A stretch of 64,000 nucleotides of DNA from a virus (lineage: Duplodnaviria > Caudoviricetes). The notes below the pieces were generated by a model. That model worked only from the letters and a program-made list of their open reading frames with translations. It was not told the origin of the DNA and did no database searches. The DNA is taken from IMG/VR virus record IMGVR_UViG_3300036940_000207, positions 5,749 to 69,748 of that record. The stretch is one strand, 5' to 3'. A program made the position numbers and the translations under genes. Of this stretch, positions 1 through 64,000 are shown piece by piece. Numbering within the stretch: the first letter of the stretch is position 1; every line of letters starts with the position of its first letter.

Positions 1-262
1 GAATATCAACTATAACTGCTCTTTTTGTGTTGTGATATATTACAACATTACCAATTTCAAAATGATAAGTTTTTGTTTCTTTGTTAAAGGTATAGTTCTT
101 TGAAGGTGTGACCAATCCCCAATCAACTGCATAACTGAAAAGGACAGATGGGTTATTCCTGTTCCTGGTAACAATTGCCATCTTCTCACCAGCATTAGTA
201 ATATGTGGGTTATGGTCAGGGTGAATTAGTTTGACTAATTCTGTGAAAGTTATTGTGTCCAT
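1..262 (-). CDS. Hypothetical early protein, runs off window edge; HPD motif (J-domain-like?)
   Basis: ATG at 262 after AAGGGG RBS; MDTITFTELVKLIHPDHNP...; open to position 1. Confidence 0.55.
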   Translation of the reverse strand, partial: MDTITFTELVKLIHPDHNPHITNAGEKMAIVTRNRNNPSVLFSYAVDWGLVTPSKNYTFNKETKTYHFEIGNVVIYHNTKRAVIVDI

Positions 263-307
263 CAACTAATCCCCTTGTTTGCTTTGTTCCCCCAATCAAC
301 AGAGTCC

Positions 308-336
308 ACTATACATAAAACCTTTGATGCCGTCAA
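308..336 (-). promoter_or_regulatory. Sigma70-type early promoter
   Basis: TTGACG-N17-TATAGT upstream of the 262 ATG. Confidence 0.7.
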
Positions 337-877
337 TACCTGAAATCATTGAAGATACAAATACTTGGTTGAAATCATTGAAAAACTTTTTTCTTCAAAT
401 ATATCAATAAGATAAAGACAAAAATTTTTGATGAAGGATTTTGGTGGGTTGTGAATAATAAGTAAAATTATATAAATTCTAATATAGATATATTGAGATA
501 TCTCAATATTAATAATATTAAAATCCATATATAATGATATAATGATATAAAGATTTCTTGATATAGTTATTAAGTTGATAATAACTGACAAATTTTGTCA
601 CTTAAAAACACTGTTTTTTCCCTTGACACCTTAATTATAAGTTATTCCCTTATATCCTATTGAAATCATTGAAAATCCTCAAATTTTCCCTCTGACATTG
701 GATTAAGCATCCCCAACCTCATATACCAGGAGCAGGTTAATCATCCAAAATTTGGCCTGTGAGAGGGGTCTGTGAGGATTTGGGGTCTTGGCCCCCATGC
801 CTGTAGGGTTTGAATATTCCAAATTTTTTTATCCAATGAAAACAAAAACTTATAAAAAGATTCAATGATTTCAAGTA

Positions 878-906
878 TTGACAGTTGGTGGGCTATTGGG
901 TATTGT
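878..906 (+). promoter_or_regulatory. Sigma70-type early promoter
   Basis: TTGACA-N17-TATTGT. Confidence 0.6.
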
Positions 907-997
907 GTTCTTGTCTTGAGGGGAAAAGGGTCATTGAGTAAATTATTTAACAAGGATATGACAACTTAATAAGTTAAAAAGAATTTCAAATTTCTCA

Positions 998-1026
998 TTG
1001 ACAAGGGCAGAATCCTTTGATAGTCT
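998..1026 (+). promoter_or_regulatory. Early promoter (near-copy at 1645-1673)
   Basis: TTGACA-agggcagaatcctttga-TAGTCT. Confidence 0.7.
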
Positions 1027-1072
1027 GTTCTTGTTGGTCAGGAAAGGAAAACAAATCAAGGAGATTAGTTAC

Positions 1073-1495
1073 ATGATTAAACCTAACACAAGTTATGAGG
1101 GGCAAGGGGTCAAGGTCATGATTGAAGGTAAGGAATACCCTTTAATCAGGACCACAGCCAAGATGGCCTTCTATGATGTGGATGGTAAGGAAAAGAGGAT
1201 TTCACTTAAAAAAGTTAATACTCAGGATTCAGATAGTAACTCAAAGAAGGGTAAGAAAAGTAGGAAAAGTAATAAAGTAAGTGATTCTAATTCTGATCGT
1301 AAAGGACCAGTAGGTAATGGGAATTTTGGTGGGCACATGCCTAATGTTCCTGAATCCTGTACTCATAGTAGGGTGTTTGTAGATGATAAGGGTGTCAGGT
1401 GGATTGACAATCAAATTTGTAATTCTTTTTGTAAAGTAAAGAAGTGTGATCGGTGGCGTGAATACAGGAAGGAGACAGCAGGTAAAGTAAAGTAA
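1073..1495 (+). CDS. Hypothetical early protein, basic, Cys-containing C-terminus
   Basis: AAGGAG RBS then ATG 1073; the TTG start at 998 in the ORF track is the promoter -35 box; both Trp are TGG. Confidence 0.75.
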   Translation: MIKPNTSYEGQGVKVMIEGKEYPLIRTTAKMAFYDVDGKEKRISLKKVNTQDSDSNSKKGKKSRKSNKVSDSNSDRKGPVGNGNFGGHMPNVPESCTHSRVFVDDKGVRWIDNQICNSFCKVKKCDRWREYRKETAGKVK

Positions 1496-1507
1496 GGAGA
1501 TTAGTTT

Positions 1508-1630
1508 ATGTACATTCCAATGATTACTGAACTTATTAAGTCATTCTTTACTGAATCTGAATACTGGGAATTTATTCAAGAAAATAAATTAAATGATGAA
1601 GTTGATAATTTAACAAAAAATGATGATTAA
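1508..1630 (+). CDS. Small hypothetical early protein
   Basis: AAGGAG RBS, 40 aa. Confidence 0.5.
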   Translation: MYIPMITELIKSFFTESEYWEFIQENKLNDEVDNLTKNDD

Positions 1631-1644
1631 TCTTCAAATTTTTC

Positions 1645-1673
1645 TTGACAAGGGCAGGGTACTTTGATACTCT
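1645..1673 (+). promoter_or_regulatory. Early promoter
   Basis: TTGACA-agggcagggtactttga-TACTCT; leader similar to 998 copy. Confidence 0.7.
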
Positions 1674-1713
1674 GTTCTTGTCAGTCAGGGAAGGAGAACA
1701 AACAGGAGGTCAA

Positions 1714-1941
1714 ATGTCCAGGTCTTACAAGAAGGTTCCTATTGTTGGTAATATAGGATGCAAGTCTGAGAAAAAGGATAAATCAATTGCCAACCGTATG
1801 GAACGTAGGATAGTTAAGAACTATATCAACTCTGGATATGATGTTCTTCCTGATAAAAGGTCCATCTTTAATCTTTATGATATGAATAAGGATGGGAAGA
1901 ATTATAATCATAATGTTGAACCCAAAGAAATGAGGAAATAA
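1714..1941 (+). CDS. Hypothetical early protein
   Basis: AGGAGG RBS, MSRSYKKVP... Confidence 0.75.
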   Translation: MSRSYKKVPIVGNIGCKSEKKDKSIANRMERRIVKNYINSGYDVLPDKRSIFNLYDMNKDGKNYNHNVEPKEMRK

Positions 1942-2204
1942 ATTATGTTGACTCAAGTTACCATTTTTATCATTGACACAAATCCTTTTGAGTGGTATTC
2001 ATTGGGTCAGACATTCACCGCAATCAAGGTTATGGATAAAGATGTGAGAGTTAAATTAGAACAAATAAGACATCAAATTGATAAATTGCTGAATTAAGAA
2101 GAATTAACGTTTATTGGTACTGTGATTGGCTATTATAAGAATTATGCCACTTACGTGAGAGCAGTGAGAAGGGACTACACTTAAAACTTTAAGGAGAATT
2201 TGTT

Positions 2205-2561
2205 ATGAAGAATTACATTGTTGAACACATCAGGGATAAGAAGAGAAATCCTTATGCAACGTTAGTTGGTTATTATCACAATGGAAATGTTTTTATTGGT
2301 GATGCAAAATGTAACAAGAAATTTGATACATTCCAGAAGAGTAAGGGTGTAGAAATTGCTTTAAATAGAGCAATGAAATATATTAATATTTCGAATAATA
2401 GTATTATCTATTCTGACTGGAATGAACTGATTGATGATGAAGTAATTAAATTTGGTAAGAGATGTAAAAAATACTTTAAAACAAATCAAATTTTCTATAA
2501 TCCTAGATTTGAATTCATTGATTCTAGTGTAATTTTAATTTTTATTATTGAGACAGATTAA
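2205..2561 (+). CDS. Hypothetical phage protein
   Basis: AAGGAG RBS, 118 aa ORF. Confidence 0.7.
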   Translation: MKNYIVEHIRDKKRNPYATLVGYYHNGNVFIGDAKCNKKFDTFQKSKGVEIALNRAMKYINISNNSIIYSDWNELIDDEVIKFGKRCKKYFKTNQIFYNPRFEFIDSSVILIFIIETD

Positions 2562-3063
2562 TGAGTAATACTTGGTTTACGTCAGATTGGCATTTCTTCC
2601 ATGATAATATTCTTAAATATGAGAAGAATAATAGACCATTTAATAATATTAAAATGATGCATAACAAAATCATTGCTAACTATAACATGATGGTTAGCAA
2701 TGATTTTGTTATGTATTAGGTGATATTGCAATAGTTAATAACTCTAACTTAAATAAGTTAGATAAAATTATTAATTCTTTAAATGGTAGAAAAATTCTCA
2801 TATTGGGTAATCATGATGAAGGAATGCCATTTCGTTATTTGAAAATGGGATTTGAATCAGTTCATACATCTCTTGAATTGAATGAATGGAAACTTGTACA
2901 TGATCCTGCATGGGCAATAATGCAGAAGAATAAAACACACATTGTAGGACATGTGCATAGTTTATTTAAGATACAAGGAAATTGTATAAATGTGGGAATT
3001 GATGTTAGAAATTTGTTTCCAGTAAGTCTTGAAACATTATTAGAAGAAGAAAAGGGACTGTAA
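2561..3063 (+). pseudogene. Calcineurin-like metallophosphoesterase with a 1-nt frameshift near 2710
   Basis: DWHFFH, LGD, GNHD and GHVH motifs split over two frames. Confidence 0.75.
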
Positions 3064-3077
3064 TTACAGTCCCTTTT
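3050..3077. terminator. Bidirectional intrinsic terminator between converging early and late blocks
   Basis: Perfect palindrome aaaagggactgtaa/ttacagtccctttt. Confidence 0.85.
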
Positions 3078-3253
3078 TCAACTATTCAAAAAATTCTTCT
3101 CATTCAGTTTTTATTTTTAACTTATCAATATCTTCTTTAGTAATAACATCTTTATTCATTCTATCTATAATATTTTGAACCGCTGGAATACCATATTTCA
3201 AAGCTAAATCCATAACTTGTAGAATTAGATTTACTTCATGTTTATTCATTTTC

Positions 3254-3736
3254 TTACTCCTTATTAATTAACTCTGACAAACTAATAATTCTATCTATCA
3301 ATGTGTCTGGTACATGAACTCCTTCTATATACTTATCCATAATTATTTCTAGAGTTCTAGTTTCTTCTGCTAGTAAACTTACCAGATGTAATACTTTGTC
3401 TTTGTTATAAACTTTTCTACCTTCATTTAGAGCATCATACCATATTTCAACTTCTTTTTGAAGTTTATTATTATAAATTTTATGGTTTACTCATATAACA
3501 CCAATTTCATCTTTTTGATCCTCATTAATAAGATCTCTTTGTAACAAATCATTAGTTACATTACCAACAGTAGTACTTAATTCCTCAGAATAATCAAGTA
3601 ATGTATAAGCCAATACAAAATCTTTTGATAACTGTTCCCCTTTTTCAGTTGATACATCTTTTGGTAAACATCCAAAGGATGTAATCACAAAACTGATACA
3701 AAACATCATTATCATAACTTCTTTTAATTTCTTCAT
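3254..3736 (-). CDS. Predicted lipoprotein (spanin-like?), code 4
   Basis: Signal peptide ending ITSFG-C; one in-frame TGA extends it to TAA at 3254. Confidence 0.6.
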
Positions 3737-3745
3737 AATATCTCC

Positions 3746-4321
3746 TTATTTGTTTTTCTTTAATAAAAATTCTGGTAAAAATTTTGAATTAAAAAGTTGA
3801 ACCATTTTTAATTTAATTTTTGGTAATTTTGGTCTTCTTTGTGTAATTTCATTCCAGGTATGTAAAAAGTCCTCAATATCCTTCTCTTCAATAATGAACA
3901 ATGATATGTGTGGAATCATTCCACCTTCAAATACTTTAACATCACTTAATTCATTAACAACTAAATCATGGGCAGTTTTATATTGTTCATTTTTCTTCAT
4001 TTCTATAGTTATGAAATATTTACCTACATACTGACCATATAATAATTTTAATCTTTTAGGATTCATTATAAAATTTGAAGGTAATCGTTGCATTAATCTA
4101 ACCAATTTAGGTTTAGTATATGTACCAGTAATTTGTGCTACGGTTATATGAGGAGAATTATTCTGTTGATATGGAATATTAAAATGATCTAACCAACTCT
4201 TAATATATTCTATGGTTTGATTAATATCAGATACATTAACTTTGTATCCAATCATAGTTCTAGACATCTTCTTACCAGTAACCTTATTAGTTTTTTCTTG
4301 TATAAATTTATAAAATCTCAT
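3746..4321 (-). CDS. 2H phosphoesterase (T4 57B/Acb1 fold family)
   Basis: Two HxT/S motifs (PHITV, PHISL); N-terminus MRFYKFIQE. Confidence 0.7.
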   Translation of the reverse strand: MRFYKFIQEKTNKVTGKKMSRTMIGYKVNVSDINQTIEYIKSWLDHFNIPYQQNNSPHITVAQITGTYTKPKLVRLMQRLPSNFIMNPKRLKLLYGQYVGKYFITIEMKKNEQYKTAHDLVVNELSDVKVFEGGMIPHISLFIIEEKDIEDFLHTWNEITQRRPKLPKIKLKMVQLFNSKFLPEFLLKKNK

Positions 4322-4331
4322 AGTATTCTAC

Positions 4332-4988
4332 CTACTTAAATATTTGTTTGTTTTCATCTCATTTTGAATGAAGAATTTCTAACTTACTCATATTTACATA
4401 ATAATATTTATCACAATTAATTCACACCTCATAATTATTATAGTAAGCATCATCAAAACTTCTATCGGTCACAAAGTATTCTTCAAATGATAACTTTAAA
4501 TAATTAGGGTTTTCATCACTTATTAAATAATCACTTATTGCATCATAATCTCATCCTGTTCTCTTATCTTCTATATTAGCATCATCAGATCTAATAAATG
4601 TGTAAGATATATTCCCAATTGGGAATATATAGCATATAGAAGATCCAAATAAAATTAACTTATTTGGATCTTTAGCATTTTTACACATTACAGACTTATC
4701 TCTTCTATTATGGCCATTTTGTTCTAATCAAGTATTCAATGCATTAGCTTCAGAAGCAATCATTCCTTGGGGTTTTCTATTTTTTCTTACATTTTGAATA
4801 TCTATAAACTGATCACCTTTTGGAGTCATACCTCTAACTAAAGGAGATTTACCCTTAATCAATTTAAGATATGGTTTGCATCACTTCTTTACATTATCAT
4901 TAAATTCTTGTAAATCATTGTTTAAATCAATTATGTCTTTTCCAACTTTAACTTCTTCAACTTCATTTAAAAATTTATATAATCTCAT
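4332..4988 (-). CDS. ART-like paralog 1 (putative ADP-ribosyltransferase fold), code 4
   Basis: MRLYKFLNE start; VRG, RDKSVMC, IFPIG and YEVWINCDKY motifs; open if TGA=W. Confidence 0.55.
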
Positions 4989-4998
4989 AATTAAATTC

Positions 4999-5166
4999 CT
5001 ATAATAATATTATTACTCCCTTAACTAATAACAATATTACTCCTAACATTATAACAATGTTTATTAATACTTTAACAGCATTTCTTTTATCAATTTCATC
5101 TGTAACATTAGCAGTTTTAAATACTCCACCCATTCTTAGTAACCATTCCAATCCTTTATACAACAT
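4999..5166 (-). CDS. Small membrane protein, partial duplicate of the C-terminus of 5180-5791
   Basis: LRMGGVFK shared; 20-nt identical DNA stretch; hydrophobic C-terminus. Confidence 0.5.
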   Translation of the reverse strand: MLYKGLEWLLRMGGVFKTANVTDEIDKRNAVKVLINIVIMLGVILLLVKGVIILL

Positions 5167-5179
5167 AATACAATTCTCC

Positions 5180-5791
5180 TTATGCTGATTTTATACTTTT
5201 AATAAATTTAACTACTTCATTACTCTTGATACTTGTTAATACACCTTCTAAAGATGCAAATGAAATATTGGATAATGACATATGTTTAGCGACATGTAGG
5301 ATACTCTTACCAGTTGCTACTCCACCTAATATAGCAAATCCAAATATAATTGTATAAAATACAACCTCTGTTGCTTTCTCTTGTCTTCCTTTATCTGTGA
5401 TTCCAGCAGATTTAAATACTCCACCCATTCTTAATACTTGTCTAAGTGTAACAATATACGCATGATGTCATTTATCTGTCATTTTGATCAACTTTTCAAT
5501 AACACCTTCATCTTCCTTGGTATCTTTACCAAATAACTTCTTGATTTTATCAAGTACAAATTTGAAAGATTTAGCGATAGTTTTTATAATAGTGGGCATT
5601 CCTAGTATCAAAGAAATTATAAGTGTTACAGATACTGCCTCATCTACTCTCCCATTATACTCTACAAGATGTGATTCGTCAATAGGTTTATACATTTGTA
5701 AAGATTCCAGTGTCTTATCAAAACCCTCATTTAATGAAAGTTCTATTTCCTCATTTAAGTATGTGTTTAATTTGTTTAATAATTCAGTCAT
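5180..5791 (-). CDS. Hypothetical protein with hydrophobic segments, code 4
   Basis: Two track ORFs joined by one TGA; N-terminus contains YLNE. Confidence 0.65.
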
Positions 5792-5807
5792 TTAATTATC
5801 TCCTTAT

Positions 5808-7241
5808 TTATTTTATTAATTTTTTTGTAATATTTGACATAATTTCTTTCATTGTATCAGTATATCCCTTACCAAGAAAATTTAATCCACTTATATTTCA
5901 AATACCTGTGGCGTGTCCACCACTACCTTGTTCTATAATATCCCAGGTACTTATTTTAACTCTTTCTAATATATCCTTCTGCTTTCTGGTTAAATCTTTA
6001 AATCTTTTGTTAGTTATGTCTTTAACCATATCTGTTCATTTTTTCTTACCATCTACTTCAACCCCTTTAATCTGTTCGGGGGTGAATTGTGATATTAAAT
6101 CATCAAATGTAAATCCAACAGCACCTTCTAAATTTTTCTTAGTTATATCTTCTTCATATTTCTTCTTTAAATAGGCAAGACTCACCATATTATTTTCTCA
6201 TTGAGATTTATATTTGTTTAATACTTTATTTACCACTTCTTGAAAATTTACTGTTACATTCTTTTCCTTAAATGGATTAGCACTTACTTGAATCATTCCC
6301 ATTGGTCATCCCATTACTAAAAATTTAGCATCTGGATGATTTTTAAATACTACATATCTATCAAATTGAACACCTCTCTTTGGTGACATATTTCCACCAC
6401 CATATTGAATTACCACATTGCCTAATTCTCCAGATTGACCATTTTGTAAATTCTTAATATCTTTAGGTGACTTTAAATCAACAATATTTTCTTCTTGTTG
6501 TTTAACATATGTTTGTTGTTGTTGTTCAATTTCTTCAGGTGCTCTATACCCTTCTTGTTTTGCTAACCTTCTAGTAACATTATACAAAGATATAATAGAA
6601 GGGTTTGCTGTTTCTACTAATTTATTAAGAAAATCTGGTTTGTTCTTATATGAAAGTAATAACTTATTTGCTACAAGTCCCATTCTTCATTTGTTATCTT
6701 TTACTGAAATTGAACGATCCAGTCCAAAAGCTGCTCTCATTATATCATCTGGAGTTAAACCATGTTTATAAAAATCTGCTGAATCTACTGTTGAAATAAT
6801 TTCCAAATCTTGCATTGGAGAAATTAATCTTTTAGACATTTCAGCAGATATATGATAAGCATTAGCTGGTGCATCAATAAATGAGGTAGATGTTCCCGGT
6901 TTAATTCCACTTTGTCCTGAATGGTGATCTGTTCATACATTAACAAAGGGTTTGCCTTGACTAAAATCAACCATACAAACTAATGTATCTTTATCTCATG
7001 TTTTCTTTACATTATATGATATGTTCCCATATTGAACTACTTGAACATCTTTTAATTTCAAATTATATTCATTCTGTAAAATATATTTAAGTGAAATTGC
7101 CGAAAAAACACCATCTAAATCCATGTGGTATAAGATACTGAATTTATTGTGTTTTTTTATAAGGTTTTTCAATCCTTTTATATTTGCCTCATCTAATTTA
7201 TCATAGATGTCTAATTCTTGTAATCATAAATCTAGTTTCAT
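5808..7241 (-). CDS. DHH-family phosphoesterase (477 aa), code 4
   Basis: HMDLDG, MVDFS, WTDHH and SGGH motifs; N-terminus MKLDLWLQE. Confidence 0.8.
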
Positions 7242-7598
7242 TTATAAACCTCCCCCCATAGCAGCACTAGCAGTAGTTAAAAATGGTGTCATATCTATAC
7301 TTATGTTTGAAGGAATTTCTTTTTGTTTTGAAAGAAACTCTTTTATTTCTCTCTCTAAGTTGTTCTCACCTTTTTTAGTTGGTGGATATTCTTCAGTATG
7401 AAATATAGATTTATTCTTATACTTAATATCTACCCATATTTTCTTACTTTTCTCCTTTTCATTATCAATTACAGATTTACTAGGTATATTATTTTGTAAA
7501 ATTACGAAATTATATTTTCCCTTTTTAAAAGTATATAATATTTTTGATCATTTATATTGATCTTCTAATAAATATTTCTCCACTAAATCTAGTTTCAT
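7242..7598 (-). CDS. Hypothetical protein, code 4
   Basis: MKLDLVEKYLLE start; one TGA. Confidence 0.6.
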
Positions 7599-7882
7599 TA
7601 TGATTCTCCTATTTCTTCTTTAGCTTCTTGTTCACCATCTGTTCTGTTACTTTCATAATCTTTATCTAATTTCTTTAATAAATGTTCAAATTCACCTACA
7701 TGATGTTCTTCTTCATCACTTACATGTAAAAATATCTTTTTCACATCTGGATCTCTAGCTTTCTGTGCCATTTTTGAATATAAGTTAGAAGCATATCATT
7801 CTTCTTTAATAGCTTCTCTTAACATTTCAACATCTGTATATTCATCATAATTATTTTCATTTAAAAATTTTCTTAATCTCAT
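7598..7882 (-). CDS. Ferritin/rubrerythrin-like protein, code 4
   Basis: EAIKEEWYA...Y and EEEHHVGEF di-iron-type motifs; MRLRKFLNE start. Confidence 0.7.
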
Positions 7883-7891
7883 AATAATCCT

Positions 7892-8140
7892 TTATATTGA
7901 ATATTTACTTAATTGTTTCATAACACTCTTTGGTGTTTCATATGGCAAATCTAATGTAATAGTACCATCCTTCTCTTTCTTCTGTTTAACACCTTTCTTT
8001 TTCAAATCTTTCATTAACTTCTTAACATAACTATCCTTTGGGTTAATTCTAACCATTTTATTAGATATAGCACTATCAGCATCTAAGTTACCAACTGTAG
8101 ATGTGGTTATTTCTTCATTTATTCAGTCTCTAAATTTCAT
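7892..8140 (-). CDS. Small hypothetical protein, code 4
   Basis: MKFRDWINE start (W=TGA). Confidence 0.6.
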
Positions 8141-8141
8141 A

Positions 8142-8856
8142 TTATACCTCAAATAATCTATCAAATATTTCTTCATATACTAGATCAAATTCTTTATAAT
8201 GAATTCCATAATAAGATTTTGACATTAACATAATTTCATTATGTTTGGGTATATTTGGTATATCACTTGCGTCTGAAACTTTATACTTTCTTACCAAATC
8301 ATATATATATGATTTCATATCTTGTTCTGCTTCACCACTTAATAAATATTCTTTAAATACTTGATATGATTCAAACTGTTCTTGTTCGAAGTCATCCATT
8401 CCTAATCATACAGATCTTGTATCACCACCTTTTTTTAAGAAACCTGATATAAGATCAAAATTTATTACTTAAATGATCATATAAATCTCTAACTTTAGGT
8501 GATCACATTAATTTGTATTTTCCTATAGGAAATATTACATAAGTTGTACCGTATGCCATTGTTTTTATATAATTAATATAACAAAATAAAGATGAAGATC
8601 TAGGTCTAAATCCAAATTCATCATAAAATTCATTATCTATTATATCATGTGTTTCTTCAGGAGTATCTAATGGTATTCTGTCTTGTCTCACATCTCTTTT
8701 TATAATAGTTTTAGAACTATTTCTACCAGAATATAAAAGATTTGGTCATGATTTTCTTTGTTTCTTTAAATCATTAATAAATATAGAACAATCCTTTTTT
8801 AACTGTTCTATATCTTTACCTACAGATACTTCATTTAAATAATTGTATAATCTCAT
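8142..8856 (-). pseudogene. ART-like paralog 2 with a 1-nt frameshift at about 8430-8460
   Basis: MRLYNYLNE; YSGR, RPRSSSLFC, YG..YVIFPIG; terminal NEIML motif lies in the downstream frame. Confidence 0.55.
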
Positions 8857-8857
8857 A

Positions 8858-9487
8858 TTAACCAATTCCTAATTTCTGCTTAAATTCACTTCAATAATCG
8901 GGATGAACCAATATATATTTATCACAATTAAATATTGCTTCAAATGAAGGGTTTGCTGTTCTAGTTAAATATTTTGGTAATTCTTTGGAACTATATTTTT
9001 TTCTATACATATCTACTATATGTTTTCTGATAATTTCCAAATTCTCAGATTTTTCTTGTTCTGAATAAAGATCACTATTTTTAGTTATTCCATAATCATC
9101 ATATAAAGAATAAACTGCACGTTTTGTAGGTCCATATGCTCATACATACTGATAATTACCCATAGGTATGAATATAAATCTTTTACCAAAACTTAGAGCT
9201 GTTCTTTCATCTCCAGTAAAGGCGCCTTCAGATCTTATATTTCATCCTCATAATTCTTTTGATACCTTACCTAAATATTCATGTAATTCTTCAGGAATAA
9301 ACCTTGGTTTTCTATTTTTATGAACATTCTTAACAGTATAATGTGTAGTGCTTACTTTATTATGTCCTCTTCATATTAATTGGTCCGTTTCTTGTTCTAG
9401 AACAGACCTAAATTCTTTAAGAAATGGCTCAATAGCAGATTTAATCTTATCATCAACTTTTTCATTTAAATAATTATATAATCTCAT
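8858..9487 (-). CDS. ART-like paralog 3, code 4
   Basis: MRLYNYLNE; WRG, RSEGAFTG, FIPMG and FEAIFNCDKY motifs. Confidence 0.55.
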
Positions 9488-9488
9488 A

Positions 9489-10052
9489 TTATTCTAACTC
9501 TCTTAATTTTTGTTTAATCACTGATATAATGTTTTTTTGTGTAGTGGTTAAATTTCTCTTCGATTCAAGATTGGATAAAATTTCTTTAGTAGATCTTACA
9601 GTTTTATCTCTAAAAGAAGAAGATGCTTGTTTAAGGTCTGAAACATTATCTAGTCTATCAGCTAACTTAATAACTAATGCCCAATCACTCATATTAATCA
9701 TTTTGTCCGATAAATATTTAGATTTGCCTACCTTTTTTATTTCTTCAGGATCACTAGTTAATTCTTTAACTATGGAAGCAACCAATCCACCAAATAATTT
9801 ATTTAAATCTTTAAATGTAGTATTTGTATCTTCGATAGTATCATGAAGTAATGAAGCAGATATTAATTGATCTAATTTATGGGATTGTTTGAACTTTTTA
9901 ACTATTGCAGCTACTCTTTTTGGATGTTCAAAATATGGTTCATTTGAAAATTTTCTTCTTTGTCCTTTATGTTTAATAGAACCAAATTTTTCAGCAAAAT
10001 CTTCAATTGTTGCTGCATCTTCTAATATAGAAATATAACTCTTTAATCTCAT
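9489..10052 (-). CDS. HD-domain (p)ppGpp hydrolase-like protein (SpoT/MESH1 type)
   Basis: H.GQRRK...PYFEHP, LLHDTIEDT, IKLADRLDN. Confidence 0.85.
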   Translation of the reverse strand: MRLKSYISILEDAATIEDFAEKFGSIKHKGQRRKFSNEPYFEHPKRVAAIVKKFKQSHKLDQLISASLLHDTIEDTNTTFKDLNKLFGGLVASIVKELTSDPEEIKKVGKSKYLSDKMINMSDWALVIKLADRLDNVSDLKQASSSFRDKTVRSTKEILSNLESKRNLTTTQKNIISVIKQKLRELE

Positions 10053-10054
10053 AT

Positions 10055-10759
10055 CTAGTAAACTTCCTTTTTATCTACCAATGTCAATTTGCCACTCTTA
10101 GGATCTATTAATAAACCAAAGAATTCCATCACTGGTTCATTTTCTGGTATGTTATACTCTTGTCTCACATCTTCTATTATATCATTAGAAATCTTATTTG
10201 TCATATTTAAGAACTGTTTCACATTCTTATCATGATCATCTATCATTCTAACTCTTCTATATTGTTCATGTTTTAAATAGTTCAGTATAACTCTTTCTTT
10301 TCTTTCAGGTATTGTACCTGATTTTAAATTTCCTACTCTTTCAATATATACAGTTGGTCTAAAATCAACATCAATACCATATTCTCTAAATGTTTGTAAA
10401 AATTCTTGTTTATTATCAAAGTCAGCTCTAGCAGTTAAGAAAATGATTTTACTTCCTCTTTTATTCTTCTTTAACATAGAAATCATTCTTTTTAATCTTT
10501 CAATAGTAGGCATAATTGGTTTAGATGTTTTTCTAAACAATTCAGCATCTCTAAATTCTTTAAAATCAAATTCTTCATTATCTTTAAGTTGATAAAAGTT
10601 AAATTCTTGGTTATCTAGTTTTCTAATTACTTCACCTGTCTCTTTATCAATCACATGAATCTTAGCAAATGTGGAAAATACAGTTTCATCAATATCTACA
10701 AATGTAATACCTTTACCATATTCACTTTTTCTCTCATTCAAATATGTATACAATCTCAT
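10055..10759 (-). CDS. HAD-superfamily phosphatase
   Basis: VDIDET, FLTAR and MIDDHDKN motifs; MRLYTYLNE start. Confidence 0.75.
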   Translation of the reverse strand: MRLYTYLNERKSEYGKGITFVDIDETVFSTFAKIHVIDKETGEVIRKLDNQEFNFYQLKDNEEFDFKEFRDAELFRKTSKPIMPTIERLKRMISMLKKNKRGSKIIFLTARADFDNKQEFLQTFREYGIDVDFRPTVYIERVGNLKSGTIPERKERVILNYLKHEQYRRVRMIDDHDKNVKQFLNMTNKISNDIIEDVRQEYNIPENEPVMEFFGLLIDPKSGKLTLVDKKEVY

Positions 10760-10787
10760 ATTTATACTCCTATAACATTTACATTAT

Positions 10788-10799
10788 TATTTATAAATA
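10788..10799. promoter_or_regulatory. Overlapping divergent T4-type late promoters
   Basis: Palindrome TATTTATAAATA gives TATAAATA on both strands, between divergent genes at 10759 and 10831. Confidence 0.75.
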
Positions 10800-10830
10800 C
10801 TATTGAAGAAATTATAAATGGAGAATTATA

Positions 10831-11288
10831 ATGAGATTATACAATTATCTAAGTGAAAATGAGTTAAATGAATCTATCAAATCAACATTTACCTCCATAG
10901 TTAAAGATCTTACCAAAAAATCTGAAGATCAAATGAAATCAATATTGAAGAAAATTGGGATAAATTAGTATCTTATATTAAGAAGAATAATTTAGAGGAT
11001 GAGTTTCAGAAAATATCTAGAAGGGCTTTTGGTAAGAAGATAAACATTAATGAAATGAATGAAGTGACTGCTGAACCTGAAAAGAAGGGATTCAAGAACT
11101 GATTAAAAAGCTTATTGTTTCAAGGTAGAATTGGTGCTGGAATATTTACATCATTACAAATATTCTTTGAGTTAGATGTATTAATAGAAGGTGATATACC
11201 AGATCCTAAAAGACTTCTTATATATGCATTCTTATGGTTAGCATTATCTTCATGAATATATAAGGATTGAAAGAAGGGAGAAGCCTAA
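10831..11288 (+). pseudogene. Hypothetical protein with a 1-nt frameshift near 10952
   Basis: MRLYNYLSE start; frame resumes after an A-run and continues through TGA codons to TAA 11288. Confidence 0.5.
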
Positions 11289-11403
11289 GTGGTAACTAAT
11301 CCCTAAATAAGACCAATTTTGTACCTAAAGTGGTAAATGGTCATAAAAATTTCCGGGGTTTGGGGTAAACCATCCCTAAATTTTACTATAAGGAGAACTA
11401 AAT

Positions 11404-11811
11404 ATGAGATTATATGAAAAATATTTGGAAGAAGAAGATATTGAAATTGATGAATATTTATCTGATCTTGAGGAAGCTGTATTTGACTTAATCGACTCTT
11501 TAGATGAAGATCAACTTAACGAAGATCAACAAGATATAATTGATGATATTCTTGAATTGACAGAAGATGAAAGTGATGATATAGATGATGAATTGGATGA
11601 AGCAAGGACAGAAAGAGTTGTTAGAGGTGGTAAGAAAGTAAGGAAGTTGAAGAGAAAACCTGGGTATAAAGTGAAGAACGGGCGGTATGTTAAAATCAGC
11701 TCTTCAGAAAAACGAAAACGATCCAGGGGTGCCAAGAAGGGTGCAAGAAAAAGAAAATCACAAAAATCAAGTATTGAGAGAAAACGTAAGCGTTCAATGA
11801 AAAAAAGATAA
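11404..11811 (+). CDS. Prohead core-like protein (acidic N-half, K/R-rich C-half; T4 gp68-like)
   Basis: Charge-bipartite 135 aa; RVVRGGK...RKRSRGAKKGARKRK; MRLYEKYLEE start. Confidence 0.55.
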   Translation: MRLYEKYLEEEDIEIDEYLSDLEEAVFDLIDSLDEDQLNEDQQDIIDDILELTEDESDDIDDELDEARTERVVRGGKKVRKLKRKPGYKVKNGRYVKISSSEKRKRSRGAKKGARKRKSQKSSIERKRKRSMKKR

Positions 11812-11822
11812 AAATATTTGTA

Positions 11823-11913
11823 AGAGGGACAGAGGGTAGCTCCCTTTGATTGAATACCCTTACTATTCAATCTAACCTCTATATTACTTTATTCAGTAAG
11901 GGAGAATAAAATG
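11823..11913 (+). promoter_or_regulatory. Structured RNA leader A of endonuclease gene
   Basis: Three-way junction; loop ACCCTTACT complementary to SD region AGTAAGGG. Confidence 0.7.
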
Positions 11914-12999
11914 GCAAAGAGATTAACATATGATCATGTAAAACATTCTATTGAAAAAGAGGGTTATGAATTATTAAGTGATGGGTACAAAAATGACAAC
12001 ACAAAATTAAAAATTCAATGTTCTGAAGGTCATATATTTGAAATGAGGTATAGAGCTTTTTATATGGGGCAAAGATGTCCAACTTGTGCAAGAATAAAAA
12101 GAGGAATGTTAAAAAGAAACACATTTCAATGTGTTAAAAGATTTATAGAAAATGAAGGATATAAACTTATTTCTAAAGAATATAAAAACGCACACACTAA
12201 GTTACAGATCAAATGTCCAGAAGAACATAGATTTGAAATGAAATTTAACGCTTTCCAACAAGGTCAAAGATGTCCTGAATGTGCCATTAAAAGAAATAAT
12301 GATCTAAAAAGATTTGATTATAAAGACGTAAAAAATTATATCGAATCCTTTGAAGGATATAAATTGCTGAGTGAAGAATATATAGGTTCTAATACAAAAC
12401 TAAAAATTCAATGTTCTGAAGGTCATATATTTAAAATGACCTTCGCTTGTTTTAAAAACCGTGGTCAAAGATGTCCTAAATGTTTTGGTAATAAGAGATT
12501 AACTAACCAAGAGATTATTGATTCACTAATCTTTTGTGAAAATATTAGAGAAAATAAAAATGAAGAAGTAGAAGTTACATGTGCATACTGTGGTGAATGG
12601 TTCATTCCTAAAAGATCAAATCTAACATATAGAATTCTATATGTTAATGGTGAAAAAAATAAAGAATCTAGATTGTATTGTTCACAACAATGTAAAGATA
12701 ATTGTCCCACGTATAATCAAAAATTATATCCCAAAGATTTTAAACCAGCAACATCAAGAGAAGTTCAACCTCAGTTAAGGCAAATGGTTTTTGAACGTGA
12801 TAATTATACATGTCAGCGATGTAACACTCATAAAGATGAATTAGAATGTGGTATACATTGTCACCATATATTACCATTAAATGAAGATCCGATACAATCA
12901 GCAGATGTAGATACATGTATAACCTATTGTGAGAATTGTCATAAGTGGATACATCAGAATGTTGCTGGTTGCGGATATGGTGAAATGAGGTGTGTATAA
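11911..12999 (+). CDS. HNH endonuclease with repeated Zn-finger units (putative homing endonuclease)
   Basis: Three GY.L.S..Y...TKL.I.C.E.H.F...GQRCP.C repeats; C-terminal CQRC...HCHHI...CENCH. Confidence 0.8.
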   Translation: MAKRLTYDHVKHSIEKEGYELLSDGYKNDNTKLKIQCSEGHIFEMRYRAFYMGQRCPTCARIKRGMLKRNTFQCVKRFIENEGYKLISKEYKNAHTKLQIKCPEEHRFEMKFNAFQQGQRCPECAIKRNNDLKRFDYKDVKNYIESFEGYKLLSEEYIGSNTKLKIQCSEGHIFKMTFACFKNRGQRCPKCFGNKRLTNQEIIDSLIFCENIRENKNEEVEVTCAYCGEWFIPKRSNLTYRILYVNGEKNKESRLYCSQQCKDNCPTYNQKLYPKDFKPATSREVQPQLRQMVFERDNYTCQRCNTHKDELECGIHCHHILPLNEDPIQSADVDTCITYCENCHKWIHQNVAGCGYGEMRCV

Positions 13000-13026
13000 T
13001 AAATAAGAAATGAGAAGGAGATCTTA

Positions 13027-13389
13027 ATGAGATTAAATAATTACTTAAATGAACGGAAAGGAAAGGCGTTGCCCTAATCACAAAGAAGAAAGATAAATAA
13101 AGAAGTTCAAAAATTACTCCAACCGACCTATTTCAAACAAATTCCATTACAAGATTTGTTTGATATATTAGATAAGTATGGCATTGTTCCGGTACAAGAA
13201 GATAACACATACTGGTCAGGTATGCTAGCTGGTGGAGTTAAAGATACTGTTCAGACATATTTTGAACTTGCCTGGAAAGATAGTAAAGAAGGTAAAACAT
13301 ATACAGAACCAGTAAATAATGCTATGTTAGCATTATCCTATTATAAAATGCCTTCTGGTAAATATGAGGTCATTGGATATATAACATAA
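13027..13389 (+). pseudogene. Hypothetical protein with in-frame TAA at 13075
   Basis: MRLNNYLNE start with AAGGAG RBS; the frame stays open after the TAA. Confidence 0.5.
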
Positions 13390-13399
13390 GGAGGATAAG

Positions 13400-13588
13400 A
13401 TGAATATATTAGAAAAATTAAATACTTATATTCAAGAATTTGATTCTTTAATTGAAAATGAAGATAAATATGAGAAAATATTTAAGAAAAAGTTAAAGGA
13501 ATGAGGTGTTGATAAGGCAAGTGAATTATCAAATAAGGATAAGAAGAAATTTTTTGATGAAATTGAGAAGGAATGAAAAGGGAAATAG
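13400..13588 (+). CDS. Small head-associated hypothetical protein, code 4
   Basis: KKKLKEWGV...KKKFFDEIEKEWKG; both W are TGA. Confidence 0.65.
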
Positions 13589-13590
13589 TT

Positions 13591-14324
13591 ATGAGATTAT
13601 ATGATTATCTAAATGAATCAAGAACTAAATCAATTCCTGAATTTAAAGCTCTTGATACTATAGTAACTGAATGTAAAGATATTGCTAGTAGATTTTTAGA
13701 TGATATATATATATCATGAGAGGAAGTAGAACAACTGAAGATTTTCTACATTTAAAACCTGGAAATGAATTAAGAAAATCTGCTCACACATCTAATTATT
13801 ATACACTTTTCATTAATAATCATCCATTATGAAAAGATTATCCTAAGAGACAAATAATATGTTCAGGTGGAAGTGGTGAAAGAGCAATGGCACATTTATC
13901 AAGAACTGTATATTATGTATTTCCAATAGATAGATCTAAAATAGGCATTTGTCCAGATGATGATATTTGATCATCCTTTGATGATCAAATATTAAGATAT
14001 TTTGAAATTAGAGATGTCTCTAATTTAGATCAATTTAACCAAATGTTGGATTATTATGGTTTTAGTGATGATAATTGACAAACATTTAAAAAACAATTGC
14101 AAACTGAAGAAATTGATGTGAAGAATAATAAAAATATGAATGCTATGAAATTATTAGAAGAAGTACTTAATCCTAATAAAAATGGATTTAAAGTTGAAAC
14201 TACTAATAATTTAAGTTTAAATTCATTAGATAATCAAGAAGTATGATTAGATAGTGAATGTATATTAGTTAGTTATAGTCAAAAAGAAAAATTAGAAAAT
14301 TTATTTAGAGATGAAGGATTATAA
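13591..14324 (+). pseudogene. ART-like paralog 4 with a frameshift at or next to an (AT)6 tract near 13710
   Basis: MRLYDYLNE; RG, YYVFP and NQEVWLDSE motifs. Confidence 0.5.
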
Positions 14325-14336
14325 GGAGAAATTATC

Positions 14337-14579
14337 ATGCCAGCAAATTTAGTTAAATCAGTTCAAAATAAATGTAACATGTCTAAAGAAGAAGCTGAAA
14401 AGAAATGAAAAGAAGCTAAACAAAAAGCTTCAGATCAAGGTCATAGTGAAGAATGAGATTATGTTGTTGAAATTTTTAAACATTTAGTAGGCAAGAAATG
14501 TGCTAACAAAATGGGATGAGATTTAAGTAAGAAAACTAATGAAGGAATACAATATATTATAGATAAATATCTGAATTAA
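14337..14579 (+). CDS. Small hypothetical protein, code 4
   Basis: AAGGAG RBS; three TGA read as W. Confidence 0.6.
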
Positions 14580-14594
14580 TTAAGGAATAATTTC

Positions 14595-15053
14595 ATGTCT
14601 TACATGCATAGTAAGGAAAATAAGGATACTACCAGATATTATCCTAAAAATAAAGAGAAATGTGATAAACAATATTATATCACACGTTCTTCATGAGAGT
14701 ATAAACTATTACAATGATGTGATATCAATTCTAATGTTTTGAAATGATCATCTGAACCAATAGGCATCCCTTATCAACATCCTATAAAAATGAGGGATGC
14801 CAGATACTATCCAGATGTATTGATTAAATGTAAAACTAAAAGTGGTAATGTTAAAGTATATCTCATAGAAGTAAAACCTTACAAAGAATGTAAACCACCT
14901 ATCAAATCAAAGGGCAAATCGAAGAAGACTATGCTTTATGAAGCTAAAACATGAGAAGTTAATAAAGCAAAATGAAAAGCTGCTCAAAGATATTGTAAAT
15001 TGAAGGGTTGAACATTTAAAATTATTACTGAGAAAGAACTATTTGGAAAATAA
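14595..15053 (+). CDS. gp4: Head completion nuclease (T4 gp4-like), code 4
   Basis: RSSWE, QWCD, WSSE, YYPD, IEVKP, NKAKW, GWTF; all six Trp are TGA. Confidence 0.9.
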
Positions 15054-15059
15054 ATTGAT

Positions 15060-15254
15060 TTAATTCTTCCTTATTGAAATTAAACAATTTTTATGACCAA
15101 AATGATCAGAACATTTATATCTTGTATATCTATCAGGTTTATATTCTCTTTCCTCTATTTGATGATAAATTTCATCACAATACTTTCCACAAATTTCACA
15201 TTTTCCAAAATATTCTGATGAATATTTTTTCCTAATCAATTTATATCTATACAT
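15060..15254 (-). CDS. Small Cys-containing hypothetical protein
   Basis: CEICGKYC motif, RBS present. Confidence 0.55.
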   Translation of the reverse strand: MYRYKLIRKKYSSEYFGKCEICGKYCDEIYHQIEEREYKPDRYTRYKCSDHFGHKNCLISIRKN

Positions 15255-15266
15255 AATATCCTCTTT

Positions 15267-15608
15267 CTATATTAACTTATAATCTTTACATATAGAATCT
15301 ATAATTTTATCCTGATCAGGTCCAACACCAATACATGTATAAGTTTTGTTACTAAATTCAGTTAATCCCAAATCTTGTACTAAAAAATTTGGAATATTGT
15401 TTTGATTACATAAATCTTTGATTTTAAATAATTCTTGTTCATCTCTACATCCAACAACAATCTTCTTATAGTTATCTTCTAACCATTTAGTAATTTTATC
15501 TGAACCGAAATGATTATATAATATCATAGTAGATGCGTGAGCAACTTGAGCCGCAACTTTACCCTTCCTCATATTTAAATCAGTTCTAACTATAATTACT
15601 TGTTTCAT
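15267..15608 (-). CDS. pth2: Peptidyl-tRNA hydrolase, Pth2 family
   Basis: KQVIIVRTDLNMRKGKVAAQVAHAS, QDLGLTE, CIGVGP; TGA-free. Confidence 0.92.
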   Translation of the reverse strand: MKQVIIVRTDLNMRKGKVAAQVAHASTMILYNHFGSDKITKWLEDNYKKIVVGCRDEQELFKIKDLCNQNNIPNFLVQDLGLTEFSNKTYTCIGVGPDQDKIIDSICKDYKLI

Positions 15609-15786
15609 TATACCCCTCATTTAATTTATCTATTTCTTCTTTTAATTCAGCAAATAAACAATAATTATCACATATAGGTTCATCATACTTAGTTGTTTCT
15701 TCAACACAATTATTATATATGAAATTAGCAGCAACTCTCATTAAATAAACAAATCTTGGTTCATTCTTTCCTCGTACAACTTCCAT
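15586..15786 (-). CDS. Hypothetical early protein
   Basis: ATG 15786 just after the trpS stop. Confidence 0.55.
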   Translation of the reverse strand: MEVVRGKNEPRFVYLMRVAANFIYNNCVEETTKYDEPICDNYCLFAELKEEIDKLNEGYNETSNYS

Positions 15787-15787
15787 A

Positions 15788-16756
15788 TTATATCCCCATA
15801 CTATGTTTGATACCATCCATTATATTTTCTTTAATATATTTCCTAATATTATTTCTTGAAAAATTGATACATTCTAACTCTAATTCATGTTCTTGTCCTT
15901 CTAGTTCTTTATATCGTTCTCTTGCTTCTCCTATATCTCTATTAACTAAATCAAATGTTCTTTCCTTTACATACTTCCAACTTAATCCATTATTCATATC
16001 TACCTTTAAATCAAATACTTCTTGATTTATACTAAATAATTCAAATAATTGAGTAATTGGAGATTCATTAAATTCTTTGGGAACTCCATCACCTTTATCA
16101 TTTGTTTTAATTGAGAATATATGTTTTCTCAATTTTTTCTCAGTACAGAATAATGGAATAATATTGTTATAACTCTTACTCATTTTCCTACCATCATAGC
16201 CTGGAATACTATGATGAGAAATTATTGGTTCAGGTACAGATAATAGATTAGATTTACGTTCATAATTAAATTTATTAACTATATCATTTGCCATTTCTAT
16301 ATGTTGAACCTGATCTGGACCTATTGTTACATACTTAGTATTGAATGAAACCAAATCTGCTGTCATTAATACAGGATATGTATATAATAATGTATTAACT
16401 CCTTTATCACTATCTTTACCCTTATGTTCATTATCATCTTTGATTGCTCTATATGCATGTGCTCTATTAAGTAATCCCTTAGATGTATATGCAGATAATA
16501 TAACATCTAATACCATAATTTCAGGAATTTGTGATTGAATCACAATATTATGAATATTAAAAGATTTTAGTATTCTAATAATTTCTTGTCTGTTTTTTAC
16601 AAGAATTTTTTTATCTTGGACAGAGGTAAGAGCGTGAAGATCTGCTATCAAAAATATAGTTTCATCTTTAAAAGGTAATATTGGTTTAATAGTAGATATA
16701 TAATTACCAAGATGTAATACACCTGTTGGTTTTATACCTGTAAGATATTTAAACAT
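15788..16756 (-). CDS. trpS: Tryptophanyl-tRNA synthetase, bacterial type
   Basis: TGIKPTGVLHLGNY (HIGH), YPVLMTAD, GPDQVQHIE, KMSKS; TGA-free. Confidence 0.95.
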   Translation of the reverse strand: MFKYLTGIKPTGVLHLGNYISTIKPILPFKDETIFLIADLHALTSVQDKKILVKNRQEIIRILKSFNIHNIVIQSQIPEIMVLDVILSAYTSKGLLNRAHAYRAIKDDNEHKGKDSDKGVNTLLYTYPVLMTADLVSFNTKYVTIGPDQVQHIEMANDIVNKFNYERKSNLLSVPEPIISHHSIPGYDGRKMSKSYNNIIPLFCTEKKLRKHIFSIKTNDKGDGVPKEFNESPITQLFELFSINQEVFDLKVDMNNGLSWKYVKERTFDLVNRDIGEARERYKELEGQEHELELECINFSRNNIRKYIKENIMDGIKHSMGI

Positions 16757-16967
16757 CTATCATCTCCATCGTTAATCGTAAAACTTGTGATAATTCTTTA
16801 CTAATTTTATCAAAAAATTCTAATTCATCAATGGCATCTTCTAATAACTGAAATTTTAGTTCACGTTTGGCTCCTTGAAGACTGTATCCTAAATTTTCAT
16901 GAAGGTCAACGATATCTTTAGGAGATATAGGTATTAAATTTCCATCTTCATCAAATATATTATTCAT
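16749..16967 (-). CDS. Hypothetical early protein
   Basis: 72 aa ORF in operon. Confidence 0.55.
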   Translation of the reverse strand: MNNIFDEDGNLIPISPKDIVDLHENLGYSLQGAKRELKFQLLEDAIDELEFFDKISKELSQVLRLTMEMIDV

Positions 16968-16970
16968 AAT

Positions 16971-17180
16971 TTAAATTCCTATTCTTGTAAATTTAAAATT
17001 TGGATCTCTTAGTGGACAATTTTTGGGAAAATTATTCGTAATCAATCACTCATTTATTACATTAAATACAGATTCATCTAAACTACACATGAACCTTTCT
17101 TCATATTGTAATAGAAAAGGACAAGATAGACAACCCTTAATTATTACTTCATTCCTTTCTTTATCATAATTATATCTCAT
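16971..17180 (-). CDS. Small Cys-rich protein with one in-frame TGA
   Basis: GCLSCPF...NE(TGA)LITNNFPKNCPL. Confidence 0.55.
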
Positions 17181-17183
17181 ATT

Positions 17184-17399
17184 TTACTCCTGTTTAGGTG
17201 GAAATTTAGAAAATGCCCTTTCTAAATGTTTAATAGGATTAGTAGGTTCACATTCATGTATATGTTCATAAATTTTATATCTTAAAACTGTATAATGTAC
17301 CCACTTACTTATTAAATTAAGTTGTTCATATGATTCACAAGAATCTATTGTTCTGATCAACTTTACATTTGCTATCCACCATTTAGGAAATAAATTCAT
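17184..17399 (-). CDS. Hypothetical early protein
   Basis: AAGGAG RBS; three Trp, all TGG. Confidence 0.6.
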   Translation of the reverse strand: MNLFPKWWIANVKLIRTIDSCESYEQLNLISKWVHYTVLRYKIYEHIHECEPTNPIKHLERAFSKFPPKQE

Positions 17400-17422
17400 A
17401 ATTCTCTCCTTTGTTTAAACCA

Positions 17423-17451
17423 ACTATAGTATAAATTTTTATAGTTGTCAA
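17423..17451 (-). promoter_or_regulatory. Early promoter of the trpS/pth2 operon
   Basis: TTGACA-N17-TATAGT. Confidence 0.75.
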
Positions 17452-17467
17452 TATGCAATGTAGTATT

Positions 17468-17621
17468 CTAATCCCTACGGGATTATGGGATTCAGTCACT
17501 AACGTTCCTTCATCCCATTACAATGTACTATTTATTATTAACTTATTGCATTGCATAATATTGTCCTTCCTTTCATGTGTCTTGCAGAACATAGTCTAAC
17601 AAGGTTGGTTAGTTTTGTCAA
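17468..17621 (-). repeat. Early promoter/leader/hairpin module, copy 1
   Basis: TTGACAAAACT..TGTTAGACT promoter, GAAAGGAAGGA-AATATTATGCAAT, two hairpins; second copy at 33828-33974. Confidence 0.8.
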
Positions 17622-17673
17622 GTAAAAATTATATAAATATAGTAGTAAAGATAATTACAATTTGAATTTTTTT

Positions 17674-17759
17674 ATAGAAGGACAGAGGGTAGCTCCCTTT
17701 GAAAGTGCTACTCCACTTTCTAACTTCTATATAATATAACCTGAGTGGAGGAAGATATG
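17674..17759 (+). promoter_or_regulatory. Structured RNA leader B of endonuclease gene
   Basis: ATAGAAG/CTTCTAT outer stem, same P2 as leader A, CTCCACT complementary to AGTGGAG SD region. Confidence 0.7.
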
Positions 17760-19010
17760 AGTAAAGAATTGTTTGAATTTTATTTTGGTAATGAAAAGAA
17801 TGAGTTAGAAGAATTGAACAAATGAATTGAGAATAACTTATTAGATAAGAATGGTAATTGTAAATCTAAATTAATAAAAAATAAATGACCTAAAAGACAT
17901 AACCAAATAAAAAAATTAACAAAATTTCTTGATGAACATTATGATAATATTAATATTAAACAAAGATTGTGACATATTAGAAATGAAGATTTAACAATAC
18001 AGAGATGTAATAATAGTAAATGTAACAATATAGTAAGATTTTCCCGTAATAACTATAATATTTATTGTTCTAAGTTATGTTCTCATTCAAACAAACCCAG
18101 TGGTAAAAGATTATCAGATGAAGTGGTCAAAGAATCTGTAGAAAATGATGAAGGTTACATTTTATTAAATAGATATTATGAAAATAATTGACATTATATA
18201 ACAGTAAGATGTCCAAATGGACATGAATATACTGTTTTATATAATAATTGAAAGAAAGGTGCTAGATGTGCTGAGTGTAACGGAACAAAGAAACATGATT
18301 TTAATGATATTAAGAATGAATTTAAAAATGAAAATTATGAAATAATATCTGATGAATACAAAGGAACTAATTCTTGATTAGAATATATTTGTCCAAATGG
18401 TAGATATAATAAAGTAACATATAAAATGTGGAAAAAGGGACAAAGATGTGATTGTATAGAATGTATAAAAAACATTGATAACTACAGACACACATATACA
18501 CCATATGAATTATATAAAATAACAAGTGAAAGAGGTTATATATTAAAAGAATGGAAAAGAGTTGGGACGGATAAACATATAGTACTCTACTTAATTTGTT
18601 CTGAGAATCACCATATAAAAATGACATTAGGAAATTTTCTAAAAGGACATGATTGTAAACATTGCGCTTGAATTGATAAAAGAAAATATGAAAATTGTAA
18701 AGACTTGGATTTGTACAAGAAAGTTAATACTAGGTATATGTGTAGAAGTTATAAAAAATATAAAGATATTATAAATCCTTATAATCTTGAAAGAGATAGA
18801 GATAAATATCATGTGGATCATATATATTCTATATCAGATGGATTTTTGAATTCTGTTCCACCATATATTATTTCATCTCCAGTAAATTTACAAATGTTAT
18901 GATGCACAGATAACTCATCAAAGTGTGGAGAATCTTGAATGACAAAAGAAGAACTTTATGAAAGATATTGAAATTTTTACAAGGAAACAATAAATGGCAT
19001 TAACATTTAA
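17757..19010 (+). CDS. Putative homing endonuclease with Zn-finger repeats (417 aa), code 4
   Basis: CPNGH..., GARCAEC repeats; YHVDHIYS...NLQMLW C-terminal nuclease-like domain. Confidence 0.7.
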
Positions 19011-19473
19011 ATTTAAAAAGAAATCACATGGGGTTACATGAAAAAGTGGTCATATGTATAAATTTAGTTATTCTCCATATAATCAAGACCCAACCCCCCA
19101 AATTTTATACTGTTATACAACAGAGGGAATCCACCCCAGGACTGGGCATCAGCACAGGTATCATTCTGGCATCAATATCAGCTATTTACCTAGAAAGATT
19201 AGAAAAAAATTTGTTGAAGATTGAAGAAAAGAATTTAGTAAAAATAAGAATATGAAAATCACTTTAACTAACCTCAAACGAAAATATCCTTATCTAGAAG
19301 AATTTTTTCGAAGATACAATATTAAACCAAACTACTACATTCGCAATGTTCAAGAGATACCACCAGAAGATTGACAGAAAGAAGTAGTTAAATCATGACA
19401 CAAAGACTTCTCAGCAACTATTAGAAAGAAAATTGCATCTAAACTCAAAAGATTCTTTACTGGAAATAGATAA
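18994..19473 (+). CDS. DNA end-protector-like protein (T4 gp2-like), code 4
   Basis: GHMYKFSY, GINISYLP, RRY and EDW motifs. Confidence 0.6.
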
Positions 19474-19476
19474 GAT

Positions 19477-19779
19477 ATGATTAATAATAATTGTGAAATT
19501 TGTGGTAAAAATAGATTGTTAGAAACACATCATATAAGAAGTAAGTGTTTTAATGGTACAGATAAACCTTATAATCTTTGTTACTTATGTAGTAACTGTC
19601 ATAAGTTAGTTCATTGTGGTTTAATAATCATTGAAGGTAGATTTGATTGTACAAGTGGAAATATAGTTGTTTGAAGAAAATTAAATGAAAAATCTGTAAC
19701 AGGTTTTGAAGATCCAGAAGTCTACTTAATCCCTAATACAAAATATTTAAGAGACAACTATATTAAAAAACATATTTAA
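19477..19779 (+). CDS. Small HNH endonuclease, code 4
   Basis: CEICG..ETHHI...N...LCSNCH..VH. Confidence 0.8.
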
Positions 19780-19792
19780 GGATAGATTAGAT

Positions 19793-20026
19793 ATGATAGA
19801 AAATGGATGAATGGAATGAAAAAATTATGTACTTAATATGTTAGAGAAATTAGAGAACAGAATAGATAACATAGAAAAAGATAATACTGATATAAAGATA
19901 GAAATTACTAGAATTTTAACCAAATCAAAGATTTATGGAGCATTATTTGGATTTATTGGTGCTTCTATAGTTACTCTAATTATTGGTATAATTATAGAAT
20001 TGATAAAATTTGGTTTACTTTTATAA
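19793..20026 (+). CDS. Holin-like protein (coiled coil plus C-terminal TM), code 4
   Basis: MIENGWMEWKNYVLN (two TGA); hydrophobic C-terminus. Confidence 0.55.
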
Positions 20027-20048
20027 ATATGACAAAAGAGGAAGGTTT

Positions 20049-21083
20049 ATGTTTAATATGGTTGATAGTTTTGCTGATAGAATAACAAATTGAATTACTC
20101 ATAAAAATATTCAACAAATAAGAAAGTATGAGAATATTAAAGAAAGTAACAAAATAAAAGAAGATTTAAAAAAATTAAAAAATCTTACTCTTAAATTAAA
20201 TGAACAAGAAAAGGAAATTCTTGATTTAAAAGAAATGTATCATATGTTGTTTAACTCTTTATGAAATGGTGTTGTTATATTAAGAAAGTGAGGTGATAAA
20301 TACATAATTAAGGATATTAATAAATCCGCTGAAAGAGTGCCATATATAAGCAAAGAATATATTAATGATGATGTAAAACAAGTATTTCCTGAAAGTAAAG
20401 ATTTTTGTAAATTATTTGAAAAAATTGATAAGGTTGTGAATACAGGTAGTAAAGAAAGATTTACATTAAAATGTAATTTTAAAGAAAATATACATTACTG
20501 ATTTGAATCCTTTATATATAGTTTAAATTCAAATGATATAGTAATCATCTTTGAGGATTATACAAAGTATAAGAAACAAGAAATTGTTAATGAAAGAAAA
20601 AATAGACTACTCAATTGTTCATTAGAAGTAAGTAAATTATTACTGAAAAAATGTACATATAATGATATTAGAAATATTTTGAAGCAGTTAAGTGAATCTA
20701 CTGATACTGAAAGAGTATTTTTGTTTAAAAATATTAATGATGCAGTAGGTGAATTATATTCAGAATATAATAAAAGTGAACAAAGTTGAGAAATGGTTAA
20801 TTTTGAAGATGTTCCTAACGTTAAAGAATATTTAAGTAGTGGTCATTATATATGTGATTCAACTGTCCCGCCTAATTCTAAAGATTTACAATTTTGTGAA
20901 AAACATGGAATTGAATCTTTCTGTATAGTTCCAGTATTTAAAGAAGGAGAATGATGAGGGTTTTTAGGATTTGAAGAAAAAAACTATAAAAAGAATTGAA
21001 CCTTTGATGATGTTATTATATTACAAACAATATCTGATATGTTGGGTGTTGTATTAGAGAGGTGTATTGATGATAATATATAG
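20049..21083 (+). CDS. PAS-GAF sensory-domain protein with no output domain (344 aa), code 4
   Basis: FNSLWNGVVIL...DINKSAE (PAS); RVFLF...IVPVFKEGEWWGFLGFEE...WTFDDVIILQ (GAF). Confidence 0.75.
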
Positions 21084-21301
21084 TAGAACATCACTTGCAA
21101 ACGATGTTGATGGAAATTTAACTAGATTAACCACTACCGGACCACAACAAGGAAGGCATCTGCTGTATATGGTGGTGGTACAAGTGCTGCTGTACAATAC
21201 GTTGACAAACATAAATTTCCTATAATTAGAGTTGATAAAGTTGAAACAGATAAGAAACATATAAATATAACTGTAAATGAAGTTAAGGAGATAGATTAAT
21301 C

Positions 21302-21730
21302 ATGGTCACATTTGATCCCAATAAAAAGAAAAACTTATCATTTTCTATAAGTGTACAAGGTATTGATCCTTCAATTCTAGAATATAACCTTAGATTATCA
21401 AATGGTTCAGTAGATTATGGATTTAAAGGTAAGAATAATAATGGTGAAGTTATGTTTTCTATTCCTCCATTACAAGAAGTAATTAATAAAGATGTATTAC
21501 ATAATTTGAATGAAATCAAACTAGAAGTTAATGATAAAAACAATAAGTATTATCTTAAACCATTTGAAAATGAAATTAAGATAAAGAAAGAAATGAAAGT
21601 TGAAACTAAATTAGAAAAAGAAAAAGAAAAAGAAACTGAAACTAATGAATTTTCTGTTGATGTTTCACTTAATGAAGATGATAACAAAGAAGCGGAGAGG
21701 AAGAAACCTAATACTAAATTAAAGGAATAA
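21302..21730 (+). CDS. Hypothetical virion-associated protein
   Basis: Late promoter TATAAATA at 21260, AAGGAG RBS. Confidence 0.7.
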   Translation: MVTFDPNKKKNLSFSISVQGIDPSILEYNLRLSNGSVDYGFKGKNNNGEVMFSIPPLQEVINKDVLHNLNEIKLEVNDKNNKYYLKPFENEIKIKKEMKVETKLEKEKEKETETNEFSVDVSLNEDDNKEAERKKPNTKLKE

Positions 21731-21732
21731 TC

Positions 21733-22041
21733 ATGGCTTGGATACAGATATATAACACAAATTGAGAATATGATGATGATGCCTATGATAAAATTCCTGA
21801 AGTTAGAAAGAATTTTTGGGCAAGAAATCCTAATGTATCAATATCTAGTGGAATTATAAGTAGAAATAATAATCGTTTATATCTAAGAGTAAGGAAAGTA
21901 GGTACTACTGAACCAATATATACTGAATCCGAACTTAATAAGATCTATTTTGATAGTAAATTTGGCTCAAATGATTTTATAGATTATAATGAAAATTATC
22001 TAGTAGATTATGATGATTGAAAAATGGAAGATTATATTTAA
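21733..22041 (+). CDS. Hypothetical protein, code 4
   Basis: Open with two TGA. Confidence 0.55.
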
Positions 22042-22053
22042 GGAGTAACAGAT

Positions 22054-23427
22054 ATGGGTTGAAAAATTTCAGATAAAAACAACATAACACAAGAAGAACT
22101 TAATGATGATTTTGAAGTATTAGTAGATACAGGAACAGAATATAGAGCATTAACATTGGATCAATTACATTCATATGATGATTACATTAGTGGTGAATCA
22201 CCATATGGTGTGAGATGAGATACTACTAATTCTGATCCATCTGCATCATTAACTAAGGGAATTATTCAAAATGAAGTGTTTAAAGAATATGAATATTCAT
22301 CTTATCCAATTCAAAGTAAGATGAAAAGAGGTTTATTAAAGAATAATGGAGATTGATTCCCATTAGATCCAAATGATAGTAGATATTTGATGGATGGTTC
22401 ATTGGCTACTTTAGATGGTAGTGATGGGCAAGTAATGGTTCAAATCCCAACATTTTATATGATTGTTACTACTGATGGAACAGATAAATATTTTCTTATC
22501 AGTGAAAAACCATTCTCATTTAAAGGAATAAATGCTTGGAAACCAAAAGGATTTAAAGGTGTTGATTATGTATATATATCAGCATTTGAAGGATCTGTTT
22601 GAGAAAACAGTACACAAACAGTTAATGTGAGTGGTAATAATGGTGAAGGAGCAGCAGACACTGTTAATGATAAAATGTACAGTGTTGCCTATGCTAAACC
22701 TTGAACTAATGAAAGAAGAAGTGAATATAGAGACTTAGCTACTAATACTGGGGATATATTTCATCAATGAGATTGGGGTATATTAGAAATTATATATTTG
22801 TTATATATAACTGAATATGCTAATTGAAATACCCAACAAGAATTGCCTGGATTTACAGAAGAATCAGAATTTGAATTTTATAAGGTGAGACATAGTGGCA
22901 GAACATTATCATTAGGTAACAATTCAGGATCTATATTAGCGACTTCATTAGAAGATAGTGATTTGCCAAACATAACTCCTGGGTCTGATTACATAGCAAT
23001 GAGTTATAGAGGAATTGAAAATGTGTTTGGTAATGTATGAAAATTTGTTGATGGGATTAATATTGATAATAGAGATGGACTATGTAAAGTATACACATGT
23101 TATGATCCTTCTAATTTTATAGATGACACAACAACTAATTATATAGATACTAATCACGCACCAGCATTTGGTGATAGTGTTGGATATGTCGTAGATATAA
23201 AAGGATCTGGCCAATATTGTCCATTTTATCCAAGTAATATTAGTGGTGGATCAAGTAGCACATATCTATGTGATTATCACTATAATACTAGTGGTAGTTG
23301 AAGAGTGCTGCTTGTCGGCGGGTATTTGGTTAATGGTGATCCTGCGGGTTTCTTTTATCTGCATGCTCGCCGTTCCTCTTCCGCTGCTTATTCTTCTGTC
23401 GGCTCTCGGCTCGCTGCTTATGTCTAA
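22054..23427 (+). CDS. DGR target protein with C-terminal C-type-lectin-fold variable domain (457 aa), code 4
   Basis: YGVRWD, DGSDGQVMVQIP, GIENVFGNVW, C-terminal RVLLVGG...GSRL; about nine in-frame TGA. Confidence 0.88.
23302..23425 (+). repeat. DGR variable repeat (VR)
   Basis: 124 nt, ungapped alignment to TR, 24 mismatches, all at TR adenines. Confidence 0.97.
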
Positions 23428-23452
23428 TTTTGGAGGATATCCTCCAAAATTA
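23425..23452. other. DGR hairpin/cruciform downstream of VR
   Basis: Perfect 28-bp palindrome taattttggaggatatcctccaaaatta. Confidence 0.85.
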
Positions 23453-23509
23453 ATCACACTTTAAAATATTAAGAATGGGAAGAGTTTCTTCCCATTCTGG
23501 TTACATAGT

Positions 23510-23633
23510 AGAGTACTGAATGTCGGCGGGAATTTGAATAATGGTGATCAAGCAGGTTTCTTTTATCTGCATGCTAACAATTCCTCTTCCAATGATAATT
23601 CTAATATCGGCTCTCAGCTCACTGAATATGTCT
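23510..23633 (+). repeat. DGR template repeat (TR)
   Basis: AAT/AAC-rich copy of VR; flanked by 12-bp inverted repeat 23498-23509 / 23649-23660. Confidence 0.97.
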
Positions 23634-23750
23634 TAAAATTTAATATAAACTATGTAACCATGGCTCTTGCCAAAATACGTTTTGTCGAAACCCAGTGTTA
23701 GTAAGAGTAAAAATCTGAAAGTTCTGTTCTCACCGACATAAGGATTGTTT

Positions 23751-24821
23751 ATGAAAAGACACGGAAATTTATGAAAAGATATTATAGACTTGGACAATTT
23801 GTATTTAGCACACAAAAATGCTAGAAGGGGAAAGACACATTATAAAGAAGTAAAGTTAATAGATCAAAATCCTGAATATTACATGAAGAGGTTACAGACA
23901 CAACTAAAATGAGGATTTTTCGAAAATTCTGAATATACAATATTTAAGAAAGTTTGTGGAAACAAAATTAGAGAAATTTACAAACTTCCATATTATCCAG
24001 ATAGAATTGTTCATCACGCAATTATGAATATTATAGAACCTATATGAAAAAATGTTCTTATCAGGGATACATATTCAGCTATTAAAAATAGAGGTATTCA
24101 TGAAGGATTTTATAGAGTTAAGAAATTTCTAAGAGACAAACCCAACACCAAATATTGTTTAAAACTTGATATCAAAAAATTTTATCCCTCTATTAATCAT
24201 ACAATTCTCAAATCTATAATTAAGAAGAAAATAAAATGTAATAAAACACTAAATCTACTATTTAAAATTATAGATAGTGCTAAAGGGGTTCCAATAGGAA
24301 ATTACCTGTCACAATATTTTGGTAATTTATACTTAACTTACTTTGATCATTGGGTTAAAGAAGTTCTTAGAATTAAATATTATTGTAGATATTGTGATGA
24401 TATAGTAATATTACATAAATCAAAATCTGAGTTGAGACAAATATTTAAGGATATAAAACAATATCTTATAACTAATTTAGATCTTTCTATAAAATCTAAT
24501 TGACAAATTTTTCCTATAAATAAGAGAGGAATAGATTTCTTAGGTTATAAATTTTACCATAATTATATTAAAGTAAGAAAATCAATAGTTAAGAAATTTA
24601 AACATAAAGTAAAAATGATAAATAAATATATAGATTCCAAGACTAATACAAATATCATTAATTCTATCATGAGTTATTACGGTTGATTTAAACACAGTGA
24701 AAGTTTTGGAATATGATTTAATCAATTAAACACTAGATATTTAATATCATTATTTACTAATATTTGTCAGTTTAACCAAAAAATAAGAAACCCACACAAG
24801 GAGTCATTACAATGTATATAA
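23751..24821 (+). CDS. DGR reverse transcriptase (356 aa), code 4
   Basis: PDRIVHHAI, LKLDIKKFY, GVPIGNYLSQ, RYCDD, NWQIFP, GIDFLGY; six TGA, one TGG. Confidence 0.95.
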
Positions 24822-25303
24822 GATCATCAGCAATAGATTTTCCAGTTGTATATAAAAATAAAAATTATCTAATAGTACCTTTCAATATTAATGAAATAGT
24901 TACTACAGAAGAAGATGAAGAAATAATAACATATAATTTTTGTTTGTATAAGGAAAAATTTAGATCTAATAAATTACACTATATCAAAAATATAGTATGA
25001 AAAATGTTAGAATATGATTTGCATAATCATATATATCCTGAATATAATCAAGGATCACAATCATCAATCCAAGGATACGCAAACAAAGCAAAAGATGAAG
25101 ATAAATTTGATATTTATGAAGAATGTAAGAAGATCCAAGAATGAATAGATAGTTGTTTAACATATTATTATGATAAAAAGGATGAAATTTTTTACGCAAC
25201 AAGTGTAGAAGATGTTACAGTTGTTAATTGGAATTTTATTCAAAATGTTCCAAAACCAAATAACTTACTAAAGTTAAGAGAAATTAAAGAAATGTTTAAA
25301 TAA
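24812..25303 (+). CDS. Hypothetical protein (tail-fibre-assembly-like), code 4
   Basis: Overlaps RT stop; open with TGA=W. Confidence 0.55.
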
Positions 25304-25314
25304 GAGGTGAAAAA

Positions 25315-26850
25315 ATGGTATGATACAATCCAAGAGATTGATTAAATGAATCAATTAAAGCATTCAAATCAAAATCTGATTATTTAACAGATAAACAACA
25401 AGCAACAGTATCTGGTGAAGGATATGAATCTTTTGATATAACTGGATTCGGTTCTACTGGATTATCTAGTTTTAACATGTTTTATAATCAATACATTAAT
25501 AAAACATATAAGAATGAAGTTGCTAAGATTTATCATTATAGAAATATGGTTAATAATCCTGAAATTTCAGATGTTGTTGAAGATGCTGTTAATGAATCAT
25601 TACAAGAAGATACAGAAGGATATATAATTAATTTTAAAGTTAGTGATGAATCAATATCTAATAAAGAATCATTGATGAAAAATATTAATAATGAATTCTA
25701 TAATTTCTTCTATAACAAATTAAATATTGAAGAATCAGCATGAAATATATTTTATGATTATTTTGTTGATGGAAGAGTATATTTAGAAAATATTATTAAC
25801 GTTAATAGACCCAAAGAAGGTATTATTGGATGGAAACGATTACCTTCTGAAACAATGGATAGAATGTATGATGAATTTGGAAGAATTGAAGCATTTCTCC
25901 AATATTTAAGCAGAGATCCGAAAAAACCTAAAGATCTAGAAGATGCTGAAAGAGATGATAAAATTATTGTATTCTACCCTGAACAGATAACCTTTATTCC
26001 TTATCAATATGGTCAAAATAGAAATATAATATATGGATTCTTAGAAAAATGTAAGATTCCTTATAATCAGTTGAAACTTTTAGAAACTGCTATGGTGATA
26101 TATAGAATTGTAAGAGCACCAGAAAGATTTGTATTCAAAATTGATACAGGTGCTATGCCTAGAGATAAGGCAATGAAGTATGTCGAGAAAGTTAAGCAGA
26201 AAATGAACAAAAAACAGACATTTGATCCTAACACTGGTACATTACAGAACAGTTCAAGTGTGCTCAGTCTCCTAGATAATTATTTTTTGCCCCAAAGCGA
26301 TAACCGTGGTTCAGATATATCAACAGTTGGTGGATCAAGTAAAGGATTTGAATCATTGGATGATATATTTTATTTTCAGAAGAAATTATATAGAGCACTT
26401 AAATATCCTATGAGTAGAGTAGAAAATAAATTTGAGAATAGAACAGGTGATAATTTATTTCATGGTAATGCAATGGGGGAGATAACCAGAGATGAGATTA
26501 AATGATCCAAATTCTTAGAAAGACAACAGAAAAAAATTGCTGATAATTTGAAAGAGTTATTCCTATTACATTTAAAATTTAAAAATTTAAAAGATACTTA
26601 TGGATTAACCAAAGATAATTTTCAGATTCACTTTAATGATCCATCTAATTATAAGAGCCAAATGGATCAGATGTTATTAGAGACAAGAATCAATAATTAC
26701 ATGCATTTATCAAATGAGGAAGGATTCAGTAAGTTCTTCTTAATGAAACATTATCTTAATTGAGATGAAGAGACTATTAAAGAAAATGCTGAAGGAATAA
26801 AGAAAGATAAAGAATTAGGTCTTGTATCAAAAGATGGTATGGGATTCTAA
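25315..26850 (+). CDS. gp20: Portal protein (T4 gp20-like, 511 aa), code 4
   Basis: YFVDGR, LETAMVIYRIVRAPER.FKIDTG, ITRDEIKW; five TGA. Confidence 0.95.
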
Positions 26851-26883
26851 ATAGAATAGAATCAAATAAAAAAGGAGAATGTT

Positions 26884-27087
26884 ATGGGTGATGTAAACAA
26901 AGAAAATGTAAAGAAAGCATTGGATAATTTCGAAGATGAAAAATACGTTCAAAGTAGAGACATATTAAAGAAAGAGTTCAGAAAGAAATTTAATGATTAC
27001 TTAAAAAAAGAGTTAGATACTGAAAATGATCCTGTCGATGGTATCGAACCAGAAGAACCAGAAAAAGACAATACTGAAGATGAATAA
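26884..27087 (+). CDS. Small prohead core protein (gp67-like)
   Basis: Position after portal; acidic C-terminus. Confidence 0.5.
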   Translation: MGDVNKENVKKALDNFEDEKYVQSRDILKKEFRKKFNDYLKKELDTENDPVDGIEPEEPEKDNTEDE

Positions 27088-27189
27088 GTAATTGTTATTG
27101 TTTGATTTTTAAAGTGTGGGAGAATACTATATTCTTTCACACTTTTTTTATAAATAATTTAGATAAATATTTATAATAGGAGAATAAAT

Positions 27190-27813
27190 ATGAAAAAGTT
27201 GAAACTTATAACTGAGAGTAATTTTGACATATTAACCGAAGAAGATTCTAACAAGAATTTATATGTAACTGGTATATTTTCTTCAGCTAACAAAAAGAAC
27301 AGGAATGGTAGAACATACCCCAAGCACATATTAGAAAGAGAGGTAAATAAACTAAAAGATCAAATTAAAGAAAATGGTCCCATACTAGGTGAATTATCTC
27401 ATCCTGAAAGTAGATGTGAAACAAAGTATGAGTTAGCTTCTCATGGAACTGAAGAGTTATGATGAGAAGGAGATAATGTTTATGGAAGAGCAAAGGTACT
27501 AAAAAGTTTACCTTATGGATCTGTTCTTGAGGGTTTAATAAAAGAAAAAATTAAGATAGGGATTTCAAGTAGAGCACTTGGAAGTTTAAAAGAGAATAAT
27601 GAAGTGTCAGAAGATTTAAATATGATTTGTTGGGATGCAACTTCTAATCCTTCAAATTATGGAAGTTGGGTTAATGGTATACTTGAAGGTAAAGAATTTA
27701 GTATTCCCGAATCTCAAGTTATGGAACCTAATGAAGAACAGATCAAAGAGGCTAAAGAAGAATATTATAGAAAACTTTGACAAGTAATTGATAATATTGA
27801 GAAGAATTTATAA
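27190..27813 (+). CDS. gp21: Prohead protease (T4 gp21-like), code 4
   Basis: GIF..ANKKNRNGRTYP, GELSHP, GISSRALGS. Confidence 0.93.
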
Positions 27814-27824
27814 GGAGAGAAATT

Positions 27825-28052
27825 ATGCAAGATAAGACATTATTAGAAAAATTAAATTTATTTTTAGGTGAATCTGAAATTGATTGAAAACAGGTAAAAG
27901 AAGCAATGATAAATGCCGCTGAAGATATCTTTGATGAACCAGATAAAAAGGTTATTGATGATATGATTTCTACTATTAAAAAGAGAAATGATGCTAAGGA
28001 TACTGAAGATGCGATCCAGATTGGCATTAATATGATGAGAAGTGAAGACTAA
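27825..28052 (+). CDS. Small head-region protein, code 4
   Basis: LLEKLNLFLGE N-terminus; one TGA. Confidence 0.6.
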
Positions 28053-28066
28053 TATAAGGAGAATTT

Positions 28067-28369
28067 ATGCAAAATAAACTATTAGAAAAAATTGATAAAT
28101 ATTTGGAAGGTAGTATTAACCTAGATGAAAAAGTTTCTAGAAAAGAAGCTCTTCAAAAAGTAGAGAGAACAATAAAATCAGCAAAAACAGACAAACAATT
28201 AGAAGTTGCATCTAAAATGGTTGGAAACTTTATTAAAATGTATGGTGAAAAATTCATTGATGATGTTAAAAATCTTTTAAGTCCCCTTAGAAAAAACACC
28301 ACTGATAAATTTCTGAGAATGATTGATGATCAAAAAAAGAAAATTGAACTGGAAAAAGAAAGATCATAA
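28067..28369 (+). CDS. Small head-region protein
   Basis: LLEKIDKYLE N-terminus. Confidence 0.65.
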   Translation: MQNKLLEKIDKYLEGSINLDEKVSRKEALQKVERTIKSAKTDKQLEVASKMVGNFIKMYGEKFIDDVKNLLSPLRKNTTDKFLRMIDDQKKKIELEKERS

Positions 28370-28480
28370 TTTTCCCATAAACACTGGACTTTTTAACAAT
28401 TTTAACAATTTCTAGTGTTTACTTATAAATAAGATTAGATAAAGACAAATTTAAAACAATTCTAGAAGGAGGAATAAAAT

Positions 28481-29215
28481 ATGGAATTAGATAAAATCCT
28501 AGAGATGTTAGGTGTTGATAAACTTGACGAATCTAAACAAACAGAAGTTCAGGAAAAACTTCAAACCATTATTGAAACTAAAGTAGATGAGAAGGTCAAG
28601 GAAAAGGAAGAAACTCTTAAAGAAGAGTTAACAGAACAATTTGAGCAAAAATTTGAAGATTATAAAACTGATATTACTGAAAAATTTAGTAATTTTCTGG
28701 ACGAAGTAATCGAAGAAGAGATGAAAATCCCTGAAAAGATTAAGGAATATGCAAGAAAGGGTGAATTATACTCTGATGTTATGGAAACATTGAAGGTAAG
28801 AATGGGAATTGATGAAGGTGTTCTTGATGATGAAACTAAGAGTTTGATTAAAGAATCAAGAGATGAAATTTCTAAACTTACTGATCAAGTTAATTCTTTA
28901 ACTTCTGAGAACATGGAAATGAAGAAAGATGCTAAAGAGTTAAGTGCTGGTCTTTATCTAAGAGAGAAATGTGAAGGTCTACCTTTTAAACAAAAGGAAA
29001 AGATTATTTCTTTACTAGAAGGTATTACTTCTAAAGAAGAAATTGATAAGAAGTTTGATGTTTTGGCTGAATCAACCAAGAATGAAGAAACTGAATTAAC
29101 TGAGGAAAATAAAGGTAAGGGTAAAGAGGAAGGTAATTTAACTGAAGAAGTAAGTGATGATCCATTTACCCAAATGAAACAACAATGATTAACCATTATG
29201 AGTGAAGAAAAGTAA
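28481..29215 (+). CDS. gp22: Prohead scaffold (T4 gp22-like), code 4
   Basis: E-rich coiled coil before the major capsid gene; late promoter at 28424. Confidence 0.8.
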
Positions 29216-29252
29216 TTGAAATATAAATATTCTAAAGGAGGAATTAAAAATT

Positions 29253-30458
29253 ATGAATAAACAAATTTTAGAAAAATGAAAGGAACTATTAGAGAGTGAA
29301 AATGCTCCAAAGTTCAAAAGTAATAAAGTTAAGGAAGCTACTGCATTGATGTTAGAGAACCAGTTTTCTTATTTAAGCAAACAAGGTTATAACATGAATG
29401 AAGCAATTTCTGATCCTGGTACAGCTGCTTATTCAGGTAGTTTAACACCTCAAGGAAATTCTTATGGTCAAAGTGGATACTTTCATAAGATTGCTATTCC
29501 AATGGTAAGAAGAACATTTCCTGAGTTAATTGCTCACGAAATTGTAGGTGTCCAACCAATGACTGGACCAGTTGGATTAGCATTTGCTATGAGATTTAAG
29601 GCTGATCAAACTTATAATAGTGGAACTAATCAAGAAATTGGTTACAATACTATTGATAAAGACTATTCTGGAACTTATGAAACAAGTGCTGGTGAAGCAT
29701 TAGGATCTAATGAAACTAATGATTTGGGTCTTGGATTTGGAGATGGTACAGCTATCAAAGAATTAAGTATGACCTTAGAGAAAGATCAGGTCGAAGCAAA
29801 AACCAGAAAGTTAAGAAGCAGATGGTCAATTGAAGTTGCACAAGATATTCAAAATATGCACGGACTTGATCTTGAAAGTGAAATGACAGAAGCACTTTCC
29901 TACGAGGTAACTGCAGAAATTGATAGAGAGTTAATTGGTGAGATCAGAAGTGTTGCACCTCCTACTTCATATGATTATGACACTGATTTTGATGGTAGAT
30001 GGGAATCTGAAAAATATAGAAATCTATATAATGCAATGATCAGAAAAGCAAATAGAATTGCAGTTAAGACAAGAAGAGGTCCAGCTAATTGGGCAGTTGC
30101 TAACCCAACTCTTTGTGCAGCTCTTGAATCTACACCAAGTTTTGCTACACATCCAACGGGTGCAAATGTAAACACTGCTATTACTGGTGTTGCAAGAGTT
30201 GGATCATTAGATGGTAGAATGACTCTTTATAGAGATACTTTCTATGATACTGATAGTATTCTATTAGGATTCAAGGGTGTGAACGAATACGATACTGGAG
30301 TTGTTTATCTTCCTTACATCCAATTAATGTTGGATAGAGTTACTGATTATGCAAGTTTCCAACCTGCAATTGGTTTACTAAGTAGATATGCAATTCATAA
30401 ACATCTCCACGGGGCTTCAAATTTCTATGAAGAATTAGTATTTACTTCAATGCCTTAG
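29253..30458 (+). CDS. gp23: Major capsid protein (T4 gp23-like, 401 aa), code 4
   Basis: AAGGAGG RBS; MNKQILEKW(TGA)KELLE; VGVQPMTGP, VEAKTRKLRSRWSIEVAQD. Confidence 0.97.
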
Positions 30459-30479
30459 TAGCTAATTACATAGCAACTT

Positions 30480-30513
30480 TAAAACCCTTATACTTAATTG
30501 TATAAGGGTTTTT
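30480..30513. terminator. Bidirectional terminator after gp23
   Basis: aaaacccttatac-ttaatt-gtataagggtttt. Confidence 0.85.
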
Positions 30514-30515
30514 TA

Positions 30516-31211
30516 TTATTCATATCTAACCTCATTAATTTGTTTTAAAATTTCAATTTCTCTGTTTATACCCGGAAAATATTCTGTTTGTACCGACCAA
30601 CCAAAACCTAAACCTTTATTTTCCCAAAAATCTATAAAATAAGGCATTACTGTTTCATTAGATACTTTAATAAAACTATCTTTCTCAAAAATTTTTTCTA
30701 ACAAAGAATAATCAAAATACTTATATAACTTATCAATTACATAATCCCATTCTTTTCTCTCTTCCATCAGTTTTTTATTCCCCAATTCACAAAATGTAGA
30801 AGGTAATGGGCATTTTTTATCATGAAAACCAACCTCATAATTATTATAATCCTTTAAATATTTCAAATCCAAATTTATAATATCTTTAAATATATACTGT
30901 ATAACAACTGATCTTAATTGTATCCAATAAGGAATTATAACTACTTTATATCCCATATTGGTATATACTTCTTTCTTTTTATAGTCATTTAAAATTGTGT
31001 CTGGATTAGTATAATGAAACTTCCCATTAAACTCAATGATTAAATTTAATTCTTCAATTCTATAATCAGGTCTGTTTTTTATTCCACTACCAGGAACAAT
31101 TTTATCGTGATATATTTCACACTCTGGTAAGAACTCGGTTAAAAATTTACCTAATATCTCTTCAGTTAGATACCCCTCAACTTGTTCATAATCATAATTA
31201 ACTTTAACCAC
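30516..31211 (-). CDS. PD-(D/E)XK / DUF559-like endonuclease
   Basis: RPDYRIEELNLIIEFNGKFHY; four Trp, all TGG. Confidence 0.6.
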   Translation of the reverse strand: MVKVNYDYEQVEGYLTEEILGKFLTEFLPECEIYHDKIVPGSGIKNRPDYRIEELNLIIEFNGKFHYTNPDTILNDYKKKEVYTNMGYKVVIIPYWIQLRSVVIQYIFKDIINLDLKYLKDYNNYEVGFHDKKCPLPSTFCELGNKKLMEERKEWDYVIDKLYKYFDYSLLEKIFEKDSFIKVSNETVMPYFIDFWENKGLGFGWSVQTEYFPGINREIEILKQINEVRYE

Positions 31212-31227
31212 ATTAAACTCCTTGTTT

Positions 31228-31785
31228 TTATTCCTTCTTATATATCAACTCCCATTCTTCACTATCAACCATTACATCTCTCATAGTATCGGGGTCTAAT
31301 CTTTTAGCTTCATATCCACCAAATTTATAACCTATCTTATCATAAGCATAAGAATAGAGTCAACTACAAATTGGGAAATCTTCTATAAATCCTATCCTCC
31401 TGAATAAGTAAATATCCTTTCTTTTTCTCAATAATTTAGTTAATGAAAAATCAGCTAGAAATAATAATAATTTTAATCCACCATATATGTTACCTTTATA
31501 CTTATTCAAATATTCTTGAATTACATGTTGTTCAAATTTAGTTAAATGTTTCTTCCTTCATACCTCAAATCTTTTATGATTATCAAATCATTTTAAGTAG
31601 TTAGTATCTTTAACTGTTAATCCAGCTTCGGAAATTGTATCAGGATATTTAAATCCTGATATATGTGTAGAATATACTCTTTCTTCTCCTGGTTCTCTAC
31701 TAAATCAAGCAACTAATTTACCAAACAATGATTTTCTATTAACACAAATAACATCTCCCGTTTCAAATTTTGGATAATTGATCAT
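31228..31785 (-). CDS. Permuted papain-like amidase (YiiX/YaeF-like), code 4
   Basis: GDVICV..., YSTHISG, ICSWLYSYAY; own TATAAATA late promoter near 31811-31818. Confidence 0.6.
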
Positions 31786-31866
31786 ATATCCCTCCAAATA
31801 AAAATTTAATTACTATATATTTATAGTAATAGAATTTTAAAAAGATATTATGGGAGTATTTAGTTG

Positions 31867-32052
31867 TTATGCATATCATTTATAAAGTTGTTTGAATAAA
31901 TCAGTAAGTTCTGTATATCCAAGTTGTATAAGAAAATTAACAAGTATTTCATCTGCGATGTGATGGTTTTCTTCTCTATCAGTTTGATCATCAACCAGTT
32001 TTTTCATTTTTTCAACTGCTTCAGTATAAATTTGCTTATTTGTTTTCTTCAT
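31867..32052 (-). CDS. Small hypothetical protein
   Basis: HHIADEIL...LGY...KW(TGA)YA. Confidence 0.55.
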
Positions 32053-32062
32053 AATTTTCCTC

Positions 32063-32272
32063 CTATACTAATTCAAATTTAACTGGTCCTTGATGTGGAT
32101 AAAATACAACACTGTACTTTTCTGCAACAAGATATACTGCCTTATCATTTTCATATATTAATTTGGTGAACTCTTCCAAAGTATCATAATCACTTAATTC
32201 TTTACTTAGTTCTACTGTGACAAGATGATGTTCAACTCCATTTAAAATCTGAAAAATCTTTATATGTGTCAT
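32063..32272 (-). CDS. Hypothetical early protein
   Basis: ORF in early operon. Confidence 0.55.
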   Translation of the reverse strand: MTHIKIFQILNGVEHHLVTVELSKELSDYDTLEEFTKLIYENDKAVYLVAEKYSVVFYPHQGPVKFELV

Positions 32273-32273
32273 A

Positions 32274-32582
32274 TTAATCTCCTATAATTTCAATGATATC
32301 AATTAATGAAACTAAATCACTAATTTTTAATAGTTTAGTAGCTTTCTTAATATATTCTTGTCTTGAATATTCAGTCCAACTACCATCATCATAATACCAA
32401 CCACAACCATCTTCATGATTATGTACACAAAATTTTTCATGTAATACTTCTGCTAATCTTAAAGTTTCTTCACTATAAGGCAGATTTTTTCTTTTCTTCT
32501 TTTCTTCCTGTAAAGAATTTTTAAGTTCCTCTAGTTCTCGTTCTCTTTTTTCAACATCTGATTCTAAATCACGGATATTCAT
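32274..32582 (-). CDS. Hypothetical early protein
   Basis: LHEKFCVHNHEDGCGWYY. Confidence 0.65.
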   Translation of the reverse strand: MNIRDLESDVEKRERELEELKNSLQEEKKKRKNLPYSEETLRLAEVLHEKFCVHNHEDGCGWYYDDGSWTEYSRQEYIKKATKLLKISDLVSLIDIIEIIGD

Positions 32583-32990
32583 AGAACCCCCAATTTTATT
32601 CTACTAAATTAATCTTCTGGACAATACACTTCAACTTGTTCGTTAAAATAATTAAACTTTTCACCTGGAGAAAAATATACTTTACAGATTGGACCATCAA
32701 CTATCCAACATTCCTTATTCTCATCCCACCACGAACAATCAGGATAGGTATCATAAGTAATTTCATTATTAACATCAAACAGTAATATAATTAGTTCTCC
32801 TATAGTTTTAAATAGTTTAATGATCTTCTTTCAAATTCACAAATTTCACATTTTTCATTTGTAGGTCTTAATTCTTTATATTGAAGAGATATACCCGCAT
32901 AATATGGACATAAAGAAACAATATTCCCTAGTTTATAATATGTTTCATGTCCCATTCTTATCCATTCATATTCATAACTTCTTCTATAAC

Positions 32991-33251
32991 TTATGATGGG
33001 TTATTTTTATTAACATATTCCATAAACTTATCAATTCCATCTGGTTTCCAAAACTCAATTAAAATCCAACCTGTTTTCTCATTAATTCCCTGGAGAAACG
33101 GACATGCGTTAAACTTTATTTTATATTCTTCATAATCTGTTAGTTGATTTAAAACCAATGATTTCAGAAATTTAATTTCTTCTTTGGTAGCATCTTCCAC
33201 TTCAATACAAAATTGATCATGAACACTTAATTTTAACTCAAACCTAGACAT
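32991..33251 (-). CDS. Hypothetical early protein
   Basis: AAGGAG RBS, ATG 33251. Confidence 0.6.
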   Translation of the reverse strand: MSRFELKLSVHDQFCIEVEDATKEEIKFLKSLVLNQLTDYEEYKIKFNACPFLQGINEKTGWILIEFWKPDGIDKFMEYVNKNNPS

Positions 33252-33376
33252 TATCAATCTCCTTTTGATTTCCCTCTCAAAGACAAACCCAGTATACCAA
33301 AGCATAAAAAAATGTCAAGAGAAATCCATAAAAATTTTCTCTTGACATTTCAAATGGTTACGTACAATTTTAATAA

Positions 33377-33742
33377 TTATTCTTGTTCAATCGAGATTTT
33401 CTTTGAATCATTCTTTTCTGTTTCTAAGTAAATTTTAAGTAATCCATCCTTAACATATGCCTTAACATCTCTAATCCCATTTCCAAGAAACAGAGTTTTA
33501 TTCAATTTTTTCCCATCATCATTATCACCAAATACTGTCAAATGCCCCTTATCTAATGTTACTTCTAAATTATCACTATTAAAACCAGGAACTTCAATTT
33601 CCACAAATCTATTACCTTCTTTATCCTTTTTAAACATATATTCAAGTTTATTAGTTAAGAAATTTTCAAACCAATTATCAAAATCTGCATTGAAAAAATT
33701 GGTTAAAATGTTAGATGGTCGGTATGTTAGTTCATTCCTCAT
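33377..33742 (-). CDS. Small heat-shock protein (Hsp20 family)
   Basis: IEVPGF...LEVTLDKGHLTV...AYVKDGLLKIYL; AAGGAGG RBS. Confidence 0.85.
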   Translation of the reverse strand: MRNELTYRPSNILTNFFNADFDNWFENFLTNKLEYMFKKDKEGNRFVEIEVPGFNSDNLEVTLDKGHLTVFGDNDDGKKLNKTLFLGNGIRDVKAYVKDGLLKIYLETEKNDSKKISIEQE

Positions 33743-33827
33743 ATTCAAAACCTCCTTATCAATTTATTTATTCTTAATATAACTATTAATTAAATCATTG
33801 TCAAGAGATAACCAACAATATATTATA

Positions 33828-33974
33828 CTAATCCCTGCGGGATTATGAGGATTCAGTCACTATCGTTCCTTCATCCTCATATCTTTATATATTAACTAAA
33901 TCTATTGCATAATATTATCCTTCCTTTCGTCTCTTGTTAAGAGACAGTCTAACAAAGTTGATCAGTTTTGTCAA
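33828..33974 (-). repeat. Early promoter/leader/hairpin module, copy 2
   Basis: Same architecture as 17468-17621, with compensatory stem changes. Confidence 0.8.
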
Positions 33975-34020
33975 CAGAAAATCTATAAATATTATTAAAG
34001 ATAAATGATAAGGTGATAAT

Positions 34021-34524
34021 ATGAGTGAATTAAATCGTAATAATTTAGCAGAAGAATTTGATATTGAAAATGAAGAAATTGAAATTGAAACATTTAAAGA
34101 AATTCTTGTTAAAGCAAAAGAATTAGAAGACCCTAATAATGTATTAACCAGTGTTATTGAGAAAGCTGGAAGATTTCTTGATTTAGTTGAAAGGGAATGT
34201 GTAAATGGAGCCATGTCAGCAAGATACAGTGAAGTTGCTGCTACTTTAATTAATGCAATTACCACAGCTGCAAATTCAATAGCTACAATTAATTCTGTAT
34301 GATTTAATGATGAATTGAAACAAGTAAGAATCAAGCAGCGTGATCGTGAGCTAGATCAGAAAGATAAAGAATTAGAATTGAAAAAGATGTATTACAATAA
34401 TCAACTTGGCGATAATGGTGGAACCACAAACAATAATGTAATAGTTACAGATAGGGAAAGTGTTCTTAAATTTCTTAAAAGTGAACAGAAGAAAGAATTA
34501 GGAGAAGGTGAAGGAACAGAATAA
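34021..34524 (+). CDS. gp16: Terminase small subunit (T4 gp16-like), code 4
   Basis: ARYSEVAATLI...TNNNVIVTDRESVLKFL; one TGA joins two track ORFs; late promoter at 33984. Confidence 0.7.
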
Positions 34525-34533
34525 ACATAAATA

Positions 34534-34773
34534 ATGATGAGGTTAATTATGACTCAAAGAGTAAGCAGAGAAAATTTATTTACTAAATTTGATTTTAAAA
34601 AGTGTTGTAGTGATAAACAATTTTTACATTATACACAGTTAAAGGAGGATACTTGCTACTTTGAATATGGTAAAAAAATTAATGCTAAGGGAGGTGATTA
34701 TCTTACAATAAATTCCTTGGGAAGGATAGAAATTATACCTAGACAAGAATTTGAACTAAAATTTAATTATTAA
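34534..34773 (+). CDS. Hypothetical protein
   Basis: 79 aa ORF between gp16 and phoH. Confidence 0.55.
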   Translation: MMRLIMTQRVSRENLFTKFDFKKCCSDKQFLHYTQLKEDTCYFEYGKKINAKGGDYLTINSLGRIEIIPRQEFELKFNY

Positions 34774-34786
34774 AGGAATTAACTTT

Positions 34787-35956
34787 ATGCAAAAAAATTA
34801 TCATTTGGACACAAACGTATTATTAGAAAGAGAAGATGCTATCAATATATTAAGAAATGGAGAAGAGAATAAAATTAATATATCAATAACAGTAATTAAT
34901 GAATTGGATCATTTACTTAAAGATAATAATAAACGTCCAAAGACATCTAAAGCAATACAAAATATATGAGATAATAGAGATTATATTAACTTTACAGGAG
35001 ATGTATCTTCTATAATTAATAATGATGATAGAATACTTAGAAGTGTTGATGGTGAAGAACCAATATTGGTCACTAATGATAGATTATTACAATTAAAAGC
35101 TTATATATGTGGAATCAATAGTGAGGAATTTAAAGATAGTTTACCATTCAAATCAGAATCAGAAAAATATACAGGATTTATTGATTGATACAAAAATGAA
35201 GATTATATCAATAATTGCTTTTATTTTAAAAATGGTAAGTTATTCTTCTGAAATGGAAAAAAAGAAAGATGTATAGATTATGAAAGAGAAATTTGAAAGG
35301 TAAAGCCGAAAGATGTATATCAAAAAGCTGCTATTGAATTGTTAACTGATAGAAATATACCACTAACTACAATTCAAAGTAAATCAGGTACTGGAAAGTC
35401 ACTTCTTTCTTTGGCATCTGCTCTTTATATGACATTTGAAAAGAAATTATATAATAAAATTATAATTATAAAATCATCTGCTGAATCAAGTGAATATATA
35501 GGTTACAGACCTGGAAATGTAGAACAAAAAATGGAACCTATCTGAAATAACTTATATAAATTATTATTAGAATTACATGAAGTTAGACCATTTAATAAAG
35601 CATTTATAGATCCTGAATCACCATTACTAGAAATAAATCCTAGATTTATAGAATTTGCTCCATTAAATTTTATGAGAGGAGATAATATCAAAAATGCATA
35701 TGTTGTTGTTGATGAAGGACAAAATATCCCTAGACATGAAATGAGAACATTATTAACTAGAATGGGTGAAAATTGTAAAGTTGTAGTAGAAGGTGATACT
35801 TCTCAAGTAGATCATCCAAGATGTAATACAGATAATAATGGTCTTAACTGAGTAGTTAAGTTGCTTAAAGGTGATAAAAGATTTGCTCATCTAAAGATGA
35901 GTTGTAAACAAACAAGAGGACCAATATGTGATATGGTAACACAATATAATCTATAA
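34787..35956 (+). CDS. phoH: PIN-PhoH protein, code 4
   Basis: LDTNVLL (PIN); SGTGKS, FMRGDNI, VDEGQN, LTRMGE, GDTSQVD. Confidence 0.92.
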
Positions 35957-36101
35957 AATAAGTTTAGGTATTCCTCAATTTTCATATGTACAATTATTTC
36001 AATTAGTTAATTCACTTCTGTTCCTGGCAGAGATCAACTAATTCTATACTTGATTGAGGTTTTCATAAAAAATTAAAACAAAAATTTAGGAAAACATAAA
36101 A

Positions 36102-36665
36102 ATGAGACTAATAAATTATTTAAATGAGAATTCAATAATTGATGAAATTAGAAAAATTTTAAAGACAAGATGTAAAAAATATCTTAATGAATTTTTACCT
36201 AATTTTAATGGAATGTATTATATGTGATCAGGAAGAGATGGAATAAGTAAACCATATACTATTAAAAAAGTTAGAAAAGATAGAAAACCAATGAACACAC
36301 CTTTAAAGATTCATAATAAAATTGATGATATGTTTGAAGATGAATTTGGTTATAGACCAAGAAGTAATTCAATTTTTGTTACTGGCAATAAAAACATGAC
36401 TGATCTATATGGTGATCCATTCATGGTGTTTCCGTTAATGAATTATAAGTATTTATGAAACCCAAATATTAAAGATTTTTACATGTCAGTTAATTTTGAA
36501 AAAACAAACGATGAACAACTAAAAAATATTGTAAAAAATTATAAAAATGATGAATTATATAGAGGTCTTAGAAGTGGTGTAGAAATAATGTTAACCTGTG
36601 ATGAATATCTCTTAATATCAGATGAACTAAAAGAAGAAGTGGATATAATACTAAAAAATTGATAA
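36102..36665 (+). CDS. ART-like paralog 5, code 4
   Basis: MRLINYLNE; WSGR, RPRSNSIFVTG, YG..VFP and VEIMLTCDEY motifs. Confidence 0.55.
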
Positions 36666-36820
36666 AATGATTAATGAAATAATTCTTATGAACTGTGAAA
36701 TGATAATGATCACATTTAATACTAATGAATTATGCTATAATTTGTATATAGATGGTATATTGGTAGATGTTAAAGATAAATTGATAGAATTATTTAAAAT
36801 AAATGATAAATAATGTTTAT

Positions 36821-36909
36821 ATAGAAGGACAGAGACTGATCATCTTTGATGAAGTAACATCTCCCTTCATCTAACTTCTATATAATAAAAATTAAGGAGA
36901 TGGAATATG
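36821..36909 (+). promoter_or_regulatory. Structured RNA leader C of endonuclease gene
   Basis: ATAGAAG/CTTCTAT outer stem; loop CATCTCC complementary to GGAGATG SD region. Confidence 0.7.
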
Positions 36910-38262
36910 AGTAAAGAATTAAAAGATTGGATAAAAGATAATTTAATTGGGCCGAGTGGAAGACCAAATGTAAATAAAATTAAATTTTCATGATTTGAAA
37001 ATAACTATCAAATTAAAAAATATAATGAAATAATCAATTGCACTTATTTTCTTGATGAAGATTGTAAGTTTTCTGAAAGATTATATTGTATAATTCATGA
37101 TATAAAAAATAAAGAAATGTGTCCATATTGTAGAGATAAAGAATTAAAATTTAATAATTTATTTGATGGTTATAGAGATAGTTGTATACAATGCTTAAAA
37201 CACCAAAGATCAAATAGAAAAGAAGAATTAGAAAAGGAAAATCGTGAAATTAAACTAATTGACAAAGAAGAATTAAAACACTTTCTACTAATTCATATTA
37301 TATCTAATGGCAAAACAAAAAAAGGAAGATTAAATAAGGAATGATTTTATAGTAACGACTATCATAATGAATATGAATCTATGTTTCTTTATACAAGTTT
37401 TTTAAAAAGTGATGTTACATTATCTGAAAGATTGTATTGTATAATAAATAATTTTAAAGAACCATTTCTATGTAAATGATGTAAAGAAAGAGTAACAACC
37501 TACTTAGGATACACAAAGGGTTATAGAGATTATTGTTCTAATAGTTGTGGATCATTAGCTACAGAAGATAAAAGGATCAAAACTAATTTAGAAAAATTTG
37601 GGTTTGAACGACCATTTCAAAATTATCAAGTGGTAGAAGAAACAAGGAAACAATGATTGGTAAATCATAACGGGAAATTTCCACAAGGATTGCCAGAAAC
37701 AAATAAAAAAAGGAAGTTAACAAATAAAGAAAGATATGGGGATGAAAATTATAATAATTTTGAACAAAGATTAATAACTAATGAAGAAAGATATGGAGAT
37801 CCTTACTATACTAATTGAGAAAAAATTAAAAAAACTAATAATTTACTATATGGTGTGGATTGACCATTGCAAAATAAGGATATTCTAAAACAAACACAAG
37901 AAACATTATTTGAAAATGAAGGTGTTTATCATGGTTTATGTTCTTATACAATTTTAAAAAGGACACATCAAAACAATTCTAAAAAAATTTCCAAACCACA
38001 AAGAAAATTATATTGAATTGTTTCAAGAATATTTAAAAATGCACAATTAGAGTATTTCTTTGAAGGCAAGTTTATAGATATAGCAATACCAGATAAAATG
38101 ATAGCTATTGAATATGATGGTAGTTATTGACATGAACATAGAAAAAATAATGATGAAAAAAGACAAAAATATTTAGAATCTTTTGGATGAAAGTTTTTAA
38201 GATATTTAGATCATGTTCCAACAAAAGAAGAATTTTTAAATGATATTAAGTTTATTAAATAA
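36907..38262 (+). CDS. Putative homing endonuclease with C-terminal DUF559/Vsr-like domain (451 aa), code 4
   Basis: Repeated N-terminal CxxC units; FIDIAIPDKMIAIEYDGSYWH...RQKYLESFGW; lies directly upstream of terminase. Confidence 0.75.
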
Positions 38263-38270
38263 GGTTATAT

Positions 38271-39806
38271 ATGCCAGTAGGATACAGTAATGCAATAAAA
38301 AAACCAAATCAAGAATCAGAATATACCCCTGAAATGGTCAAAGAAATTAAAAAATGTATGGATGATATTATACATTTTACCAAATATGTTAAAATTGTTG
38401 ATCCAGACAGGGGAAAAATAATACTGTATGATAATTTAAGAGATTATCAAATAGAATTTTTACAACAATTAAAAGATAATAGAAAGGTTATTGGACTATG
38501 AGCTAGACAAAGTTCTAAAACTACTTGCATAGCTGTTTTTTATCTTTGATATTCACTATTTAATAGTGATATATCTTTAGGATTAGTAAGTAATAAAGAA
38601 TCTAGTGCTAAAGATATACTAAAAAGAATAAAATCATCATATGAAGAATTACCTAATTGATTGAAATGTGGTGTTATACAATACAATATGAAATCTATTT
38701 TGTTTGAAAATAACACTGAAATTTTAGTCAGTGCTACATCACCTGATGCTTTTCGAGGCCGTACTTTGCGAGTTTGTACAGTAGATGAGGCGGCGTTTGT
38801 AAAACCCAAATCAATATTATCAGATTTTTGGTCTGCTAATTATCCAGCTTTATCTGCTTCATATCAAAGTAAAATTTTTATTATTTCAACTCCAAACGGC
38901 ATCGGAGATCTGTTCCATTCCTTATGACAAGGTGCTGTAAATGGAAATAATGGTTTTATTCCTTCAAGAGTTCAGTGGTGACAAGTTCCTGGTAGAGATG
39001 AAGAATGAAAAAAAGAACAACAAAAAGTATTGAGTAAAGTAGAATGAGATAGAGAATTTGAATGTGCATTTCTTGGATCTACTAACACAGTAATAGATCC
39101 TAACATATTAGAAAATTTATTATCACAAACCAAAGACCCTATACAATATGATATAAATAATAAAATCAGAATATGAGAAAAACCTGATAAAAACAGTTTG
39201 TATGTAATTGGGTCAGATATAGCTAAGGGCACAGGAGAACATTACTCTACGTGTCAAGTATTAAAAATTAAATCTACTGATCCATTTAAAGCAGAACAAG
39301 TATCAGTTTTTCAAGATAATTATACAGATGTATATACTTTTTCAAATATCATATATAGATTAGCACTTTATTATAATAATGCTTATGTAGTTGTTGAAAA
39401 TAACATTGGTGATACAGTTATTTCACAATTATGATGAGAATTTGAGTATAGTAATTTAGTTAATGAAGGTAATAAGAAAACACAATTAGGAGTGAGAGCA
39501 ACTACCAAAACAAAACCTAAAGCAGTTCTTACAATGAAAAAGTTAATAGAAGATGGTGATTTGATACTATATGATAAACACACAGTTAATGAATTAACAA
39601 GTTTTATTGATCATGGAAATAATAAATTTGCAGGTAAAGATTTAACAGATGATTTGGTATCAGCTCTATACTGAGCTTGTTATATAGTAGATTTTGATAT
39701 TCTAGAAGAAGGCGAATTTAAAATCAATAACGAGATGGAAGATGAAGCTTGGGGAATATTAAGTGATATAGAAGAAGTAGAAGATACTTCTTGATTATTC
39801 AATTAA
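38271..39806 (+). CDS. gp17: Terminase large subunit (T4 gp17-like, 511 aa), code 4
   Basis: WARQSSKTT, VDEAAFV, IISTPNG, VPGRD, REFEC, DIAKG. Confidence 0.95.
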
Positions 39807-39837
39807 ACATATAAATAAATAAATAAGAGGAATTATT

Positions 39838-40062
39838 ATGAATTTTAAAATGTATATACAAGAATCAGTAGAAAATAAAGAAGATGATTTGATAGAATTA
39901 TTATCTAATTTATATAGAGTTAATAATTCTATACAACAATTAAATAAATTTTTTGAAATGAAAGATGTAATGAAAAAGATCAATACATCAATTAATGAAG
40001 TAGAAAAAATCTATAAACAAACATTTCCTGATAGAAATTTAAAAAAGAAATTAATATTATAG
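39838..40062 (+). CDS. Small hypothetical protein
   Basis: MNFKMYIQE start; late promoter at 39810. Confidence 0.6.
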   Translation: MNFKMYIQESVENKEDDLIELLSNLYRVNNSIQQLNKFFEMKDVMKKINTSINEVEKIYKQTFPDRNLKKKLIL

Positions 40063-40069
40063 GATATAT

Positions 40070-40831
40070 ATGACTAAAGAACAACTACATAATAGAATTT
40101 TACGAGATTTGGGACATCCCTATGTAAAGGTAGAATTAAGTTACGAACATGTATATGATGCTATAGAAGATTCAACTGATAAATTTGTTAAATGGGCAAC
40201 TGGTAATGCAACAGAAGAAATTTTCTTTACATTAGAAATATCTGCGGGTCAATCACTATATGATCTACCAAATGGTGTTGTTACATTATTGGATTATAAT
40301 GATAGTGGTGGTTCAAGTTCAGGTGGAGTAAACACATTATTTACTATAGAATCATTTCTCTATTCAATGGGTTATTATCCAGATCTTGGAAGAAACTATG
40401 GTAATCTAGTTAGTTATCATTTAGCTCTTGATTTCTTAAAAAATTTAAATAGATATATAACTAATACTTATACATATAGATATTTTGAAAAAACTAATCA
40501 ATTACAATTAATTCCTGTTCCTGATAAGACACAGTATATATTAATTAGATCATTTATGAAGAAAGGTTCTACACTAGGTAGTTGAACTGAAGAAGACTTT
40601 AATAAAGATTTATATAATGAATCTTGAGTAAGAAAATATGCAGTTGCATTATGTAAGGAAAAATTAGGATATATAAGAAGAAAGTTTAACCAATTTCAAG
40701 GAATAGGAAATACAGGTATTTCTTTGGATGGTGATCAGTTAATACAAGAAGCTAAAGAAGAAAAGGAAAAATTAAGTGAGGAAATTAAAGATGATTATGT
40801 TTATGAAGGATTTGATATTTTAATAGGATAG
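40070..40831 (+). CDS. gp13: Neck protein (T4 gp13-like), code 4
   Basis: LRDLGHPYVKVEL; WVRKYAVALCKE.LG.IR.KF...SLDGDQL. Confidence 0.88.
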
Positions 40832-40877
40832 TAAAATGTTAAATTTCCAATAAATATACAGATAAGAGGAGTAATAG

Positions 40878-41327
40878 ATGACATTTCCAGCAAGTACACA
40901 GATAAAGATGGATGCCCTTACTGAAGTGTGGCGTACAGCAAATAGATTGAAAAGTGATATGCAGAGACGCCGTGATACATTGGCAAACAAGAACGTAAGT
41001 GGACAGTGGATTTTGGCTATGATTAGTAATTTAACTGCTGCAATAAACACCTTTGAATCCAATGCTTCCGTCCCAGGAATAGGAGATTATGTAAAAGATC
41101 AATATGAAGATCTTTCAATTAATGTATTAACTGAGTTCAGTAACATGAAAAATGCAACTCAAGATGTAAAAGATTGGATTGTTAATAACCTTCCTACTGA
41201 TTCTAATGGTTATTTAATTATTCGTTCATTGGACACAAATGGGGAAATTGTAGAACGTGAGTTTACCCCAACACAAACACAAATTTTGCGTGATAAAATA
41301 GACACACTTATTGCCACTATTGGATAA
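40878..41327 (+). CDS. Hypothetical virion protein
   Basis: GAGGAG RBS, 149 aa, TGA-free. Confidence 0.7.
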   Translation: MTFPASTQIKMDALTEVWRTANRLKSDMQRRRDTLANKNVSGQWILAMISNLTAAINTFESNASVPGIGDYVKDQYEDLSINVLTEFSNMKNATQDVKDWIVNNLPTDSNGYLIIRSLDTNGEIVEREFTPTQTQILRDKIDTLIATIG

Positions 41328-41330
41328 ATT

Positions 41331-44300
41331 ATGTATTTTCCCGTTATTGAAGATTATATTAGTGGATATGATAGTAACGATGAAGTTTCTATATCCATAC
41401 CTAATAATGTTGCAGCAAATGAACTTTTGCTGATTTATTTTGGTTTTGATGATTCTAGGTCAATTGTTTCATTTCCATCTGGCTGAACTACAATACACCC
41501 CGTGTGGACTGATACTAATAATAGTTTTGCAATTATTATTGGAAAAAAGGCTGATGGAACTGAGGGTGGAACAAGTGTTAATTTTGGGATGACAGCAACA
41601 ACCATTTGTTCATATGTATGCCTAAGAATAAGTGATTGAGGAGGAGATTGAGGAGGAGATTTATCAAGTTATATTGATGTATCAACCTCAGTTTCAGATA
41701 ATATAAGTAGATCACAACCAAATCCACCATCTGTTGCAGCAGGTTGGGGAAGTGATTATAATTTATTTTTAACTTTTTGTACGATTTATAATGAAGATGT
41801 TACAGCACCTCCTACTAATTATACTACTATTGATTTTATAAACAATAATAGTAGAAGATCAGGAGTAGCATACAGAGAGCTTACAAAAGACAATGATGAT
41901 CCAGATACATTTACAGCAGACCATGATGAATATTGGGTTGCTGCGACAGTTGTTATTGCTCCTCTTTCCGCACCAAAAGAACCTACTAATCCCTCACCTT
42001 CAGATGAAGCAACAGGTATATCCGTAGATCCAACTTTACAAGTTGATGTTTCTGATCGAGACGGAGACTTGATGGATGTTTCTTTTTACAATGCTGATGA
42101 TGATTCACTTATTGGAACAGATACTGATGTTGTAAGTGGTGGAACAGCAAGTGTAACATGGAATGATTTAAGTTATAATACAACATACTCTTGGTACACT
42201 ATAGCTGATGATGGATCAGCTATTACACAAAGTAGTACCTGAAGTTTTACAACACTAATATTAATACTCACAAATGAAGCTACCAACATCCAATCTTACT
42301 CCACCCAACTTAATGGAACTCTTGGAAGTTTAGAAGGTAACAGTGAACTGGATGTTTATTTTGAGTGGGGAACGGACATTAATTATGGTAATACTACCTC
42401 TACTCAAACTTTGTCTTCCACAGGGGATTTTAGTGATACTATTTCCAACCTTTCTTCTGGAACAGAATATCATTACCGATCCGTAACTACAGATGGAACT
42501 GATACTTGGTATAGTTATGATGTTACTTTTAAAACTTTATCTATATTAGAAGATTATGATAAAGTCAAATCACTTAGTGTAGCTAGTGTCTCTGGTACTC
42601 CTACTATTAGCAGGGCTGTATGCCTAAAGATTAAGTCTGGTGATGATAGCACGACTGGCACAGGTGATATTATTCTAGATTGGACAAATATTTCCAGTGA
42701 AGCAGACATTGCTTTTTTTGATGAGAACAATAATCTGCTAGATTATTATATTGAATCATTTTCATCTGGTGAAACTTATTTACAAGATTCAGAAAGTTTT
42801 GAATCAGATTTTGGTGATTGGACAAATGATCCAAATAATGTTTCAGATTGAGTAAGAAATTCTGGTAGTACACCCTCTTCTGAAACTGGTCCTTCATCTG
42901 CATCTGATGGTAGTTATTACATTTATATTGAGACTACTGATGGGGATTCATTTAATGCAGGTGATACTGATATTATAGAATATGATATTGGAAGTCCTGA
43001 ATATGGTTATGTAGATTTTTATTATCATCAATATGGAGTTGATCAGGGAACATTATATTTAGAGGGATGAAATGGATCAACATGGACTGAAATATGGAGT
43101 TCATCTGGAGATCAAGGAGATCAATGGAATCATGCTACTACTCCTACAACAAATTTTACAGGTTATTCTAGATTAAGGTTTAGAAATGTTGCTGCTGGTG
43201 ATTTTCACGGTGATGTAGCACTTGATCTTATCAAAGTTTATATAAATCCTGTTGGATGTACTACCTGAGTTTATCGGGATTGGGTACAGGATGATAGTAC
43301 ACAAATTCAGGTGGCTTATGGCAATGGACCAATTGACCAAAGTGTAAGTGCAAGTACAGTATTTGATAAGGAAACTTCATTAACTGCTGGATATGTATAC
43401 AATGAATCTAGTGGAAATTTACTTGATGTAACGAGCAATAATAATGATGGAAATGTAGTTGGTGCTACACAGGATCAAAATGGATTTGTAGGAAAAGCAT
43501 ACAGTTTTGATGGAATTGATGATTATGTGGATACAGGTATTTCTGGATTTGAGGATGAAAATGTTTCTGTTTTCATTTCTATCACAAATAGTGTTTTGTC
43601 TGAAAATAATACTCTATTTGGTTTCTATGATCAACAAACAACATTAAATCACTTCTATATATGGATTAAAGCTGCTTATAGTCAAACTGCTGTTGGAGTA
43701 GGAGATAATTTCGTTAATTATGATGAACTCAATGATGAAACAGAGTACAATGTTGTTTTGGTCGTTGATGGCACAACTGCTAAGTATTATGTAAATGGTA
43801 GTGAAGTTGGTTCATTTAGTTTCAATTGAGGTGATACTACTAATGGGAGGTTATATTTAGGAGCAAGGAATGATGTTGCTATAGATGGTTCAATGAGTGC
43901 TGTATCCTTTTTTGAAGGTAAACAGTCTCATGCACGAATATATAGAGGGACAGTAATTAGTTCTTCAGACATTTCAGCTCTTCATAGTGCTACCAAATCT
44001 TCTCCTGACTTTTTCAGTCAGCAGGCAGGAGAAGATACAAATAATGTACCAAATGCACCTACTAATCCCTCACCTTCAGATGAAGCAACAGGTATATCCG
44101 TAGATCCAACTTTACAAGTTGATGTCTTCGATTCAGACGGAGACTTGATGGATGTTTCTTTTTATAATGCTGCTAATGATAGTTTAATAGGAACAGATAG
44201 TGAAGTAGCAAGTGCTGGAACAGCAAGTGTAACATGGAATGATTTGAGTTATGATACAACATACTCTTGGTACACTATAGCTGATGATGGATCAGCTATT

Positions 44301-46919
44301 ACACAAAGTAATACTTGGAGTTTTACAACATTTAATGTTATATCAGTCACTACTCAAGAAACATTTCAAGTATCTGAATCACTACAGAGAAGTAAGACAG
44401 TTTCTGCACAATCTTCTGAATCATTATCCTTAGATGATGTTGATAGTAAAATTACTGATTTTCGTCCATCTTTAACAGATACCGTTAATACAAATGATAA
44501 TATTTTACTAAAAGCATTACTTTTAACATTTTTACAGGATAATATAACATTATCTGAAGAAACATTAAATACTACTATATTTAACTTATTATCTAAAGAT
44601 TCATTTAATATATCAGAAGAGGCGTCAAATACTACTATATTTAACTTATTATCTAAAGATGTATTAAGTACATCTGAAGAATCATCAAATACTACTATAT
44701 TTAATCCTAATACTTCTGATAGTATAACATTATCAGATATAGTATATACAATCGTTAATTATATAGTTAGTTCTTCAGAAAACAATATATTTAATGATTC
44801 AATATTAAGAACAGTTTCATATACATCTTTAGTTTCTGATAATATCACATTATCAGCTTTATTAAATGTATTTTCAATTTTAAATTCTATCTCTAGTGAT
44901 AATCTTTTAGTAAATGAAAATACACAAAATGAAGTGATTCTAAATTTATTATGTTCTGACTCTGTAACTTTAAATGATATACTAAATTTAACTACTATAT
45001 TTAACTTATTATCAACAGATTCATTTAATATATCAGAAGAGACATCAAATACTACTATATTTAATCCTAATACTTCTGATACAGTTACATTGTCTGATGT
45101 ATTAAGTATAATTGGTATATTTAATAAGTTAGTGGATGATTCTACATTACTAAATGATATCTCATCAAATACTACTATATTTAATCCTAATACTTCTGAT
45201 ACAGTTACATTGTCTGATGTATTAAGTATAGTAGGTGAGTTTAACAAAGAATCAAGTGATTCATTTAATATATCAGATATCTCATCAAATATAACTATAT
45301 TCAATCCTAATACTTCTGATACAGTTACATTGTCTGATATATTAAGTATAATTGGTATATTTAATAAAGAATCAAGTGATTTACTGTCTCTTTTAGATAA
45401 TGCAAGTTTATTTTCTGGCATTACATCTTTTGTTTCATCAAATATATCATTTAATACAGTATTAGATGTAATTGGTGAATTTAATAAATTAGTAGATGAT
45501 AGTTTGTCATTTAGTACCATACTAAGTGTGATTAAAGATGTATTGTCCGTATCAACAGACAATTTAATTGTAGATAGTACTACATCTAAAACCACTATAT
45601 TTAATACAGATAATATTGATCAGATTACATTATCAGATATTGTTTCAAAAACTTTAGATCATGTAATAACTACCAAAGATGTCTTAAATTTAGATGAAGT
45701 TATTGATAGAAATATTGTTATAGAGAGATTATTATCCTCTAATATATTATTTTCAGATTTTATTTCTTTAATAACCACTTTAAATTTTACATCACAGGAT
45801 ACATTAATACTTGATGAAAACATAACACAATTATTTGAAAAAATAACAATTTTGGATGATTCATTTAATATATCAGATATCTCATCAAATATAACTATAT
45901 TCAATCCTAATACTTCTGATACAGTTACATTGTCTGATATATTAAGTATAGTAGGTGAGTTTAACAAATTAGTAGATGATAGTTTATCTTTATCAGATAT
46001 AGTAAATGTTATCAAAATTTTTAATGGATATGTTCAAGATGAAATAAGTATAAACACAATCATTTCTGTTATAGAACATTTACTTTCATTAACAACTGAC
46101 AATGTTAATTTAATTGATACAGCAACTAATGTAATTGATTTAATAAAAAATGTGAAAGAATTTCTTAATTTTGGTGATTCATCTTTTGACACTTGAACTT
46201 TTAATGTTACTGGATCAGATAATATAACTACATCTGATATAATAATCACATTATCAATTTTAAATTCGGTGTCTTCTGATAATATAACAATAGAAGATTT
46301 AAGTTCAGTTTTAAAAAATATTAATCAGTTACTAAGTGATGAAAATTTATTTTCAGATTCTAGTAGTAGATTAGCAGATTACTATAAATTATGCTCAGAT
46401 GTAAATATTTTTTCTGACTTAGTTCTATTAAGATTGATATTAAGATTGAAAAATGAGGAAAGACTAGAACTAACAGATAATGTTACTTTAGGATTAATAC
46501 TCAATCTGTTAAGTACAGAAAATATTACATTCTTAGAACTTTGTGCAGCTTCTTCAATATTAATAAGAAGCGTTTCAAGTGATTTAGAATTAAATGATTC
46601 AAATAATATAAATATTGAATATGTGGTTAGTGCAAGTGATGATACTCAATTCTCAACAGTACTAGAGGTAATATCAACACTTTATTCAAAAGTATCTGAA
46701 AACACACACTTTTCAGATATTACCTCTATTGAGATACTTAGATTACCACATGGTAAAATTAAAGTTATATTTAAAGTAGGTACTAATAGAGTAGTATTTT
46801 CTATAAATAAACCAGAAATGAATTATAAGTTTAAGAATCCACACATGGAATCTAAACTAAAGAAACCAGAAGTAAATTTTAATTTAAAGAAAGGAGATCA
46901 AAAATGAAAGATACAATAA
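41331..46919 (+). CDS. Giant mosaic fibre/adhesin (about 1862 aa): duplicated Ig/FnIII-like domain, DUF2341-like with MAM insert, LamG-like, long S-x-x-x-x-D repeat stalk; code 4
   Basis: All track ORFs from 42411 to 46907 are in one frame joined by TGA codons. Confidence 0.8.
41981..42254 (+). repeat. 274-nt intragenic duplication, copy 1 (copy 2 at 44057-44330)
   Basis: Near-identical DNA; TGA in copy 1 aligns with TGG in copy 2. Confidence 0.9.
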
Positions 46920-47398
46920 GTTCTTTAGGATTATCAGGTCAGTTTCATATTTCTTGTTATGATAAGAATGGAAATTTAAAATGGGAAGATAATTTCCCAA
47001 ACACGGTTGTTAATGAGGGAATTAATCATATTCTTGATGTGTTGTTCGTTTCAGCAACAACACAGATTGATCCTTGATATGTTGGATTACTGAATAGCAC
47101 ACCAACTGTTTCACCTACTGATGGAATAGTAGATCTTTCAGAGTTTATTAACTATGATGGTGATAGAAAAGAGTATGTAGACTCAAGAACAGGTCAAACA
47201 GTAGATAATAGTGCTAGTGTTGCTGAATTTTTAATTAGTTCAGATAGTTCAACTATTGGGGGTGCTTTTTTAGCATCAGTAGCAACAGGAACAACAGGAA
47301 CTCTACTTTGTGGTTCAGCATTTAATAATGGTGATAAAACAGCTGATACTGGTGATACGTTGAAGGTAACTTACGAATTTAGTGGATCAAGTGCATAA
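46904..47398 (+). CDS. Conserved phage virion protein accompanying the fibre, code 4
   Basis: NTVVNEGINHILDVLF...WYVGL; AAGGAG RBS. Confidence 0.7.
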
Positions 47399-47411
47399 TA
47401 TAGGTATATAA

Positions 47412-47750
47412 ATGTCTAGTACAATAAAAACACGACCAGTAGAAGGAAGTACAGCAACTCTAGAATGTACATTTAAAGATACCAATAATAACATTATTGA
47501 ATCTAGGTACATAAGTTCTATAACATGATCTCTGTACGATTCTGAGAATAATATAGTTAATGAAAGAGAGAATATATCAGAAGATATAAATAATCCATTA
47601 ATTATTGTTCTTACAGGTAGTGATTTGCCATATGGTAAACTATATTTTTATGTTCATGTTGTATATGATTCTACAGTAGGTTCAAACTTAAATCTCAGAG
47701 ATGAGATTTCATTTTATGTTGAAAATTTAAGGAATAAAAATGTCTCTTAA
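47412..47750 (+). CDS. Small virion beta-sandwich-like protein, code 4
   Basis: Open with one TGA. Confidence 0.55.
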
Positions 47751-48435
47751 TCCAAAAGATTCACCATATTGAGATTTATTCGATGATTATCCAGATCATT
47801 TAGAATACAATCTTTTTGATTCTGTTGTTTCAGAATATAATGATGTTTCAGGGTTTCCTATATATTACTATATAAGATTAATCTCTGAAACATCTGATGA
47901 TATATATGGTGAAAATCCTACAGAAGAGTATTCAGATCCATATAGAACCAAACTTATATATGAACCAAGTGAAGAACCACAAATATTAGAATTTGGAATT
48001 TCTAGTGATGATACTTTAGAATATGCACAATTAACTAAAACTATATTTGATAGAGATGTAAGTGATCCTTATATTTTAGATAAAGAAATAGATTCTATTG
48101 TACCAAAAGCTGGTGATTTAATCAAAACTTTATGAAATAATAAAACTTATGAAGTTGTGTATGTAGGATCAGAAACAAGAATATTTCAAGGCAAGAAGTA
48201 TATATGGGATTTCATATGTAAACCATATAGATACAGTTATGAAAGTGAATCTAGTGATAATTTTCTATTTAATGATCCTGATAGTGATGATTTTCCAGAT
48301 ATTAATGTTACAACTGAGACAGAATCATATACAACATCTGGAGATACTATAAAACAAAGATATGGTGATAATGAAGTAATAGAAGATGAAAGTGATGATG
48401 TATCAGATATAGATACATCTATCTATGGATATTAA
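47740..48435 (+). CDS. gp14: Neck/head closure protein (T4 gp14-like), code 4
   Basis: DDIYGENP..EY, PKAGDLIK...YEVVYV; position in module. Confidence 0.75.
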
Positions 48436-48437
48436 TT

Positions 48438-49190
48438 ATGAGAAACTTTTTCTATTTTGGAACGATACGAAAAACAATTATACAATTTTTAGATATTTTC
48501 AAAGATTTGAAAATTGCTAAATATGATGAAAATGGAGATATTATTAAATATGTAGAAGTTCCTGTAAAGTTTATGCCTAAGCAGAAATGATATTCCTGGT
48601 TAAAGCAAAGAACACATGAGAAAATATATCCAAATATAGGAATACAAATAACTAGTATGGAGTATGATTCTAATAGAACTACTGGTAAACATGAAAAACA
48701 TTTAATAAATATAGTAGGAACTAATTATGAAGAATATCAAACTCCAATACCTTATAACATAATATTTGAGGTAAGAATTTCTACAGAATTTATCAGTGAA
48801 ATGGATCAAATAGTAGAACAAATATTACCATATTTTTCACCTTATGTAGTTAATAATATTAAAGTAGATGAGTTAGATCTTGATTGAGATGTAAACATAA
48901 ATTTTGATGGACTTCAAATAAATCAAGATATAGATATAAATGATTACAGAAACAATGAATGAACTTTAAATTTTACTGTTCAAACATATTTGCTAAAACC
49001 ATATCTTGAAAGTGAAGGTAAATTAATTAAGAAAGTAGTTAATAAAATTTACACAAGTAAAGAAGCTTGAAATGATATAGATACAGAAACAGATATGCCT
49101 TCTGGTGGTGGATCAGAAGATGAAGAAATATTGATACTAGCTTCTAAAGAAGATGGGAAAATTTTAATAGAATATGAGGTTTTTTATTAA
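48438..49190 (+). CDS. gp15: Tail sheath stabiliser/terminator (T4 gp15-like), code 4
   Basis: FYFGTIRKTII.F...VEVP; PIPYNI.FEV; QIVEQILPYFSP. Confidence 0.88.
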
Positions 49191-49687
49191 TGACATTATC
49201 TCTTAGTAAAGCAAGGGGAATGAATTTTAAACTTATATTTCCCATACTACCAGAAACAGAAGATATTGATGATTCAAAATTATATAATATAAATATAGTA
49301 GACACAGTTTTACCTTCAATTTCTATTACTCCTCTTGAATTACCATGACAAGGCGGACAAGTATATCAAGAGGGTGGTGGAATGGAATATGGTGAATGAA
49401 AAACAAAATTTCAAATAGATCAAAATTTTAATAATTATATATTATTATATGATTGATTAACATCAGCATATGATGGGATTAGTGTTTTTGGAAGTTTAAC
49501 AAATGATTATCAAATTACAGCTAATTTATTAGTACTAGATAATTGAGATAATGTTGTTGTAACTTGAGAATTTAAAAAATTATGGCCTTCATCATTAGGT
49601 GATGTCCAATTTTCATATAAAAATGGAAGTGAAATTTTAGAATGTGATGTTGTCTTTATTTATGACTTTTTTATTAAGAAAATATAA
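49190..49687 (+). CDS. Tail completion protein (T4 gp3-like), code 4
   Basis: NFKLIFP, VLPSI, FQIDQNFNNY..LYDW, LWPSSLG. Confidence 0.65.
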
Positions 49688-49723
49688 ATAAATGAAACAA
49701 AGGAATTTAATTAGGAGGAAAAA

Positions 49724-51499
49724 ATGAGTATATATTCAAGTCCTTTAATAGACATTATTGAAACTGACAAGTCTTCATATGTCTCTGGTTTTGCAGCTAC
49801 AGTAGCAAATATTGTAATAAGAAATACATGAAAAGGTAAAGAAATGGAAAGGCAATTGATAACTCAAGAAAGTGAGTTAATTGATTGAGCAGGAATACCA
49901 AGAGATAAAATATATGATGAGAATGGAAACGCAACAAGTATTTCTGATAACTATCAAGATATGTTCTCTGCAATTGGTTATCTTAAACATGGACAAAATC
50001 TATATTGTGTAAGAACTATGCCAGCATCTGCTACATTCGCAGGTGGGTTCTTTGATGATGCGGAAACATGAAATGAATTTGCGGGAGACGGAGCTTTAAC
50101 CTTAAAAACAAAATCATATTCAAATGGTGATATTTCTGATCCAGATGAATTTTCTGAAGAAGCACCCTCTTTAATGGGAACTGATTCTGTTTGAATCATT
50201 GCCAAAGATAGAGGTTATTATGGTAATAACATTAGAGTAGCTATTGTAGATAAAACTACTCAAACTGAAATTTTATCAGGTGGAAAAACTGATTGAGAAG
50301 ATGGAGAAATTTATAATATTGTAAATAGAATAGATTCTCCGATTAAAAATGAAGAAGATTTTCTGTTACTAGTTCAAAACAAACCAGACCAAAGTGATGC
50401 ATGAGTTTTAGCAGAAATTTGAAACGTGTCTTTAAATGAAAATGCTAAAGATGATCAAGGAACAACTAAATTTGTTGAAAAATTAGTAAATAGGAGTTCT
50501 AGACTTATAAGAATAGCAGTAAATAGTGATTATCATAATTCAACAGTACCTAATGATTGAGTAACAGAGGATTTTAATGATTTGGGTGGTGGAAGAGATC
50601 ATGATGGTGATGAAATTAATGATAATATAGTTTTAGAAGCTTATGAAATATCAGAAGATCCAGAATCTGTTGATATTAATTTATTTATTGATTCAAATAA
50701 ATCAACCACTGTTAAAAAAAGAATAGTTGAAATTGCTGAATCAAGAATGGATAGTATGTTAATTGCTGATGTTCTACGTGAACATGTTGTCAATAATAAA
50801 GGTAATGAAACAACTGATATTACACGATGAAGAAGAGGGTACACAACTCCTAACTTCAATATAAGTTCAAGTTATGCAGCTTTATATGCAAATTGGTTAG
50901 AAGTTTATGATAGATACAATAGTAAATACAGATGAGTACCAGCTTCTGGTTATGTAGCAGGCATTTATGCTAATAATGACAGTCTTACAGATCCTTGGTT
51001 TGCACCAGCAGGTTTGGAAAGAGCTACCCTGAATAATATTAGAAGGTTAGCTTGAAATCCTAATCAAGCTAAAAGAGATACATTATATATTGCAGGTATT
51101 AACCCAATAGTTTCTTTTGCAGGAAAGGGGAAAGTTATTTGAGGACAAAAAACAATGTTTTCTGAATCTTCAGCATTTAATAGAGTAAATATTAGAAGAT
51201 TATTTATGGTATTAGAAGAAAGTATCAAAGATTCAGCAATGAGATTTGTATTTAAACCAAATGATAGAGATACACGAAATCAACTAGTATCTATGATTGA
51301 TCCTTTTCTTGCAGATGTTAAAGCTAGAAGAGGAGTAGTTGATTATTTAATTGTATGTAATACTACAAATAATACTCCTGAAAGAGTAGATAGAAGTGAA
51401 TTATGGTGTGATATTTATGTTCAACCAACTAAAGCTGCTGAATTTATTAGACTTAACTTCATAGCAACAAGATCAGGTATGGAATTTACAGAAATATAA
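49724..51499 (+). CDS. gp18: Tail sheath protein (T4 gp18-like, 591 aa), code 4
   Basis: PWFAPAG, GINPIV, WGQKT, FNRVNIRRLF, IYVQPTKAAEFIRLNF. Confidence 0.95.
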
Positions 51500-51505
51500 A
51501 TAATT

Positions 51506-51539
51506 TTAGGATAGTGAAAGAATTCTTTCACTATCCTAA
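51506..51539. terminator. Hairpin/terminator between sheath and tube genes
   Basis: Perfect 34-bp palindrome. Confidence 0.7.
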
Positions 51540-51559
51540 TTATTAAAGGAGAAAATAAA

Positions 51560-52105
51560 ATGGCATCATCAGACGGATTTTTATCAAATTTTAAAGCGGG
51601 TGTAAATGGAAATTTTGCCAGAGCATATCTATTCTATGTAAAGTTTCCTAATTCTGGTCCGGTTAATTTACCAGAAAACCAAGTATTTCTGGTTAGATCA
51701 TCAAATTTACCAGAATCAACTATAGACCCAATAGTAGTCCCCTACCAAGGGATGGAATATAAAATAGGTTCTACACATACATATTCAGAATGAGAATGTA
51801 CATTTAATGCTGACAATAAAATGAATTTAAGAAAAGAATTCATGGAATGAATGAAAGGTGTTCATGATCCAACTACTAATGAACATGGTAAACCAGAAGA
51901 ATATTTTGGAAAAGTAGAAATTGAAATGTTAGATCCATTTCAAACTTTTGGTGGTAATGCAACAGCTAATGCAACTTATAAAGCTATATTATATGATGCA
52001 TGACCTAGTAGTGTGGGTTCATTAGATTTAGCATATGATAATAAAGAAGTGGCTCAATTTAGTGTTACATTTACATATAATTGACATGAAGAAGAAGAGG
52101 GATAA
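51560..52105 (+). CDS. gp19: Tail tube protein (T4 gp19-like), code 4
   Basis: FARAYLF, LPESTI..VPYQG, WECTF, AWPSSVG.LDL.YD, FSVTFTYNW. Confidence 0.9.
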
Positions 52106-52133
52106 ATAATTATCTAAATAAAGAGGTGTTTTA

Positions 52134-52871
52134 ATGAGTTATAAAAATTATTTAAATGTATATGATTTTTCATGTGAATTACCTGGAACAGGTGAAGTAG
52201 TTAAATACAAACCTTTAACTACTGGTCAAATTAAAAAATTATTAGTACATGAAAAGGAAACAAATCCAATTGTTTTAGAAAATGTATTTGATCAACTAAT
52301 TACTTCTAGTGTAATATCTGAAGATTTTGATATAGATAAAATATATGTACAAGATAAAATATTCCTACTAATTGAAATTAGAAAACATAGCAAAGGTGAA
52401 CAATTTACATTTCAATTTACATGTCCTAAATGTAAATCTCAAAATTTGAATTATTTTGATTTTAATAAATTAGAGGTTATTAAAAAACAGAATACAGAAT
52501 ATGGAGAAGTAACTGCTGGTGATAATATCAAATTATATATAGATTTTATTACTAGAGGTGAACAAAAAGAATCATATAATATGATAGAAAATATTGAGGA
52601 ATTAACAGATTCACAAATAAGAGCAGAAATGTCACTTCATAGTTTAGCTAGTGGTATAAAAAAAGTAGAATCTCCAGATGGTATAGAAGAAATAGGGGTT
52701 GAAGACAAACTTTATATTGTTAATTCTTTAACAGTAGATGACTTAGAAGAAATAAGAAAGTGATATGATAATAATAATTTTGGTATAGATATTAAATATA
52801 AACTTATTTGTGATAATTGTGGGTTTTTTGAAGAAAAAACCGATGTGGAGGTAAGTAGTAATTTTTTTTAA
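52134..52871 (+). CDS. gp26: Baseplate hub / tail assembly protein (T4 gp26-like), code 4
   Basis: LPGTGEVVKYKPLT, IEIRKHSKGE, CPKC; ends NFF-TAA. Confidence 0.75.
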
Positions 52872-53059
52872 CCAGAATTTTATTAGAAGGTCAAACATTA
52901 GTTAATATTATAAATGAACAATATCAGTTAGCTAAACATGCCAATATTTCATTATCAGATAGTGAAATGTTGGCAGATTTTGAAAGAGAAGCTCATCTTG
53001 ATATGGTATTACATGATTTAAAAAAAGAAAACGAACCATTTAATAAAATTATTAAATAA
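52868..53059 (+). CDS. gp51-like segment without its own start; probable -1 frameshift extension of gp26
   Basis: EQYQLAKHANISLSDSEML..FERE in the -1 frame after a T8 run. Confidence 0.55.
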   Translation, partial: LTRILLEGQTLVNIINEQYQLAKHANISLSDSEMLADFEREAHLDMVLHDLKKENEPFNKIIK

Positions 53060-53090
53060 CCCACTTGAGTTCATAGACTCAATGGATCTT

Positions 53091-53127
53091 AAAAGGTCTA
53101 AAGGGATCATTCCCCTTTAGACCTTTT
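53091..53127 (+). terminator. Intrinsic terminator
   Basis: aaaaggtctaaaggg...ccctttagacctttt followed by a T-run. Confidence 0.8.
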
Positions 53128-53143
53128 TTATAGGAGAACTAGA

Positions 53144-56100
53144 ATGGCCACTGAAAGAAGAGAATATATAAAAACAATAAAAAATTCATTAGAAAAATTT
53201 AATGAAGAGAGTCAATTAATATTTGAGCAACTTCAAAATTTGAAATCTGATGATATTACTCTTCAGATCTTAATAACAGAAATACAAAAGATCAGAGAAA
53301 ATACTGTCTCTGAAAAACACTATAACAAATTAACAAATATTCTTAATCAAATACAAGAAGGTGAAATTAAAGAATCAGATTTGAATAAAAGTGTTGATGA
53401 AATTTCTGAAGGTTTTATGAAGGGAACTAATACATTATTAGAAGGTATTGGTTCAAAAATTGGAGAAATGGCAGAGCAAAATGAATTAATAGTCTCTGGT
53501 ATTAATAAAGTAGGTGGATTTTTTGGTGAAATATTCTCCCCCTTTCAAGAACTTTTTAACCTTATAACTGGAACATTTTCTATACTTCAAGGTGTCTTTG
53601 GTTATATGACCAAGATTCCTACTTTATTAATGGGATTAATGAGTGTTATTAGAAAAGACCCAACACCTGACAAATTGGATAAATTAATTGATCTTGAAGA
53701 ATCTAAGATAAAGAAAGAAGATAGAGAAATCAAAGATGATAGTAGTATTTGAAGTGAATTATTACTAATAGCTGGACAAATCACAGGTGGTATAATGGCA
53801 GGAGTAAGTGGATTCGTTACAGCTGTTCAGAAAGACATAGTGAAAATGTATAAACCATTTATGAATGTATTTAAAAATGGTATATTAGATCCAGTTCGGA
53901 ATTGATTCAAAAAAGAAAACTGAATCACAAATATGTTAAACAGAATAAAAAATATTAAAGGAATAACTAGAATAGAAGGATTAATTAGTAGATTTAGTGG
54001 AATTGTTGACAGAATAAGAAATATGTTTACGTCTGTGATAGAAAGATTAGGTAAAGTGAGATCATTAGTAGATGATTTGATAAAACAATCAGGAAAATTT
54101 GGAAAAATTATTGGTGGAATTTCTAAAGCACTAGGAAGATTAGTTTGACCATTGTTGATTGCTTATGAAGTTATAAGAGGAATGATAAAAGGAGAAACAA
54201 TAAGAGATAAAATATTAGAGGCAAGTGCTGGTATTTTATCTATAGCAACACAAATACCGGAATGAATTATTAATGGATTGTTATGAGCATTTGGTTCTGA
54301 ATTTAGAGTAGATTTTGGTAGAGAAGCAATAATTGAAGCAATAAATGATATAAGTGATTGGTTATATAAGAATGTAACTGAACCAATAACAAATTTCCTG
54401 AAAAATTTTGATTTAAAAGAATCATTCAATAAACTTGTTAATAAAATAGAAATTACTATTAGTGATTCATTTGGATCAATACTAAAAAAGTATAATAATC
54501 TGAAAAATATGTTAATGGGATTTTGAAATTCTCTAATTAAAATGAATTTTCTTGATTCTGATTTGTTTAGTACAATTACAAATTGAATGGAATGAACCTT
54601 TGATCAAATTAAAAAACCATTCATGTGAGTTAAAGAAAAACTACAAGAAACTGAACAATGATTAATTAATCATACATTGTTTGATAAACAAACAATAGAT
54701 TCATTAAAACAATCAATGTCTAGTATGTTTAACTGGATAATTGTACCTTTCAAGAATGTACTAACTAATTTGAATGATGTACAAAACTGATTAATAACTA
54801 CTGTATTTGCAGATCCAACACAAACATGAGAAAGTATTAAGAGTGTAATGAGTAATGTGTTTGATTGGATAACTATACCTTTCAAATCAGTATTAGAAAA
54901 ATTACAAAATTTTTGAAATTGGTTAACTACAACAGTATTTGCAGATCCAACACAAGCATGAAAAGATATTAAGAGTGTAATGTCTGATATGTTTAACTGG
55001 ATAACTGCACCCTTTACAAATGTACTAACTAATTTGAATACTGTACGGAATTGGTTAACTACAACAGTATTTACAGATCCAACACAAGCATGAGAAAATA
55101 TTAAGAGTGTAATGAGTAATGTATTTGATTGGATAACTATACCTTTTAAATCAGTATTAGGAAAATTACAAAATTTTTGAAATTGATTAACTACAACAGT
55201 ATTTGCAGATCCAACACAAGCATGAGAAAATATTAAGAGTGTAATGTCTGATGTGTTTAACTGGATAGCTGTACCTTTCAAGAATGTACTAACTAATTTG
55301 AATAATGTACAAAACTGATTAATAACTACTGTGTTTGTAGATCCAACACAAACATGAGAAAATATCAAGAGTGTAATGAGTAATGTGTTTAACTGGATAA
55401 CTACACCCTTTACAAATGTATTAACTAATTTGAATACTGTACGGAATTGATTAACTACAACAGTATTTACAGATCCATCACAAACATGGGAAGGGATTAA
55501 AAGTACAATGAGTAATGTATTTGATTGGATAACTATACCCTTTACATGAGTTAAGGATAAATTAAAAATATTTGAGAATTGATTAATTAATCATACATTG
55601 TTTGATAAACAAACAATAGATTCATTAAAACAATCAATGTCTGATGTGTTTGGTCAAGTAACTGCACCTTTTATATTTGTTAAAAATTTATTATCTGATA
55701 TGTGGAATTGATTAACAGCTACTACATTCAGTGATCCATCACAAGCATGAGAAGATATTAAGAATAAATTATATGGTATATTTGATTATTTAACAGAATT
55801 ATTTCAACCAATTAAATTTGCAGCATTAACATTTTATGGTTTATTAACAGGTGATTTTGGTACAATGTCTACCAATGTAAAGAAAATGTTGAATTCTTTA
55901 CAGAATGTAATGTCTAATATATTCAATAATATCAAAAACTTTTTGATGAACAATACACCTATTGGTCCATTAGTCAGAGGTTTTAATAATTTATATAATT
56001 TTTTGACAGAGGATAACAAAGAAGAAACAATATTAGAATCATTAATTAATGATTTAAAAGAATTACCTGGACAAATAACAAATTGATTTTATTCAATTAT

Positions 56101-56842
56101 ACCTAATTGAAAAGATGATATAGAACCACGATTAAAGAAGATCGTACCAGATTGAGCAGAACCTTGAATATTTGGGAAAAAACTTGATATTGGTAAAATG
56201 CAGGACACACCTAAAATGTCAGGGAAGGAATTAATGAGAACATTAATAAAGGGTGATGCAGTAGATAGAAAAGTTGGTTTTAGAGGTATGCCAGATGAAT
56301 TTTCATTAAAGAAACCAGCATTAGAAAGTATGAGTTCTACACAGGCGAATAAATTATTGAATACTGATTATAAGTTCACCAAAGAAACTAGGGATTCATT
56401 AGTAGAATTAACCAAGAAAGCTACTAAGAAAAAATCAATTTATACTCATGATGTCACATTAGAGAATATTATGGGTAATATCAAAGATATTTTAAAAGGT
56501 GATGTTTCTTACTCAGATTCAGACACTACATTTATTATAGAGAATAATAAATCAAGAAATATAGATAGTATTAATACAAGTATTTCAAGAAATAAAATAG
56601 AAGAAAAAAATAAAGAAAGAGCAATCAGAGAAAAAGAGATTAACTCTAACAGAAATTTTTTAGAATCTATTAATAATAAAGTTTCTAATAATATAAATAA
56701 TGACCTGAACAATAATGTAAAAAATGTTAATGAACCGAATAAGGATGAAAGAGAACGTATATTTCCAAGTGAACATATACCAGATGAGATAGAAAATTTA
56801 TCATTATTCTTATTCACAAAGAATTGGGGAATTGTATCATAA
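53144..56842 (+). CDS. Tape-measure / baseplate hub protein (T4 gp29-like, 1232 aa), code 4
   Basis: One frame; Trp-periodic 44-aa repeats; position after tube and chaperone genes. Confidence 0.8.
54659..55642 (+). repeat. About seven 132-nt coding tandem repeats
   Basis: VMS..F.WIT.PF...W...VF.DPTQ.W units flanked by a 63-nt direct repeat. Confidence 0.85.
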
Positions 56843-56870
56843 TTAGATAGGAACATTGAGGTAAATTATA

Positions 56871-57557
56871 ATGATTAAATGGTTTCCATCAAGAAGTATA
56901 TTTTCAGGTGAATGAGCTGATAATGTTCTATGAATAGAACTTACACCTAAAAAAATAGCTAATCAAAATATTCAGAAGACTACTTATGTCGAATTAGAAG
57001 ATGCAGATGATTTAGATATAAGCCAATATAATTTTCTAGCACCAAATGAAATTCAAGAAACTATAAACAATACGTGAGAACCTATGGAAAATATTATATC
57101 TGGTATGTCACAGAAAATAGCATCTACGGCAAAAATTATAAATCAGGGAATTGCTCAGTATAAAGTAGATACACCTTTAGTGTATATGAACTCTGAAAAT
57201 AGACAAGTTACATTCTTATTTAACTTAATTATGAATGAAAAGGCAAATTCTAAAGAATACGTAGTTGATCCAGTTAAGAATTTAATGAAGTGATCAACAC
57301 CAAAAATACCAACAAAAATAATGTCACAGAGTTTACAAAAAGTAGAACTTCCATATGTATTTCAGGTAAGAACAAAAACAGGAGTTGATGGATATAAAGA
57401 TATTGTCAATATGAGATGTGCTGCTATCTCATCTATACAACCAACTTACTTTCATCCATATGTGAATGGTTATCCATGTAAATGTGAATTAACAATTACA
57501 TTTATAGATATAGAACCAATAAGTAGAGACAAAACATTTAATATAACTGTATCTTAA
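56871..57557 (+). CDS. Baseplate / tail-tube junction protein (gp48/gp54-like), code 4
   Basis: NFLAPNEIQETINNTW, YMNSENRQVTF, AISSIQPTY. Confidence 0.6.
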
Positions 57558-57567
57558 AGGGATATAT

Positions 57568-57936
57568 ATGCTAGAACCAATAAATAAAACTTATTATGAA
57601 TTTACAGGTAAAAGGCTGAAAAATAATTCCCAACTTAAAGCTTTTAATTTACTAGAAGATTCTGATGGAAACAAATTATTAAATATATTCAGAACTTATA
57701 GCATAAAAAATTTAAGTATTAATTATTTTTTAATACATGAACTTGATTATGAAGATAGGTGATATAATTTATCTTGAAAATATTATGAAACACCATATTT
57801 ATGATGAACTATACCTATGGTTAACAATATAGCAAATCCGTTTGAATTTCCAGAAGCAGGAACTAATATCAAAATATTGAAAAGTTCTTATATTTATAGT
57901 GTTTTGAATGAAATTAAAGAGTTAGGGAAAAAATAG
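57568..57936 (+). CDS. Baseplate wedge subunit (T4 gp53-like), code 4
   Basis: RWYNLSWKYYETPYLWWTI..VNNIANPF. Confidence 0.7.
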
Positions 57937-59277
57937 ATGAAAGATTCAAATGTTAAAGTACAAGATTATGGGAAGGAATTTAGTGTTGGAATTTCAGTAT
58001 ATAATCAAGATTTTTATTGATTATCTAATAATGAAATATATGAATTTTACTTCATAGAAGATATATATTCATATTTAATAACTGGCAAATTAATTTTTTA
58101 TGATAGATATAGCATTTTTGAATTTGGATCTCTAGTTGGTGGAATACTTATCAATATTGTATTTGGAGTAGATAAAGATTTGACATTAACTTTTCAAGTA
58201 TATAAGTCAGATAGAATTATACCAGAAACTTCACATAGAAATGAAATGAGTGAGAATGTAATAGAACTTACTTTAGTAGAGTCTAATTTTCGTTATTTAG
58301 TACAACAAAAATATTCTAGAAGTTGAAGAAATAAAAATATAACGTCAATTGTATCTGATATATTAAAGAATATGGTATTTATAGAGTCAGAACAACAAAA
58401 TATTGTTGATCAAAGTAGTGAAAGTATTGATTTCTGTATGCCATATTGAACACCACAACAGTCAATAAACTGATTATTATTAAGAGCTTCTTCTAATAAT
58501 AAATGGGGTTATTGTTGTTATACAAAAACAAAAGCAGATCATAGAAGTTATGCTATTTTAGAAATTCAAACACTTGAAAATATGTTAAGTTCTGATAATA
58601 TTCTTAGTGATAAAAATGATGGAGTATATAGAATGGTTACTCCTGATTTATATAATTTTAACAGGATATTATCATATGAAGTTTCTGGTACAGATATGTT
58701 TTCTAATAAACAATTGAGAGGTGGTCACGTTCTAGGATATGATTTTAAAAGAAAAAAGTTAATAGATAAAAAATTTCAATATTCTCCTGGAAGTAATTAC
58801 TTTAATAAAGAAAGTGGTGAAGATGTAGTTGATAATTTCACTATGTTAGGTGATTGAACTTTATTAAGTGGAACAGAATATAGCTTATTTAATGATACTG
58901 ATGTCAATTCAGAAATAATTGGTGAAAATAATGAAACAATTATAAAAAATATTTATTTCAATGATTGAATAAAACGATATTGTATGCAAAATACAGTTAA
59001 TATTGTAGTTAGAGGCCATGAAGATAGAGAATTAGGAAAATTAATATGAATAGAATGACCATCTTCTAGTAAAGATGAAGTATATAATGCTAATATGAAT
59101 GGACTCTACTTAATTAAAAGTATAACACATCATTTTTCACCTAAAGGAAAACCAGCATATAAACAAAAAGTTGGTCTTATTAGAAATGCATATAATTATG
59201 ATGAAATATCTAAAAGACTTCTTTATCCATCAAATAAGATAAATACTACACAACCAACAGGAATAATAGTAACTTAA
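57937..59277 (+). CDS. Baseplate hub protein (gp27-like), code 4
   Basis: DFCMPYWTP; NGLYLIKSITHHF; precedes gp5. Confidence 0.65.
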
Positions 59278-59279
59278 TT

Positions 59280-60143
59280 ATGATAAAAAATCCATTAAGC
59301 TCATTACAACCAGAATCAAATAAACTATTTGGTATATATAGGGGAGTTGTTGAAGATAACAGATCAGATCCTAGAAAAGCTGGAAGAATAAAGGTTAGGG
59401 TATTTGGTGTTCACACCAAAAAGAAAACTAAAAATAGTGAGGGAACAGAAGGAATTCCTACAGAAGAATTACCATGATGTGAGCCTGCCCTACCTATCTT
59501 TGAAGGTGGTGTATCAGGATTTGGTAGGTTTTCACATCCAGTAGAAGGCTCTCATGTTTTTGTGTTTTTTGAAGCGGGGAATCCTATGGAACCAAGACAT
59601 TTCGCTTCTGCACCAGGAATTCCAGAATCTGCACCTAGATATAATGAAAATGAAGGATTCAGTAATCCTAATATTCCTAATGTTGGTGATGATAGTGATG
59701 ATGTTGATATTACTGATGATATTATTGTAACATTGGATAGATATGAAACTAGTGATCAAGGTACTAAAGGTAATATTAGTATTAATGATTCATATTTCTG
59801 TAAATCTTTAGAATTACCTTGAAGAGATAATAACAATAACATATCTTGTATTCCTACAGGTACTTATGAAGTTTTCTTTAGACAATATCATTATAAACTT
59901 AAATCAGTCCCAGGAAGAACAGGTATATTAATACATTCTGGTAATTATGCAGGAGATAGTAGTGAGGGATATTTAACAAATTCACAAGGATGCATAATGT
60001 TTGGTCAAGAGTTTGGAACATTAAATAATCAACTAGCAGTATTAAATTCATCAAATACTGTTAATAAATTTGTATCAAAGTTAGAAAAAAAATCTTTTAA
60101 ATTTATAGTTACAAATAGTACAAGTACAGATATGTCTGTGTAA
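59280..60143 (+). CDS. gp5 N-terminal OB-fold fused to a DUF5675-like domain, code 4
   Basis: YRGVVEDNRSDP..GRIKVRV, LPW; then LELPWRDN, SCIPTGTY, ILIHSGN, SQGCI. Confidence 0.8.
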
Positions 60144-60153
60144 AGGATAAAAT

Positions 60154-61461
60154 ATGAGTTTATATAATGAACTTAATTTTTCTGGAGCAACTGTTTTTGA
60201 TTGAGACTTCTATCATAAAGAATATTTAAATTCACCTACTATTAGTTCTTCAGAAGGTGATAAACGTTTAATTGCATTTAATACGAGAGATAAACAATTA
60301 AAAATACTTCTTCCACCAAAGAAGTATTTAGATAGTTCCGGTATAAGTATTTCTTTTACTGCTTCTAGTGGTATATGTAAGTATAAAGCACAAATTGATA
60401 ATGTTCCTTCAATAAATACTCCAAATTATTCTGTGAATAATTTGCCTTTTAAACAAATTCAAGAATTGTCTTATGCAAAATGTATAGAATTTGATAGTCA
60501 AAGTAGTTCATGGAAAATAGCAAATTTAAAACCTTCTGAACCACATTGGTTGTGTATTGATATAGATCAAGGAACAGTAGGACGAATTAAAACTGATGTT
60601 TCTTTTAGATTATTAGAAGAAACAGCAAAGGAATACTTATTAGGTAGAAATGATCCAAGTGATTATGATGATTCAAGTGATTCAAGCGTTTATGAACCTC
60701 CAAAAATATGAAAATATGCTCCTGGTGAACCAGATTGGCATAGATTAGCAAGACATGAAAAAATAGAAGATACACCTATTGGGTACAGAAGATCTCATAA
60801 AGTTACTGATATAGATGTATCTTGATATTTTTTTGAATGAGATGAACCTGATCCTTACTATAATGCATTATATCCAGAAAATAAAGTTATGGGTACACAT
60901 AATGGGTTATTATATGAGATAGATGATACTCCAGATAATAGAAGATTTCATCGTTGACATCCATCAAATACATTTGAGGAAATATCTGAAGAGGGACATT
61001 TAAATAATAGAAATCATGGAGATAGATTCATATTAGTAGATGAAAATTTCTATAAATTAATAGAGAAAAATTTTTATGAAACAATAAGAAAATCATGTTT
61101 CAGACTTATAAAGAATAATAATTGATCTCACACAATAGGAAATGAATTAAATTGAGTTCAAAACAGTAAAATTACTTATATTGATTCTAATAGGAAAGAA
61201 GAAATTGGTGCAAATAATGATATCATTATTAATAAAGGTTCTTATGTAAAAGCATCAGAAACATATAATGTTCAATCAAAAGAAATAAATATGGATGCTG
61301 ACGTTATAAACCTTAATTGTGGAACATCATTATCTCCATTGGTTCCATCAAAAGAAGAGACATCATCTCAAGGGCCAGAAAGTCCAACAGGATCTGCTGT
61401 AGATTCAGAAAGTAGAGAAAGTGGTAATGTAGTTACACAACCCTGATGAACAACTATTTAA
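60154..61461 (+). CDS. Protein containing the gp5 C-terminal spike region, code 4
   Basis: YPENKV, EIDDTP..RFH.WHPS.TFEEI. Confidence 0.7.
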
Positions 61462-61488
61462 ATAAAACTAAGTAAAAATGGTGATACT

Positions 61489-61809
61489 ATGAAAGATATA
61501 GAAATTGTAGATATTTCAGAAACTAAAGAAGTTATTGTTAATGATAATTTTATTGTTGTATATGATAAAGAAAATAAAGAAGTGAGTGTCCATAGTAAAA
61601 TCAAATTAAATATTGATTTTTGCACTGATTTGTCATTAAATATAACTGGTGCATTAGATTTGAATGTAACTGATAACATAAATATTAGAACAAATAAAGA
61701 ATGTTTTATAGATTCTAAAATATTATGATTAAATTCTAAAAAAGAAAATTATTATGATGAAAATTTTAACAAACAAATTCTAGGAGTAAAAAATGCCAGG
61801 TGTAGTTAG
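61489..61809 (+). CDS. Small baseplate-spike-associated protein, code 4
   Basis: LNITGALDLNV repeats; between gp5 and PAAR. Confidence 0.5.
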
Positions 61810-62110
61810 AATAGATGATAATTGTTCAGGACATGGATGTTGACCTCCACGCCCATCCATAACAGGATCTCCTGACGTATTTGTTAATAATAAACAAGTA
61901 GAAAGATATAATGATGTTTTAGAAGAACATTGTTGTCGTAGAATTATAGAAATAGATGGTGAGATTCATATTCGAACATATTGTCATGATGGTTTACATC
62001 TTGGCATTAGAGATGTATTTGTAAATGAACTACCTATACAAGTAGGACAAGACCCTATTAGTTGTGGATCTGTTTGTGATGAATGTTCTGATAATGTTTT
62101 TGCGGAATAA
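61793..62110 (+). CDS. PAAR spike-tip protein (T4 gp5.4-like), code 4
   Basis: GHGCWPP, GSPDVFVN, CGS...SDNVF. Confidence 0.85.
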
Positions 62111-62125
62111 AAAAAGGAGTAAAGA

Positions 62126-64000
62126 ATGGCACAACAAGTTTTTGATGTACATAGTTCAAAATTAACATATGCTACACTTAAAAAAATGTTAGAAATTGTA
62201 GATGATTATTTAAGTATTAAGACTAACTTAACATATTATTTTCCAGGAATTCTGGTCAATAATGATGAATGAAGGAAATTGAAGAAAATTATTAAAACTT
62301 TCTTAGATCATAATATTAATTGGGGTGGTATTTCTCCTAATACTAGTAGTACCACACATGATTATTCCAATTTAAAACAAACAATTCATTTAAATAAAGA
62401 TGATGTAGCTCATCTTTATAATAGATTAATAGGTGAAGTTTCCTTTGCAGATGAAACAATTGTTGATTATTTATCAAGTGCTACCTGAACTAACATTATT
62501 AATAGAGTTATAAATATGATTACTTATGAATCATTATATACTTTACATAGACAAATTTTTAATGGTATTAGTAATAATGATTCTGAATATACAGAAAAGA
62601 CATCTGGACAATTATCATTATATGATAATTGTGAGATGCCATTACCAATTAATAAATATACTCCTGATAATGCTAATTATAATGCCTTTATACATCTTCT
62701 AGGTTCTGATAATTATTATTCTTATCTGCCTGTATATGATCTTGATTGAGTATCAAGAAATGTATTTAAAAGATTAATATATAAAACAAATAAAGTTACT
62801 ATAGATTCTTCTCCATATACACATAATACTCCTATAGGTGCAATATTATGAGCAAGAAAATCTGATGGTACATTTTTAACTACTATAACATATGATGATG
62901 AAGATACAGTCAATATTGATGGAGTAGAAAGTGGAACAGAATTAAGAATATTAGAATTGTATAGTGAAGGTGAAGAGGAAGAAGTGGAAAGACCATTAAA
63001 ACCAAGTATTTTACATCCAGAAAATGAAGATACTGTTTTTAATAAATTTGATATTTTAACAACTTCCTTGAAGATATCAGGTGGATTATTTGATTACCAT
63101 TCATGAACAACTTGGCAATTATCAGATTCTTCTGATTTTTCAAACATATTATGAGAATCATATAGAAATAGAGAGAGTAAGACTTCTATTTCGTTATCTA
63201 TAAGTCCTTCAGGATATATATCTTGTGAAACAGAAAGTTCATCTGGTCAATTAGCAACCAATGATACTATATACTGTAGAGCTAAACATAAGGGTGGTAT
63301 ATATGGTGAATCAAATTTTAGTGCTCCAATTCATTTTTATACTCCTTCATCATGAACCTGTGAAAGAGGTTTAGTAGATTATGGTGGTATAATAGTTGGT
63401 GAAATTAATGATTATTGTTTAGTCATGGGAAAGTTTGATTCTGAACCAACTACTACAAATAATTTCTATATACATTCATCTGAATCAGAACAATTATCGG
63501 AAACAATATCAAGTTCAGGTGATATGTCATATAGAGAAGATCAAGATATATATTATGCTAATGTAACTGGTAGTAATACTGATATGAATGATTGATTAGA
63601 AATCAAACCCCAACCAGAAAGCAATTATGATATGTTTGTGGATTCAGAATCTGAAATGTTAAGTTTAGAAGTAAGTGGTGGTAACATTGCTATTAGAACT
63701 GATGAATATAAATGTTATGTTAATTTAGTAGGAAGTAATGAATCTATGAATGATTGAATGGAATTAGATACTCCTGCAAAAATTTGATGATTAGCTAAAC
63801 AATATTGTTTGAATCTAGAATATCAATCGTATAATGATTGATATTTACCATTAGCATCTGAATTGAATATGATGCAGAATAATATGTTAGAATTAAATTC
63901 TCTAGATGATACAGGAGAATTTAGAACAGAAAAATATTGATCTTCTAGTGTTGATGTTATGGATGAAAAATATTATGCATGAGTAGAAGATTTCAGTGAT
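62126..64000 (+). CDS. Large virion protein with DUF1566/Lcl-like lectin domain, truncated by window end, code 4
   Basis: Open to 64000; AKQYCLNL....DWYLP..ELN...YWSSS...AW. Confidence 0.7.

Follow-up and report, generated by a model that had tools for sequence, protein, structure and literature searches.

At what point in an infection can a phage that writes tryptophan as TGA begin to translate its genes, and does the placement of its promoters reflect this? The question is raised by a 64,000-nucleotide stretch (the window, to which all coordinates refer) of a 69.7-kb contig recovered from oil-field metagenomes. A preliminary description of the window had proposed that TGA use is partitioned by promoter class, with early genes behind TTGACA-N17 promoters close to the standard code and late genes behind TATAAATA promoters requiring recoding, and that the phage switches code during infection.

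The contig represents about 29% of the genome of a T4-like myovirus (CheckV estimate 29%; genome roughly 240 kb), with a GC content of 27.9% and 7.8% non-coding DNA. Genes were called under code 4 and 102 were retained. Among them are the T4-type virion and packaging genes gp17, gp20, gp21, gp22, gp23, gp18, gp19, gp4 and gp2 and one for a gp5-like protein, while no lysis gene was identified with certainty on the fragment. Among cultured phages, T4-like cyanophages are closest, with a gp17 identity of about 37%.

Table 1. Transcription units, selected genes and predicted promoters in the window
Feature	Position	Strand	TGA/TGG	Remarks
Early block	1..3063		0/4 (gene ending at 262); 0/3 (unit 1073-1630); 0/6 (unit 1714-3063)	3' part of leftward gene (1-262, minus) and seven rightward small genes (1073-3063); 0 in-frame TGA; every stop TAA or TAG
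Predicted sigma-70-like early promoter	308..336	-		TTGACG-N17-TATAGT; predicted to drive gene ending at 262
Predicted sigma-70-like early promoter	878..906	+		TTGACA-N17-TATTGT
Predicted early promoter	998..1026	+		Repeated promoter-plus-leader family TTGACAAGGGCAG...GATAGTCT
Predicted early promoter	1645..1673	+		Second in-window copy of the same family
Late unit	3082..10759	-	30/8	14 genes, behind the minus-strand promoter of the next row
Predicted back-to-back late promoters	10788-10795; 10792-10799	minus; plus		TATAAATA
Late unit	10831..15053	+	19/5	Last gene gp4/head closure
gp4/head closure	14595-15053	+	6/0	
Early operon	15060..17399	-	1/5	7 genes
Peptidyl-tRNA hydrolase Pth2	15267..15608	-	0 TGA	113 aa
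Tryptophanyl-tRNA synthetase (TrpRS)	15788..16756	-	0 TGA	322 aa, full length; KMSKS motif retained
Early gene	16971..17180	-	one TGA	44-aa product under the standard code
Predicted early promoter	17423..17451	-		TTGACA-N17-TATAGT
Predicted early promoter	17593..17621	-		TTGACAAAACT...TGTTAGACT family
Late units	17757..30458	+	55/14 (pooled)	HNH endonuclease, gp2, tail protein, DGR RT, portal, prohead protease, scaffold, major head protein; TATAAATA at 17632, 20022, 21260, 27149, 28424, 29222
DGR RT	23751-24821	+	6/1	
Portal	25315-26850	+	5/1	
Single late-promoter gene	31228..31785	-	4/1	Within leftward early strand
Predicted late promoter	31818..31825	-		TATAAATA, 32 nt upstream of 31228-31785
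Early units	31867..33742	-	1/5	Six small genes, including Hsp20-like
Predicted early promoter	33291..33318	-		TTGACA-N16-TATACT, TG before second hexamer
Predicted early promoter	33776..33804	-		TTGACA-N17-TATATT
Predicted early promoter	33946..33974	-		TTGACAAAACT...TGTTAGACT family
Late units	34021..64000	+	146/52 (pooled)	PhoH, homing endonuclease, large terminase, connectors, 1862-aa MAM-domain protein, sheath, tube, baseplate/tail proteins

TGA is read as tryptophan

In the terminase, 8 of 12 TGA codons align with columns in which at least 33 of 37 homologues have Trp, and most of the remaining ones fall at aromatic columns. The portal, protease, sheath, tube, gp4 and baseplate genes contain TGA as well. 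Genes behind TATAAATA promoters, with a few genes far down early operons, have TGA at tryptophan positions about 4.8 times per kb. The standard code would yield only 18% of the residues of the 55 TGA-bearing genes. Code 25 (TGA = Gly), used by Gracilibacteria or Absconditabacteria as hosts, was rejected since no terminase TGA aligned with a Gly column.

Predicted early and late promoters

T4 employs sigma-70 early promoters and then TATAAATA late promoters that depend on gp55, gp33 and gp45. Non-coding DNA of the contig holds 13 of 42 TTGACA copies (p = 1e-5) and 12 of 26 TATAAATA copies (p = 1.6e-7). The early motifs sit 23-52 nt upstream of start codons. On the coding strand, 13 TATAAATA copies precede a start codon by 19-57 nt, with one at 117 nt, and the genes preceded at 19-57 nt include those for the major head protein, scaffold, protease, sheath and tube. 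The TTGACAAGGGCAG...GATAGTCT and TTGACAAAACT...TGTTAGACT promoter families (Table 1) both have more copies to the left of the window. No match to gp55, gp33 or gp45 was found on this fragment, and a relative, G002, has a weak gp55-like sigma match (E = 3.5e-6).

TGA use differs between early and late units

We assigned genes to transcription units by their nearest same-strand intergenic promoter, ignoring TGA content. Across the whole 69.7-kb contig, early units contain 9 TGA and 45 TGG codons versus 254 and 84 in late units (Fisher test, p = 1.9e-16); similar ratios in the two classes were not found. Promoter-proximal genes gave TGA/TGG counts of 0/18 in early and 44/11 in late units (p = 6e-10). 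The 7 early units and the 13 late units occupy separate ranges of TGA share (Mann-Whitney U = 0, p = 3e-4), and permuted gene labels reached the observed difference in 0 of 20,000 trials. A motif-only rule that also counts TTGACA matches in coding sequence gave a weaker result (p = 0.0025) because chance TTGACA hits enter. A strand effect was ruled out, as both strands carry early blocks and late blocks.

In late genes, the TGA share of 0.76 is the neutral level predicted from composition, compared with 0.77-0.87 for AAA, GAA, CAA and TTA. In early genes it is 0.06, an under-use of about 13-fold, while the other A-ending shares in these genes are 0.65-0.86. About 27 TGA would be expected among 36 early Trp codons and 2 were observed. 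Off-frame TGA is equally frequent in early and late genes. Within the core early blocks, 17 of 19 Trp-containing genes use TGG only. The preliminary hand count of 28 TGG and 2 TGA in 1-3063, 15060-17399 and 30516-33742, minus 31228-31785, was reproduced as 23-29 TGG and 2 TGA, with the range due to two doubtful small ORFs and a gene running off the window start. Both early exceptions named there are real, one at codon 45 of 69 in 16971-17180 and the other at codon 59 of 61 in 31867-32052, where TGA is effectively equivalent to a standard-code stop. Early genes also avoid TGA as a stop codon, with at most two exceptions. Hence, the avoidance of TGA stands, but "dual-coded" fits these genes better than "near standard-code".

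The partition by promoter class holds without being exclusive, and promoter class is not the sole determinant of TGA use. In the distal part of one early unit, a ThyA-like gene has 4 TGA and 0 TGG and an MTTB-like gene has 3 and 2. Conversely, late units include TGG-only genes at 11911-12999, 13156-13389, 30516-31211, 40878-41327 and 3746-4321, and the late gene for the 1862-aa MAM-domain protein, which is GC-richer, has 10 TGA and 17 TGG. The TGA-rich counts first given for gp4, the DGR RT and portal were confirmed (Table 1), but these genes lie inside late units rather than each directly behind TATAAATA. Likewise, gene 31228-31785 has the described TGA content and upstream TATAAATA, but HMM and PDB searches returned no family match, and its naming as an amidase is unsupported. 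The same block pattern occurs in two IMG/VR relatives, with about 129/24 versus 11/25 by position in G002 and 22/58 versus 13/8 in G003.

TrpRS and Pth2 share an early operon

The best PDB match of the TrpRS has a value of 1e-60. This gene is without TGA in all 8 contigs of its phage clade (this one and 7 relatives), whose TrpRS genes together have 0 TGA and 17 TGG at identities of 46-80%. It lies in the same early operon as Pth2, and TrpRS-x-Pth2 synteny is also found in relative L063. No tRNA of any kind was detected on the 69.7-kb contig, or about 29% of the genome (ARAGORN and Rfam, relaxed thresholds included). A tRNA(UCA) is absent from the related fragments as well, G003 having 13 tRNAs that include Trp(CCA) and not UCA. 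RF1 was not among roughly 70 scanned proteins of the fragment, again about 29% of the genome. Suppressor tRNAs were reported in only 35% of code-4 genomes by Borges et al. (10.1101/2021.08.26.457843).

A probable change of code during infection

Each test that could have overturned the proposed code switch instead supported it, in four lines of evidence: the split in TGA:TGG ratio, the reading of TGA as Trp, the depletion of TGA in early genes only, and the complete, TGA-free TrpRS. Judging from sequence, we assign a probability of roughly 0.75 to this phage being a TGA-recoded T4-like lineage that changes its genetic code in the course of infection. Infection would begin with sigma-70-type promoters served by the unmodified RNA polymerase of a host that presumably uses the standard code. 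Early genes, with no in-frame TGA and with TAA or TAG stops, would be translatable in such a cell and would supply the phage TrpRS and Pth2. Genes behind TATAAATA promoters, together with a few genes at the far end of early operons, would be completed only once UGA means Trp. The reader of UGA would most likely be a tRNA-Trp(UCA), charged by the phage TrpRS and with its gene on the ~70% of the genome that lies outside the contig, and Pth2 would perhaps recycle peptidyl-tRNA released as RF2 and the suppressor compete. The partition may be adaptive, gating virion and lysis proteins, or only a passive footprint of post-switch translation.

A variant of this switch would lack a classical tRNA(UCA): UGA would be read by a phage tRNA-Trp(CCA), like the one in G003, or by a modified host tRNA-Trp, in either case charged by the phage TrpRS, and the conserved Pth2 would serve as an indispensable third component that clears peptidyl-tRNA left by failed UGA decoding. 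We consider this variant quite improbable. If true, it would constitute a code-change module of new composition, namely TrpRS and Pth2 with neither RF1 nor a UCA tRNA.

Alternative explanations

The partition could reflect gene age rather than timing. TGA-free genes would then be recent standard-code imports from phages or cells, still awaiting TGG-to-TGA drift, and their link to promoters would be indirect. Early regions of T4-like phages are hyperplastic, and GC3 is higher in early than in late genes here (0.21 versus 0.14). Moreover, the late-unit genes that break the rule look mobile or imported: 11911-12999 and 30516-31211 are of HNH or homing type, and the 1862-aa protein (10/17) is richer in GC. 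However, recent import does not fit 2 TGA where about 27 are expected, nor the preference for A-ending codons that early genes share with the phage as a whole. Relatives G002, G003 and L063 retain TGA-free blocks, and the TrpRS remains TGA-free in 8 of 8 contigs despite a divergence (46-80% identity) that implies ample time for drift. Gene age is therefore an unlikely origin of the partition and most likely accounts for the exceptions, not for the rule.

It is very improbable that the host itself uses code 4, as a Mollicutes-like host would, and that early genes avoid TGA owing to scarce UGA-reading tRNA early on or to expression-level codon bias. The GC content of 27.9% and a contig without a suppressor tRNA are compatible with such a host, which nevertheless does not explain why a 13-fold depletion would be confined to one promoter class or why a conserved phage TrpRS would stay TGA-free. 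Binning placed one relative in an Izimaplasma MAG, but MAG-binned relatives are spread over unrelated low-GC taxa, and the occurrence of others in archaeal and CPR MAGs points to mis-binning. The phage also has strong Shine-Dalgarno sites and predicted -35/-10 promoters, and T4-like phages of roughly 240 kb with these features are not known from Mollicutes.

Barely plausible is a dual-host strategy in which dual-coded early genes start infection in both standard-code and UGA-reassigning hosts and the late code is no timer: early genes do avoid TGA at sense positions and nearly always for termination, and code-25 bacterial spacers targeting code-11-compatible phages have been reported (PMC10746230), but late genes would be unreadable in a standard-code or code-25 cell that lacks a decoder inserting Trp at UGA, and a phage-borne TrpRS better fits a self-made switch.

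Comparison with known systems

Phage T4 resembles this phage in its T4-type virion genes, in having TATAAATA before late genes, and in the canonical -35/-10 promoters before small early genes. It differs in using the standard code throughout and in having gp55, gp33 and gp45, which are absent from our fragment.

Recoded gut phages were the subject of a study by Borges et al. that reportedly appeared in Nature Microbiology in 2022. TGA-recoded Jade phages carry a standard-code "code change module" with TrpRS (Borges et al., 10.1101/2021.08.26.457843). The Jade and Agate phages are similar to ours in that TGA encodes Trp, structural genes are recoded, and presumed switch genes including TrpRS are TGA-free; their model likewise has standard-code translation early, followed by code change. 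They differ in being gut phages, whereas ours, a T4-like myovirus, comes from oil-field metagenomes. Their module comprises suppressor tRNA, TrpRS and RF1 but no Pth2, whereas here TrpRS is accompanied by Pth2 on a fragment without tRNA(UCA) or RF1. In addition, the partition described here is resolved to single promoters, forming a fine mosaic of ~20 units instead of two large blocks.

Dual-coded early blocks have also been published (10.1101/2022.06.29.495998), mostly in crAss-like phages. As here, early genes are translated identically by either code, late genes depend on the alternative one, and code changes tend to match strand switches. That work deals mainly with amber recoding, includes few code-4 cases and uses 5-kb windows to resolve blocks, whereas in our contig switches also occur within one strand (e.g., 31228-31785) and track promoter motifs.

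Finally, in E. coli extracts, TrpRS:tRNA-Trp(UCA) pairs of phages AP1 and HF2 place Trp at UGA codons (Seki et al., PMC12636597). These too involve phage-encoded TrpRS tied to UGA-to-Trp recoding, but their Trp insertion was shown by experiment and each comes with its cognate tRNA, whereas the contig described here has none. The principle of a mid-infection code switch has been published (Borges 2021/22, Mgcod, Seki 2025), and such switches have been described for gut phages; what this contig adds is a T4-like lineage, a habitat outside the gut, resolution down to single promoters and Pth2 as a partner.

Results

Genes were called under code 4, giving 102 credible genes, and each was assigned to its nearest upstream intergenic promoter on the same strand, the label being carried through co-directional genes and the assignment being blind to TGA. 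Early units, predicted from TTGACA-N17 sigma-70-like promoters, held 9 TGA and 45 TGG codons in 30 genes, and late units, predicted from T4-type late promoters (TATAAATA), held 254 and 84 in 72 genes (Fisher test, p = 1.9e-16). The preliminary description had claimed such a difference between promoter classes, and it is borne out. The same partition was seen in promoter-proximal genes (early 0/18 TGA/TGG, late 44/11; p = 6e-10) and in the TGA share by unit, which was 0-0.24 in 7 early units and 0.25-1.0 in 13 late units (U = 0, p = 3e-4). Shuffling the gene labels reached the observed early/late difference in none of 20,000 trials.

Both promoter motifs were concentrated in non-coding DNA, which makes up 7.8% of the sequence. 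Exact TTGACA occurred 42 times, 13 of them non-coding versus 3.3 expected (p = 1e-5), and 11 of these 13 have a -10-like hexamer after 16-18 nt and face a gene. For TATAAATA, 12 of 26 copies were non-coding versus 2.0 expected (p = 1.6e-7), lying on the coding strand 19-57 nt upstream of start codons. A generic sigma-70 scan gave no enrichment over shuffles, only exact TTGACA in non-coding DNA being enriched. Accepting TTGACA inside coding sequence as well weakened the promoter-proximal test to p = 0.0025, through three chance hits before TGA-bearing genes; therefore, the restriction to intergenic promoters matters.

Recent import fits the exceptions to this rule well and does not fit the rule itself. 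Five genes in late units use TGG only (see table). The 1862-aa protein bearing MAM and Ig-like domains, whose gene is GC-richer than its surroundings, has more TGG than TGA, contrary to every other large late gene, and is likely a more recent acquisition. On the early side, ThyA-like (4/0) and MTTB-like (3/2) genes (L001:1532-3389, outside the window on its left) occupy the distal part of a leftward early unit that is otherwise TGA-free and also has a SAM lyase and a cREC_REC protein. These two may be delayed-early DNA-modification genes. The preliminary description was right that 31228-31785 is a late-promoter gene inside the early strand, while its name for the product, amidase, found no support: the protein was without match in Pfam, NCBIfam, PHROGs and PDB sequences, and shows no similarity to the Peptidase_C92 gene adjoining a related TrpRS.

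Neither composition nor strand explains the partition. In late genes TGA made up 0.76 of Trp codons, at the level of the A-ending shares of other purine-ending pairs (AAA 0.77, CAA 0.84, TTA 0.83, GAA 0.87), in line with the earlier expectation that TGA would be favoured in so AT-rich a genome if it were usable. In early genes the TGA share was 0.06, while those other A-ending shares were 0.65-0.86; the core early blocks have 36 Trp codons, with 2 TGA observed versus about 27 expected. Off-frame TGA was equally common in both classes (7.6 and 25.9 per kb in early genes, 5.2 and 22.5 in late genes), whereas in-frame TGA stood at 0.26 per kb in early genes versus 4.83 in late genes. Strand fares no better, as early and late blocks each lie on both strands. 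These figures give a quantitative indication of TGA being fully neutral in late genes and nearly forbidden in early genes.

In the core early blocks every one of the 25 genes stops with TAA or TAG and only two contain TGA; avoidance of TGA thus extends to stops as well as sense codons. The two exceptions are those named in the preliminary description, codon 45 of 69 in 16971-17180 and codon 59 of 61 in 31867-32052; the latter is in effect a standard-code stop, followed by a three-residue extension after the switch. Early genes are dual-coded in the sense of the Mgcod authors. Conversely, 55 late genes contain TGA, and reading them in code 11 from the same starts would yield 18% of their residues. 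Inside late genes we found no N-terminal bias of TGA positions and hence nothing to suggest that TGA is placed early in genes.

TGA is read as Trp (code 4) and not as Gly (code 25), because in an alignment with 37 terminase homologues (50-63% identity) 8 of the 12 terminase TGA codons fall at columns that are Trp in 33-37 of 37, most others fall at aromatic columns, and none falls at a Gly column. The same reading of TGA is required in relatives with 72% and 54% terminase identity.

The early operon at 15060-17399 runs leftward behind two TTGACA promoters (17423-17451 and 17593-17621) and encodes a full-length TrpRS and a Pth2 peptidyl-tRNA hydrolase. The TrpRS belongs to a group of about 28 metagenomic proteins (45-79% identity) that are closer to it than any named cellular TrpRS; the nearest of the latter (41-48%) are spread across Halobacteriovorax, spirochaetes and Microbulbifer. 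KMSKS is invariant across the clade. Across the contigs examined for the group, the 8 TrpRS genes together had 0 TGA and 17 TGG; the neighbouring genes do have TGA. The order TrpRS, small ORF, Pth2, divergent from a gp2-like gene, recurs in a related contig (L063:4118-6677, TrpRS identity 58%), and the small ORF has no detectable homology across four contigs. The conserved operon points to an extra player; a limited literature search found no link between Pth2 and phage recoding.

No credible tRNA was found on the contig with ARAGORN (default, relaxed ps85/ps70, mitochondrial and intron modes) or Rfam (gathering score and E<=5). Matches to tca at ps70 were rejected as suppressor tRNAs, all lying inside coding sequence. 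Likewise, tRNA(UCA) was absent from the related fragments L002-L008, L015-L024, L062, L063, G002 and G003, and RF1 was not seen among about 70 contig proteins scanned. The TrpRS-bearing fragment G003 (L056) has 13 tRNA genes in a TGA-poor block, none UCA; one of them (8662-8735) is a tRNA-Trp(CCA) whose D stem is short.

Coordinates of genes discussed, with in-frame TGA/TGG counts where reported
Feature	Position	TGA/TGG	Remark
Large terminase	38271-39806		PHROGs/Pfam
Portal	25315-26850		PHROGs/Pfam
Prohead protease	27190-27813		PHROGs/Pfam
Scaffold	28481-29215		PHROGs/Pfam
Major head protein	29253-30458		PHROGs/Pfam
Head closure gp4	14595-15053		PHROGs/Pfam
gp2-like end protector	18994-19473		PHROGs/Pfam
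Sheath	49724-51499		PHROGs/Pfam
Tube	51560-52105		PHROGs/Pfam
Baseplate hub	60154-61461		PHROGs/Pfam
TrpRS, full length	15788-16756		leftward; NCBIfam TrpS models up to 1e-86; PDB 5tev 1e-60
Pth2 peptidyl-tRNA hydrolase	15267-15608		leftward; in TrpRS operon
TGG-only gene in late unit	11911-12999	0/2	HNH/CapR; endonuclease with shared leader
TGG-only gene in late unit	13156-13389		
TGG-only gene in late unit	30516-31211		HNH-like
TGG-only gene in late unit	40878-41327		
TGG-only gene in late unit	3746-4321		
Endonuclease	17757-19010	10/2	shared leader
Endonuclease	36907-38262	9/1	shared leader
1862-aa protein	41331-46919	10/17	MAM and Ig-like domains

Several upstream elements are repeated. 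Three endonuclease genes of differing TGA use share the leader AGAAGGACAGAG...CTTTGA...CTAAC.TCTATATAAT (11830-11910, 17675-17756 and 36825-36906); thus, one upstream element occurs with both codon styles. An early promoter and leader (TTGACAAGGGCAG...GATAGTCTGTTCTTGT...GGAAGG) has three near-identical copies (998-1040, 1645-1690 and L001 ~5230-5270), and a second promoter family, TTGACAAAACT...TGTTAGACTGTCTC, likewise has three copies (17593-17621, 33946-33974 and L001 3783-3811). The non-coding region 263-1072 lies between divergent early promoters; 602 nt separate the genes called at 262 and 865, and the region continues to the gene at 1073. Within it are four copies of a 14-nt element, TTGAAATCATTGAA (340, 369, 660 and, inverted, 861), two of which adjoin the -35 boxes of promoters 308-336 and 878-906, and an AT-rich palindromic centre at 490-509. 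This region may be an operator or UP element, or have a control or origin function.

The source is a single 69,748-bp virus contig (GC 27.9%, CheckV completeness 29%), of which the window covers bases 5749-69748, and open reading frames run across both ends. PHROGs and Pfam recognised a T4-type virion gene set on it. Among cultured phages, T4-like cyanophages come nearest (gp17 identity about 37%), and a near-identity DNA search of cultured phages found no match. TGA-rich paralogues at 4332-4988, 8353-9487, 13716-14324 and 36102-36665 match PHROG families 11975, 15932 and 12810 (function unknown). Contig DNA was present in 24 runs labelled oil field metagenome, and none of the runs listed as carrying it was of RNA. 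Assigning a host from terminase-profile matches in species genomes was rejected: these fell on short contigs only, in scattered MAG bins (Woesearchaeota, Thermoplasmata, Shapirobacteria, Izimaplasma, Bacilli and Clostridia), which we read as mis-binning.

Two IMG/VR relatives, G002 (67.9 kb) and G003 (24.8 kb), are mosaics of TGA-free and TGA-rich blocks as here. Applied to G002, where early promoters lack exact TTGACA, the promoter rule performs poorly. A gp55-like match in G002 is weak and divided between two reading frames that overlap briefly (G002:C1:61920-62292, L065/L066). This division may reflect two separate genes, a frameshift or an error in sequencing. Another TrpRS-bearing T4-like relative, the ENA contig L002 (112 kb, GC 38%), has sparse in-frame TGA, e.g., one in gp23, and may be lightly or incipiently recoded.

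Discussion

Given how well transcription in T4-like phages is understood, bringing a phage of this lineage into culture would offer a good means of testing whether recoding acts as a timer or is just a by-product.

TGA-recoded gut phages with a suppressor tRNA, TrpRS and RF1 in standard code and recoded structural and lysis genes were described by Borges et al. (10.1101/2021.08.26.457843), who proposed an early-to-late code switch and did not analyse promoters. Dual-coded early blocks were described by Pfennig et al. (Mgcod; 10.1101/2022.06.29.495998), and two phage TrpRS:tRNA(UCA) pairs, AP1 and HF2, insert Trp at UGA (Seki et al., PMC12636597). The principle that early genes are readable in the host code and late genes need a phage-made code change is already published, and the present case leaves it unchanged. 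Published recoded clades are gut phages of humans and animals. The present phage adds recoding in a T4-like lineage and a non-gut habitat, recognisable promoter classes that place the code boundary per gene, including one late-promoter gene embedded in the early strand, a quantitative TGA contrast between late and early genes, and a conserved TrpRS-Pth2 early operon. In comparison with published recoded phages, it is set apart by its lineage, its oil-field habitat, its promoter-level resolution and its Pth2 partner.

Follow-up and report, generated by a model that had tools for sequence, protein, structure and literature searches.

Why should a run of neighbouring phage genes, encoding proteins of several different families, begin with nearly the same nine residues? 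The window analysed here, a stretch of 64,000 nucleotides, is part of a 69.7-kb T4-type phage contig (27% G+C) that uses genetic code 4, in which TGA is read as Trp. Within this 64-kb window, 16 gene starts match M[RK][LF]..[YFW][LI].E, which we call the class 1 tag; its nine-residue N-terminal consensus is M-[RK]-[LF]-x-x-[YFW]-[LI]-N-E. Four more carry a longer class 2 form, ..LEKLNxYLNE (pattern ..L[LN][EN]KLN.Y[LI].E). A further class 1 tag lies on the same contig but outside the window, 4.5 kb upstream. The first-pass annotation had listed about 20 such starts, and every one of them is present once TGA is read as Trp.

Class 1, minus strand: starts at 4321, 4988, 7241, 7598 (longer form), 7882, 8140, 8856, 9487, 10052 (longer form, MRLKSYISILE) and 10759.
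Class 1, plus strand: starts at 10831, 11404, 13027, 13591, 36102 and 39838.
Class 2: starts at 5791 (minus), 13400 (plus), 27825 (plus) and 28067 (plus).

The four-residue core [YFW][LI][NQSLEH]E falls within the first 14 residues of 13 of the 95 called proteins, against about 0.26 expected from its internal frequency (5 internal matches per ~18,600 residues), an enrichment of about 50-fold at N-termini. Pooling 10 contigs gives 48 pattern matches. Two or more of these are chance hits or internal Met, and about 46 are genuine distinct tags that give the class 1 consensus. Where the search pattern allowed any residue, an aromatic fills position 6 in 45 of the 48, and Asn fills position 8 in 32. 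Conservation ends at the Glu, with none beyond it.

Most of the tagged genes lie in two divergent arrays. The minus-strand array reads as follows, from its first gene to the hairpin that closes it.

10055..10759, minus: HAD-type phosphatase (PNK-phosphatase-like), tag MRLYTYLNE; Pfam Acid_phosphat_B 7.9e-7, phrog_415 'polynucleotide kinase' 1.3e-8; its DxDxT motif begins 12 residues past the tag.
9489..10052, minus: HD-domain phosphohydrolase (RelA/SpoT-type HD_4) with the longer variant tag; Pfam HD_4 2.2e-14, HD 1.4e-7; phrog_990 1.4e-29.
8858..9487, minus: ADP-ribosyltransferase-like paralog (phrog_11975; family alignment), tag MRLYNYLNE, 8/9 identical in the L012 ortholog.
8142..8856, minus: ADP-ribosyltransferase-like paralog, tag MRLYNYLNE, with an A-run (near 8430-8440) in which a frameshift breaks the frame; the intact ortholog, of 233 aa, is at L011:568-1269.
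7892..8140, minus: 82-aa protein without a match in Pfam or PHROG searches, tag MKFRDWINE (Trp = TGA), 9/9 identical in the L011 ortholog.
7598..7882, minus: ferritin-like, rubrerythrin-type protein of 94 aa, tag MRLRKFLNE; Pfam Rubrerythrin 2.1e-10, EncFtn-like 3.3e-6.
7242..7598, minus: 118-aa protein without a family in Pfam or PHROG searches, longer tag MKLDLVEKYLLE.
5808..7241, minus: DHH-type phosphoesterase of 477 aa, tag MKLDLWLQE (Trp = TGA); weak Pfam DHH 0.0021, phrog_4771 'DHH phosphoesterase' 6e-4, DHH and GGH motifs in the translation; against L011 the tag is 8/9 conserved and the remainder 48% identical.
5180..5791, minus: 203-aa protein whose C-terminal half is hydrophobic, class 2 tag MTELLNKLNTYLNE; the L011 ortholog has the N-terminus MSRLLNKLDTYINE.
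4332..4988, minus: ADP-ribosyltransferase-like paralog, tag MRLYKFLNE; phrog_11975 6.1e-15; tag 9/9 identical in L011, with a 7-residue indel directly behind it.
3746..4321, minus: 2H (LigT / 2'-5' RNA ligase-type) phosphoesterase, tag MRFYKFIQE plus linker; two HxT/S motifs, weak LigT_PEase 0.086, a protein-atlas match to 2'-5' RNA ligase clusters (score 0.93); tag and linker, 15 residues together, are missing from the L011 ortholog.
3050..3077, minus: terminator-like hairpin.

The plus-strand array and two tagged genes further along are these.

10831..10968, plus: 45-aa protein that opens the array, tag MRLYNYLSE.
11404..11811, plus: 135-aa protein, N-terminal half acidic and C-terminal half very basic, tag MRLYEKYLEE; with phrog_3503 'head scaffolding protein' 8.3e-8, it resembles an internal protein or a core protein of the head.
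13027..13389, plus: tag MRLNNYLNE, gene interrupted by an in-frame TAA (13075-13077); its homolog in the relative L061 is the second of the tagged genes that follow the protease.
13400..13588, plus: 62-aa protein, class 2 tag MNILEKLNTYIQE.
13591..14324, plus: tag MRLYDYLNE, frameshift in a (TA)n run near 13700-13716; the downstream part matches phrog_12810 (4.3e-29), and the gene probably belongs to the same ADP-ribosyltransferase-like superfamily as the tagged paralogs.
36102..36665, plus, outside the arrays: ADP-ribosyltransferase-like paralog, tag MRLINYLNE; phrog_11975 1.2e-37; AlphaFold2 model pLDDT 89, top fold matches mostly ART folds at Z of 6.0 or below.
39838..40062, plus: 74-aa protein, weaker tag MNFKMYIQE, with its own TATAAATA motif 21 nt upstream.

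The first-pass annotation called the tagged proteins unrelated. Several different families are indeed represented, but a single ADP-ribosyltransferase-like family accounts for about five or six of them as paralogs, and "unrelated" was an overstatement. It also listed 13027 among the starts; MRLNNYLNE is there, but at the head of the gene that the TAA interrupts.

The contig also carries head genes. The gp21 homolog that had been proposed at 27190 is confirmed, and the head module also holds a T4-type portal, scaffold and capsid protein.

27190..27813, plus: prohead protease, T4 gp21 homolog; Pfam Peptidase_S77 8.5e-28, phrog_207 3.5e-48.
27825-28052 and 28067-28369, plus: two small genes between protease and scaffold, class 2-like N-termini MQDKTLLEKLNLFLGE and MQNKLLEKIDKYLEG, without a family match in Pfam and PHROG searches.
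10788..10799, both strands: two divergent T4-type late-promoter motifs TATAAATA, at which both arrays start.

The two small genes are placed as T4 gp67/gp68 are, adjoining gp21, and their products are candidate prohead core proteins. The portal N-terminus also reads ..DWLNE; the T4 portal is uncleaved, so the motif by itself is no proof of processing. The TATAAATA motif shows no overall enrichment in the AT-rich DNA of the window (25 found, 25.8 expected), so only its placement relative to gene starts is informative: 12 of the 25 stand 20-58 nt ahead of a gene start on their own strand, where chance would give 1.25. The genes for gp21, gp22 and gp23 are each preceded by a well-placed copy.

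The T4 capsid targeting sequence (CTS), MKTYQEFIAE, is carried by IPI, IPII, IPIII and Alt until the prohead protease gp21 cuts it off (Mullaney and Black 1996; reviewed in PMC9026906, PMC3012670, PMC5694885). Its residues 4 and 7 are needed for targeting, and 8 and 10 for processing (PMC9026906). The tag described here is also about ten residues long, sits at the extreme N-terminus, and has a Met-basic start, an aromatic at P4, I/L at P3 and Glu at P1. Its carriers are otherwise unrelated, a gp21-type protease lies in the same head module, late expression is predicted, and the tagged cargo includes ADP-ribosyltransferase-like proteins (compare T4 Alt). In one code-4 relative, L061, whose protease is 51% identical, the tag is even found on a true IPI homolog: the gene directly behind the protease encodes it (PF11634, E 9.5e-12) and starts MRLHNYLNE, and BLASTP aligns its ..YLNE with T4 ..TITE, where the IPI propeptide of 19 residues ends. 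There are differences as well. The sequence is MRLxxYLNE rather than MKTYQEFIAE, there is a second, longer tag class, and the phage is uncultured. Tagged genes number about 20 in 70 kb (the contig is about 29% of the genome, whose estimated size is ~240 kb); T4 has about 4-6. Predicted enzymes (HD, HAD, DHH, 2H), and not small basic proteins, dominate the cargo; enzymes tagged in relatives include a CCA-adding enzyme, a kinase and a 5'-nucleotidase.

The idea that virion proteins can be recognised from sequence by their tag has passed a real test in a cultured relative. Agrobacterium phage Atu_ph07 has the T4 core genes, including a gp21 homolog; its host is a standard-code alphaproteobacterium. 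It carries an array of homologs of the tagged ADP-ribosyltransferase-like family (~32% identity), all starting M[RK]WxQLxE, a tag of eight residues, one shorter than ours, with Trp at position 3. A genome-wide scan for this motif finds 20 annotated genes in 8 BLAST-independent families (gp043, gp053-063, gp381, gp407, gp408, gp482, gp487, gp548, gp561 and gp672). Each of the 20 is listed in the published virion proteome (PMC6102473, Table S5), against a background of 131 of 714 proteins (P ~5e-16 per gene; 1.3e-6 per family, given as well because 13 of the 20 share a family and are less independent). The proteome was measured on PEG-purified virions and lacks N-terminal peptides, so it speaks to virion association only, and to neither head-interior location nor cleavage. 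The words 'N-terminal', 'N-terminus', 'motif' and 'cleav' are absent from the main text of PMC6102473, so the shared N-terminus does not appear to be described there.

We think it probable that the nine-residue tag and the longer ..LEKLNxYLNE form are this phage clade's version of the T4 CTS. The S77 protease, the CTS layout, the IPI homolog of L061, the 20 of 20 in Atu_ph07 and the TATAAATA motifs at both arrays all favour this reading.

One could argue instead that the tag is a virion address of another sort, an uncleaved anchor to the tail, whiskers or outer capsid surface, with cargo that is not injected. The Atu_ph07 proteome, showing virion association only, would suit such an anchor, as would the hair-like fibres on Atu_ph07 virions (PMC7824862). 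We consider it improbable, however, as the tag ends in a gp21-type consensus and replaces the T4 propeptide on the IPI homolog with its Glu aligned to the propeptide's end. The longer form heads small genes between protease and scaffold, the tagged acidic/basic protein matches a head-scaffold PHROG, and soluble HD, HAD and 2H enzymes are unlikely external structural parts. It is more doubtful still that the tag is a recognition leader read by another enzyme of the phage, such as one that modifies many substrates, or a signal for degradation or localisation in the cell, virion presence being secondary. Modifying-enzyme systems do typically have shared leaders, but searches whose controls all responded found no radical-SAM gene on the 69.7-kb contig, itself only about 29% of the genome. 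The tagged Atu_ph07 proteins are all in virions, the T4 CTS layout is matched, and the tag is on an IPI homolog.

The comparisons of tagged genes show that the signal acts at the protein level. DNA upstream of them shows no conservation beyond the ribosome-binding site, and the aromatic slot is encoded by TAT, TTT or TGA. Between orthologs the tag is kept at 8-9 of 9 residues while the rest of the proteins is 48-90% identical. Judged by its carriers the tag is also portable, standing on unrelated folds and gained or lost between orthologs; in the AlphaFold2 model of 36102-36665 it is a detached helix of low confidence (tag residues average pLDDT ~50). Near-identical tag DNA in a 27% G+C genome and the five or six paralogs might suggest a nucleotide-level or translation-initiation feature (an AT-rich 5' coding region), a recombination cassette like T4-type promoter-early stem-loops, or the inherited N-terminus of one expanded family, but this is hardly credible and largely refuted by the unconserved upstream DNA, by free synonymous variation in Atu_ph07 (AGA/CGT/AAA/AAG, CAA/CAG, TTA/CTT/CTA/TTG), by conservative swaps (Y/F/W, L/I, R/K) that preserve chemistry, by tag presence and absence among orthologs, and by at least nine different Pfam families headed by the tag (HD_4, HAD, DHH and Rubrerythrin in the window; PolyA_pol/CCA enzyme, cREC_REC, Zeta_toxin/AAA_33, NT5C and IPI_T4 in relatives).

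Two known systems are close to what we describe. In the hypervariable internal-protein (ip) loci of T-even phages, diverse genes have the CTS as their sole common part (cited in PMC3012670, PMC9026906). The arrays here are likewise fast-changing and dispensable-looking, keeping the N-terminal tag alone, with tag gain and loss, indels right behind the tag and some broken copies (three tagged genes in the window, by the TAA and two frameshifts listed above). They differ in being longer, with 12 of 14 consecutive genes tagged, and in belonging to a very distant code-4 T4-type lineage whose capsid protein is ~35% identical to cyanophage gp23. In phiKZ-like giant phages (SPN3US, phiKZ, 201phi2-1), a gp21-related protease cleaves the propeptides of ejection and inner-body proteins at A/S-x-E (PMC5694885, PMC7411985). 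There, as predicted here, numerous proteins inside the head are cut behind a Glu by a protease of this kind, and some paralogs have identical N-termini. Those propeptides, however, are mostly 80-130 residues rather than one short shared portable tag, and their cleavage motif has a small residue at P3 where ours has Leu/Ile.

If the tag is a capsid targeting sequence, the tagged genes would be transcribed late and the tag would bind their products to the scaffolding core during prohead assembly. The gp21-type protease (27190-27813) would then cut behind the final Glu (P3 = L/I, P1 = E), and the freed proteins, kept in the head alongside the DNA, would pass into the host cell together with it. 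For the phage of this window we infer core binding, cleavage at the Glu, packaging and injection from these parallels. The putative cargo encoded on the contig comprises several ADP-ribosyltransferase-like paralogs, phosphoesterases of the HD, HAD, DHH and 2H types, an acidic/basic core-like protein and a small ferritin-like protein; the enzymes among them may have roles in the host.

The first-pass annotation listed a set of late genes whose products begin with a shared short peptide, and every one of the starts it listed is present when the window is translated with TGA as tryptophan. This tag is 9-13 residues long and sits at the extreme N-terminus of 20 gene starts, across several families. 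Its shorter form (class 1), M-[RK]-[LF]-x-x-[YFW]-[LI]-x-E, heads 16 of them, some with two or three residues more, such as MRLKSYISILE and MKLDLVEKYLLE. A longer form with the same end (class 2) heads the other four: MTELLNKLNTYLNE, MNILEKLNTYIQE, MQDKTLLEKLNLFLGE and MQNKLLEKIDKYLEG. One further class 1 gene lies upstream of the window on the same contig. Of the 95 called proteins, 13 have the four-residue core within their first 14 residues, where its internal frequency would predict 0.26. On the minus strand, 12 of 14 genes in a row between 10759 and 3082 carry the tag.

The tag is a separable module under its own selection, as several observations show. The substitutions within it are conservative (R/K, L/F, Y/F/W, L/I). 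We collected 48 pattern matches on 10 contigs, of which about 46 represent genuine, distinct proteins with the tag. The search pattern required Glu at position 9 and one of L/I/V/M at position 7, and it left positions 6 and 8 free. Position 6 is nevertheless aromatic (Y/F/W) in 45/48 and position 8 is Asn in 32/48; positions 4 and 5 and all residues beyond the Glu are unconstrained in these matches. For the tagged protein at 36102-36665, AlphaFold2 gives a model with a mean pLDDT of 89 but about 50 over the first ten residues; the tag stands off from the rest as an N-terminal helix. When the window is compared with its syntenic code-4 relative (L011/L012), the tag is identical at 8-9 of nine residues in five of six tagged ortholog pairs, and the sixth matches at 6/9 over the first nine residues of a longer class 2 leader; the remainder of these proteins is 48-90% identical. 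In one of the pairs an indel of 7 residues immediately follows the tag, and the 2H phosphoesterase ortholog of that relative lacks the whole 15-residue tag and linker.

The window covers bases 5749-69748 of a 69,748-base viral contig and has a G+C content of about 27%. CheckV puts the contig at about 29% complete, so the genome is probably about 240 kb. Its genes stay open only if TGA is read as Trp, and the tag itself gives an internal confirmation that fits this reading: TGA encodes the conserved aromatic slot in two tags, MKLDLWLQE (7241; TGA at 7224-7226) and MKFRDWINE (8140; TGA at 8123-8125). A tRNA scan of the window found no tRNA genes, so a suppressor tRNA for TGA is absent from it. 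The source is a distant, uncultured T4-type phage: the contig has a T4-type head module, and its capsid protein shares about 35% identity with cyanophage gp23.

Head proteins of the window other than the capsid protein
Portal: Portal_T4, E 1e-92
27190-27813, prohead protease: Peptidase_S77, E 8.5e-28; phrog_207, 3.5e-48
Scaffold: T4_CASP, E 3.5e-18

The protease bears out the earlier proposal of a gp21 homolog at 27190. The portal N-terminus (25315-25360) reads MVWYNPRDWLNES, which includes the W-L-N-E core of the tag, and the portal of L061, another code-4 relative, has ..YNRLNEA; the T4 portal is not cleaved.

We think the tag is probably a head-loading propeptide of the same type as the T4 capsid targeting sequence (CTS), and one argument comes from L061. 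This is a 24-kb contig of NCBI assembly GCA_003566095.1 that was found via a protease search. Its genetic code is code 4, the protease it encodes is 51% identical to that of the window, and the neighbourhood is similar (TrpRS and TnsA-like genes). The gene directly 3' of this protease encodes 85 residues homologous to T4 IPI, with a Pfam IPI_T4 match that passes the curated cut-off (E 9.5e-12), and its product begins MRLHNYLNE. By BLASTP it is 51% identical to T4 IPI (E 1e-14), with NYLNE|KITAEDVIKLNKGREGKP opposite STITE|ATLTSEVIKANKGREGKP, so that Glu9 of the tag aligns with Glu19 of T4 IPI, the final residue of its 19-residue propeptide. The packaging of IPI, its processing by gp21 and its injection are experimentally established (PMC3012670, PMC9026906). 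The gene after the IPI homolog is tagged as well, and three more genes around the L061 head module carry class 2 tags. An IPI_T4 search of the window's own contig gave no match, and the control genomes were likewise without signal. Just upstream of the L061 portal are a papain-like Peptidase_C1 protein and a CAP-domain protein with a signal-like N-terminus (3097-3969 and 6512-7129).

The rival that survives best holds that the tag targets proteins to the virion without being cleaved, or to somewhere other than the head interior. Two points argue against it: the Glu of the tag falls on the end of the T4 IPI propeptide in the L061 homolog, and class 2 tags are found on small genes adjoining the protease.

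The CTS reading also agrees with what is known of the T4 signal. In the T4 record IPII and IPIII begin MKTYQEFIAE and IPI begins MKTFKEFTSTTTPVSTITE.., and the propeptides of these internal proteins are 10-19 residues long (PMC9026906). Residues 4 and 7 of the IPIII CTS are the main targeting determinants and residues 8 and 10 govern processing; Asp at position 10 blocks cleavage and keeps targeting (PMC9026906). Counted back from the cleavage site, T4 has F-I-A-E (F7-I8-A9-E10) where the tag clade has [YFW]-[LI]-N-E. In a gapped alignment with T4 gp23, the most likely maturation site of the window's capsid protein falls near ..YNMNE|AISDPG, which would put N-E at P2-P1. Class 2 tags (LLEKLNLFLGE, LLEKIDKYLEG, LLNKLNTYLNE, ILEKLNTYIQE) resemble the capsid N-terminus, for which the window has ..ILEKWKELLE and T4 gp23 has ..LLNKWKPLLE (sites compared: 29253-29300, 27825-27875, 28067-28115, 5747-5791 and 13400-13440), and the class 1 tag reads like the final eight residues of a class 2 tag. 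Because of this resemblance the tag may be a mimic of the capsid protein's own contact with the scaffold core. The system agrees with the T4 CTS in layout, in context and in one direct homology; it differs in having another sequence, about 20 tagged genes in 70 kb, enzymatic cargo and two tag classes. The idea that the CTS loads varied proteins in T4-like phages is already published (PMC9026906), and our literature search turned up no description of this tag, of its expansion or of the correlation in Atu_ph07 presented below. What is new here is the proteome test in that phage and the IPI homolog bearing the tag.

The first-pass annotation had claimed that the tag predicts membership of the virion from sequence, and this holds up in a cultured phage with a sister form of the tag. 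A tblastn search of 50,697 phage records with the ART-like protein (the ADP-ribosyltransferase-like tagged family) found matches in only two jumbo phages, Agrobacterium phage Atu_ph07 and Salicola phage SCTP-2. Atu_ph07 has 16 T4 core genes according to its authors, and its gp21 homolog is gp204; SCTP-2 has an annotated T4 gp4 homologue. The SCTP-2 homolog (gene 445) is untagged and the adjoining gene 444 starts MRLTNLIE. The homologs in Atu_ph07 form an array, gp054-gp063, in which each starts M[RK]WxQLxE or MRLFQLLE, and synonymous codon choice within the tags varies freely. Scanning the whole Atu_ph07 genome for M[KR][WLFIYM]xx[LIFM]xE at ORF starts and mapping the hits to the annotation gave 20 annotated tagged genes: gp043, gp053-063, gp381, gp407, gp408, gp482, gp487, gp548, gp561 and gp672. 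An internal Met of ribonucleotide reductase and one unannotated ORF were left out of the count. This ORF (NC_042013, 315250-315526, minus strand, 92 codons, start MRLFDLFE) may be a missed virion protein gene.

The Atu_ph07 virion proteome contains 131 of 714 proteins (PMC6102473, Table S5), and all 20 tagged genes are in it, 3-31 unique peptides being reported for most; these virions were PEG-purified with N-terminal peptides unreported, and the tag is the sister form and not identical to the window's. The hypergeometric P for 20/20 is about 5e-16. Stripped of the tag, the 20 proteins make up 8 BLAST-independent families (P ~1.3e-6), and seven of the genes lie outside the authors' three large virion gene clusters. 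The words 'N-terminal', 'N-terminus', 'motif' and 'cleav' do not occur in the main text of PMC6102473, so the shared N-terminus is seemingly undescribed there. A second rival, that the tag is a leader for some other modifying enzyme, would not explain this virion result, and no radical-SAM partner gene was found on the contig (about 29% complete) in a search whose controls responded.

Most of the proteins that carry the tag in the window are predicted enzymes.

Tagged proteins of the window
10055-10759, minus strand, HAD phosphatase, resembles polynucleotide-kinase phosphatase
9489-10052, minus strand, HD_4 phosphohydrolase
7598-7882, minus strand, rubrerythrin / encapsulated-ferritin-like protein, 94 residues
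5808-7241, minus strand, DHH-type phosphoesterase (weak profile match; motifs present)
3746-4321, minus strand, 2H / LigT-type phosphoesterase (two HxT/S motifs; atlas score 0.93)
11404-11811, plus strand, acidic/basic protein, matches head-scaffold PHROG
4332, 8142, 8858, 36102 and probably 13591, five or six ART-like paralogs
Several small tagged proteins without known family

The DHH assignment combines sub-threshold matches (Pfam DHH, E 0.0021, below cut-off; phrog_4771, 6e-4) with the motifs ..TDHH.. and ..GSGGH.. in the translation. The 2H protein has HITV and HISL motifs and a LigT_PEase match below cut-off (E 0.086), and its ten best matches in the protein atlas all belong to the same clan. 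In the family alignment of the ART-like paralogs an Arg is invariant (..RG..), a Glu is nearly invariant (at least 90%; ..E[IV]..) and a laxer Ser-x-Ser-like motif, ..R[SD]x[SG].., lies between them, with Asp for the first Ser in two paralogs. ART folds (Arr, exotoxin A, diphtheria toxin, cholix, DarT and PARPs) make up most of the best 30 matches to the ART-like model in a wide VIA-align search, at Z scores of only 3-6; Foldseek against the PDB gave no match with E < 0.001, and Pfam gave no ART match for the paralogs. We therefore call the family ART-like, as its modelled fold suggests, and not a proven ADP-ribosyltransferase. T4 Alt is a packaged ADP-ribosyltransferase and so is a direct precedent for these tagged paralogs.

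Relatives add five tagged families to the HD_4, HAD, DHH, Rubrerythrin and ART-like families of the window. Besides the IPI homolog of L061 these come from two IMG/VR contigs, probably standard-code phage fragments, with arrays of 8-9 tagged genes (L004:5057-10803 and L008:431-8207); there the tag heads an enzyme of the CCA-adding / poly(A) polymerase type that has an HD domain, a cREC_REC protein, a Zeta-toxin / AAA_33 kinase and an NT5C 5'-nucleotidase. The earlier description of the tagged proteins as unrelated thus stands for several distinct families in the window and its relatives, but not for the five or six ART-like paralogs. Since the tag heads several distinct families and is separable from its proteins, we consider inheritance within a single gene family excluded. 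Neither Peptidase_S77 nor a capsid protein was found on the records of five IMG/VR contigs with tag arrays (L008, L010, L001, L009 and L003), which are 11-36% fragments searched without a positive control.

Three tagged genes are broken, one by an in-frame TAA (13027-13389; 13075-13077, codon 17), one by a frameshift in a (TA)n run at about 13700-13716 (13591-14324) and one by a frameshift in an A-run at about 8430-8440 (8142-8856). L011 and L061 have intact orthologs; gene decay, population variants or errors of assembly could account for the breaks. The segment LRMGGVFK[ST]A, with a hydrophobic stretch after it, occurs both in an untagged 55-aa gene (4999-5166) and in the C-terminal half of the adjacent tagged 203-aa gene (5180-5791), as if by partial duplication. 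Within the plus-strand array lies a zinc-ribbon / CapR-repeat endonuclease-like gene (11911-12999), with a TnsA-like endonuclease gene just past the array (14595-15053), and mobile endonucleases may contribute to turnover of the arrays. Near the end of the minus-strand array the untagged gene 3254-3736 has a lipoprotein-like signal, with a hydrophobic stretch leading to Cys at residue 23.

The transcription signals fit late co-expression of the tagged and head genes, as far as motif positions can indicate. The motif TATAAATA, the T4 late-promoter core, is not enriched in the window overall (25 sites against 25.8 expected) and is informative only by its position relative to gene starts: 12 of the 25 sites precede a gene start on their own strand by 20-58 nt, where chance would give 1.25. 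It stands 29-32 nt before the first gene of both tag arrays, one copy per strand in the divergent region 10760-10830, and it also precedes gp21, gp22 and gp23; the tagged gene at 39838 has its own copy. A terminator-like hairpin (3050-3077) closes the minus-strand array. A sigma-70 promoter scan of 1-18000 gave 122 sites against 131 expected and is uninformative in such AT-rich DNA. We rejected a nucleotide-level origin of the tag through a shared promoter, ribosome-binding site (RBS) or recombination cassette: the 60 nt upstream of tagged starts have only a GGAG-type RBS in common.

Beyond the CTS reading we offer a more tentative proposal, which we consider somewhat less likely than not. A clade of large T4-type phages, from the code-4 marine-type phage of the window to the cultured 490-kb Atu_ph07, would pre-load its capsids by means of a portable 8-9-residue address with a kit of active enzymes. 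The kit would be large and fast-changing, made up of ADP-ribosyltransferases and RNA-end and nucleotide phosphoesterases, to which relatives would add the CCA-adding enzyme, a polynucleotide-kinase-like kinase and the IPI-type nuclease inhibitor. These proteins would enter with the DNA and act ahead of any phage gene expression, as a pre-emptive counter-defence and RNA-repair payload. As a set, the tagged phosphoesterases and, from relatives, the CCA-adding enzyme, the kinase and the cREC protein look like a kit for RNA-end repair; they could equally be removers of cyclic-nucleotide or alarmone signals.

For the tag rule, Atu_ph07 offers a phage that is in culture, is genetically accessible and already has a published proteome. 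A tag this short and portable would also be a practical means of packaging foreign proteins into phage heads, a use to which the T4 CTS is already put. To our knowledge, only a few model phages have a known set of injected proteins today; such a set could be read from a phage genome alone if the tag is a head-loading address. The set predicted here is large and consists mostly of enzymes, which suggests that the phage delivers ready-made activities at the moment of infection, possibly host ADP-ribosylation, RNA-end repair and the removal of nucleotide signals or alarmones.

What the first reader, a model, noticed from the sequence alone, without database searches (positions are those of the whole stretch)
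3746..10759. Tagged cargo is enriched in nucleotide-signal erasers (2H, DHH, HD, HAD)
Seen: one late operon encodes a 2H phosphoesterase, a DHH phosphoesterase, a SpoT/MESH1-type HD hydrolase and a HAD phosphatase, each with the tag. Established: T4 Acb1 is a 2H enzyme that cleaves CBASS cyclic oligonucleotides, HD enzymes of this type degrade (p)ppGpp or (p)ppApp, and DHH enzymes degrade cyclic di- and oligonucleotides. Inference: late-expressed enzymes delivered with the DNA could act as a pre-loaded anti-defence and anti-stringent-response kit before any phage transcription.
Basis: inference. Interest (0 to 1): 0.78.

Follow-up and report, generated by a model that had tools for sequence, protein, structure and literature searches.

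The report
Capsid-tagged phosphoesterase cargo, T4-like phage
A T4-related phage that reads TGA as tryptophan has one late operon whose proteins, including four intact nucleotide/RNA phosphoesterases, begin with a T4-style capsid-loading peptide, so they are probably injected with the DNA; their likely targets look more like damaged tRNA/RNA 3' ends and alarmones than cyclic immune signals.

Summary
Read with TGA=Trp, window 10795-3050 (minus strand) is one operon with a T4-type late promoter and a terminator. It encodes a HAD phosphatase, a MESH1-type HD hydrolase, a DHH/DHHA1 phosphoesterase and a 2H phosphoesterase, all with intact catalytic motifs. About ten of its thirteen products start with MRLYxYLNE or a variant: 13 strict matches in the genome against 0.09 expected.

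The tag follows the T4 capsid-targeting rule (aromatic, aromatic, L/I, x, E), and the genome has the T4 head protease, scaffold, portal and capsid genes. Packaging and injection are therefore likely (about 0.8) but unmeasured.

The "nucleotide-signal eraser" reading is only partly supported. It fits the HD. The HAD's nearest folds are T4 Pnkp-type 3'-phosphatases. The 2H is closest to Usb1/LigT, not Acb1. Related cargo islands carry tagged P-loop kinases and a tagged CCA-adding enzyme, with untagged RNA ligases elsewhere. A tRNA/RNA 3'-end repair and anti-toxSAS kit is at least as likely.

The four enzymes are not a conserved module; only HAD and DHH recur together. This scan has noted similar T4-like tags on other uncultured phages. 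I rate it a new variant of a known kind.

The parts
10788..10795 (-). T4-type late promoter core (TATAAATA), 29 nt upstream of the first cargo gene. It overlaps a divergent copy at 10792-10799 (+) that serves further tagged ORFs.
   Evidence: 9 of 25 sites lie 10-70 nt upstream of gene starts, against a null mean of 1.1
10055..10759 (-). HAD phosphatase, 234 aa, leader MRLYTYLNE, no TGA. Pnkp-type / class IIIB fold.
   Evidence: Acid_phosphat_B 29.4 bits; phrog_415 1e-8; Z 12.0 to the T4 Pnkp 3'-phosphatase. About 75 of 80 viral homologs carry a T4-like leader.
9489..10052 (-). HD hydrolase of the RelA/SpoT (MESH1 / small alarmone hydrolase) type, 187 aa, leader MRLKSYISILE, no TGA. It starts 2 nt after the HAD stop.
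   Evidence: HD_4 2e-14; MESH1 2e-17; HP, LLHDxxEDT and KLADxLxN intact
8858..9487 (-). Tagged paralog 3 (phrog_11975, unknown function), leader MRLYNYLNE
8353..8856 (-). Tagged paralog 2 (phrog_11975). The C-terminus is W-rich and may be frameshifted.
7892..8176 (-). Small ORF with an internal tag-like start MKFRDWINE at 8140
7598..7882 (-). Tagged 94-aa ferritin-like protein (EncFtn/EncB-like), leader MRLRKFLNE
   Evidence: Rubrerythrin 2e-10; EncB_fam 1.6e-15
7242..7598 (-). 118-aa ORF, leader-like start MKLDLVEKYLLE, no family
5808..7241 (-). DHH/DHHA1-type phosphoesterase, 477 aa, 8 TGA codons. Leader MKLDLWLQE...KLDE, followed by the conserved core.
   Evidence: all DHH motifs conserved; more than 1400 homologs; E18 of the L-x-E is nearly invariant
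5180..5791 (-). 203-aa protein with two hydrophobic helices and an offset leader (MTELLNKLNTYLNEE)
4332..4988 (-). Tagged paralog 1 (phrog_11975), leader MRLYKFLNE
3746..4321 (-). 2H phosphoesterase, 191 aa, leader MRFYKFIQE, no TGA. H58-I-T and H138-I-S.
   Evidence: Usb1 Z 16.0; relatives hit 2_5_RNA_ligase2, HVSL and LigT
3254..3736 (-). Untagged lipoprotein-like ORF (signal peptide plus Cys), last gene of the operon
3050..3077 (-). Terminator-like hairpin (12-bp stem) closing the operon
27190..27813 (+). T4 gp21-type prohead protease (Peptidase_S77), the presumed processing enzyme for the leaders
   Evidence: 8.5e-28
27825..28369 (+). Two small ORFs (27825-28052 and 28067-28369) in the position I expect for gp67/68-like core proteins (my reading of the T4 gene order, not tested). 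Their N-termini resemble the class-2 leader.
28481..29215 (+). T4-type scaffolding protein (T4_CASP), the presumed docking partner of the leaders
   Evidence: 3.5e-18
29202..30458 (+). Gp23-type major capsid protein. The propeptide ends ...YNMNE before the conserved core.

Best explanation
Window 10795-3050 (minus strand) is a late 'cargo island' of an uncultured, TGA=Trp-recoded T4-superfamily myovirus.

The 9-11-residue N-terminal leader (M-R/K-L/F-x-x-aromatic-L/I-x-E) is this lineage's version of the T4 capsid-targeting sequence. My proposed sequence of events is:
1. The leader docks the newly made protein onto the scaffold core of the prohead.
2. The gp21-type S77 protease cuts it off after the Glu.
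3. The mature enzyme stays in the head.
4. It enters the next host cell with the DNA.

The four phosphoesterases are intact enzymes. What they share is chemistry on phosphorylated 3' ends of ribonucleotides or RNA:
- HD: removes a 3'-pyrophosphate, from (p)ppGpp/(p)ppApp or from tRNA-CCA.
- HAD: a Pnkp-like 3'-phosphatase.
- 2H: a Usb1/LigT-like enzyme acting on 2',3'-cyclic phosphates or RNA 3' ends.
- DHH: a short-oligonucleotide or pAp hydrolase.

I think they most likely form a pre-loaded kit. It would lower alarmones and restore tRNA/RNA ends disabled by host translation-targeting defences (toxSAS pyrophosphorylation, tRNA nucleases). These are injuries that newly made phage proteins cannot fix once translation is blocked.

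Status of each step:
- Shown: gene content, folds, motifs, tag statistics, and presence of the head machinery.
- Inferred: packaging, cleavage, injection, and every substrate.

Odds: packaging about 0.8. Given packaging: RNA-end repair with alarmone/tRNA-pyrophosphate removal about 0.45, cyclic-signal erasure about 0.25, other about 0.3.
For: Tag as a capsid-targeting sequence (CTS):
- In T4, CTS residues 4 and 7 drive targeting and residues 8 and 10 drive gp21 processing (PMC9026906). T4-family proteases cut after Glu (PMC5694885). Here the pattern is Y4, Y/F6, L/I7, E9.
- S77 protease, T4 scaffold, T4 portal and Gp23 are all in the window. The MCP propeptide ends M-N-E.
- The leader is a detached, low-confidence helix in both AF2 models.
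- 13 strict tags against 0.09 expected.
- Relatives use lineage-specific versions on unrelated proteins: class 1 on 46 of 1166 ORFs against 0.05 expected, class 2 on 28 against 1.6.
- The same enzyme families also exist without a leader: a cultured Vibrio phage HD and distant 2H members.

Late operon.

Enzymes.

RNA-end reading:
- HAD's top three structural neighbours are T4 Pnkp phosphatase (Z 12.0), the Pnkp1/Rnl/Hen1 repair complex (Z 11.5) and T4 PNK (Z 11.4). phrog_415 'polynucleotide kinase' scores 1e-8.
- 2H is nearest to Usb1 (Z 16.0), and its relatives hit 2_5_RNA_ligase2, HVSL and LigT.
- Relatives' islands hold tagged P-loop kinases in at least 8 loci. The nearest solved relative of one is seryl-tRNA(Sec) kinase, 4.5e-4.
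- L025 has a split, doubly tagged CCA-adding enzyme (PolyA_pol 4.5e-35), and CCA-adding enzymes sit near HAD in L030 and L034.
- RNA ligases occur in 4 of 5 related contigs.
- Phage SAHs neutralise all tested toxSAS and remove the tRNA modification. SAH plus T4 PNK is the laboratory recipe for cleaning such tRNA ends (PMC7229694, PMC11245113). HAD and HD are adjacent, coupled genes here.
Against: - No virion proteomics or cleavage data exist for this phage or any relative.
- This fragment (CheckV about 29% complete) contains no kinase, RNA ligase or CCA-adding enzyme.
- The CCA-adding enzyme is near HAD in only 3 of 80 loci, and kinases in 8 of 80.
- DHH is not a classical RNA-repair component.
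- HD never co-occurs with HAD elsewhere (0 of 80 loci). Complete HD-bearing genomes lack HAD, DHH and 2H. The 'kit' is therefore a lineage-specific assembly.
- The structural neighbours of HAD are separated from AphA-type nucleotidases by only about 1 Z unit.
- The 2H is roughly equidistant from several 2H families, Acb1 included.
- Packaged RNA-repair enzymes have no precedent.
Confidence: 0.4

Rival explanations
1. One reading: the tagged 2H, DHH, HD and HAD are pre-loaded erasers of immune and stress signalling nucleotides. They would degrade CBASS or type III cyclic oligonucleotides, c-di-AMP and (p)ppGpp before any phage transcription.
For: - The HD is MESH1/SAH-type with an intact catalytic site.
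- The 2H fold also matches Acb1 (Z 11.2; viral Acb1 models at 6.6e-5), the penguinpox cGAMP PDE and viral 2',5'-PDEs.
- Some DHH/DHHA1 enzymes degrade c-di-AMP, pGpG and cyclic oligoadenylates (my own knowledge). The only weak solved-structure match of the DHH profile is the pGpG hydrolase PggH, E 0.29.
- A virion protein with anti-CBASS activity exists: ICP3 Gp15 (bioRxiv 10.1101/2025.07.23.666291).
Against: - HAD is a monoesterase of the Pnkp/AphA type.
- 2H is closer to Usb1, LigT and CPDase than to Acb1, and its family hits the LigT and HVSL Pfam models.
- The A1 profile finds no sequence link to Acb1 in the PDB.
- The four enzymes do not co-occur in other phages.
- The CCA-adding enzyme and kinases among relatives' tagged cargo have no role in signal erasure.
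Confidence: 0.22
2. Nucleotide economy. DHH (as a nanoRNase/pAp phosphatase) and HAD (as a nucleotidase), with 2H and HD, finish the breakdown of host RNA and nucleotides to feed phage DNA synthesis. The enzymes would act in the cytoplasm late in infection, and packaging would be incidental or absent.
For: - HAD and DHH are the only recurrent pair: 11 of 80 loci, same strand, 2-8 kb apart, plus shared long contigs.
- AphA-type nucleotidases are within about 1 Z unit of the top HAD matches.
- NrnA-type DHH enzymes degrade short oligonucleotides (my own knowledge).
Against: - The leader is conserved on HAD in about 75 of 80 homologs down to 45% identity. That argues the leader is functional.
- The genes sit in arrays of tagged ORFs next to head genes, not with nucleotide-metabolism genes.
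Confidence: 0.12
3. Care of the virion genome. A PNKP-like 3'-phosphatase, a RecJ-like DHH and a ferritin-like ferroxidase are packaged to limit and repair oxidative strand breaks in the phage DNA during the extracellular phase and at entry.
For: - A tagged EncFtn/EncB-like ferritin lies in the same operon.
- T4 Pnkp-type phosphatases also act on DNA 3'-phosphates (my own knowledge).
- The DHH has a weak RecJ hit, 0.0085.
Against: - The MESH1-type HD, the 2H, and the CCA-adding enzyme and tRNA-kinase-like cargo in relatives have no evident role in DNA repair.
- There is no ligase in the island.
Confidence: 0.07
4. The shared N-terminus is not a packaging signal. It could be a recognition leader for a modifying enzyme, a translation-initiation feature, or a membrane or secretion address.
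For: - An earlier case in this scan (e1-127136) re-read a shared phage leader as a radical-SAM recognition site.
- No direct packaging data exist.
Against: - No radical-SAM gene is found in the fragment (weak evidence, since the fragment is about 29% complete).
- The pattern and the terminal L/I-x-E match the experimentally defined T4 CTS rule.
- The T4 protease and scaffold are present.
- Upstream DNA and codon usage of the leaders are not conserved as DNA.
- The leader is hydrophilic-amphipathic, not signal-peptide-like.
Confidence: 0.12

Closest known systems
T4 internal proteins IPI, IPII, IPIII and Alt with their capsid-targeting sequence (Mullaney & Black 1996; reviews PMC9026906, PMC3012670)
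   Same: A short N-terminal leader on otherwise unrelated late proteins, with aromatic and L/I residues and a terminal Glu at matching spacing. A gp21-type S77 protease, T4 scaffold, portal and Gp23 are in the same genome. The literature already sees the CTS as a way for T4-like phages to load varied proteins.
   Different: The leader is one residue shorter (Y4, Y6, L7, E9 against positions 4, 7, 8, 10 in T4). The cargo is not small basic anti-restriction proteins but 20-55 kDa phosphoesterases, a ferritin-like protein and a three-member paralog family. There are ten or more cargo genes in one operon. The phage is recoded (TGA=W) and shares at most about 35% MCP identity with cultured relatives. 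Packaging has not been measured.
T4 Pnkp (with Rnl1) tRNA repair against the PrrC anticodon nuclease, and bacterial Pnkp1/Rnl/Hen1 repair complexes
   Same: The HAD's best structural matches are the phosphatase domains of exactly these enzymes (Z 12.0-11.4). Relatives carry P-loop kinases, RNA ligases and a CCA-adding enzyme.
   Different: Kinase and phosphatase are separate proteins, each with a capsid leader. They are late genes. T4 Pnkp is, from my own knowledge, a fused, early, cytoplasmic enzyme. No kinase or ligase was found in this fragment.
Phage small alarmone hydrolases PaSpo (Salmonella phage SSU5) and PbcSpo (PVP-SE1)
   Same: A single-domain MESH1/SpoT-type HD hydrolase encoded by a phage. 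Those enzymes neutralise all tested toxSAS toxins and remove the tRNA 3' modification (PMC7229694, PMC11245113).
   Different: Here, and in several uncultured T4-like relatives, the enzyme has an added N-terminal capsid-type leader. The closest cultured homolog has none. Which SAH subfamily it belongs to was not determined.
Acb1 (2H anti-CBASS phosphodiesterase of phages T4 and FBB1)
   Same: 2H fold with two H-x-T/S motifs, phage-encoded, Z 11.2.
   Different: Not the nearest neighbour: Usb1 scores Z 16.0 and LigT/CPDase 12-13.6. The protein is larger (191 against about 140-150 aa). No sequence-level link was found. Family members hit the LigT, 2_5_RNA_ligase2 and HVSL models.
DHH/DHHA1 phosphoesterases (NrnA, PggH, GdpP, RecJ)
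   Same: All four DHH motifs and the GGH motif are conserved.
   Different: Very divergent: Pfam DHH 18.8 bits against a cut-off of 28.1, and PggH only at E 0.29. It is about 140 aa longer than NrnA-type enzymes (my own knowledge of their size). It forms a large phage-only family of more than 1400 clusters and is absent from cultured phages except two huge uncultured ones.
ICP3 Gp15 ejectosome protein that inhibits the CBASS effector CapV (bioRxiv 10.1101/2025.07.23.666291)
   Same: A virion-delivered protein acting against a nucleotide-signalling defence.
   Different: Gp15 is a structural ejection protein that blocks the effector stoichiometrically. It does not degrade nucleotides and has no CTS-type leader.

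Membership tests
T4-type capsid-targeted internal proteins (CTS cargo) | Leader at the extreme N-terminus with aromatic/hydrophobic targeting residues and an L/I-x-E processing site | tested here: met
   rule taken from PMC9026906
T4-type capsid-targeted internal proteins (CTS cargo) | Same genome encodes a gp21-type S77 prohead protease and a T4-type scaffold core | tested here: met
   Peptidase_S77 8.5e-28, T4_CASP 3.5e-18, Portal_T4, Gp23
T4-type capsid-targeted internal proteins (CTS cargo) | Expressed late, together with the head genes | tested here: met
   TATAAATA 29 nt upstream; placement statistics. This is an inference from a motif, not from RNA data.
T4-type capsid-targeted internal proteins (CTS cargo) | Protein is found processed inside virions and is ejected into the host | not testable with these tools
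   needs virion proteomics or reporter fusions
2H phosphoesterase superfamily | Two H-x-T/S motifs on a duplicated alpha/beta lobe fold | tested here: met
   H58-I-T and H138-I-S are invariant. Z 16.0 to Usb1 over 170 residues.
2H phosphoesterase superfamily | Pfam model above the gathering score | tested here: not met
   LigT_PEase 13.5 bits against a cut-off of 23.3 for the window protein. Relatives hit 2_5_RNA_ligase2 (13), HVSL (7) and LigT (5) at E<=0.01.
Acb1 anti-CBASS nucleases | Specific sequence or structural affinity to Acb1 over other 2H families | tested here: not met
   No Acb1 hit with profile A1 at E<=10. Z 11.2 against 16.0 for Usb1. Viral Acb1 models rank 10 or lower.
Acb1 anti-CBASS nucleases | Hydrolysis of 3'3'-cGAMP or cyclic trinucleotides | not testable with these tools
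   needs a biochemical assay
DHH/DHHA1 phosphoesterases | Motifs I-IV (DxD, D, DHH, D) and the DHHA1 GGGH-type motif | tested here: met
DHH/DHHA1 phosphoesterases | Pfam DHH / DHHA1 above the gathering score; fold | tested here: inconclusive
   DHH 18.8 bits against 28.1. 24 of 28 relatives match at E<=0.01. DHHA1 was not detected.
RelA/SpoT-homolog hydrolases (MESH1 / small alarmone hydrolase) | HD_4 domain above cut-off, with H..HD..ED..D/N catalytic residues, as a stand-alone protein of about 180 aa with no synthetase domain | tested here: met
RelA/SpoT-homolog hydrolases (MESH1 / small alarmone hydrolase) | 3'-pyrophosphohydrolase activity on (p)ppGpp, (p)ppApp or tRNA-PP | not testable with these tools
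   needs a biochemical assay
HAD superfamily phosphatases (Pnkp / class IIIB type) | Motif I DxDxT, motif II T/S, motif III K, motif IV DD, and the Rossmannoid fold | tested here: met
   D22, D24, T26, T109, K154, D174 and D175 are invariant or nearly so. Acid_phosphat_B 29.4 bits against 27. Z 12.0.
Pnkp/Rnl-type RNA repair pathway | 3'-phosphatase plus 5'-kinase plus RNA ligase in the same genome | tested here: inconclusive
   Only a phosphatase-like HAD is found here. AAA_33, RNA_ligase and PolyA_pol searches of the 29%-complete fragment were negative. Kinases (tagged) and ligases (untagged) are present in relatives.

The most novel reading that the evidence does not exclude
A large uncultured branch of the T4 superfamily pre-loads its capsids with a modular tRNA and RNA 3'-end repair kit. 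The modules are a small alarmone/tRNA-pyrophosphate hydrolase, a Pnkp-type phosphatase, a P-loop kinase, a CCA-adding enzyme, a 2H enzyme and a DHH nuclease, each addressed by a capsid-targeting leader. The incoming phage could then undo translation-targeting abortive-infection toxins (toxSAS, tRNA nucleases) and the stringent response before it has made a single protein. That would be an injected enzymatic counter-defence not described for any phage.
Probability: 0.22. Interest if true: 0.85.

Novelty: new variant of a known kind. Interest (0 to 1): 0.6.

Why it matters
T4's capsid-targeting sequence is textbook. Its known natural cargo is a handful of small anti-restriction proteins and the ADP-ribosyltransferase Alt.

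Here the same address label sits on a whole operon of enzymes. The tagged HAD phosphatase alone recurs in at least 541 viral contigs. The injected proteome of environmental T4-like phages may therefore be large, enzymatic and predictable from sequence.

If the cargo repairs tRNA ends or removes alarmones at the moment of entry, it would explain how phages can escape defences that shut down translation, since no newly expressed antidote can counter those. It would also add a new layer, delivered enzymes, to the phage-host arms race.

The leader-plus-enzyme pairs are directly testable, and they offer natural parts for protein delivery by engineered T4 capsids.

Tried and rejected
- Plain and profile sequence searches of 2H, DHH and HAD against solved structures gave nothing usable. 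Fold searches were needed.
Pfam and NCBIfam also found nothing. Their ART-like nature remains untested.
- A structure of the DHH was not predicted, because both jobs went to 2H and HAD.
A homolog gave only generic DHH/DHHA1 leads.
- Searches of this genome for RNA ligase, AAA_33 kinase, CCA-adding enzyme and radical-SAM were all negative. The record is only about 29% complete, so these absences carry little weight.
- I expected the four enzymes to co-occur in relatives, and they do not. HD-bearing complete genomes lack the other three, and 80 HAD loci contain no HD and only one 2H.
- No paper on the Burkholderia phage BCSR5 phosphodiesterase (a fold hit) is in the library.
- TATAAATA is not enriched in raw count (25 against 25.8 expected). 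Only its placement is significant.
- Sigma-70-like sites are not enriched (49 against 65).
- I did not run a complex prediction of leader with scaffold or protease. Those proteins contain TGA codons, and that tool takes code-11 proteins only.
I could not find it in the papers I read. The positional rule is cited from PMC9026906.

Full report
**What is there**

Under the standard code the region is a patchwork of short ORFs. With TGA read as Trp it resolves into 13 tightly packed minus-strand genes from 10759 to 3254.

The window is 64 kb of a single 69.7-kb viral contig at 27% GC. CheckV rates it about 29% complete. It is a myovirus of the T4 superfamily:
- Portal_T4, Peptidase_S77 (gp21-type prohead protease), T4-type scaffold and Gp23 major capsid protein.
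- TerL, sheath and baseplate hub.
- Its capsid protein is at most about 35% identical to any cultured phage.

**The operon is late**

- The T4 late-promoter core TATAAATA lies 29 nt upstream of the first gene, with a divergent copy serving plus-strand tagged ORFs.
- The motif is not over-represented in raw count, but its placement is significant. Nine of 25 copies lie 10-70 nt upstream of a same-strand gene start (null mean 1.1, maximum 5). These include the protease, scaffold and sheath genes.
- A 12-bp-stem terminator-like hairpin at 3077-3050 closes the unit.

**The tag**

- The strict pattern M[RK][LF]xx[FYW][LI]xE occurs 13 times in the six-frame translation of the genome, against 0.09 expected. 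Every copy is at an ORF start.
- Upstream DNA is not conserved, so this is a protein signal and not a copied cassette.
- The experimentally defined T4 capsid-targeting sequence is a 10-residue N-terminal propeptide. Residues 4 and 7 direct targeting to the scaffold core, and residues 8 and 10 direct cleavage by gp21 (PMC9026906). T4-family proteases cut after Glu (PMC5694885). The tag here (Y4, Y/F6, L/I7, E9) is the same pattern, one residue shorter.
- The capsid protein's own propeptide ends M-N-E just before the conserved core.
- In both AlphaFold models the tag is a detached, low-confidence helix ahead of the folded domain.
- Relatives carry their own versions on unrelated neighbouring genes. 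Examples are MKNFKTYLEE, MKTFKQFLDE, MKSFNYYLE and MLMFKQFIKE.
- In 80 related loci, class-1 leaders head 46 of 1166 distinct ORFs (0.05 expected). A second class (MNILEKID..., ending L-x-E before the first conserved block) heads 28 (1.6 expected).
- The same enzyme families also exist without any leader: the closest cultured HD homolog and distant 2H members. The leader is therefore a separable add-on.
- I put packaging at about 0.8. It has not been measured.

**The four enzymes**

1. HD (9489-10052)
   - Pfam HD_4 at 2e-14. Its best solved relatives are Drosophila and human MESH1 (2e-17).
   - The H-P, LLHD-x-x-ED and KLAD-x-L-x-N motifs are intact.
   - SAH-type HD genes occur in 247 cultured phages.
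2. HAD (10055-10759)
   - All HAD motifs are invariant. Pfam Acid_phosphat_B is just above its cut-off, and phrog_415 'polynucleotide kinase' scores 1e-8.
   - The model has pLDDT 87. Its three best structural neighbours are the T4 Pnkp 3'-phosphatase domain (Z 12.0), the Pnkp1/Rnl/Hen1 repair complex (Z 11.5) and T4 PNK (Z 11.4). AphA follows at 10.7.
3. 2H (3746-4321)
   - Both H-x-T/S motifs are invariant. The model has pLDDT 84.
   - The nearest solved structure is human Usb1 (Z 16.0, 170 residues). CPDase and LigT follow at 12-13.6, and Acb1 at 11.2.
   - Among viral models the top hits are RNA 2',3'-cyclic phosphodiesterase and 2'-5' RNA ligase-family proteins. Acb1 first appears at rank 10.
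   - The family is rare: 62 representatives among 1.84 billion. Its members hit 2_5_RNA_ligase2, HVSL (the Usb1 family) and LigT.
4. DHH (5808-7241)
   - It is divergent: Pfam DHH scores 18.8 bits. All DHH motifs and the GGH motif are conserved in a family of more than 1400 clusters of about 475 aa.

**Context in other phages**

- The tagged HAD is the anchor. At least 541 viral loci carry it, and about 75 of the 80 I fetched have a T4-style leader.
- The DHH lies 2-8 kb downstream in 11 of those loci. The phrog_11975 paralogs appear in 6, and T4 head genes in about 8.
- The HD appears in none and the 2H in one. Complete genomes that carry the HD lack the other three. The four enzymes are therefore not a conserved module.
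- A close TGA=W relative (L021) has the same kind of island. It holds at least 7 tagged ORFs, the 2H, the DHH and a tagged AAA_33/zeta-type kinase.
- Tagged kinases recur in at least 8 loci. The nearest solved relative of one is seryl-tRNA(Sec) kinase.
- L025 carries a CCA-adding enzyme split into two ORFs, each with its own leader (PolyA_pol 4.5e-35; tRNA_NucTran2_2 plus HD). L030 and L034 have CCA-adding enzymes beside tagged kinases.
- Untagged Rnl1- and Rnl2-type RNA ligases are present in 4 of 5 related contigs.

**Mechanism**

What the four enzymes share is chemistry on phosphorylated 3' positions of ribose:
- HD: 3'-pyrophosphate.
- HAD: 3'-phosphate.
- 2H: 2',3'-cyclic phosphate or the 3'-terminal phosphodiester.
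- DHH: pAp or short oligonucleotides.

Phage SAHs neutralise every tested toxSAS toxin, and they do so by removing the pyrophosphate that these toxins put on the tRNA CCA end (PMC7229694, PMC11245113). In that work tRNA ends are cleaned with an SAH plus T4 PNK. That is the enzyme pair encoded by the first two, coupled genes of this operon.

Taken with the kinases, CCA-adding enzyme and ligases of relatives, the better-supported reading is a pre-loaded kit. It would restore tRNA/RNA 3' ends and lower alarmones at the moment of entry. That makes sense against defences that block translation, because such defences also block synthesis of any antidote.

It does not fit the HAD, and no specific similarity to Acb1 supports it.

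Weaker rivals are nucleotide salvage, care of the virion DNA (suggested by the tagged ferritin-like protein), and a leader that is not a packaging signal. For the last, no radical-SAM partner was found, but the genome is incomplete.

**Comparison and novelty**

The principle is established for T4: a CTS on diverse internal proteins that are processed by gp21 and ejected. The literature already suggests the CTS lets T4-like phages load varied proteins (PMC3012670, PMC9026906). This scan has also noted T4-like leaders on many genes of other uncultured phages.

What is new here is the content: an operon-scale cargo of phosphoesterases, with a widely conserved tagged Pnkp-type phosphatase, in a recoded phage. 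My literature searches found one virion-delivered anti-CBASS protein, and it inhibits the effector. They found no report of a delivered nucleotide- or RNA-processing enzyme. I class this as a new variant of a known kind.

**Limits**

- All substrates, and packaging itself, are inferred.
- The genome is a fragment.
- The DHH fold and the paralog family were not resolved.
- The comparative support for RNA repair comes from relatives, not from this window.

Noticed in passing
window 7598-7882 (-): A 94-aa protein with the capsid leader (MRLRKFLNE) is ferritin-like. Its best family match is the encapsulin cargo ferritin EncB/EncFtn (NCBIfam EncB_fam 1.6e-15; Pfam Rubrerythrin 2e-10; EncFtn-like 3e-6). 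That would place an encapsulin-type cargo inside a phage capsid of, to my knowledge, the same HK97 fold.
   Followed up: partly
window 3746-4321, 9489-10052, 10055-10759 (-): The 2H, HD and HAD genes contain 0 TGA and 3 TGG codons. Their nine operon neighbours have 29 TGA and 4 TGG (Fisher p = 0.005), at the same GC content. These three enzymes can be read in the standard code. They may be recent acquisitions, or they may also be made before the code switch.
   Followed up: partly
window 10831-11290 (+): A tagged ORF (MRLYNYLSE) behind the divergent late promoter stops after 45 codons. An open frame under code 4 continues in another frame to about 11290. This could be a frameshift, a pseudogene or an assembly error.
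   Followed up: no
window 13027-13077 (+): A 16-codon remnant, MRLNNYLNERKGKALP, resembles the HAD N-terminus. It lies directly after an HNH homing endonuclease gene (11911-12999), as if a second HAD copy had been disrupted.
   Followed up: no
window 13401-14324 (+): 13401-13589 has a class-2 leader (MNILEKLNTY...). 13591-13755 is a tagged N-terminus of the phrog_11975 type that shifts frame within a (TA)n tract near 13700 into ORF 13716-14324. This looks like a fifth paralog, split.
   Followed up: no
window 8142-8856 (-): Paralog 2 (8353-8856) ends in a Trp-rich stretch made by reading TGAs. It overlaps ORF 8142-8399, so the gene may be frameshifted.
   Followed up: no
window 4332-4988, 8353-8856, 8858-9487, 36102-36665: This tagged paralog family (phrog_11975) has conserved Y/W-R-G, R-x-D-R-x-P, R-S and E...C motifs. 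It recurs beside HAD and DHH in 6 of 80 related loci. It has no Pfam, NCBIfam or solved-structure match.
   Followed up: partly
window 5180-5791 (-): A 203-aa protein with two hydrophobic helices carries an offset leader (MTELLNKLNTYLNEE). It is a possible membrane-active cargo protein.
   Followed up: no
window 10176-10204 (-): The best sigma-70-like match in the region (11 of 12, with an extended -10 TG) lies inside the HAD gene, 124 nt upstream of the TGA-free HD gene. Such sites are not above chance overall.
   Followed up: no
L025:12889-14468 (+): A CCA-adding enzyme is split into two adjacent ORFs, each with its own capsid leader (MRLENYLNE, MRLMNFINE), in a related cargo island.
   Followed up: partly
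L005:8267-10495 (+): In one related viral contig the HD hydrolase is the C-terminal domain of a 742-aa protein that starts with a leader-like MADLNYYLE.
   Followed up: no
L019:10723-11001 (+): On a 209-kb contig that carries an untagged-class DHH and a tagged HAD, a gene with the Pfam Tad6 domain lies about 1.3 kb downstream of the DHH gene.
   Followed up: no

Follow-up and report, generated by a model that had tools for sequence, protein, structure and literature searches.

Three endonuclease genes on a 64,000-nucleotide stretch of a viral genome (IMGVR_UViG_3300036940_000207; hereafter the window) are each preceded by a copy of one structured RNA leader, and we consider it probable, at roughly three chances in four, that each leader is a self-contained, cis-acting translational throttle belonging to a mobile homing-endonuclease cassette. 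By inspection of the sequence, leaders A, B and C share the layout P1-GAC-P2-P3-UAA-P1' (Table 1), and the helices and loop/Shine-Dalgarno complementarities claimed in the first-pass annotation are all found in their places. The three-way junction is the minimum-free-energy (MFE) fold in leaders A and B and nearly so in leader C, and folding of the junction alone gives z = -2.5 to -3.6 for the three leaders. The P3 loop of each leader is complementary to the ribosome site: CCCUUAC/GUAAGGG in leader A (duplex -12.0 kcal/mol), CUACUC/GAGUGG with one G.U in leader B and CAUCUCC/GGAGAUG in leader C (-11.9 kcal/mol). A natural T17709C variant of leader B turns the G.U of the loop-loop helix into G-C, and the pairing is kept. 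In leader A the loop of a further hairpin, P4 (AGUAAGGGA), carries the start of the Shine-Dalgarno and is complementary to the P3 loop, with the AUG directly 3' of P4. The P4 stem is short in leader C (three A-U pairs only) and in leader B (3 bp).

Table 1. Positions of the leader RNAs, their helices and the associated genes, counted from the first letter of the window
Feature	Position	Strand	Remarks
Leader A three-way junction	11823..11880	+	R1 75.4 bits; MFE fold
Leader A P1	11823-11827/11876-11880		5 bp; GAC 11828-11830; UAA 11873-11875
Leader A P2	11831-11836/11842-11847		6 bp; loop UAGCU
Leader A P3	11848-11856/11864-11872		9 bp; loop CCCUUAC
Leader A P4 hairpin	11888..11910	+	stem UUUAUUC/GAAUAAA, 7 bp
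Leader B three-way junction	17673..17731	+	R1 75.6 bits; MFE fold
Leader B P1	17673-17680/17724-17731		8 bp
Leader B P2	17684-17689/17695-17700		identical to leader A P2
Leader B P3	17701-17707/17714-17720		7 bp; loop CUACUC
Leader B P4 mini-hairpin	17740..17751	+	CCU-GAGUGG-AGG; carries Shine-Dalgarno; loop pairs with P3 loop
Leader C three-way junction	36817..36885	+	R1 72.6 bits; near-MFE fold
Leader C P1	36817-36827/36875-36885		11 bp
Leader C P2	36831-36835/36843-36847		5 bp; palindromic loop CUGAUCA
Leader C P3	36848-36854/36865-36871		7 bp; loop UAACAUCUCC
Leader C Shine-Dalgarno strand	36896..36902	+	GGAGAUG; complementary to P3 loop 36858-36864
Inserted cassette A	11814..13399	+	leader A, gene A and a further 120-codon frame; missing from variant strain
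Homing endonuclease gene A	11911..12999	+	HNH with CapR/zinc-ribbon repeats; 362 aa; no TGA codons
Endonuclease gene B	17757..19010	+	417 aa; phrog_559 (HNH)/681; 10 TGA=Trp codons
Homing endonuclease gene C	36907..38262	+	451 aa; Vsr/DUF559-like; phrog_3339 (homing endonuclease)
Large terminase gene	38271-39806		gp17-like; directly downstream of gene C
T4-type late-promoter motif TATAAATA	17632..17639	+	about 35 nt upstream of leader B

A covariance model of the three-way junction (R1), run over the window with filters off, scored the three leaders at 72.6-75.6 bits and any other place at 12.3 bits or less. The core pattern matched three times in the window where none was expected, and the 69.7-kb virus record holds exactly three leader copies. 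Pattern and model searches extended the family to 45 R1 matches, about 40 of them distinct leaders, on viral and metagenome contigs, and a divergent member was found in cultured Enterocloster phages. A 14-base pattern gave more than 116 sites, mostly by chance, and a lengthened pattern was used thereafter. Among 185,579 cellular genomes there were 34 pattern matches, two of them real, both on MAG contigs. One recurrent pattern match (27-30 bits) was rejected as chance; it lies in a protein-coding region where synonymous changes break P3.

In the 45 members, 92.1% of the helix cells are paired (68.6% in shuffled alignments) and changes on both sides occur in 17 of 21 pairs, so that P1, P2 and P3 all covary, as had been proposed from the window. 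The covariation score is 0.585 against 0.160 for shuffled data, is matched by none of 500 shuffles and falls to 0.05-0.14 when the partners are slid by one to three columns. The P2 pair 14-39 is G.U in all 45 members. Based on the compensatory changes in every helix and this invariant G.U pair, the element is a structure at the RNA level. The junction core (G-GAC-AGAG..CUUU-GA..UC-UAA-C) is near-invariant, in part an ascertainment effect because most members were recruited by a pattern that fixed core residues; matches found by the model only likewise show almost no variation in GAC and UAA or at the bases of P2 (with its G.U) and P3. The pattern left the variable helix positions and the ribosome-site pairing free. 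The pair counts come from an alignment fitted to the model, whose structure also guided the placing of the helices, so that the ribosome-site test alone does not depend on it.

The P3 loop is 6-10 nt long, usually starts with CC, and can form at least six contiguous pairs with the Shine-Dalgarno region of its own gene in 39 of 43 members; non-cognate combinations reach this in 27% of cases. The ribosome-site strands comprise 40 distinct sequences, and the median distance from the end of the paired strand to the start codon is 8 nt. Cognate duplexes have a mean of -7.9 kcal/mol against -4.3 for non-cognate ones, and in 23 cases the cognate partner ranks first among 44 (permutation p <= 1e-4). 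The covariation of the P3 loop with each gene's own ribosome-binding region, first noticed in the three leaders, thus holds in the wider family of about 40 distinct members. One sub-class differs in that the AUG, not the Shine-Dalgarno, is covered by the P3 loop, and one member lies upstream of a tail tube gene and has no loop/ribosome-site match. A P4 of at least 4 bp is found in 59% of members and 28% of controls; its stem covaries (ACCU/AGGU, AUCU/AGAU, AACUU/AGGUU), and the linker between the junction and the ribosome region is A-rich and about 7-16 nt long. Because the ribosome site usually lies within this small hairpin, the contact made by P3 is best described as a loop-loop kiss. The first-pass annotation spoke of a pseudoknot or kissing-loop translational switch; owing to P4 the kissing loop stands, in place of a plain hairpin. 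As to the switch, the analysis turned up no alternative conformer, ligand or protein, which makes a constitutive throttle at least as likely.

The genes downstream of leaders A, B and C are all of nuclease type, as was first noted, and this link extends to the whole family. The 33 downstream proteins are nearly all HNH, EndoVII-like, GIY-YIG/SegE or Vsr/DUF559, giving at least four unrelated nuclease families, and every copy lies on the coding strand, directly 5' of its gene. That the leader travels with selfish nucleases is also borne out by cassette A. In a strain from the same oil-field samples, leader A and gene A are missing together; contigs of runs X22 and X24 join 11790 to 13400 with 23 bridging letters, which align to 11791-11813 with 15 of 23 matching. 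From this alignment the insertion proper starts at about 11814, some 9 nt before P1 of leader A. Substitutions cluster in the adjoining 11713-11813, an indirect hint that the cassette-free allele may be cleaved site-specifically. Such presence/absence polymorphism between otherwise near-identical genomes was seen for cassette A only. Regarding the cassette boundaries of B and C, no relatives of the gp2-like gene were found; the large terminase and the scaffold-like gene have relatives at 36-50% and 39-49% identity, respectively, but these lack both leader and nuclease and are too distant for mapping junctions.

Some further proposals about these genes were set aside. Foreign origin of gene A was not significant by codon use alone (0 TGA vs 2 TGG); gene A and the second cassette frame combined have 0 TGA vs 4 TGG. 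The 120-codon frame as a copy of the resident downstream gene was rejected for want of significant protein similarity; about 25 similar bases are present, at the two starts. A split large terminase was also rejected, the 511-aa protein aligning with gp17 over residues 9-480.

The leader does not correspond to a named Rfam family, as the first reading had supposed. Rfam 15 (4227 models) gave no match in the window at gathering score, and no relevant match on 11 member loci (E <= 1) or on leaders A, B and C (E <= 10). The matches obtained on those loci were tRNAs, a group I intron and chance sub-threshold matches away from the leaders; the sole overlap with leader A was PK-repZ (17.6 bits vs 44 needed). 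A full-text literature search, including endonuclease-linked motifs, found no published description of this leader RNA.

In the structure supported by these data, P1 clamps the three-way junction with its nearly invariant core, and P3 presents its 6-10 nt loop. The ribosome-binding region folds as P4, with the first Gs of the Shine-Dalgarno and the preceding 4-6 nt in the loop and the remaining Shine-Dalgarno (AGGU or AGAU) as the 3' strand of the stem. The two loops are predicted to form a kissing helix of 6-9 bp. In the mechanism proposed, the Shine-Dalgarno would be held on both sides and 30S subunits would bind rarely, keeping nuclease output low whatever the strength of the surrounding late operon. 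Located at the 5' edge of the cassette, such a device would move along with the nuclease gene. Repression of translation is predicted here from the pairing, and its action is probably constitutive rather than regulated.

One question that is raised by the junction is why its core seems to be conserved beyond the needs of simple masking; this may point to a bound factor or a special fold. One possible answer, to which we give a minor chance, is that the leader is a true sensor. Its core would bind a ligand (a small molecule or ion) or a conserved protein of phage or host, or the leader would pair with a second copy through its self-complementary P2 loop; binding would make or break the kissing complex and the nuclease would be made only under a particular condition. 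The more specific proposal that the core is a sensor carried by the selfish gene (a new aptamer, a protein-binding module or a P2-loop dimerisation device) that opens or locks the kissing complex is unlikely. The residues that stay nearly invariant in model-only matches agree with a sensor, as does the P2 loop, where palindromes of 4 nt or longer occur in 16 of the 25 distinct hairpins (21% of P3 loops, 35% of shuffled; p ~0.003), although some of these palindromes are merely hairpin extensions. One sub-class has an extra hairpin downstream whose loop matches the P2 loop in perfect complementarity over 6 nt, which makes loop-loop contact a plausible general role for P2; yet in the main class the search for a cis partner of this loop found none within 90 nt, no mutually exclusive alternative helix was seen and the leader has no resemblance to a known aptamer in Rfam. 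If a sensor does exist, nuclease synthesis would be tied to a cue such as co-infection, infection stage or the concentration of leader RNA.

The surrounding transcription and translation offer other explanations. A ribosome terminating on the upstream gene might melt P1 and loosen the junction, so that the nuclease is translated only alongside its neighbor. A co-directional upstream frame ends 1-10 nt before P1 in 12 of the 25 members having one, and the gap is 11 nt at leader A and 3 nt at leader C, after a 37-codon frame ending at 36813 (read by eye). However, genes are normally packed closely in phage genomes, no upstream frame lies near leader B or many of the other members, and P3 and P4, being local hairpins, might go on kissing once P1 opens; we regard this coupling as quite improbable. 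Very improbable is a temporal device in which early or middle read-through mRNA is inhibited while mRNA from a late promoter, placed between the anti-Shine-Dalgarno loop and the Shine-Dalgarno, escapes the structure. This logic is documented for I-TevI, I-TevII, I-TevIII, segB and mobE (PMC2988022). The phage is T4-like, with a gp17-like large terminase and a strand-biased TATAAATA (19 copies on the + strand vs 6 on the - strand, several of them 30-70 nt upstream of gene starts, including the tail sheath gene), and ATAAAT occurs in the A-rich linker of 6 of 44 members. Against it, the late motif is a perfect TATAAATA elsewhere in this phage and is absent within leaders A, B and C, it lies between junction and ribosome-binding site in 0 of 44 members, and no sigma-70-like site was found inside the leaders. 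The copy at 17632 is upstream of the whole structure, so that all of leader B is inside the late transcript. The least probable of these explanations is that the element has no part in translation control: it would act in DNA form, as an operator or a site of recombination or homing, or else as a signal for the processing or stability of RNA. In its favor, the element is found right at the margin of a mobile block, its palindromic P2 loops could be protein-binding sites and members of a sub-class directly follow tRNA genes, a place where processing enzymes are active. Nevertheless, an invariant G.U pair and many G.U substitutions are meaningless in duplex DNA, the constant placement on the coding strand directly upstream of a gene and the tracking of that gene's ribosome-binding site by the most variable part point elsewhere, and no ribozyme family in Rfam matched the leader.

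The closest known systems are the ribosome-binding-site hairpins of T-even homing-endonuclease genes (I-TevI, I-TevII, I-TevIII and segB, with mobE of Aeh1), in which a late promoter inside the hairpin relieves it (PMC2988022); the first-pass annotation had named such simple hairpins as background. As in those cases, a cis RNA directly upstream of a phage homing-endonuclease gene pairs with the Shine-Dalgarno (here a predicted, covarying pairing in 39 of 43 members), the genes are on polycistronic messages of a T4-like phage and the structure presumably serves to hold nuclease synthesis at a low level or to delay it. The T-even hairpins are simple and idiosyncratic, whereas the leader is one conserved family, found in many phages and shared by four or more unrelated nuclease families, that has a three-way junction, P4 and a loop-loop helix in place of a single contiguous hairpin; it has no internal late promoter (0 of 44 members), and that of leader B lies upstream. 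Loops of 6-7 nt that are complementary over their whole length, as in leaders A and B and most members, are also found in ColE1 RNA I/RNA II and HIV TAR-TAR*, fully paired kissing complexes that act in trans between two RNAs; the leader has both hairpins in one mRNA, and one of them bears the ribosome-binding site. In preQ1-II and SAM-II/V riboswitches a pseudoknot sequesters the Shine-Dalgarno, and the purine riboswitch is a three-way junction with an L2-L3 loop-loop contact. Compared through Rfam models only, the leader is similar in its predicted long-range tertiary pairing of the Shine-Dalgarno to the former and in its junction with conserved core and loop-loop contact to the latter. Unlike these riboswitches, it matches no Rfam model and has no known ligand, and the downstream genes are selfish nucleases, not metabolic ones.

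Few selfish genes are as common in large phages as those for homing endonucleases. To our knowledge, how those in highly expressed operons spare their carrier is understood only for a few T-even cases, by ad hoc hairpins. Here one conserved RNA module serves unrelated nucleases and is retargeted to each gene's ribosome-binding site by changing two loops. For RNA biology, this is a well-supported class of structured RNA, notable for a kissing complex within a single molecule and for its invariant core, which could also be used in engineering as a compact, programmable translational attenuator. The divergent member in cultured Enterocloster phages makes the family testable at the bench. For phage biology, the leader points to a general, portable governor of the expression of mobile nucleases.

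The first-pass annotation had described a P1–P2–P3 junction in front of three nuclease genes of the window, and the helices and complementarities it listed for leaders A, B and C were all found in the sequence. The best RNAfold structure is the three-way junction for leaders A and B, and it is nearly the best for leader C. Additional copies were collected from viral contigs by a 19-base pattern and from metagenome contigs by a 20-base version, and a covariance model (R1), built from eight copies, told the true members (36–76 bits) apart from chance matches. Leaders A, B and C score 72.6–75.6 bits, no other site in the window exceeds 12.3 bits with R1 when the filters are off, and the whole record holds exactly three copies by this model. 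No Rfam 15 model matched the family, and literature searches found no description of this leader RNA.

Positions of the leaders, their genes and related features
Feature	Contig	Position	Remarks
Leader A	window	11823-11880 (+)
Nuclease gene A	window	11911-12999 (+)	HNH enzyme with CapR/zinc-ribbon repeats
Leader B	window	17673-17731 (+)
Nuclease gene B	window	17757-19010 (+)	phrog_559 HNH-type protein
Leader C	window	36817-36885 (+)
Nuclease gene C	window	36907-38262 (+)	Vsr/DUF559-type homing endonuclease
Block absent from variant strain	window	11814-13399
Second cassette frame	window	13003-13389	~120 codons; in-frame TAA at 13075-13077
Divided resident gene	window	13592-13755 and 13692-14324	two frames
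Small HNH-like gene	window	19477-19779	100 aa; in operon position after nuclease B and gp2-like gene
Genes without TGA (examples)	window	10055-10759 and 15788-16756 (-)
Orphan leader	L148	1233-1296	49.9 bits; tail tube gene directly 3'
Sub-class leader	L182	5786-5852	P3 loop over AUG, not Shine-Dalgarno
Sub-class leader	L195	962-1029	P3 loop over AUG, not Shine-Dalgarno; starts a few bases 3' of tRNA gene
Sub-class leader	L199	639-707	P3 loop over AUG, not Shine-Dalgarno
Sub-class leader	L214	11720-11777	starts a few bases 3' of tRNA gene; ~25 tRNA genes on contig
Leader in cellular collection	L281	5257-5319	Promethearchaeota-labelled MAG contig (63 kb)
Leader in cellular collection	L273	2679-2747	Treponema-labelled MAG contig (15 kb)
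Group I intron core (RF00028)	L266 (CB457P1, OP172753.1)	1132-1463 (~8285-8616 of OP172753.1)	93.6 bits

In an alignment of 45 R1 matches, which was itself fitted to R1 and in which the core is fixed by the pattern that found most of the members, 92.1% of the paired cells are filled by pairs against 68.6% after shuffling, and in 17 of the 21 pairs both partners vary. The alignment has a covariation score of 0.585 compared with 0.160 for shuffled alignments; none of 500 shuffles attained 0.585, and the score falls to 0.05–0.14 when the 3' partners are slid by 1–3 columns. At one P2 pair every one of the 45 matches has G.U. The GAC and U(A/U)A segments are kept, with a few changes, in the matches found by R1 alone.

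The relation between the P3 loop and the ribosome-binding site was analyzed by a duplex test of each member's loop against the 70 nt that lie 3' of P1', the 3' strand of P1. The mean duplex energy is -7.9 kcal/mol for cognate and -4.3 kcal/mol for non-cognate combinations, and of 44 partners the cognate one ranks first in 23 cases and first or second in 30 (permutation p <= 1e-4). In the interval from -28 to +6 relative to the start codon, 39 of 43 members can form six or more contiguous pairs with their own P3 loop, against 27% for non-cognate combinations; there are 40 distinct target strands, and the median end of the paired strand is 8 nt 5' of the start codon. A typical loop, CC(U)NNNN, pairs with NNNN(A)GG, and the GGAGG begins at those Gs. 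Usually the target strand makes up the loop of a short hairpin, P4, and is flanked directly by the hairpin's stem (ACCU/AGGU, AUCU/AGAU, AACUU/AGGUU, and UUUAUUC/GAAUAAA in leader A); such a stem of at least 4 bp occurs in 59% of the members and in 28% of controls. The Shine-Dalgarno would therefore be held from two sides, and the long-range contact would be a P3–P4 loop-loop kiss. In leader A the 7-nt loop pairs completely, and in leader B the pairing between the two 6-nt loops includes a single G.U, which the T17709C variant that occurs naturally in run X21 converts to G-C; the P4 of leader C is weak, with three A-U pairs.

A few members have a P3 loop that lies over the AUG itself. In the sub-class made up of the leaders of L182, L195, L199 and L214, the P2 loops (CCCC, CGUCCA, UUCCAC) show perfect complementarity to the loop of an additional downstream hairpin, with which they are predicted to kiss; the first three of these leaders also have the P3 loop over the AUG. 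For the P2 loop of the main class no cis partner was found within 90 nt; palindromes of at least 4 nt are present in 16 of 25 distinct P2 hairpins (p ~0.003).

The pattern gave 34 matches in 185,579 cellular genomes, of which just two, both on MAG contigs, are real members, and the leader is therefore essentially a phage feature; these two contigs are probably phage contigs that were binned with cellular genomes. In the cultured Enterocloster phage CB457P1 a divergent leader (38.7 bits; 8654-8713 of OP172753.1) lies 5' of an I-TevI-like gene, and BLAST showed that four sister phages share the same 20-nt P2 core. Since a group I intron core stops ~38 nt before this leader, the latter may be inside the intron, with the core on one side and the endonuclease frame on the other. 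Two to three leaders per contig are also found in four viral and metagenome contigs (L129, L145, L216 and L233). The P3 loops and target strands differ among the copies of one genome, so that each leader addresses its own gene only.

Nearly all of the 33 downstream proteins match HNH (EndoVII-like included), GIY-YIG/SegE or Vsr/DUF559 families, and ten carry NUMOD3. One leader, the orphan of L148, stands 5' of a gene for a tail tube protein; the ribosome-binding site there is not matched by the P3 loop, so this leader may be what remained when a nuclease gene was lost. The small HNH-like gene that follows nuclease B lacks a leader of the family.

Contigs from four DNA runs were compared over 11300-19500. 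Runs X22 and X24 contain a variant strain in which 11790 is connected to 13400 through 23 bridging letters, 15 of which match 11791-11813, stop codon included; the absent block is therefore 11814-13399. It begins ~9 nt 5' of P1 and contains leader A, the gene of nuclease A and the second frame, and it provides the resident gene at 13400 with a new Shine-Dalgarno. Leader A is thus part of the mobile block and sits at the 5' edge. Neither nuclease nor leader was found beside the flanking genes in the distant relatives examined. The nuclease-less allele shows ~14 differences from the window in 11713-11758 and 8 of 23 in 11791-11813; elsewhere in the upstream gene, and across the right flank (13400-13565), the two are identical. 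These differences, which suggest either that the target site has diverged or that co-conversion took place beside the insertion, eliminate the AAGGAG that serves the gene at 13400 in the nuclease-less allele. The second cassette frame and the resident gene at 13592 are similar over the first ~25 bases, and the encoded proteins are otherwise unrelated. Nuclease A and this frame use TGG four times and TGA never for Trp, compared with 58 TGG and 172 TGA in the other genes, a hint that the source of the block was a phage with the standard code.

The 69.7-kb record, of which the window covers 64 kb, is 29% complete by CheckV. Its window has a G+C content of ~27% and no tRNA gene was found in it; TGA is read as Trp in most of its genes, and some minus-strand genes have no TGA. 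It contains a myovirus late module (portal, major head protein, large terminase, tail sheath and baseplate genes) together with PhoH, polynucleotide kinase and a gp2-like DNA end protector. The large terminase shares ~37% identity with gp17 of cyanomyoviruses, and its matches comprise 2,691 phage records, foremost phages of Escherichia, Synechococcus, Klebsiella and Vibrio. The phage is a member of the T4 superfamily from oil-field metagenomes, the label of the DNA runs that contain the stretch. There are 19 copies of the T4 late-promoter word TATAAATA on the plus strand and 6 on the minus strand, several of them 30–70 nt 5' of gene starts, that of the tail sheath gene included. Two nucleotides of a TA repeat at 13703 are missing in contigs from three runs, and the gene starting at 13592 is divided between two frames; because of these the record may carry a frameshift or assembly error there.

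The best-supported reading is that the leader is a portable translational throttle, where we infer repression from the pairing. The P1 clamp would let the leader fold independently of its neighbouring sequence, the folded leader would conceal the ribosome-binding site, and nuclease output would stay sparing even within strong late operons; the surroundings of the nucleases include an adjoining scaffold-like gene and a site just 5' of the large terminase gene. Coupling to upstream translation is also possible, as a stop codon of the upstream frame lies within 10 nt of P1 in half of the members that have such a frame, but it would not be general. The near-invariant core may bind something, or it may merely set the geometry.

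In function the throttle is like the hairpins that sequester the ribosome-binding sites of T-even nucleases. Those, however, are single hairpins with an internal late promoter, which in T4 liberates the late transcripts (PMC2988022), and the leader family has neither feature: TATAAATA is found between junction and ribosome-binding site in none of 44 members, no sigma-70-like site was found inside the leaders, and in leader B the late-promoter word stands ~35 nt 5' of the entire structure. We regard the leaders as a new RNA family whose task would be of a familiar kind, carried out by a structure that is more elaborate and can be programmed.

Follow-up and report, generated by a model that had tools for sequence, protein, structure and literature searches.

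The recoding of TGA to tryptophan in phages is itself already known (Borges et al.; the AP1 TrpRS:tRNA-UCA pair). In the TGA-recoded Jade phages, a module of tryptophanyl-tRNA synthetase (TrpRS), release factor 1 (RF1) and tRNA is written in the standard code and a "code-change" scheme has been put forward (bioRxiv 10.1101/2021.08.26.457843), and the TrpRS:tRNA-Trp(UCA) pair of AP1 was shown experimentally to insert Trp at UGA (PMC12636597). Earlier surveys of recoded phages concerned mostly gut and animal-associated phages, and TGA-to-Trp recoding was unreported in the literature searched for the T4-type lineage described here, whose nearest cultured homologues of gp4 and portal belong to marine phages. 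As in the Jade and other code-4 phages, TGA encodes Trp, the relatives include standard-code phages, TrpRS is written in the standard code, the virion genes are the most recoded and all stops are readable by RF1. Unlike the gut Jade phages, the present phage is a T4-type myovirus, many of its non-structural genes also contain TGA, no tRNA(UCA) gene and, among the ORFs scanned, no RF1 gene was found beside TrpRS or elsewhere on the fragment, and TrpRS is next to gp4 and a PTH2-type hydrolase gene rather than upstream of a lysis cassette. With the AP1/HF2 TrpRS:tRNA-Trp(UCA) systems, likened here by description, it has in common a phage TrpRS tied to UGA-to-Trp recoding, but it is known without the partner tRNA.

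The window, that is, the whole stretch of DNA analysed, comprises 64,000 nt (positions 5,749-69,748) of the 69,748-nt record IMGVR_UViG_3300036940_000207, from an uncultured T4-type myovirus with a G+C content of 28%; the record covers about one third to 40% of that phage's genome. The phage shares with Kyanoviridae and Straboviridae (S-SM2, P-RSM4, Melnitz, T4/T2) the T4 core morphogenesis genes gp4, gp5 (hub), gp17 (terminase), gp18 (sheath), gp19 (tube), gp20 (portal) and gp23 (capsid; label PF07068 borrowed from the record of an identical relative), together with the gp21 protease and a gp22-like scaffold, but with identities of only 29-51%, and those phages use the standard code. Its gp5 is split and carries DUF5675, a domain structurally resembling C82 peptidases according to one preprint, in place of the T4 gp5 lysozyme. 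Two sister contigs (L002 and L003) with portals 51-53% identical to that of the window have no TGA in this gene and use the standard code, so the recoding was derived within the phage clade.

Reading TGA as a sense codon raised ORF coverage of the whole record, counted over greedy non-overlapping ORFs, from 0.605 (table 11) to 0.913, compared with 0.68 and 0.79 when TAG or TAA, respectively, was read as sense. Under table 11, gene callers fragment the genome and return only 20 ORFs with a length of 150 aa or more, compared with 56 when TGA is sense. The 101 ORFs of the record contain 276 in-frame TGA and 129 TGG codons and terminate in TAA (80) or TAG (21) and never in TGA, a few lone TGA codons located 2-8 codons before a gene end being indistinguishable from stops. 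In-frame TGA codons are evenly distributed along gene length and the base that follows them shows no bias, TGA thus behaving as a sense codon; the 5,748 nt of the record that precede the window show the same usage. The initial annotation had confined the recoding to the late genes between positions 14595 and 64000. TGA is indeed enriched there, its share of the Trp codons being 75% for the structural block as compared with 58% for the remaining genes, but it also occurs beyond those limits and in 33 of the 56 non-structural genes, among them thymidylate-synthase-like and DHH genes as well as genes upstream of the window. About 70% of all genes contain TGA, and genes with and without TGA are intermixed on one strand, so that the early/late division is not clean. 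Trp-codon usage is nonetheless heterogeneous between genes (chi-square 163 vs 88, a value reached in none of 5,000 permutations), with 12 genes having at least two Trp codons but no TGA where 2.5 were expected. A minority of genes is therefore significantly TGA-free.

Table 1 Features of the window (positions counted from its first nucleotide)
Feature	Position	Strand	Details
TGA as sense (Trp) codon, genome-wide	1..64000		ORF coverage, codon counts, stops
gp4-type head-closure protein	14595..15053	+	phrog_218, 1e-45; all 6 Trp codons are TGA
TGA-poor block	15060..17399	-	six listed ORFs, including TrpRS and PTH2; 1 TGA, 5 TGG
PTH2-type peptidyl-tRNA hydrolase	15267..15620	-	117 aa; no TGA; PF01981, 1.5e-33, full length
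TrpRS	15788..16756	-	322 aa; 0 TGA, 1 TGG
Sigma-70-like site	17423..17451	-	TTGACA, 17 nt, TATAGT; 11/12 match, best in region
GAF-domain protein	20010..21083	+	8 TGA, including a TGA-TGA pair
T4-type portal	25315..26850	+	PF07230, profile positions 3-432 of 433, 1e-92; 5 TGA, 1 TGG
Large terminase (TerL)	38271..39806	+	12 TGA, 3 TGG
Duplication, copy 1	41972..42254	+	intragenic, 283 nt; TGA at 42240
Duplication, copy 2	44048..44330	+	TGG at 44316, same frame and position as TGA 42240
Tail sheath	49724..51499	+	12 TGA, 3 TGG
Tape-measure repeats	54783..55794	+	132 nt each; TGA/TGG swap at two shared Trp positions
Split gp5-type hub	59280..61461	+	OB domain and DUF5675, 59280-60143; beta-helix part, 60154-61461
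PAAR-like spike tip	61793..62110	+	GHGCW; TGA at codon 17

The identity of the encoded residue was examined with a Codetta-like test in which 51 TGA sites from 12 genes were aligned with 33 standard-code loci. Over the 531 aligned cells, the residues facing TGA were W in 172, Y in 81 and F in 62, an aromatic substitution profile like that of TGG, and the control codons GGT, GGA, TAT, TTT and TGG were all assigned correctly. With weighted log-likelihoods of -121.6 for W, -152.6 for Y and -217.5 for G, Trp was the best fit by a wide margin, surpassing Tyr by 31 and Gly by 96 log units. Alignment of TGA with glycine, which would have spoken for code 25 as in the phages of Gracilibacteria and Absconditabacteria, was looked for and encountered in 5 of the 531 cells. 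Code-25 phages do exist and one recoded relative (L024) sits in a metagenome-assembled genome with no assigned taxon, but a glycine reading conflicts with these likelihoods, with paralogous repeats in which TGA and TGG are interchanged and with the presence of a TrpRS gene in the phage itself. Glycine was ruled out at the level of sequence comparison, and the probability that TGA stands for glycine or for some other residue is in our estimation vanishingly small. The internal controls on which the proposal of tryptophan had been based agree with the alignment. The two copies of the duplication, 91% identical, do oppose TGA to TGG in frame, although each copy extends over more than the 274 nt originally given, and the tape-measure repeats exchange the two codons as described, with TGA:TGG ratios of 5:2 at the first Trp position and 6:1 at the second. 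Coding density, internal duplicates and the alignment test together establish TGA as a sense codon for Trp, genome-wide and enriched in virion genes.

The initial annotation stated that nearly every structural gene becomes a single ORF with TGA read as Trp; full-length family matches running through TGA were obtained for the portal, the head-closure protein gp4, TerL, the sheath, the tube and the tape measure. The individual Trp positions previously cited as conserved proved mostly, but not uniformly, so. In an alignment of gp4 with the cultured standard-code phages S-SM2, P-RSM4, Campylobacter F372, Melnitz and T2 and with one metagenomic standard-code relative, two TGA columns were invariant W, three were W in the majority and the sixth was variable, the statement that all six match conserved Trp being thus nearly right. 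The TGA columns of the portal held W in 101 to 117 of 119 homologues; TGA codon 397, in the motif EIKW, corresponded to W in 117 of them, while T4 gp20 has F at this position. TGA codons 93, 237, 246 and 468 of the terminase are among those facing W in standard-code relatives, and codon 404 of the sheath matched W in 24 of 25. The GAF-domain protein reads EWWGF, with both Trp residues of the proposed WWGF motif encoded by the TGA pair. The HGCW motif of the spike tip is likewise recovered when TGA is read, but the match of this ORF to the PAAR family is weak and below the Pfam cut-off (PF05488, 20.8 bits against 27, E 4.6e-4).

The TrpRS of the window matched PF00579 (6e-37, 127.9 bits, cut-off 21.1) and NF009207 (1e-86, residues 4-322 on positions 6-331 of 332), and its specificity for Trp rather than Tyr is indicated by E-values of 1e-86 to 3e-46 with TrpRS models versus 7.5e-8 with TyrRS; the NCBIfam equivalog cut-offs were not reached (290.8 vs 479 bits and 158.3 vs 176.75). 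The residues H15, G17 and N18 of the HIGH-type motif (HLGN) and K191-M-S-K-S195 are invariant among 27 members of the phage TrpRS clade, which is monophyletic (99% SH-aLRT; stem length 1.25 substitutions per site), and the 120 nearest homologues include no Mollicute enzyme. Judged from these comparisons, the phage TrpRS is a complete but diverged member of its family, set apart by a long stem. In nine recoded relatives, the orthologues contain 18 TGG codons in total and no TGA, whereas the neighbouring gp4 has 3-6 TGA in the same genomes. Given the TGA shares of 32-84% in these relatives, the naive product of probabilities for a TGA-free TrpRS is about 1e-8, a figure to be read with the relatives not being fully independent and with the avoidance signal coming from them, since the TrpRS of the window has a single Trp codon. 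Standard-code phages (L049-L056 and L063) also carry TrpRS, which is therefore not specific to recoded phages. The TrpRS of the window is regarded as a candidate code-change enzyme.

The synthetase gene belongs to the TGA-poor block, in which the 167 nt that lie beyond TrpRS (15621-15787) correspond to one more small ORF, likewise free of TGA and without excess structure, followed downstream by the PTH2 gene; PTH2 was not found in the relatives' DNA examined. The sigma-70-like site, recognised solely by its match to the consensus, is located 24 nt upstream of the first gene of the block.

In the search for the UGA decoder, ARAGORN detected no tRNA anywhere in the 69.7-kb record, with or without the intron option (relaxed thresholds returned only noise), nor did Rfam at E up to 1 in the 64-kb window, and no tRNA(UCA) was found beside TrpRS, elsewhere on the fragment or at the relatives' loci. 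The recoded relative G001 (about 68 kb, the entire 67.9-kb record except for one base) carries tRNAs for Gly, Val and Cys only and the recoded relative G002 (24.8 kb) carries 13 tRNAs, including Trp-CCA; UCA was seen in neither of these records, which are fragments (CheckV 14% and 33%). No RF1 match was obtained among the approximately 70 ORFs scanned of the fragmentary record, in which small ORFs were partly covered.

We consider phage-driven recoding in a standard-code host, with the phage's own TrpRS charging a UGA-reading tRNA-Trp, to be the best explanation of these observations and probably the correct one. The host would translate by the standard code, and its RNA polymerase would transcribe a standard-code early set, comprising the TrpRS block with its sigma-70-like promoter together with further genes free of TGA, for example that of SAM lyase. 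The phage TrpRS would next charge a UGA-reading tRNA-Trp, probably encoded in the unsequenced two thirds or so of the genome, and the genes with TGA codons, which make up the greater part of the genome and include almost every virion gene, would thereafter be fully translated, while PTH2 may, more speculatively, recycle peptidyl-tRNA from ribosomes failing at UGA. The proposed order is that of the "code-change" scheme of the Jade phages. A TrpRS without TGA throughout the clade is the testable sign of such an order, in which production of the synthetase has to precede the change of code, and its occurrence in all sampled recoded relatives favours phage-driven recoding over a native code-4 host.

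Were the phage instead to mirror such a host, with tRNA-Trp(UCA) and no RF2, be it a Mollicute or an undescribed walled bacterium, TrpRS would be an auxiliary gene. This would agree with the failure to find a suppressor tRNA or RF1 in about 70 kb here and about 93 kb of the two recoded relatives, with the spread of TGA to most genes, nucleotide-metabolism genes included, and with the unbiased base after TGA, expected if RF2 does not compete. The low G+C content and the preference for TGA over TGG as Trp codon are likewise shared with Mycoplasma and Spiroplasma, but there code 4 is a property of the cell and goes together with the loss of RF2, whereas here it was derived within a phage clade whose close sisters use the standard code, and the phage retains a subset of TGA-free genes. 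Mirroring of the host gives no reason for a TGA-free TrpRS beside TGA-rich neighbours and is at odds with the excess of TGA-free genes. The contractile tail, the gp5-type hub with DUF5675 and the PAAR-like tip suggest a walled host, and neither the nearest TrpRS homologues nor the marine affinities of gp4 and portal point to Mollicutes. A wall-less Mollicute host, already disfavoured in the initial annotation, is further argued against by the DUF5675 of gp5 and the TGA-avoiding TrpRS, and we hold a native code-4 host in general to be rather unlikely. Its variant with an undescribed free-living walled bacterium we consider quite improbable, to a degree similar to the idea that the T4-type clade decodes UGA without tRNA(UCA), by a diverged TrpRS and tRNA-Trp(CCA) in a standard-code host. 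In the latter case UGA would be read by C-A mispairing at the third position, aided by a D-arm of the Hirsh type or by a modification, a mechanism that we judge highly improbable. In its favour, E. coli tRNA-Trp with the G24A change (the Hirsh suppressor) does read UGA, the tRNA-Trp(CCA) of G002 has U11:A24 and G73 with no UCA tRNA in its 24.8 kb, and none of the clade's DNA examined showed a UCA tRNA. Against it, U11:A24 is natural in some bacteria and thus not diagnostic, all records are fragmentary, a relative's tRNA is not direct evidence on the window, and genes containing 12-30 TGA codons seem to demand more efficiency than near-cognate reading offers. If true, it would be a second, undescribed path to phage-driven recoding.

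With standard-code sisters whose portals are about 50% identical, this lineage offers a clean system in which to ask how and why a phage lineage switches code, and the clade-wide TGA-free TrpRS can be used to tell phage-driven recoding from cases in which a phage mirrors a recoded host. The phage enzyme, being diverged, may also attract workers who design orthogonal translation systems, as happened with the AP1 pair.

Calling genes with table 4 in place of table 11 raised the number of ORFs of at least 150 aa in the window from 20 to 56, and the share of the full record covered by ORFs, picked greedily without overlaps, increased from 0.605 with table 11 to 0.913 with TGA as a sense codon, compared with 0.68 for TAG and 0.79 for TAA. 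The 101 chosen ORFs contain 276 in-frame TGA and 129 TGG codons and terminate at TAA (80) or TAG (21), as the initial annotation, a reading of the sequence alone, had anticipated. TGA is evenly distributed over gene length (22 to 31 per decile), and the base that follows it is distributed as it is behind other codons, with no bias. Selenocysteine insertion and occasional read-through were rejected on account of the 276 evenly spread sites. An internal duplication (41972-42254 and 44048-44330, 91% identical) has TGG in both copies at two sites and, at another, TGA at 42240 opposite TGG at 44316; this exchange had been noted before, in a duplication then given as 274 nt and here measured at 283 nt. 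The reported swapping of the two codons was also found in the seven 132-nt repeats of the tape measure gene, with five TGA and two TGG at the first Trp position, six and one at the second, and TGG always at the third.

The amino acid was assigned with a Codetta-like test: every TGA was rendered as X in all ORFs, and these were searched with tblastn against 33 fetched loci from relatives considered to use the standard code on the basis of their about equal coverage under tables 11 and 4. The alignments covered 51 TGA sites in 12 genes, and the 531 aligned cells included 172 W, 81 Y, 62 F and 5 G. The site-weighted BLOSUM62 likelihood was best for W (-121.6), followed by Y (-152.6), F (-162.4) and G (-217.5), and control codons treated by the same procedure were assigned correctly (GGT and GGA to Gly, TAT to Tyr, TTT to Phe and TGG to Trp). 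The six TGA codons of gp4 had all been said to fall on conserved Trp; against five cultured phages and one standard-code metagenomic relative, two lie in invariant and three in majority-W columns, and the sixth in a variable one. Of 119 portal homologues, 103, 117 and 101 have W at the three TGA columns, and the T4 gp20 residues in these columns are S, F and M. From these alignments we conclude that TGA means Trp, not Gly or random residues, in agreement with the initial reading. Code 25, in which TGA encodes Gly, is excluded by the same comparison (G in 5 of 531 cells, -217.5 versus -121.6 for W).

Profile searches of the ORFs showed a T4-type myovirus. The record, whose bases 5749-69748 form the window, is a single contig of 69,748 nt with 28% G+C, no terminal repeat and a last ORF that runs off the end; as CheckV completeness was 33% for a related record of 67.9 kb and 14% for another of 24.8 kb, it probably covers some 35-40% of the genome, whose full length would be roughly 170-200 kb. 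Cultured relatives are distant, with a portal 29% identical to those of phage Melnitz (Methylophilales) and of Yersinia and Acinetobacter T4-like phages, and a gp4 51% identical to that of Synechococcus phage S-SM2. Two separate genes encode the gp5-type hub, the first with an OB domain and DUF5675 in place of the T4 gp5 lysozyme, the second matching the gp5 C-terminal beta-helix. In some recoded relatives the T4 portal domain of the portal gene is interrupted by an intein (PF14890; L179:4603-6777, a locus from a related contig; proteins P0004, P0007 and P0011).

Features of the window and the evidence for their assignment
Feature	Position	Strand	Evidence or remark
Homing-endonuclease-like gene	11911-12999		three internal repeats of ~195 nt; no TGA
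gp4 head closure	14595-15053		profile search
PTH2 peptidyl-tRNA hydrolase	15267-15620	-	PF01981 1.5e-33, full length; no TGA; downstream of TrpRS
TrpRS (322 aa)	15788-16756	-	PF00579 6e-37; NF009207 1e-86, full length; no TGA
Homing-endonuclease-like gene	17745-19010		10 TGA
Diversity-generating retroelement	22054-24821		complete
Variable repeat	23302-23425		C-terminus of tail protein (phrog_5302)
Template repeat	23510-23633		
Reverse transcriptase	23745-24821		6 in-frame TGA
Portal	25315-26850		PF07230, 1e-92, profile positions 3-432 of 433
Prohead protease	27190-27813		profile search
Scaffold	28481-29215		profile search
Major capsid protein	29202-30458		profile search
Homing-endonuclease-like gene	36907-38262		9 TGA
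Large terminase	38271-39806		profile search
MAM/Ig-like protein (1,862 aa)	41331-46919		10 TGA, 17 TGG
Sheath	49724-51499		profile search
Tube	51560-52105		profile search
Tape measure	53144-56842		profile search
Split gp5 hub	59280-61461		profile search
PAAR-like tip	61793-62110		profile search

Recoding had been placed throughout the late genes (14595-64000), where TGA indeed stands for Trp, but it is genome-wide. In plus-strand genes from 17745 onward TGA accounts for 75% of Trp codons (188/252); elsewhere it still accounts for 58% (88/153), so that a restriction to late genes was rejected, and it is present in 33 of the 56 genes outside that plus-strand set, among them one for a DHH-like protein with 8 TGA. 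Its use nevertheless varies between genes: the gene-wise chi-square was 163, a value that none of 5000 permutations (mean 88) reached, and 12 genes with at least two Trp codons lack TGA where 2.5 are expected. Genes free of TGA include those for an S-adenosylmethionine lyase, a cREC_REC protein, an HD hydrolase and an HNH endonuclease, together with those of the TrpRS (tryptophanyl-tRNA synthetase) block; a DUF932 protein has 0 TGA and 6 TGG. TGA also occurs upstream of the window in a thymidylate-synthase-like gene and an MttB-like gene (trimethylamine methyltransferase family), which are interleaved there (L046:603-5188, in the upstream bases of the record) with the TGA-free lyase, cREC_REC and DUF932 genes. 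TGA-rich and TGA-free genes could not be told apart by the T4 late-promoter motif TATAAATA. In the gene for the large MAM/Ig-like protein, unlike in its neighbours, TGG outnumbers TGA; this gene contains many 60/120-nt repeats and has a higher local G+C of 0.33. The three homing-endonuclease-like genes are of HNH or REase types.

The TrpRS lies in a minus-strand block (15060-17399) whose six listed ORFs contain a single TGA and five TGG. TyrRS models matched it at 7.5e-8 only, and it retains the HLGN (HIGH-type) and KMSKS motifs; its score lies below the NCBIfam equivalog cut-offs, and it is therefore diverged. The 167-nt gap that follows it (15621-15787) holds a further small TGA-free ORF, with a fold z-score of 0.01. 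PTH2 was not found beside TrpRS in the fetched relatives, and for that reason is not counted in a conserved module. Among sigma-70-like sites in this region, the strongest (TTGACA, 17 nt, TATAGT), a consensus match only, ends 24 nt before the first gene of the block.

Some 29 TrpRS from phage-like contigs form a monophyletic clade in a quick tree (SH-aLRT 99%, stem of 1.25 substitutions per site), apart from cellular TrpRS and from those of other, standard-code phages. All members with fetched DNA reside on TGA-recoded contigs (loci L024/L042, L025, L030-L032, L033, L047, L048, L178 and L179). Across these loci and the window, TrpRS contains 18 TGG and no TGA, in loci where 32-84% of Trp codons are TGA and the neighbouring gp4 has 3-6 TGA. 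The chance of a TGA-free TrpRS throughout is ~1e-8 under independence, a value that overstates the case because the lineages are related. Even so, the TrpRS genes have diverged to 46-80% identity across the clade, in whose other genes TGA and TGG swap freely. TrpRS is absent from the syntenic site beside gp4 in the standard-code relative L043. When metagenomes were scanned with the TrpRS alignment, most matches were cellular TrpRS (35-43% identity), and the clade gained nothing.

A tRNA reading UGA was sought in the record and its relatives. ARAGORN detected no tRNA in the record with default settings or with introns, relaxed thresholds gave only noise (148-223 hits), Rfam searches of the window with E up to 1 were negative, and all T-loop motif matches fell inside coding sequence. 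Over the ~68 kb covered of the larger recoded relative (G001), only Gly, Val and Cys tRNAs were found, the 80-nt tRNA-Cys being an ordinary GCA tRNA; none of the 13 tRNAs of the 24.8-kb relative (G002) has a UCA anticodon. The tRNA-Trp(CCA) of the latter (L088:8662-8735, minus strand; IMGVR_UViG_3300035698_005274, the record of L047) has a weak D-stem (U11:A24) and G73. No tRNA(UCA) was present in the 179 fetched loci, and no release factor among the ORFs scanned. As all records searched are fragments, the absence is weak evidence; even so, a UGA decoder is the chief element that the mechanism lacks.

A TGA-free TrpRS is the pattern expected if the synthetase must be made before UGA is readable as Trp, an order that implies a host with the standard code. 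We consider phage-driven recoding in such a host the most likely mechanism and favour it with some confidence: the TrpRS, written in the standard code, would be made early, and UGA would then be read as Trp. A phage of a host with native code 4 is the main rival and seems unlikely, as it gives no reason for the TGA-free TrpRS. By inference, a wall-less Mollicute as that host is also argued against by the contractile tail, the PAAR-like tip and the hub middle domain, which is DUF5675 where T4 has lysozyme; one preprint likens DUF5675 structurally to C82 peptidases, among candidate lysins, and a single-sequence fold of this part reached a pLDDT of only 30. No Mollicute TrpRS occurs among the 120 nearest homologues, and the nearest cultured gene homologues have a marine affinity, both of which would likewise point away from Mollicutes. 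A portal scan of genome contigs for the host gave no match, and an exact 41-mer taken from the GCA_003566095.1 contig was likewise absent from them.

Phage-driven recoding of this kind would work as in known systems, with UGA read as Trp through a phage TrpRS. Borges et al. described TGA-to-Trp phages with standard-code relatives, and two Jade phages in which TrpRS, RF1 and a suppressor tRNA form a module written in the standard code and located before the lysis genes; in a later preprint (PMC12636597) the AP1 TrpRS:tRNA-UCA pair inserts Trp at UGA. In contrast to the Jade phages, the present phage is T4-type, its TrpRS lies beside gp4, with PTH2 in this phage only, and no tRNA or RF1 has so far been found adjacent to TrpRS. 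In the part of the literature covered by our search, we found no description of a T4-type code-4 clade.

Other elements of the window include the diversity-generating retroelement, in which 24 of 24 mismatches between the repeats lie at template adenines. Two direct repeats of 74 nt (982-1055 and 1629-1702) are 80% identical, unusually G+C-rich for this genome and contain TTGACAAGGGCAG. Four minus-strand gene starts (4931-4989, 7825-7883, 8799-8857 and 9430-9488) have a common sequence, which encodes MRLYN.LNE.
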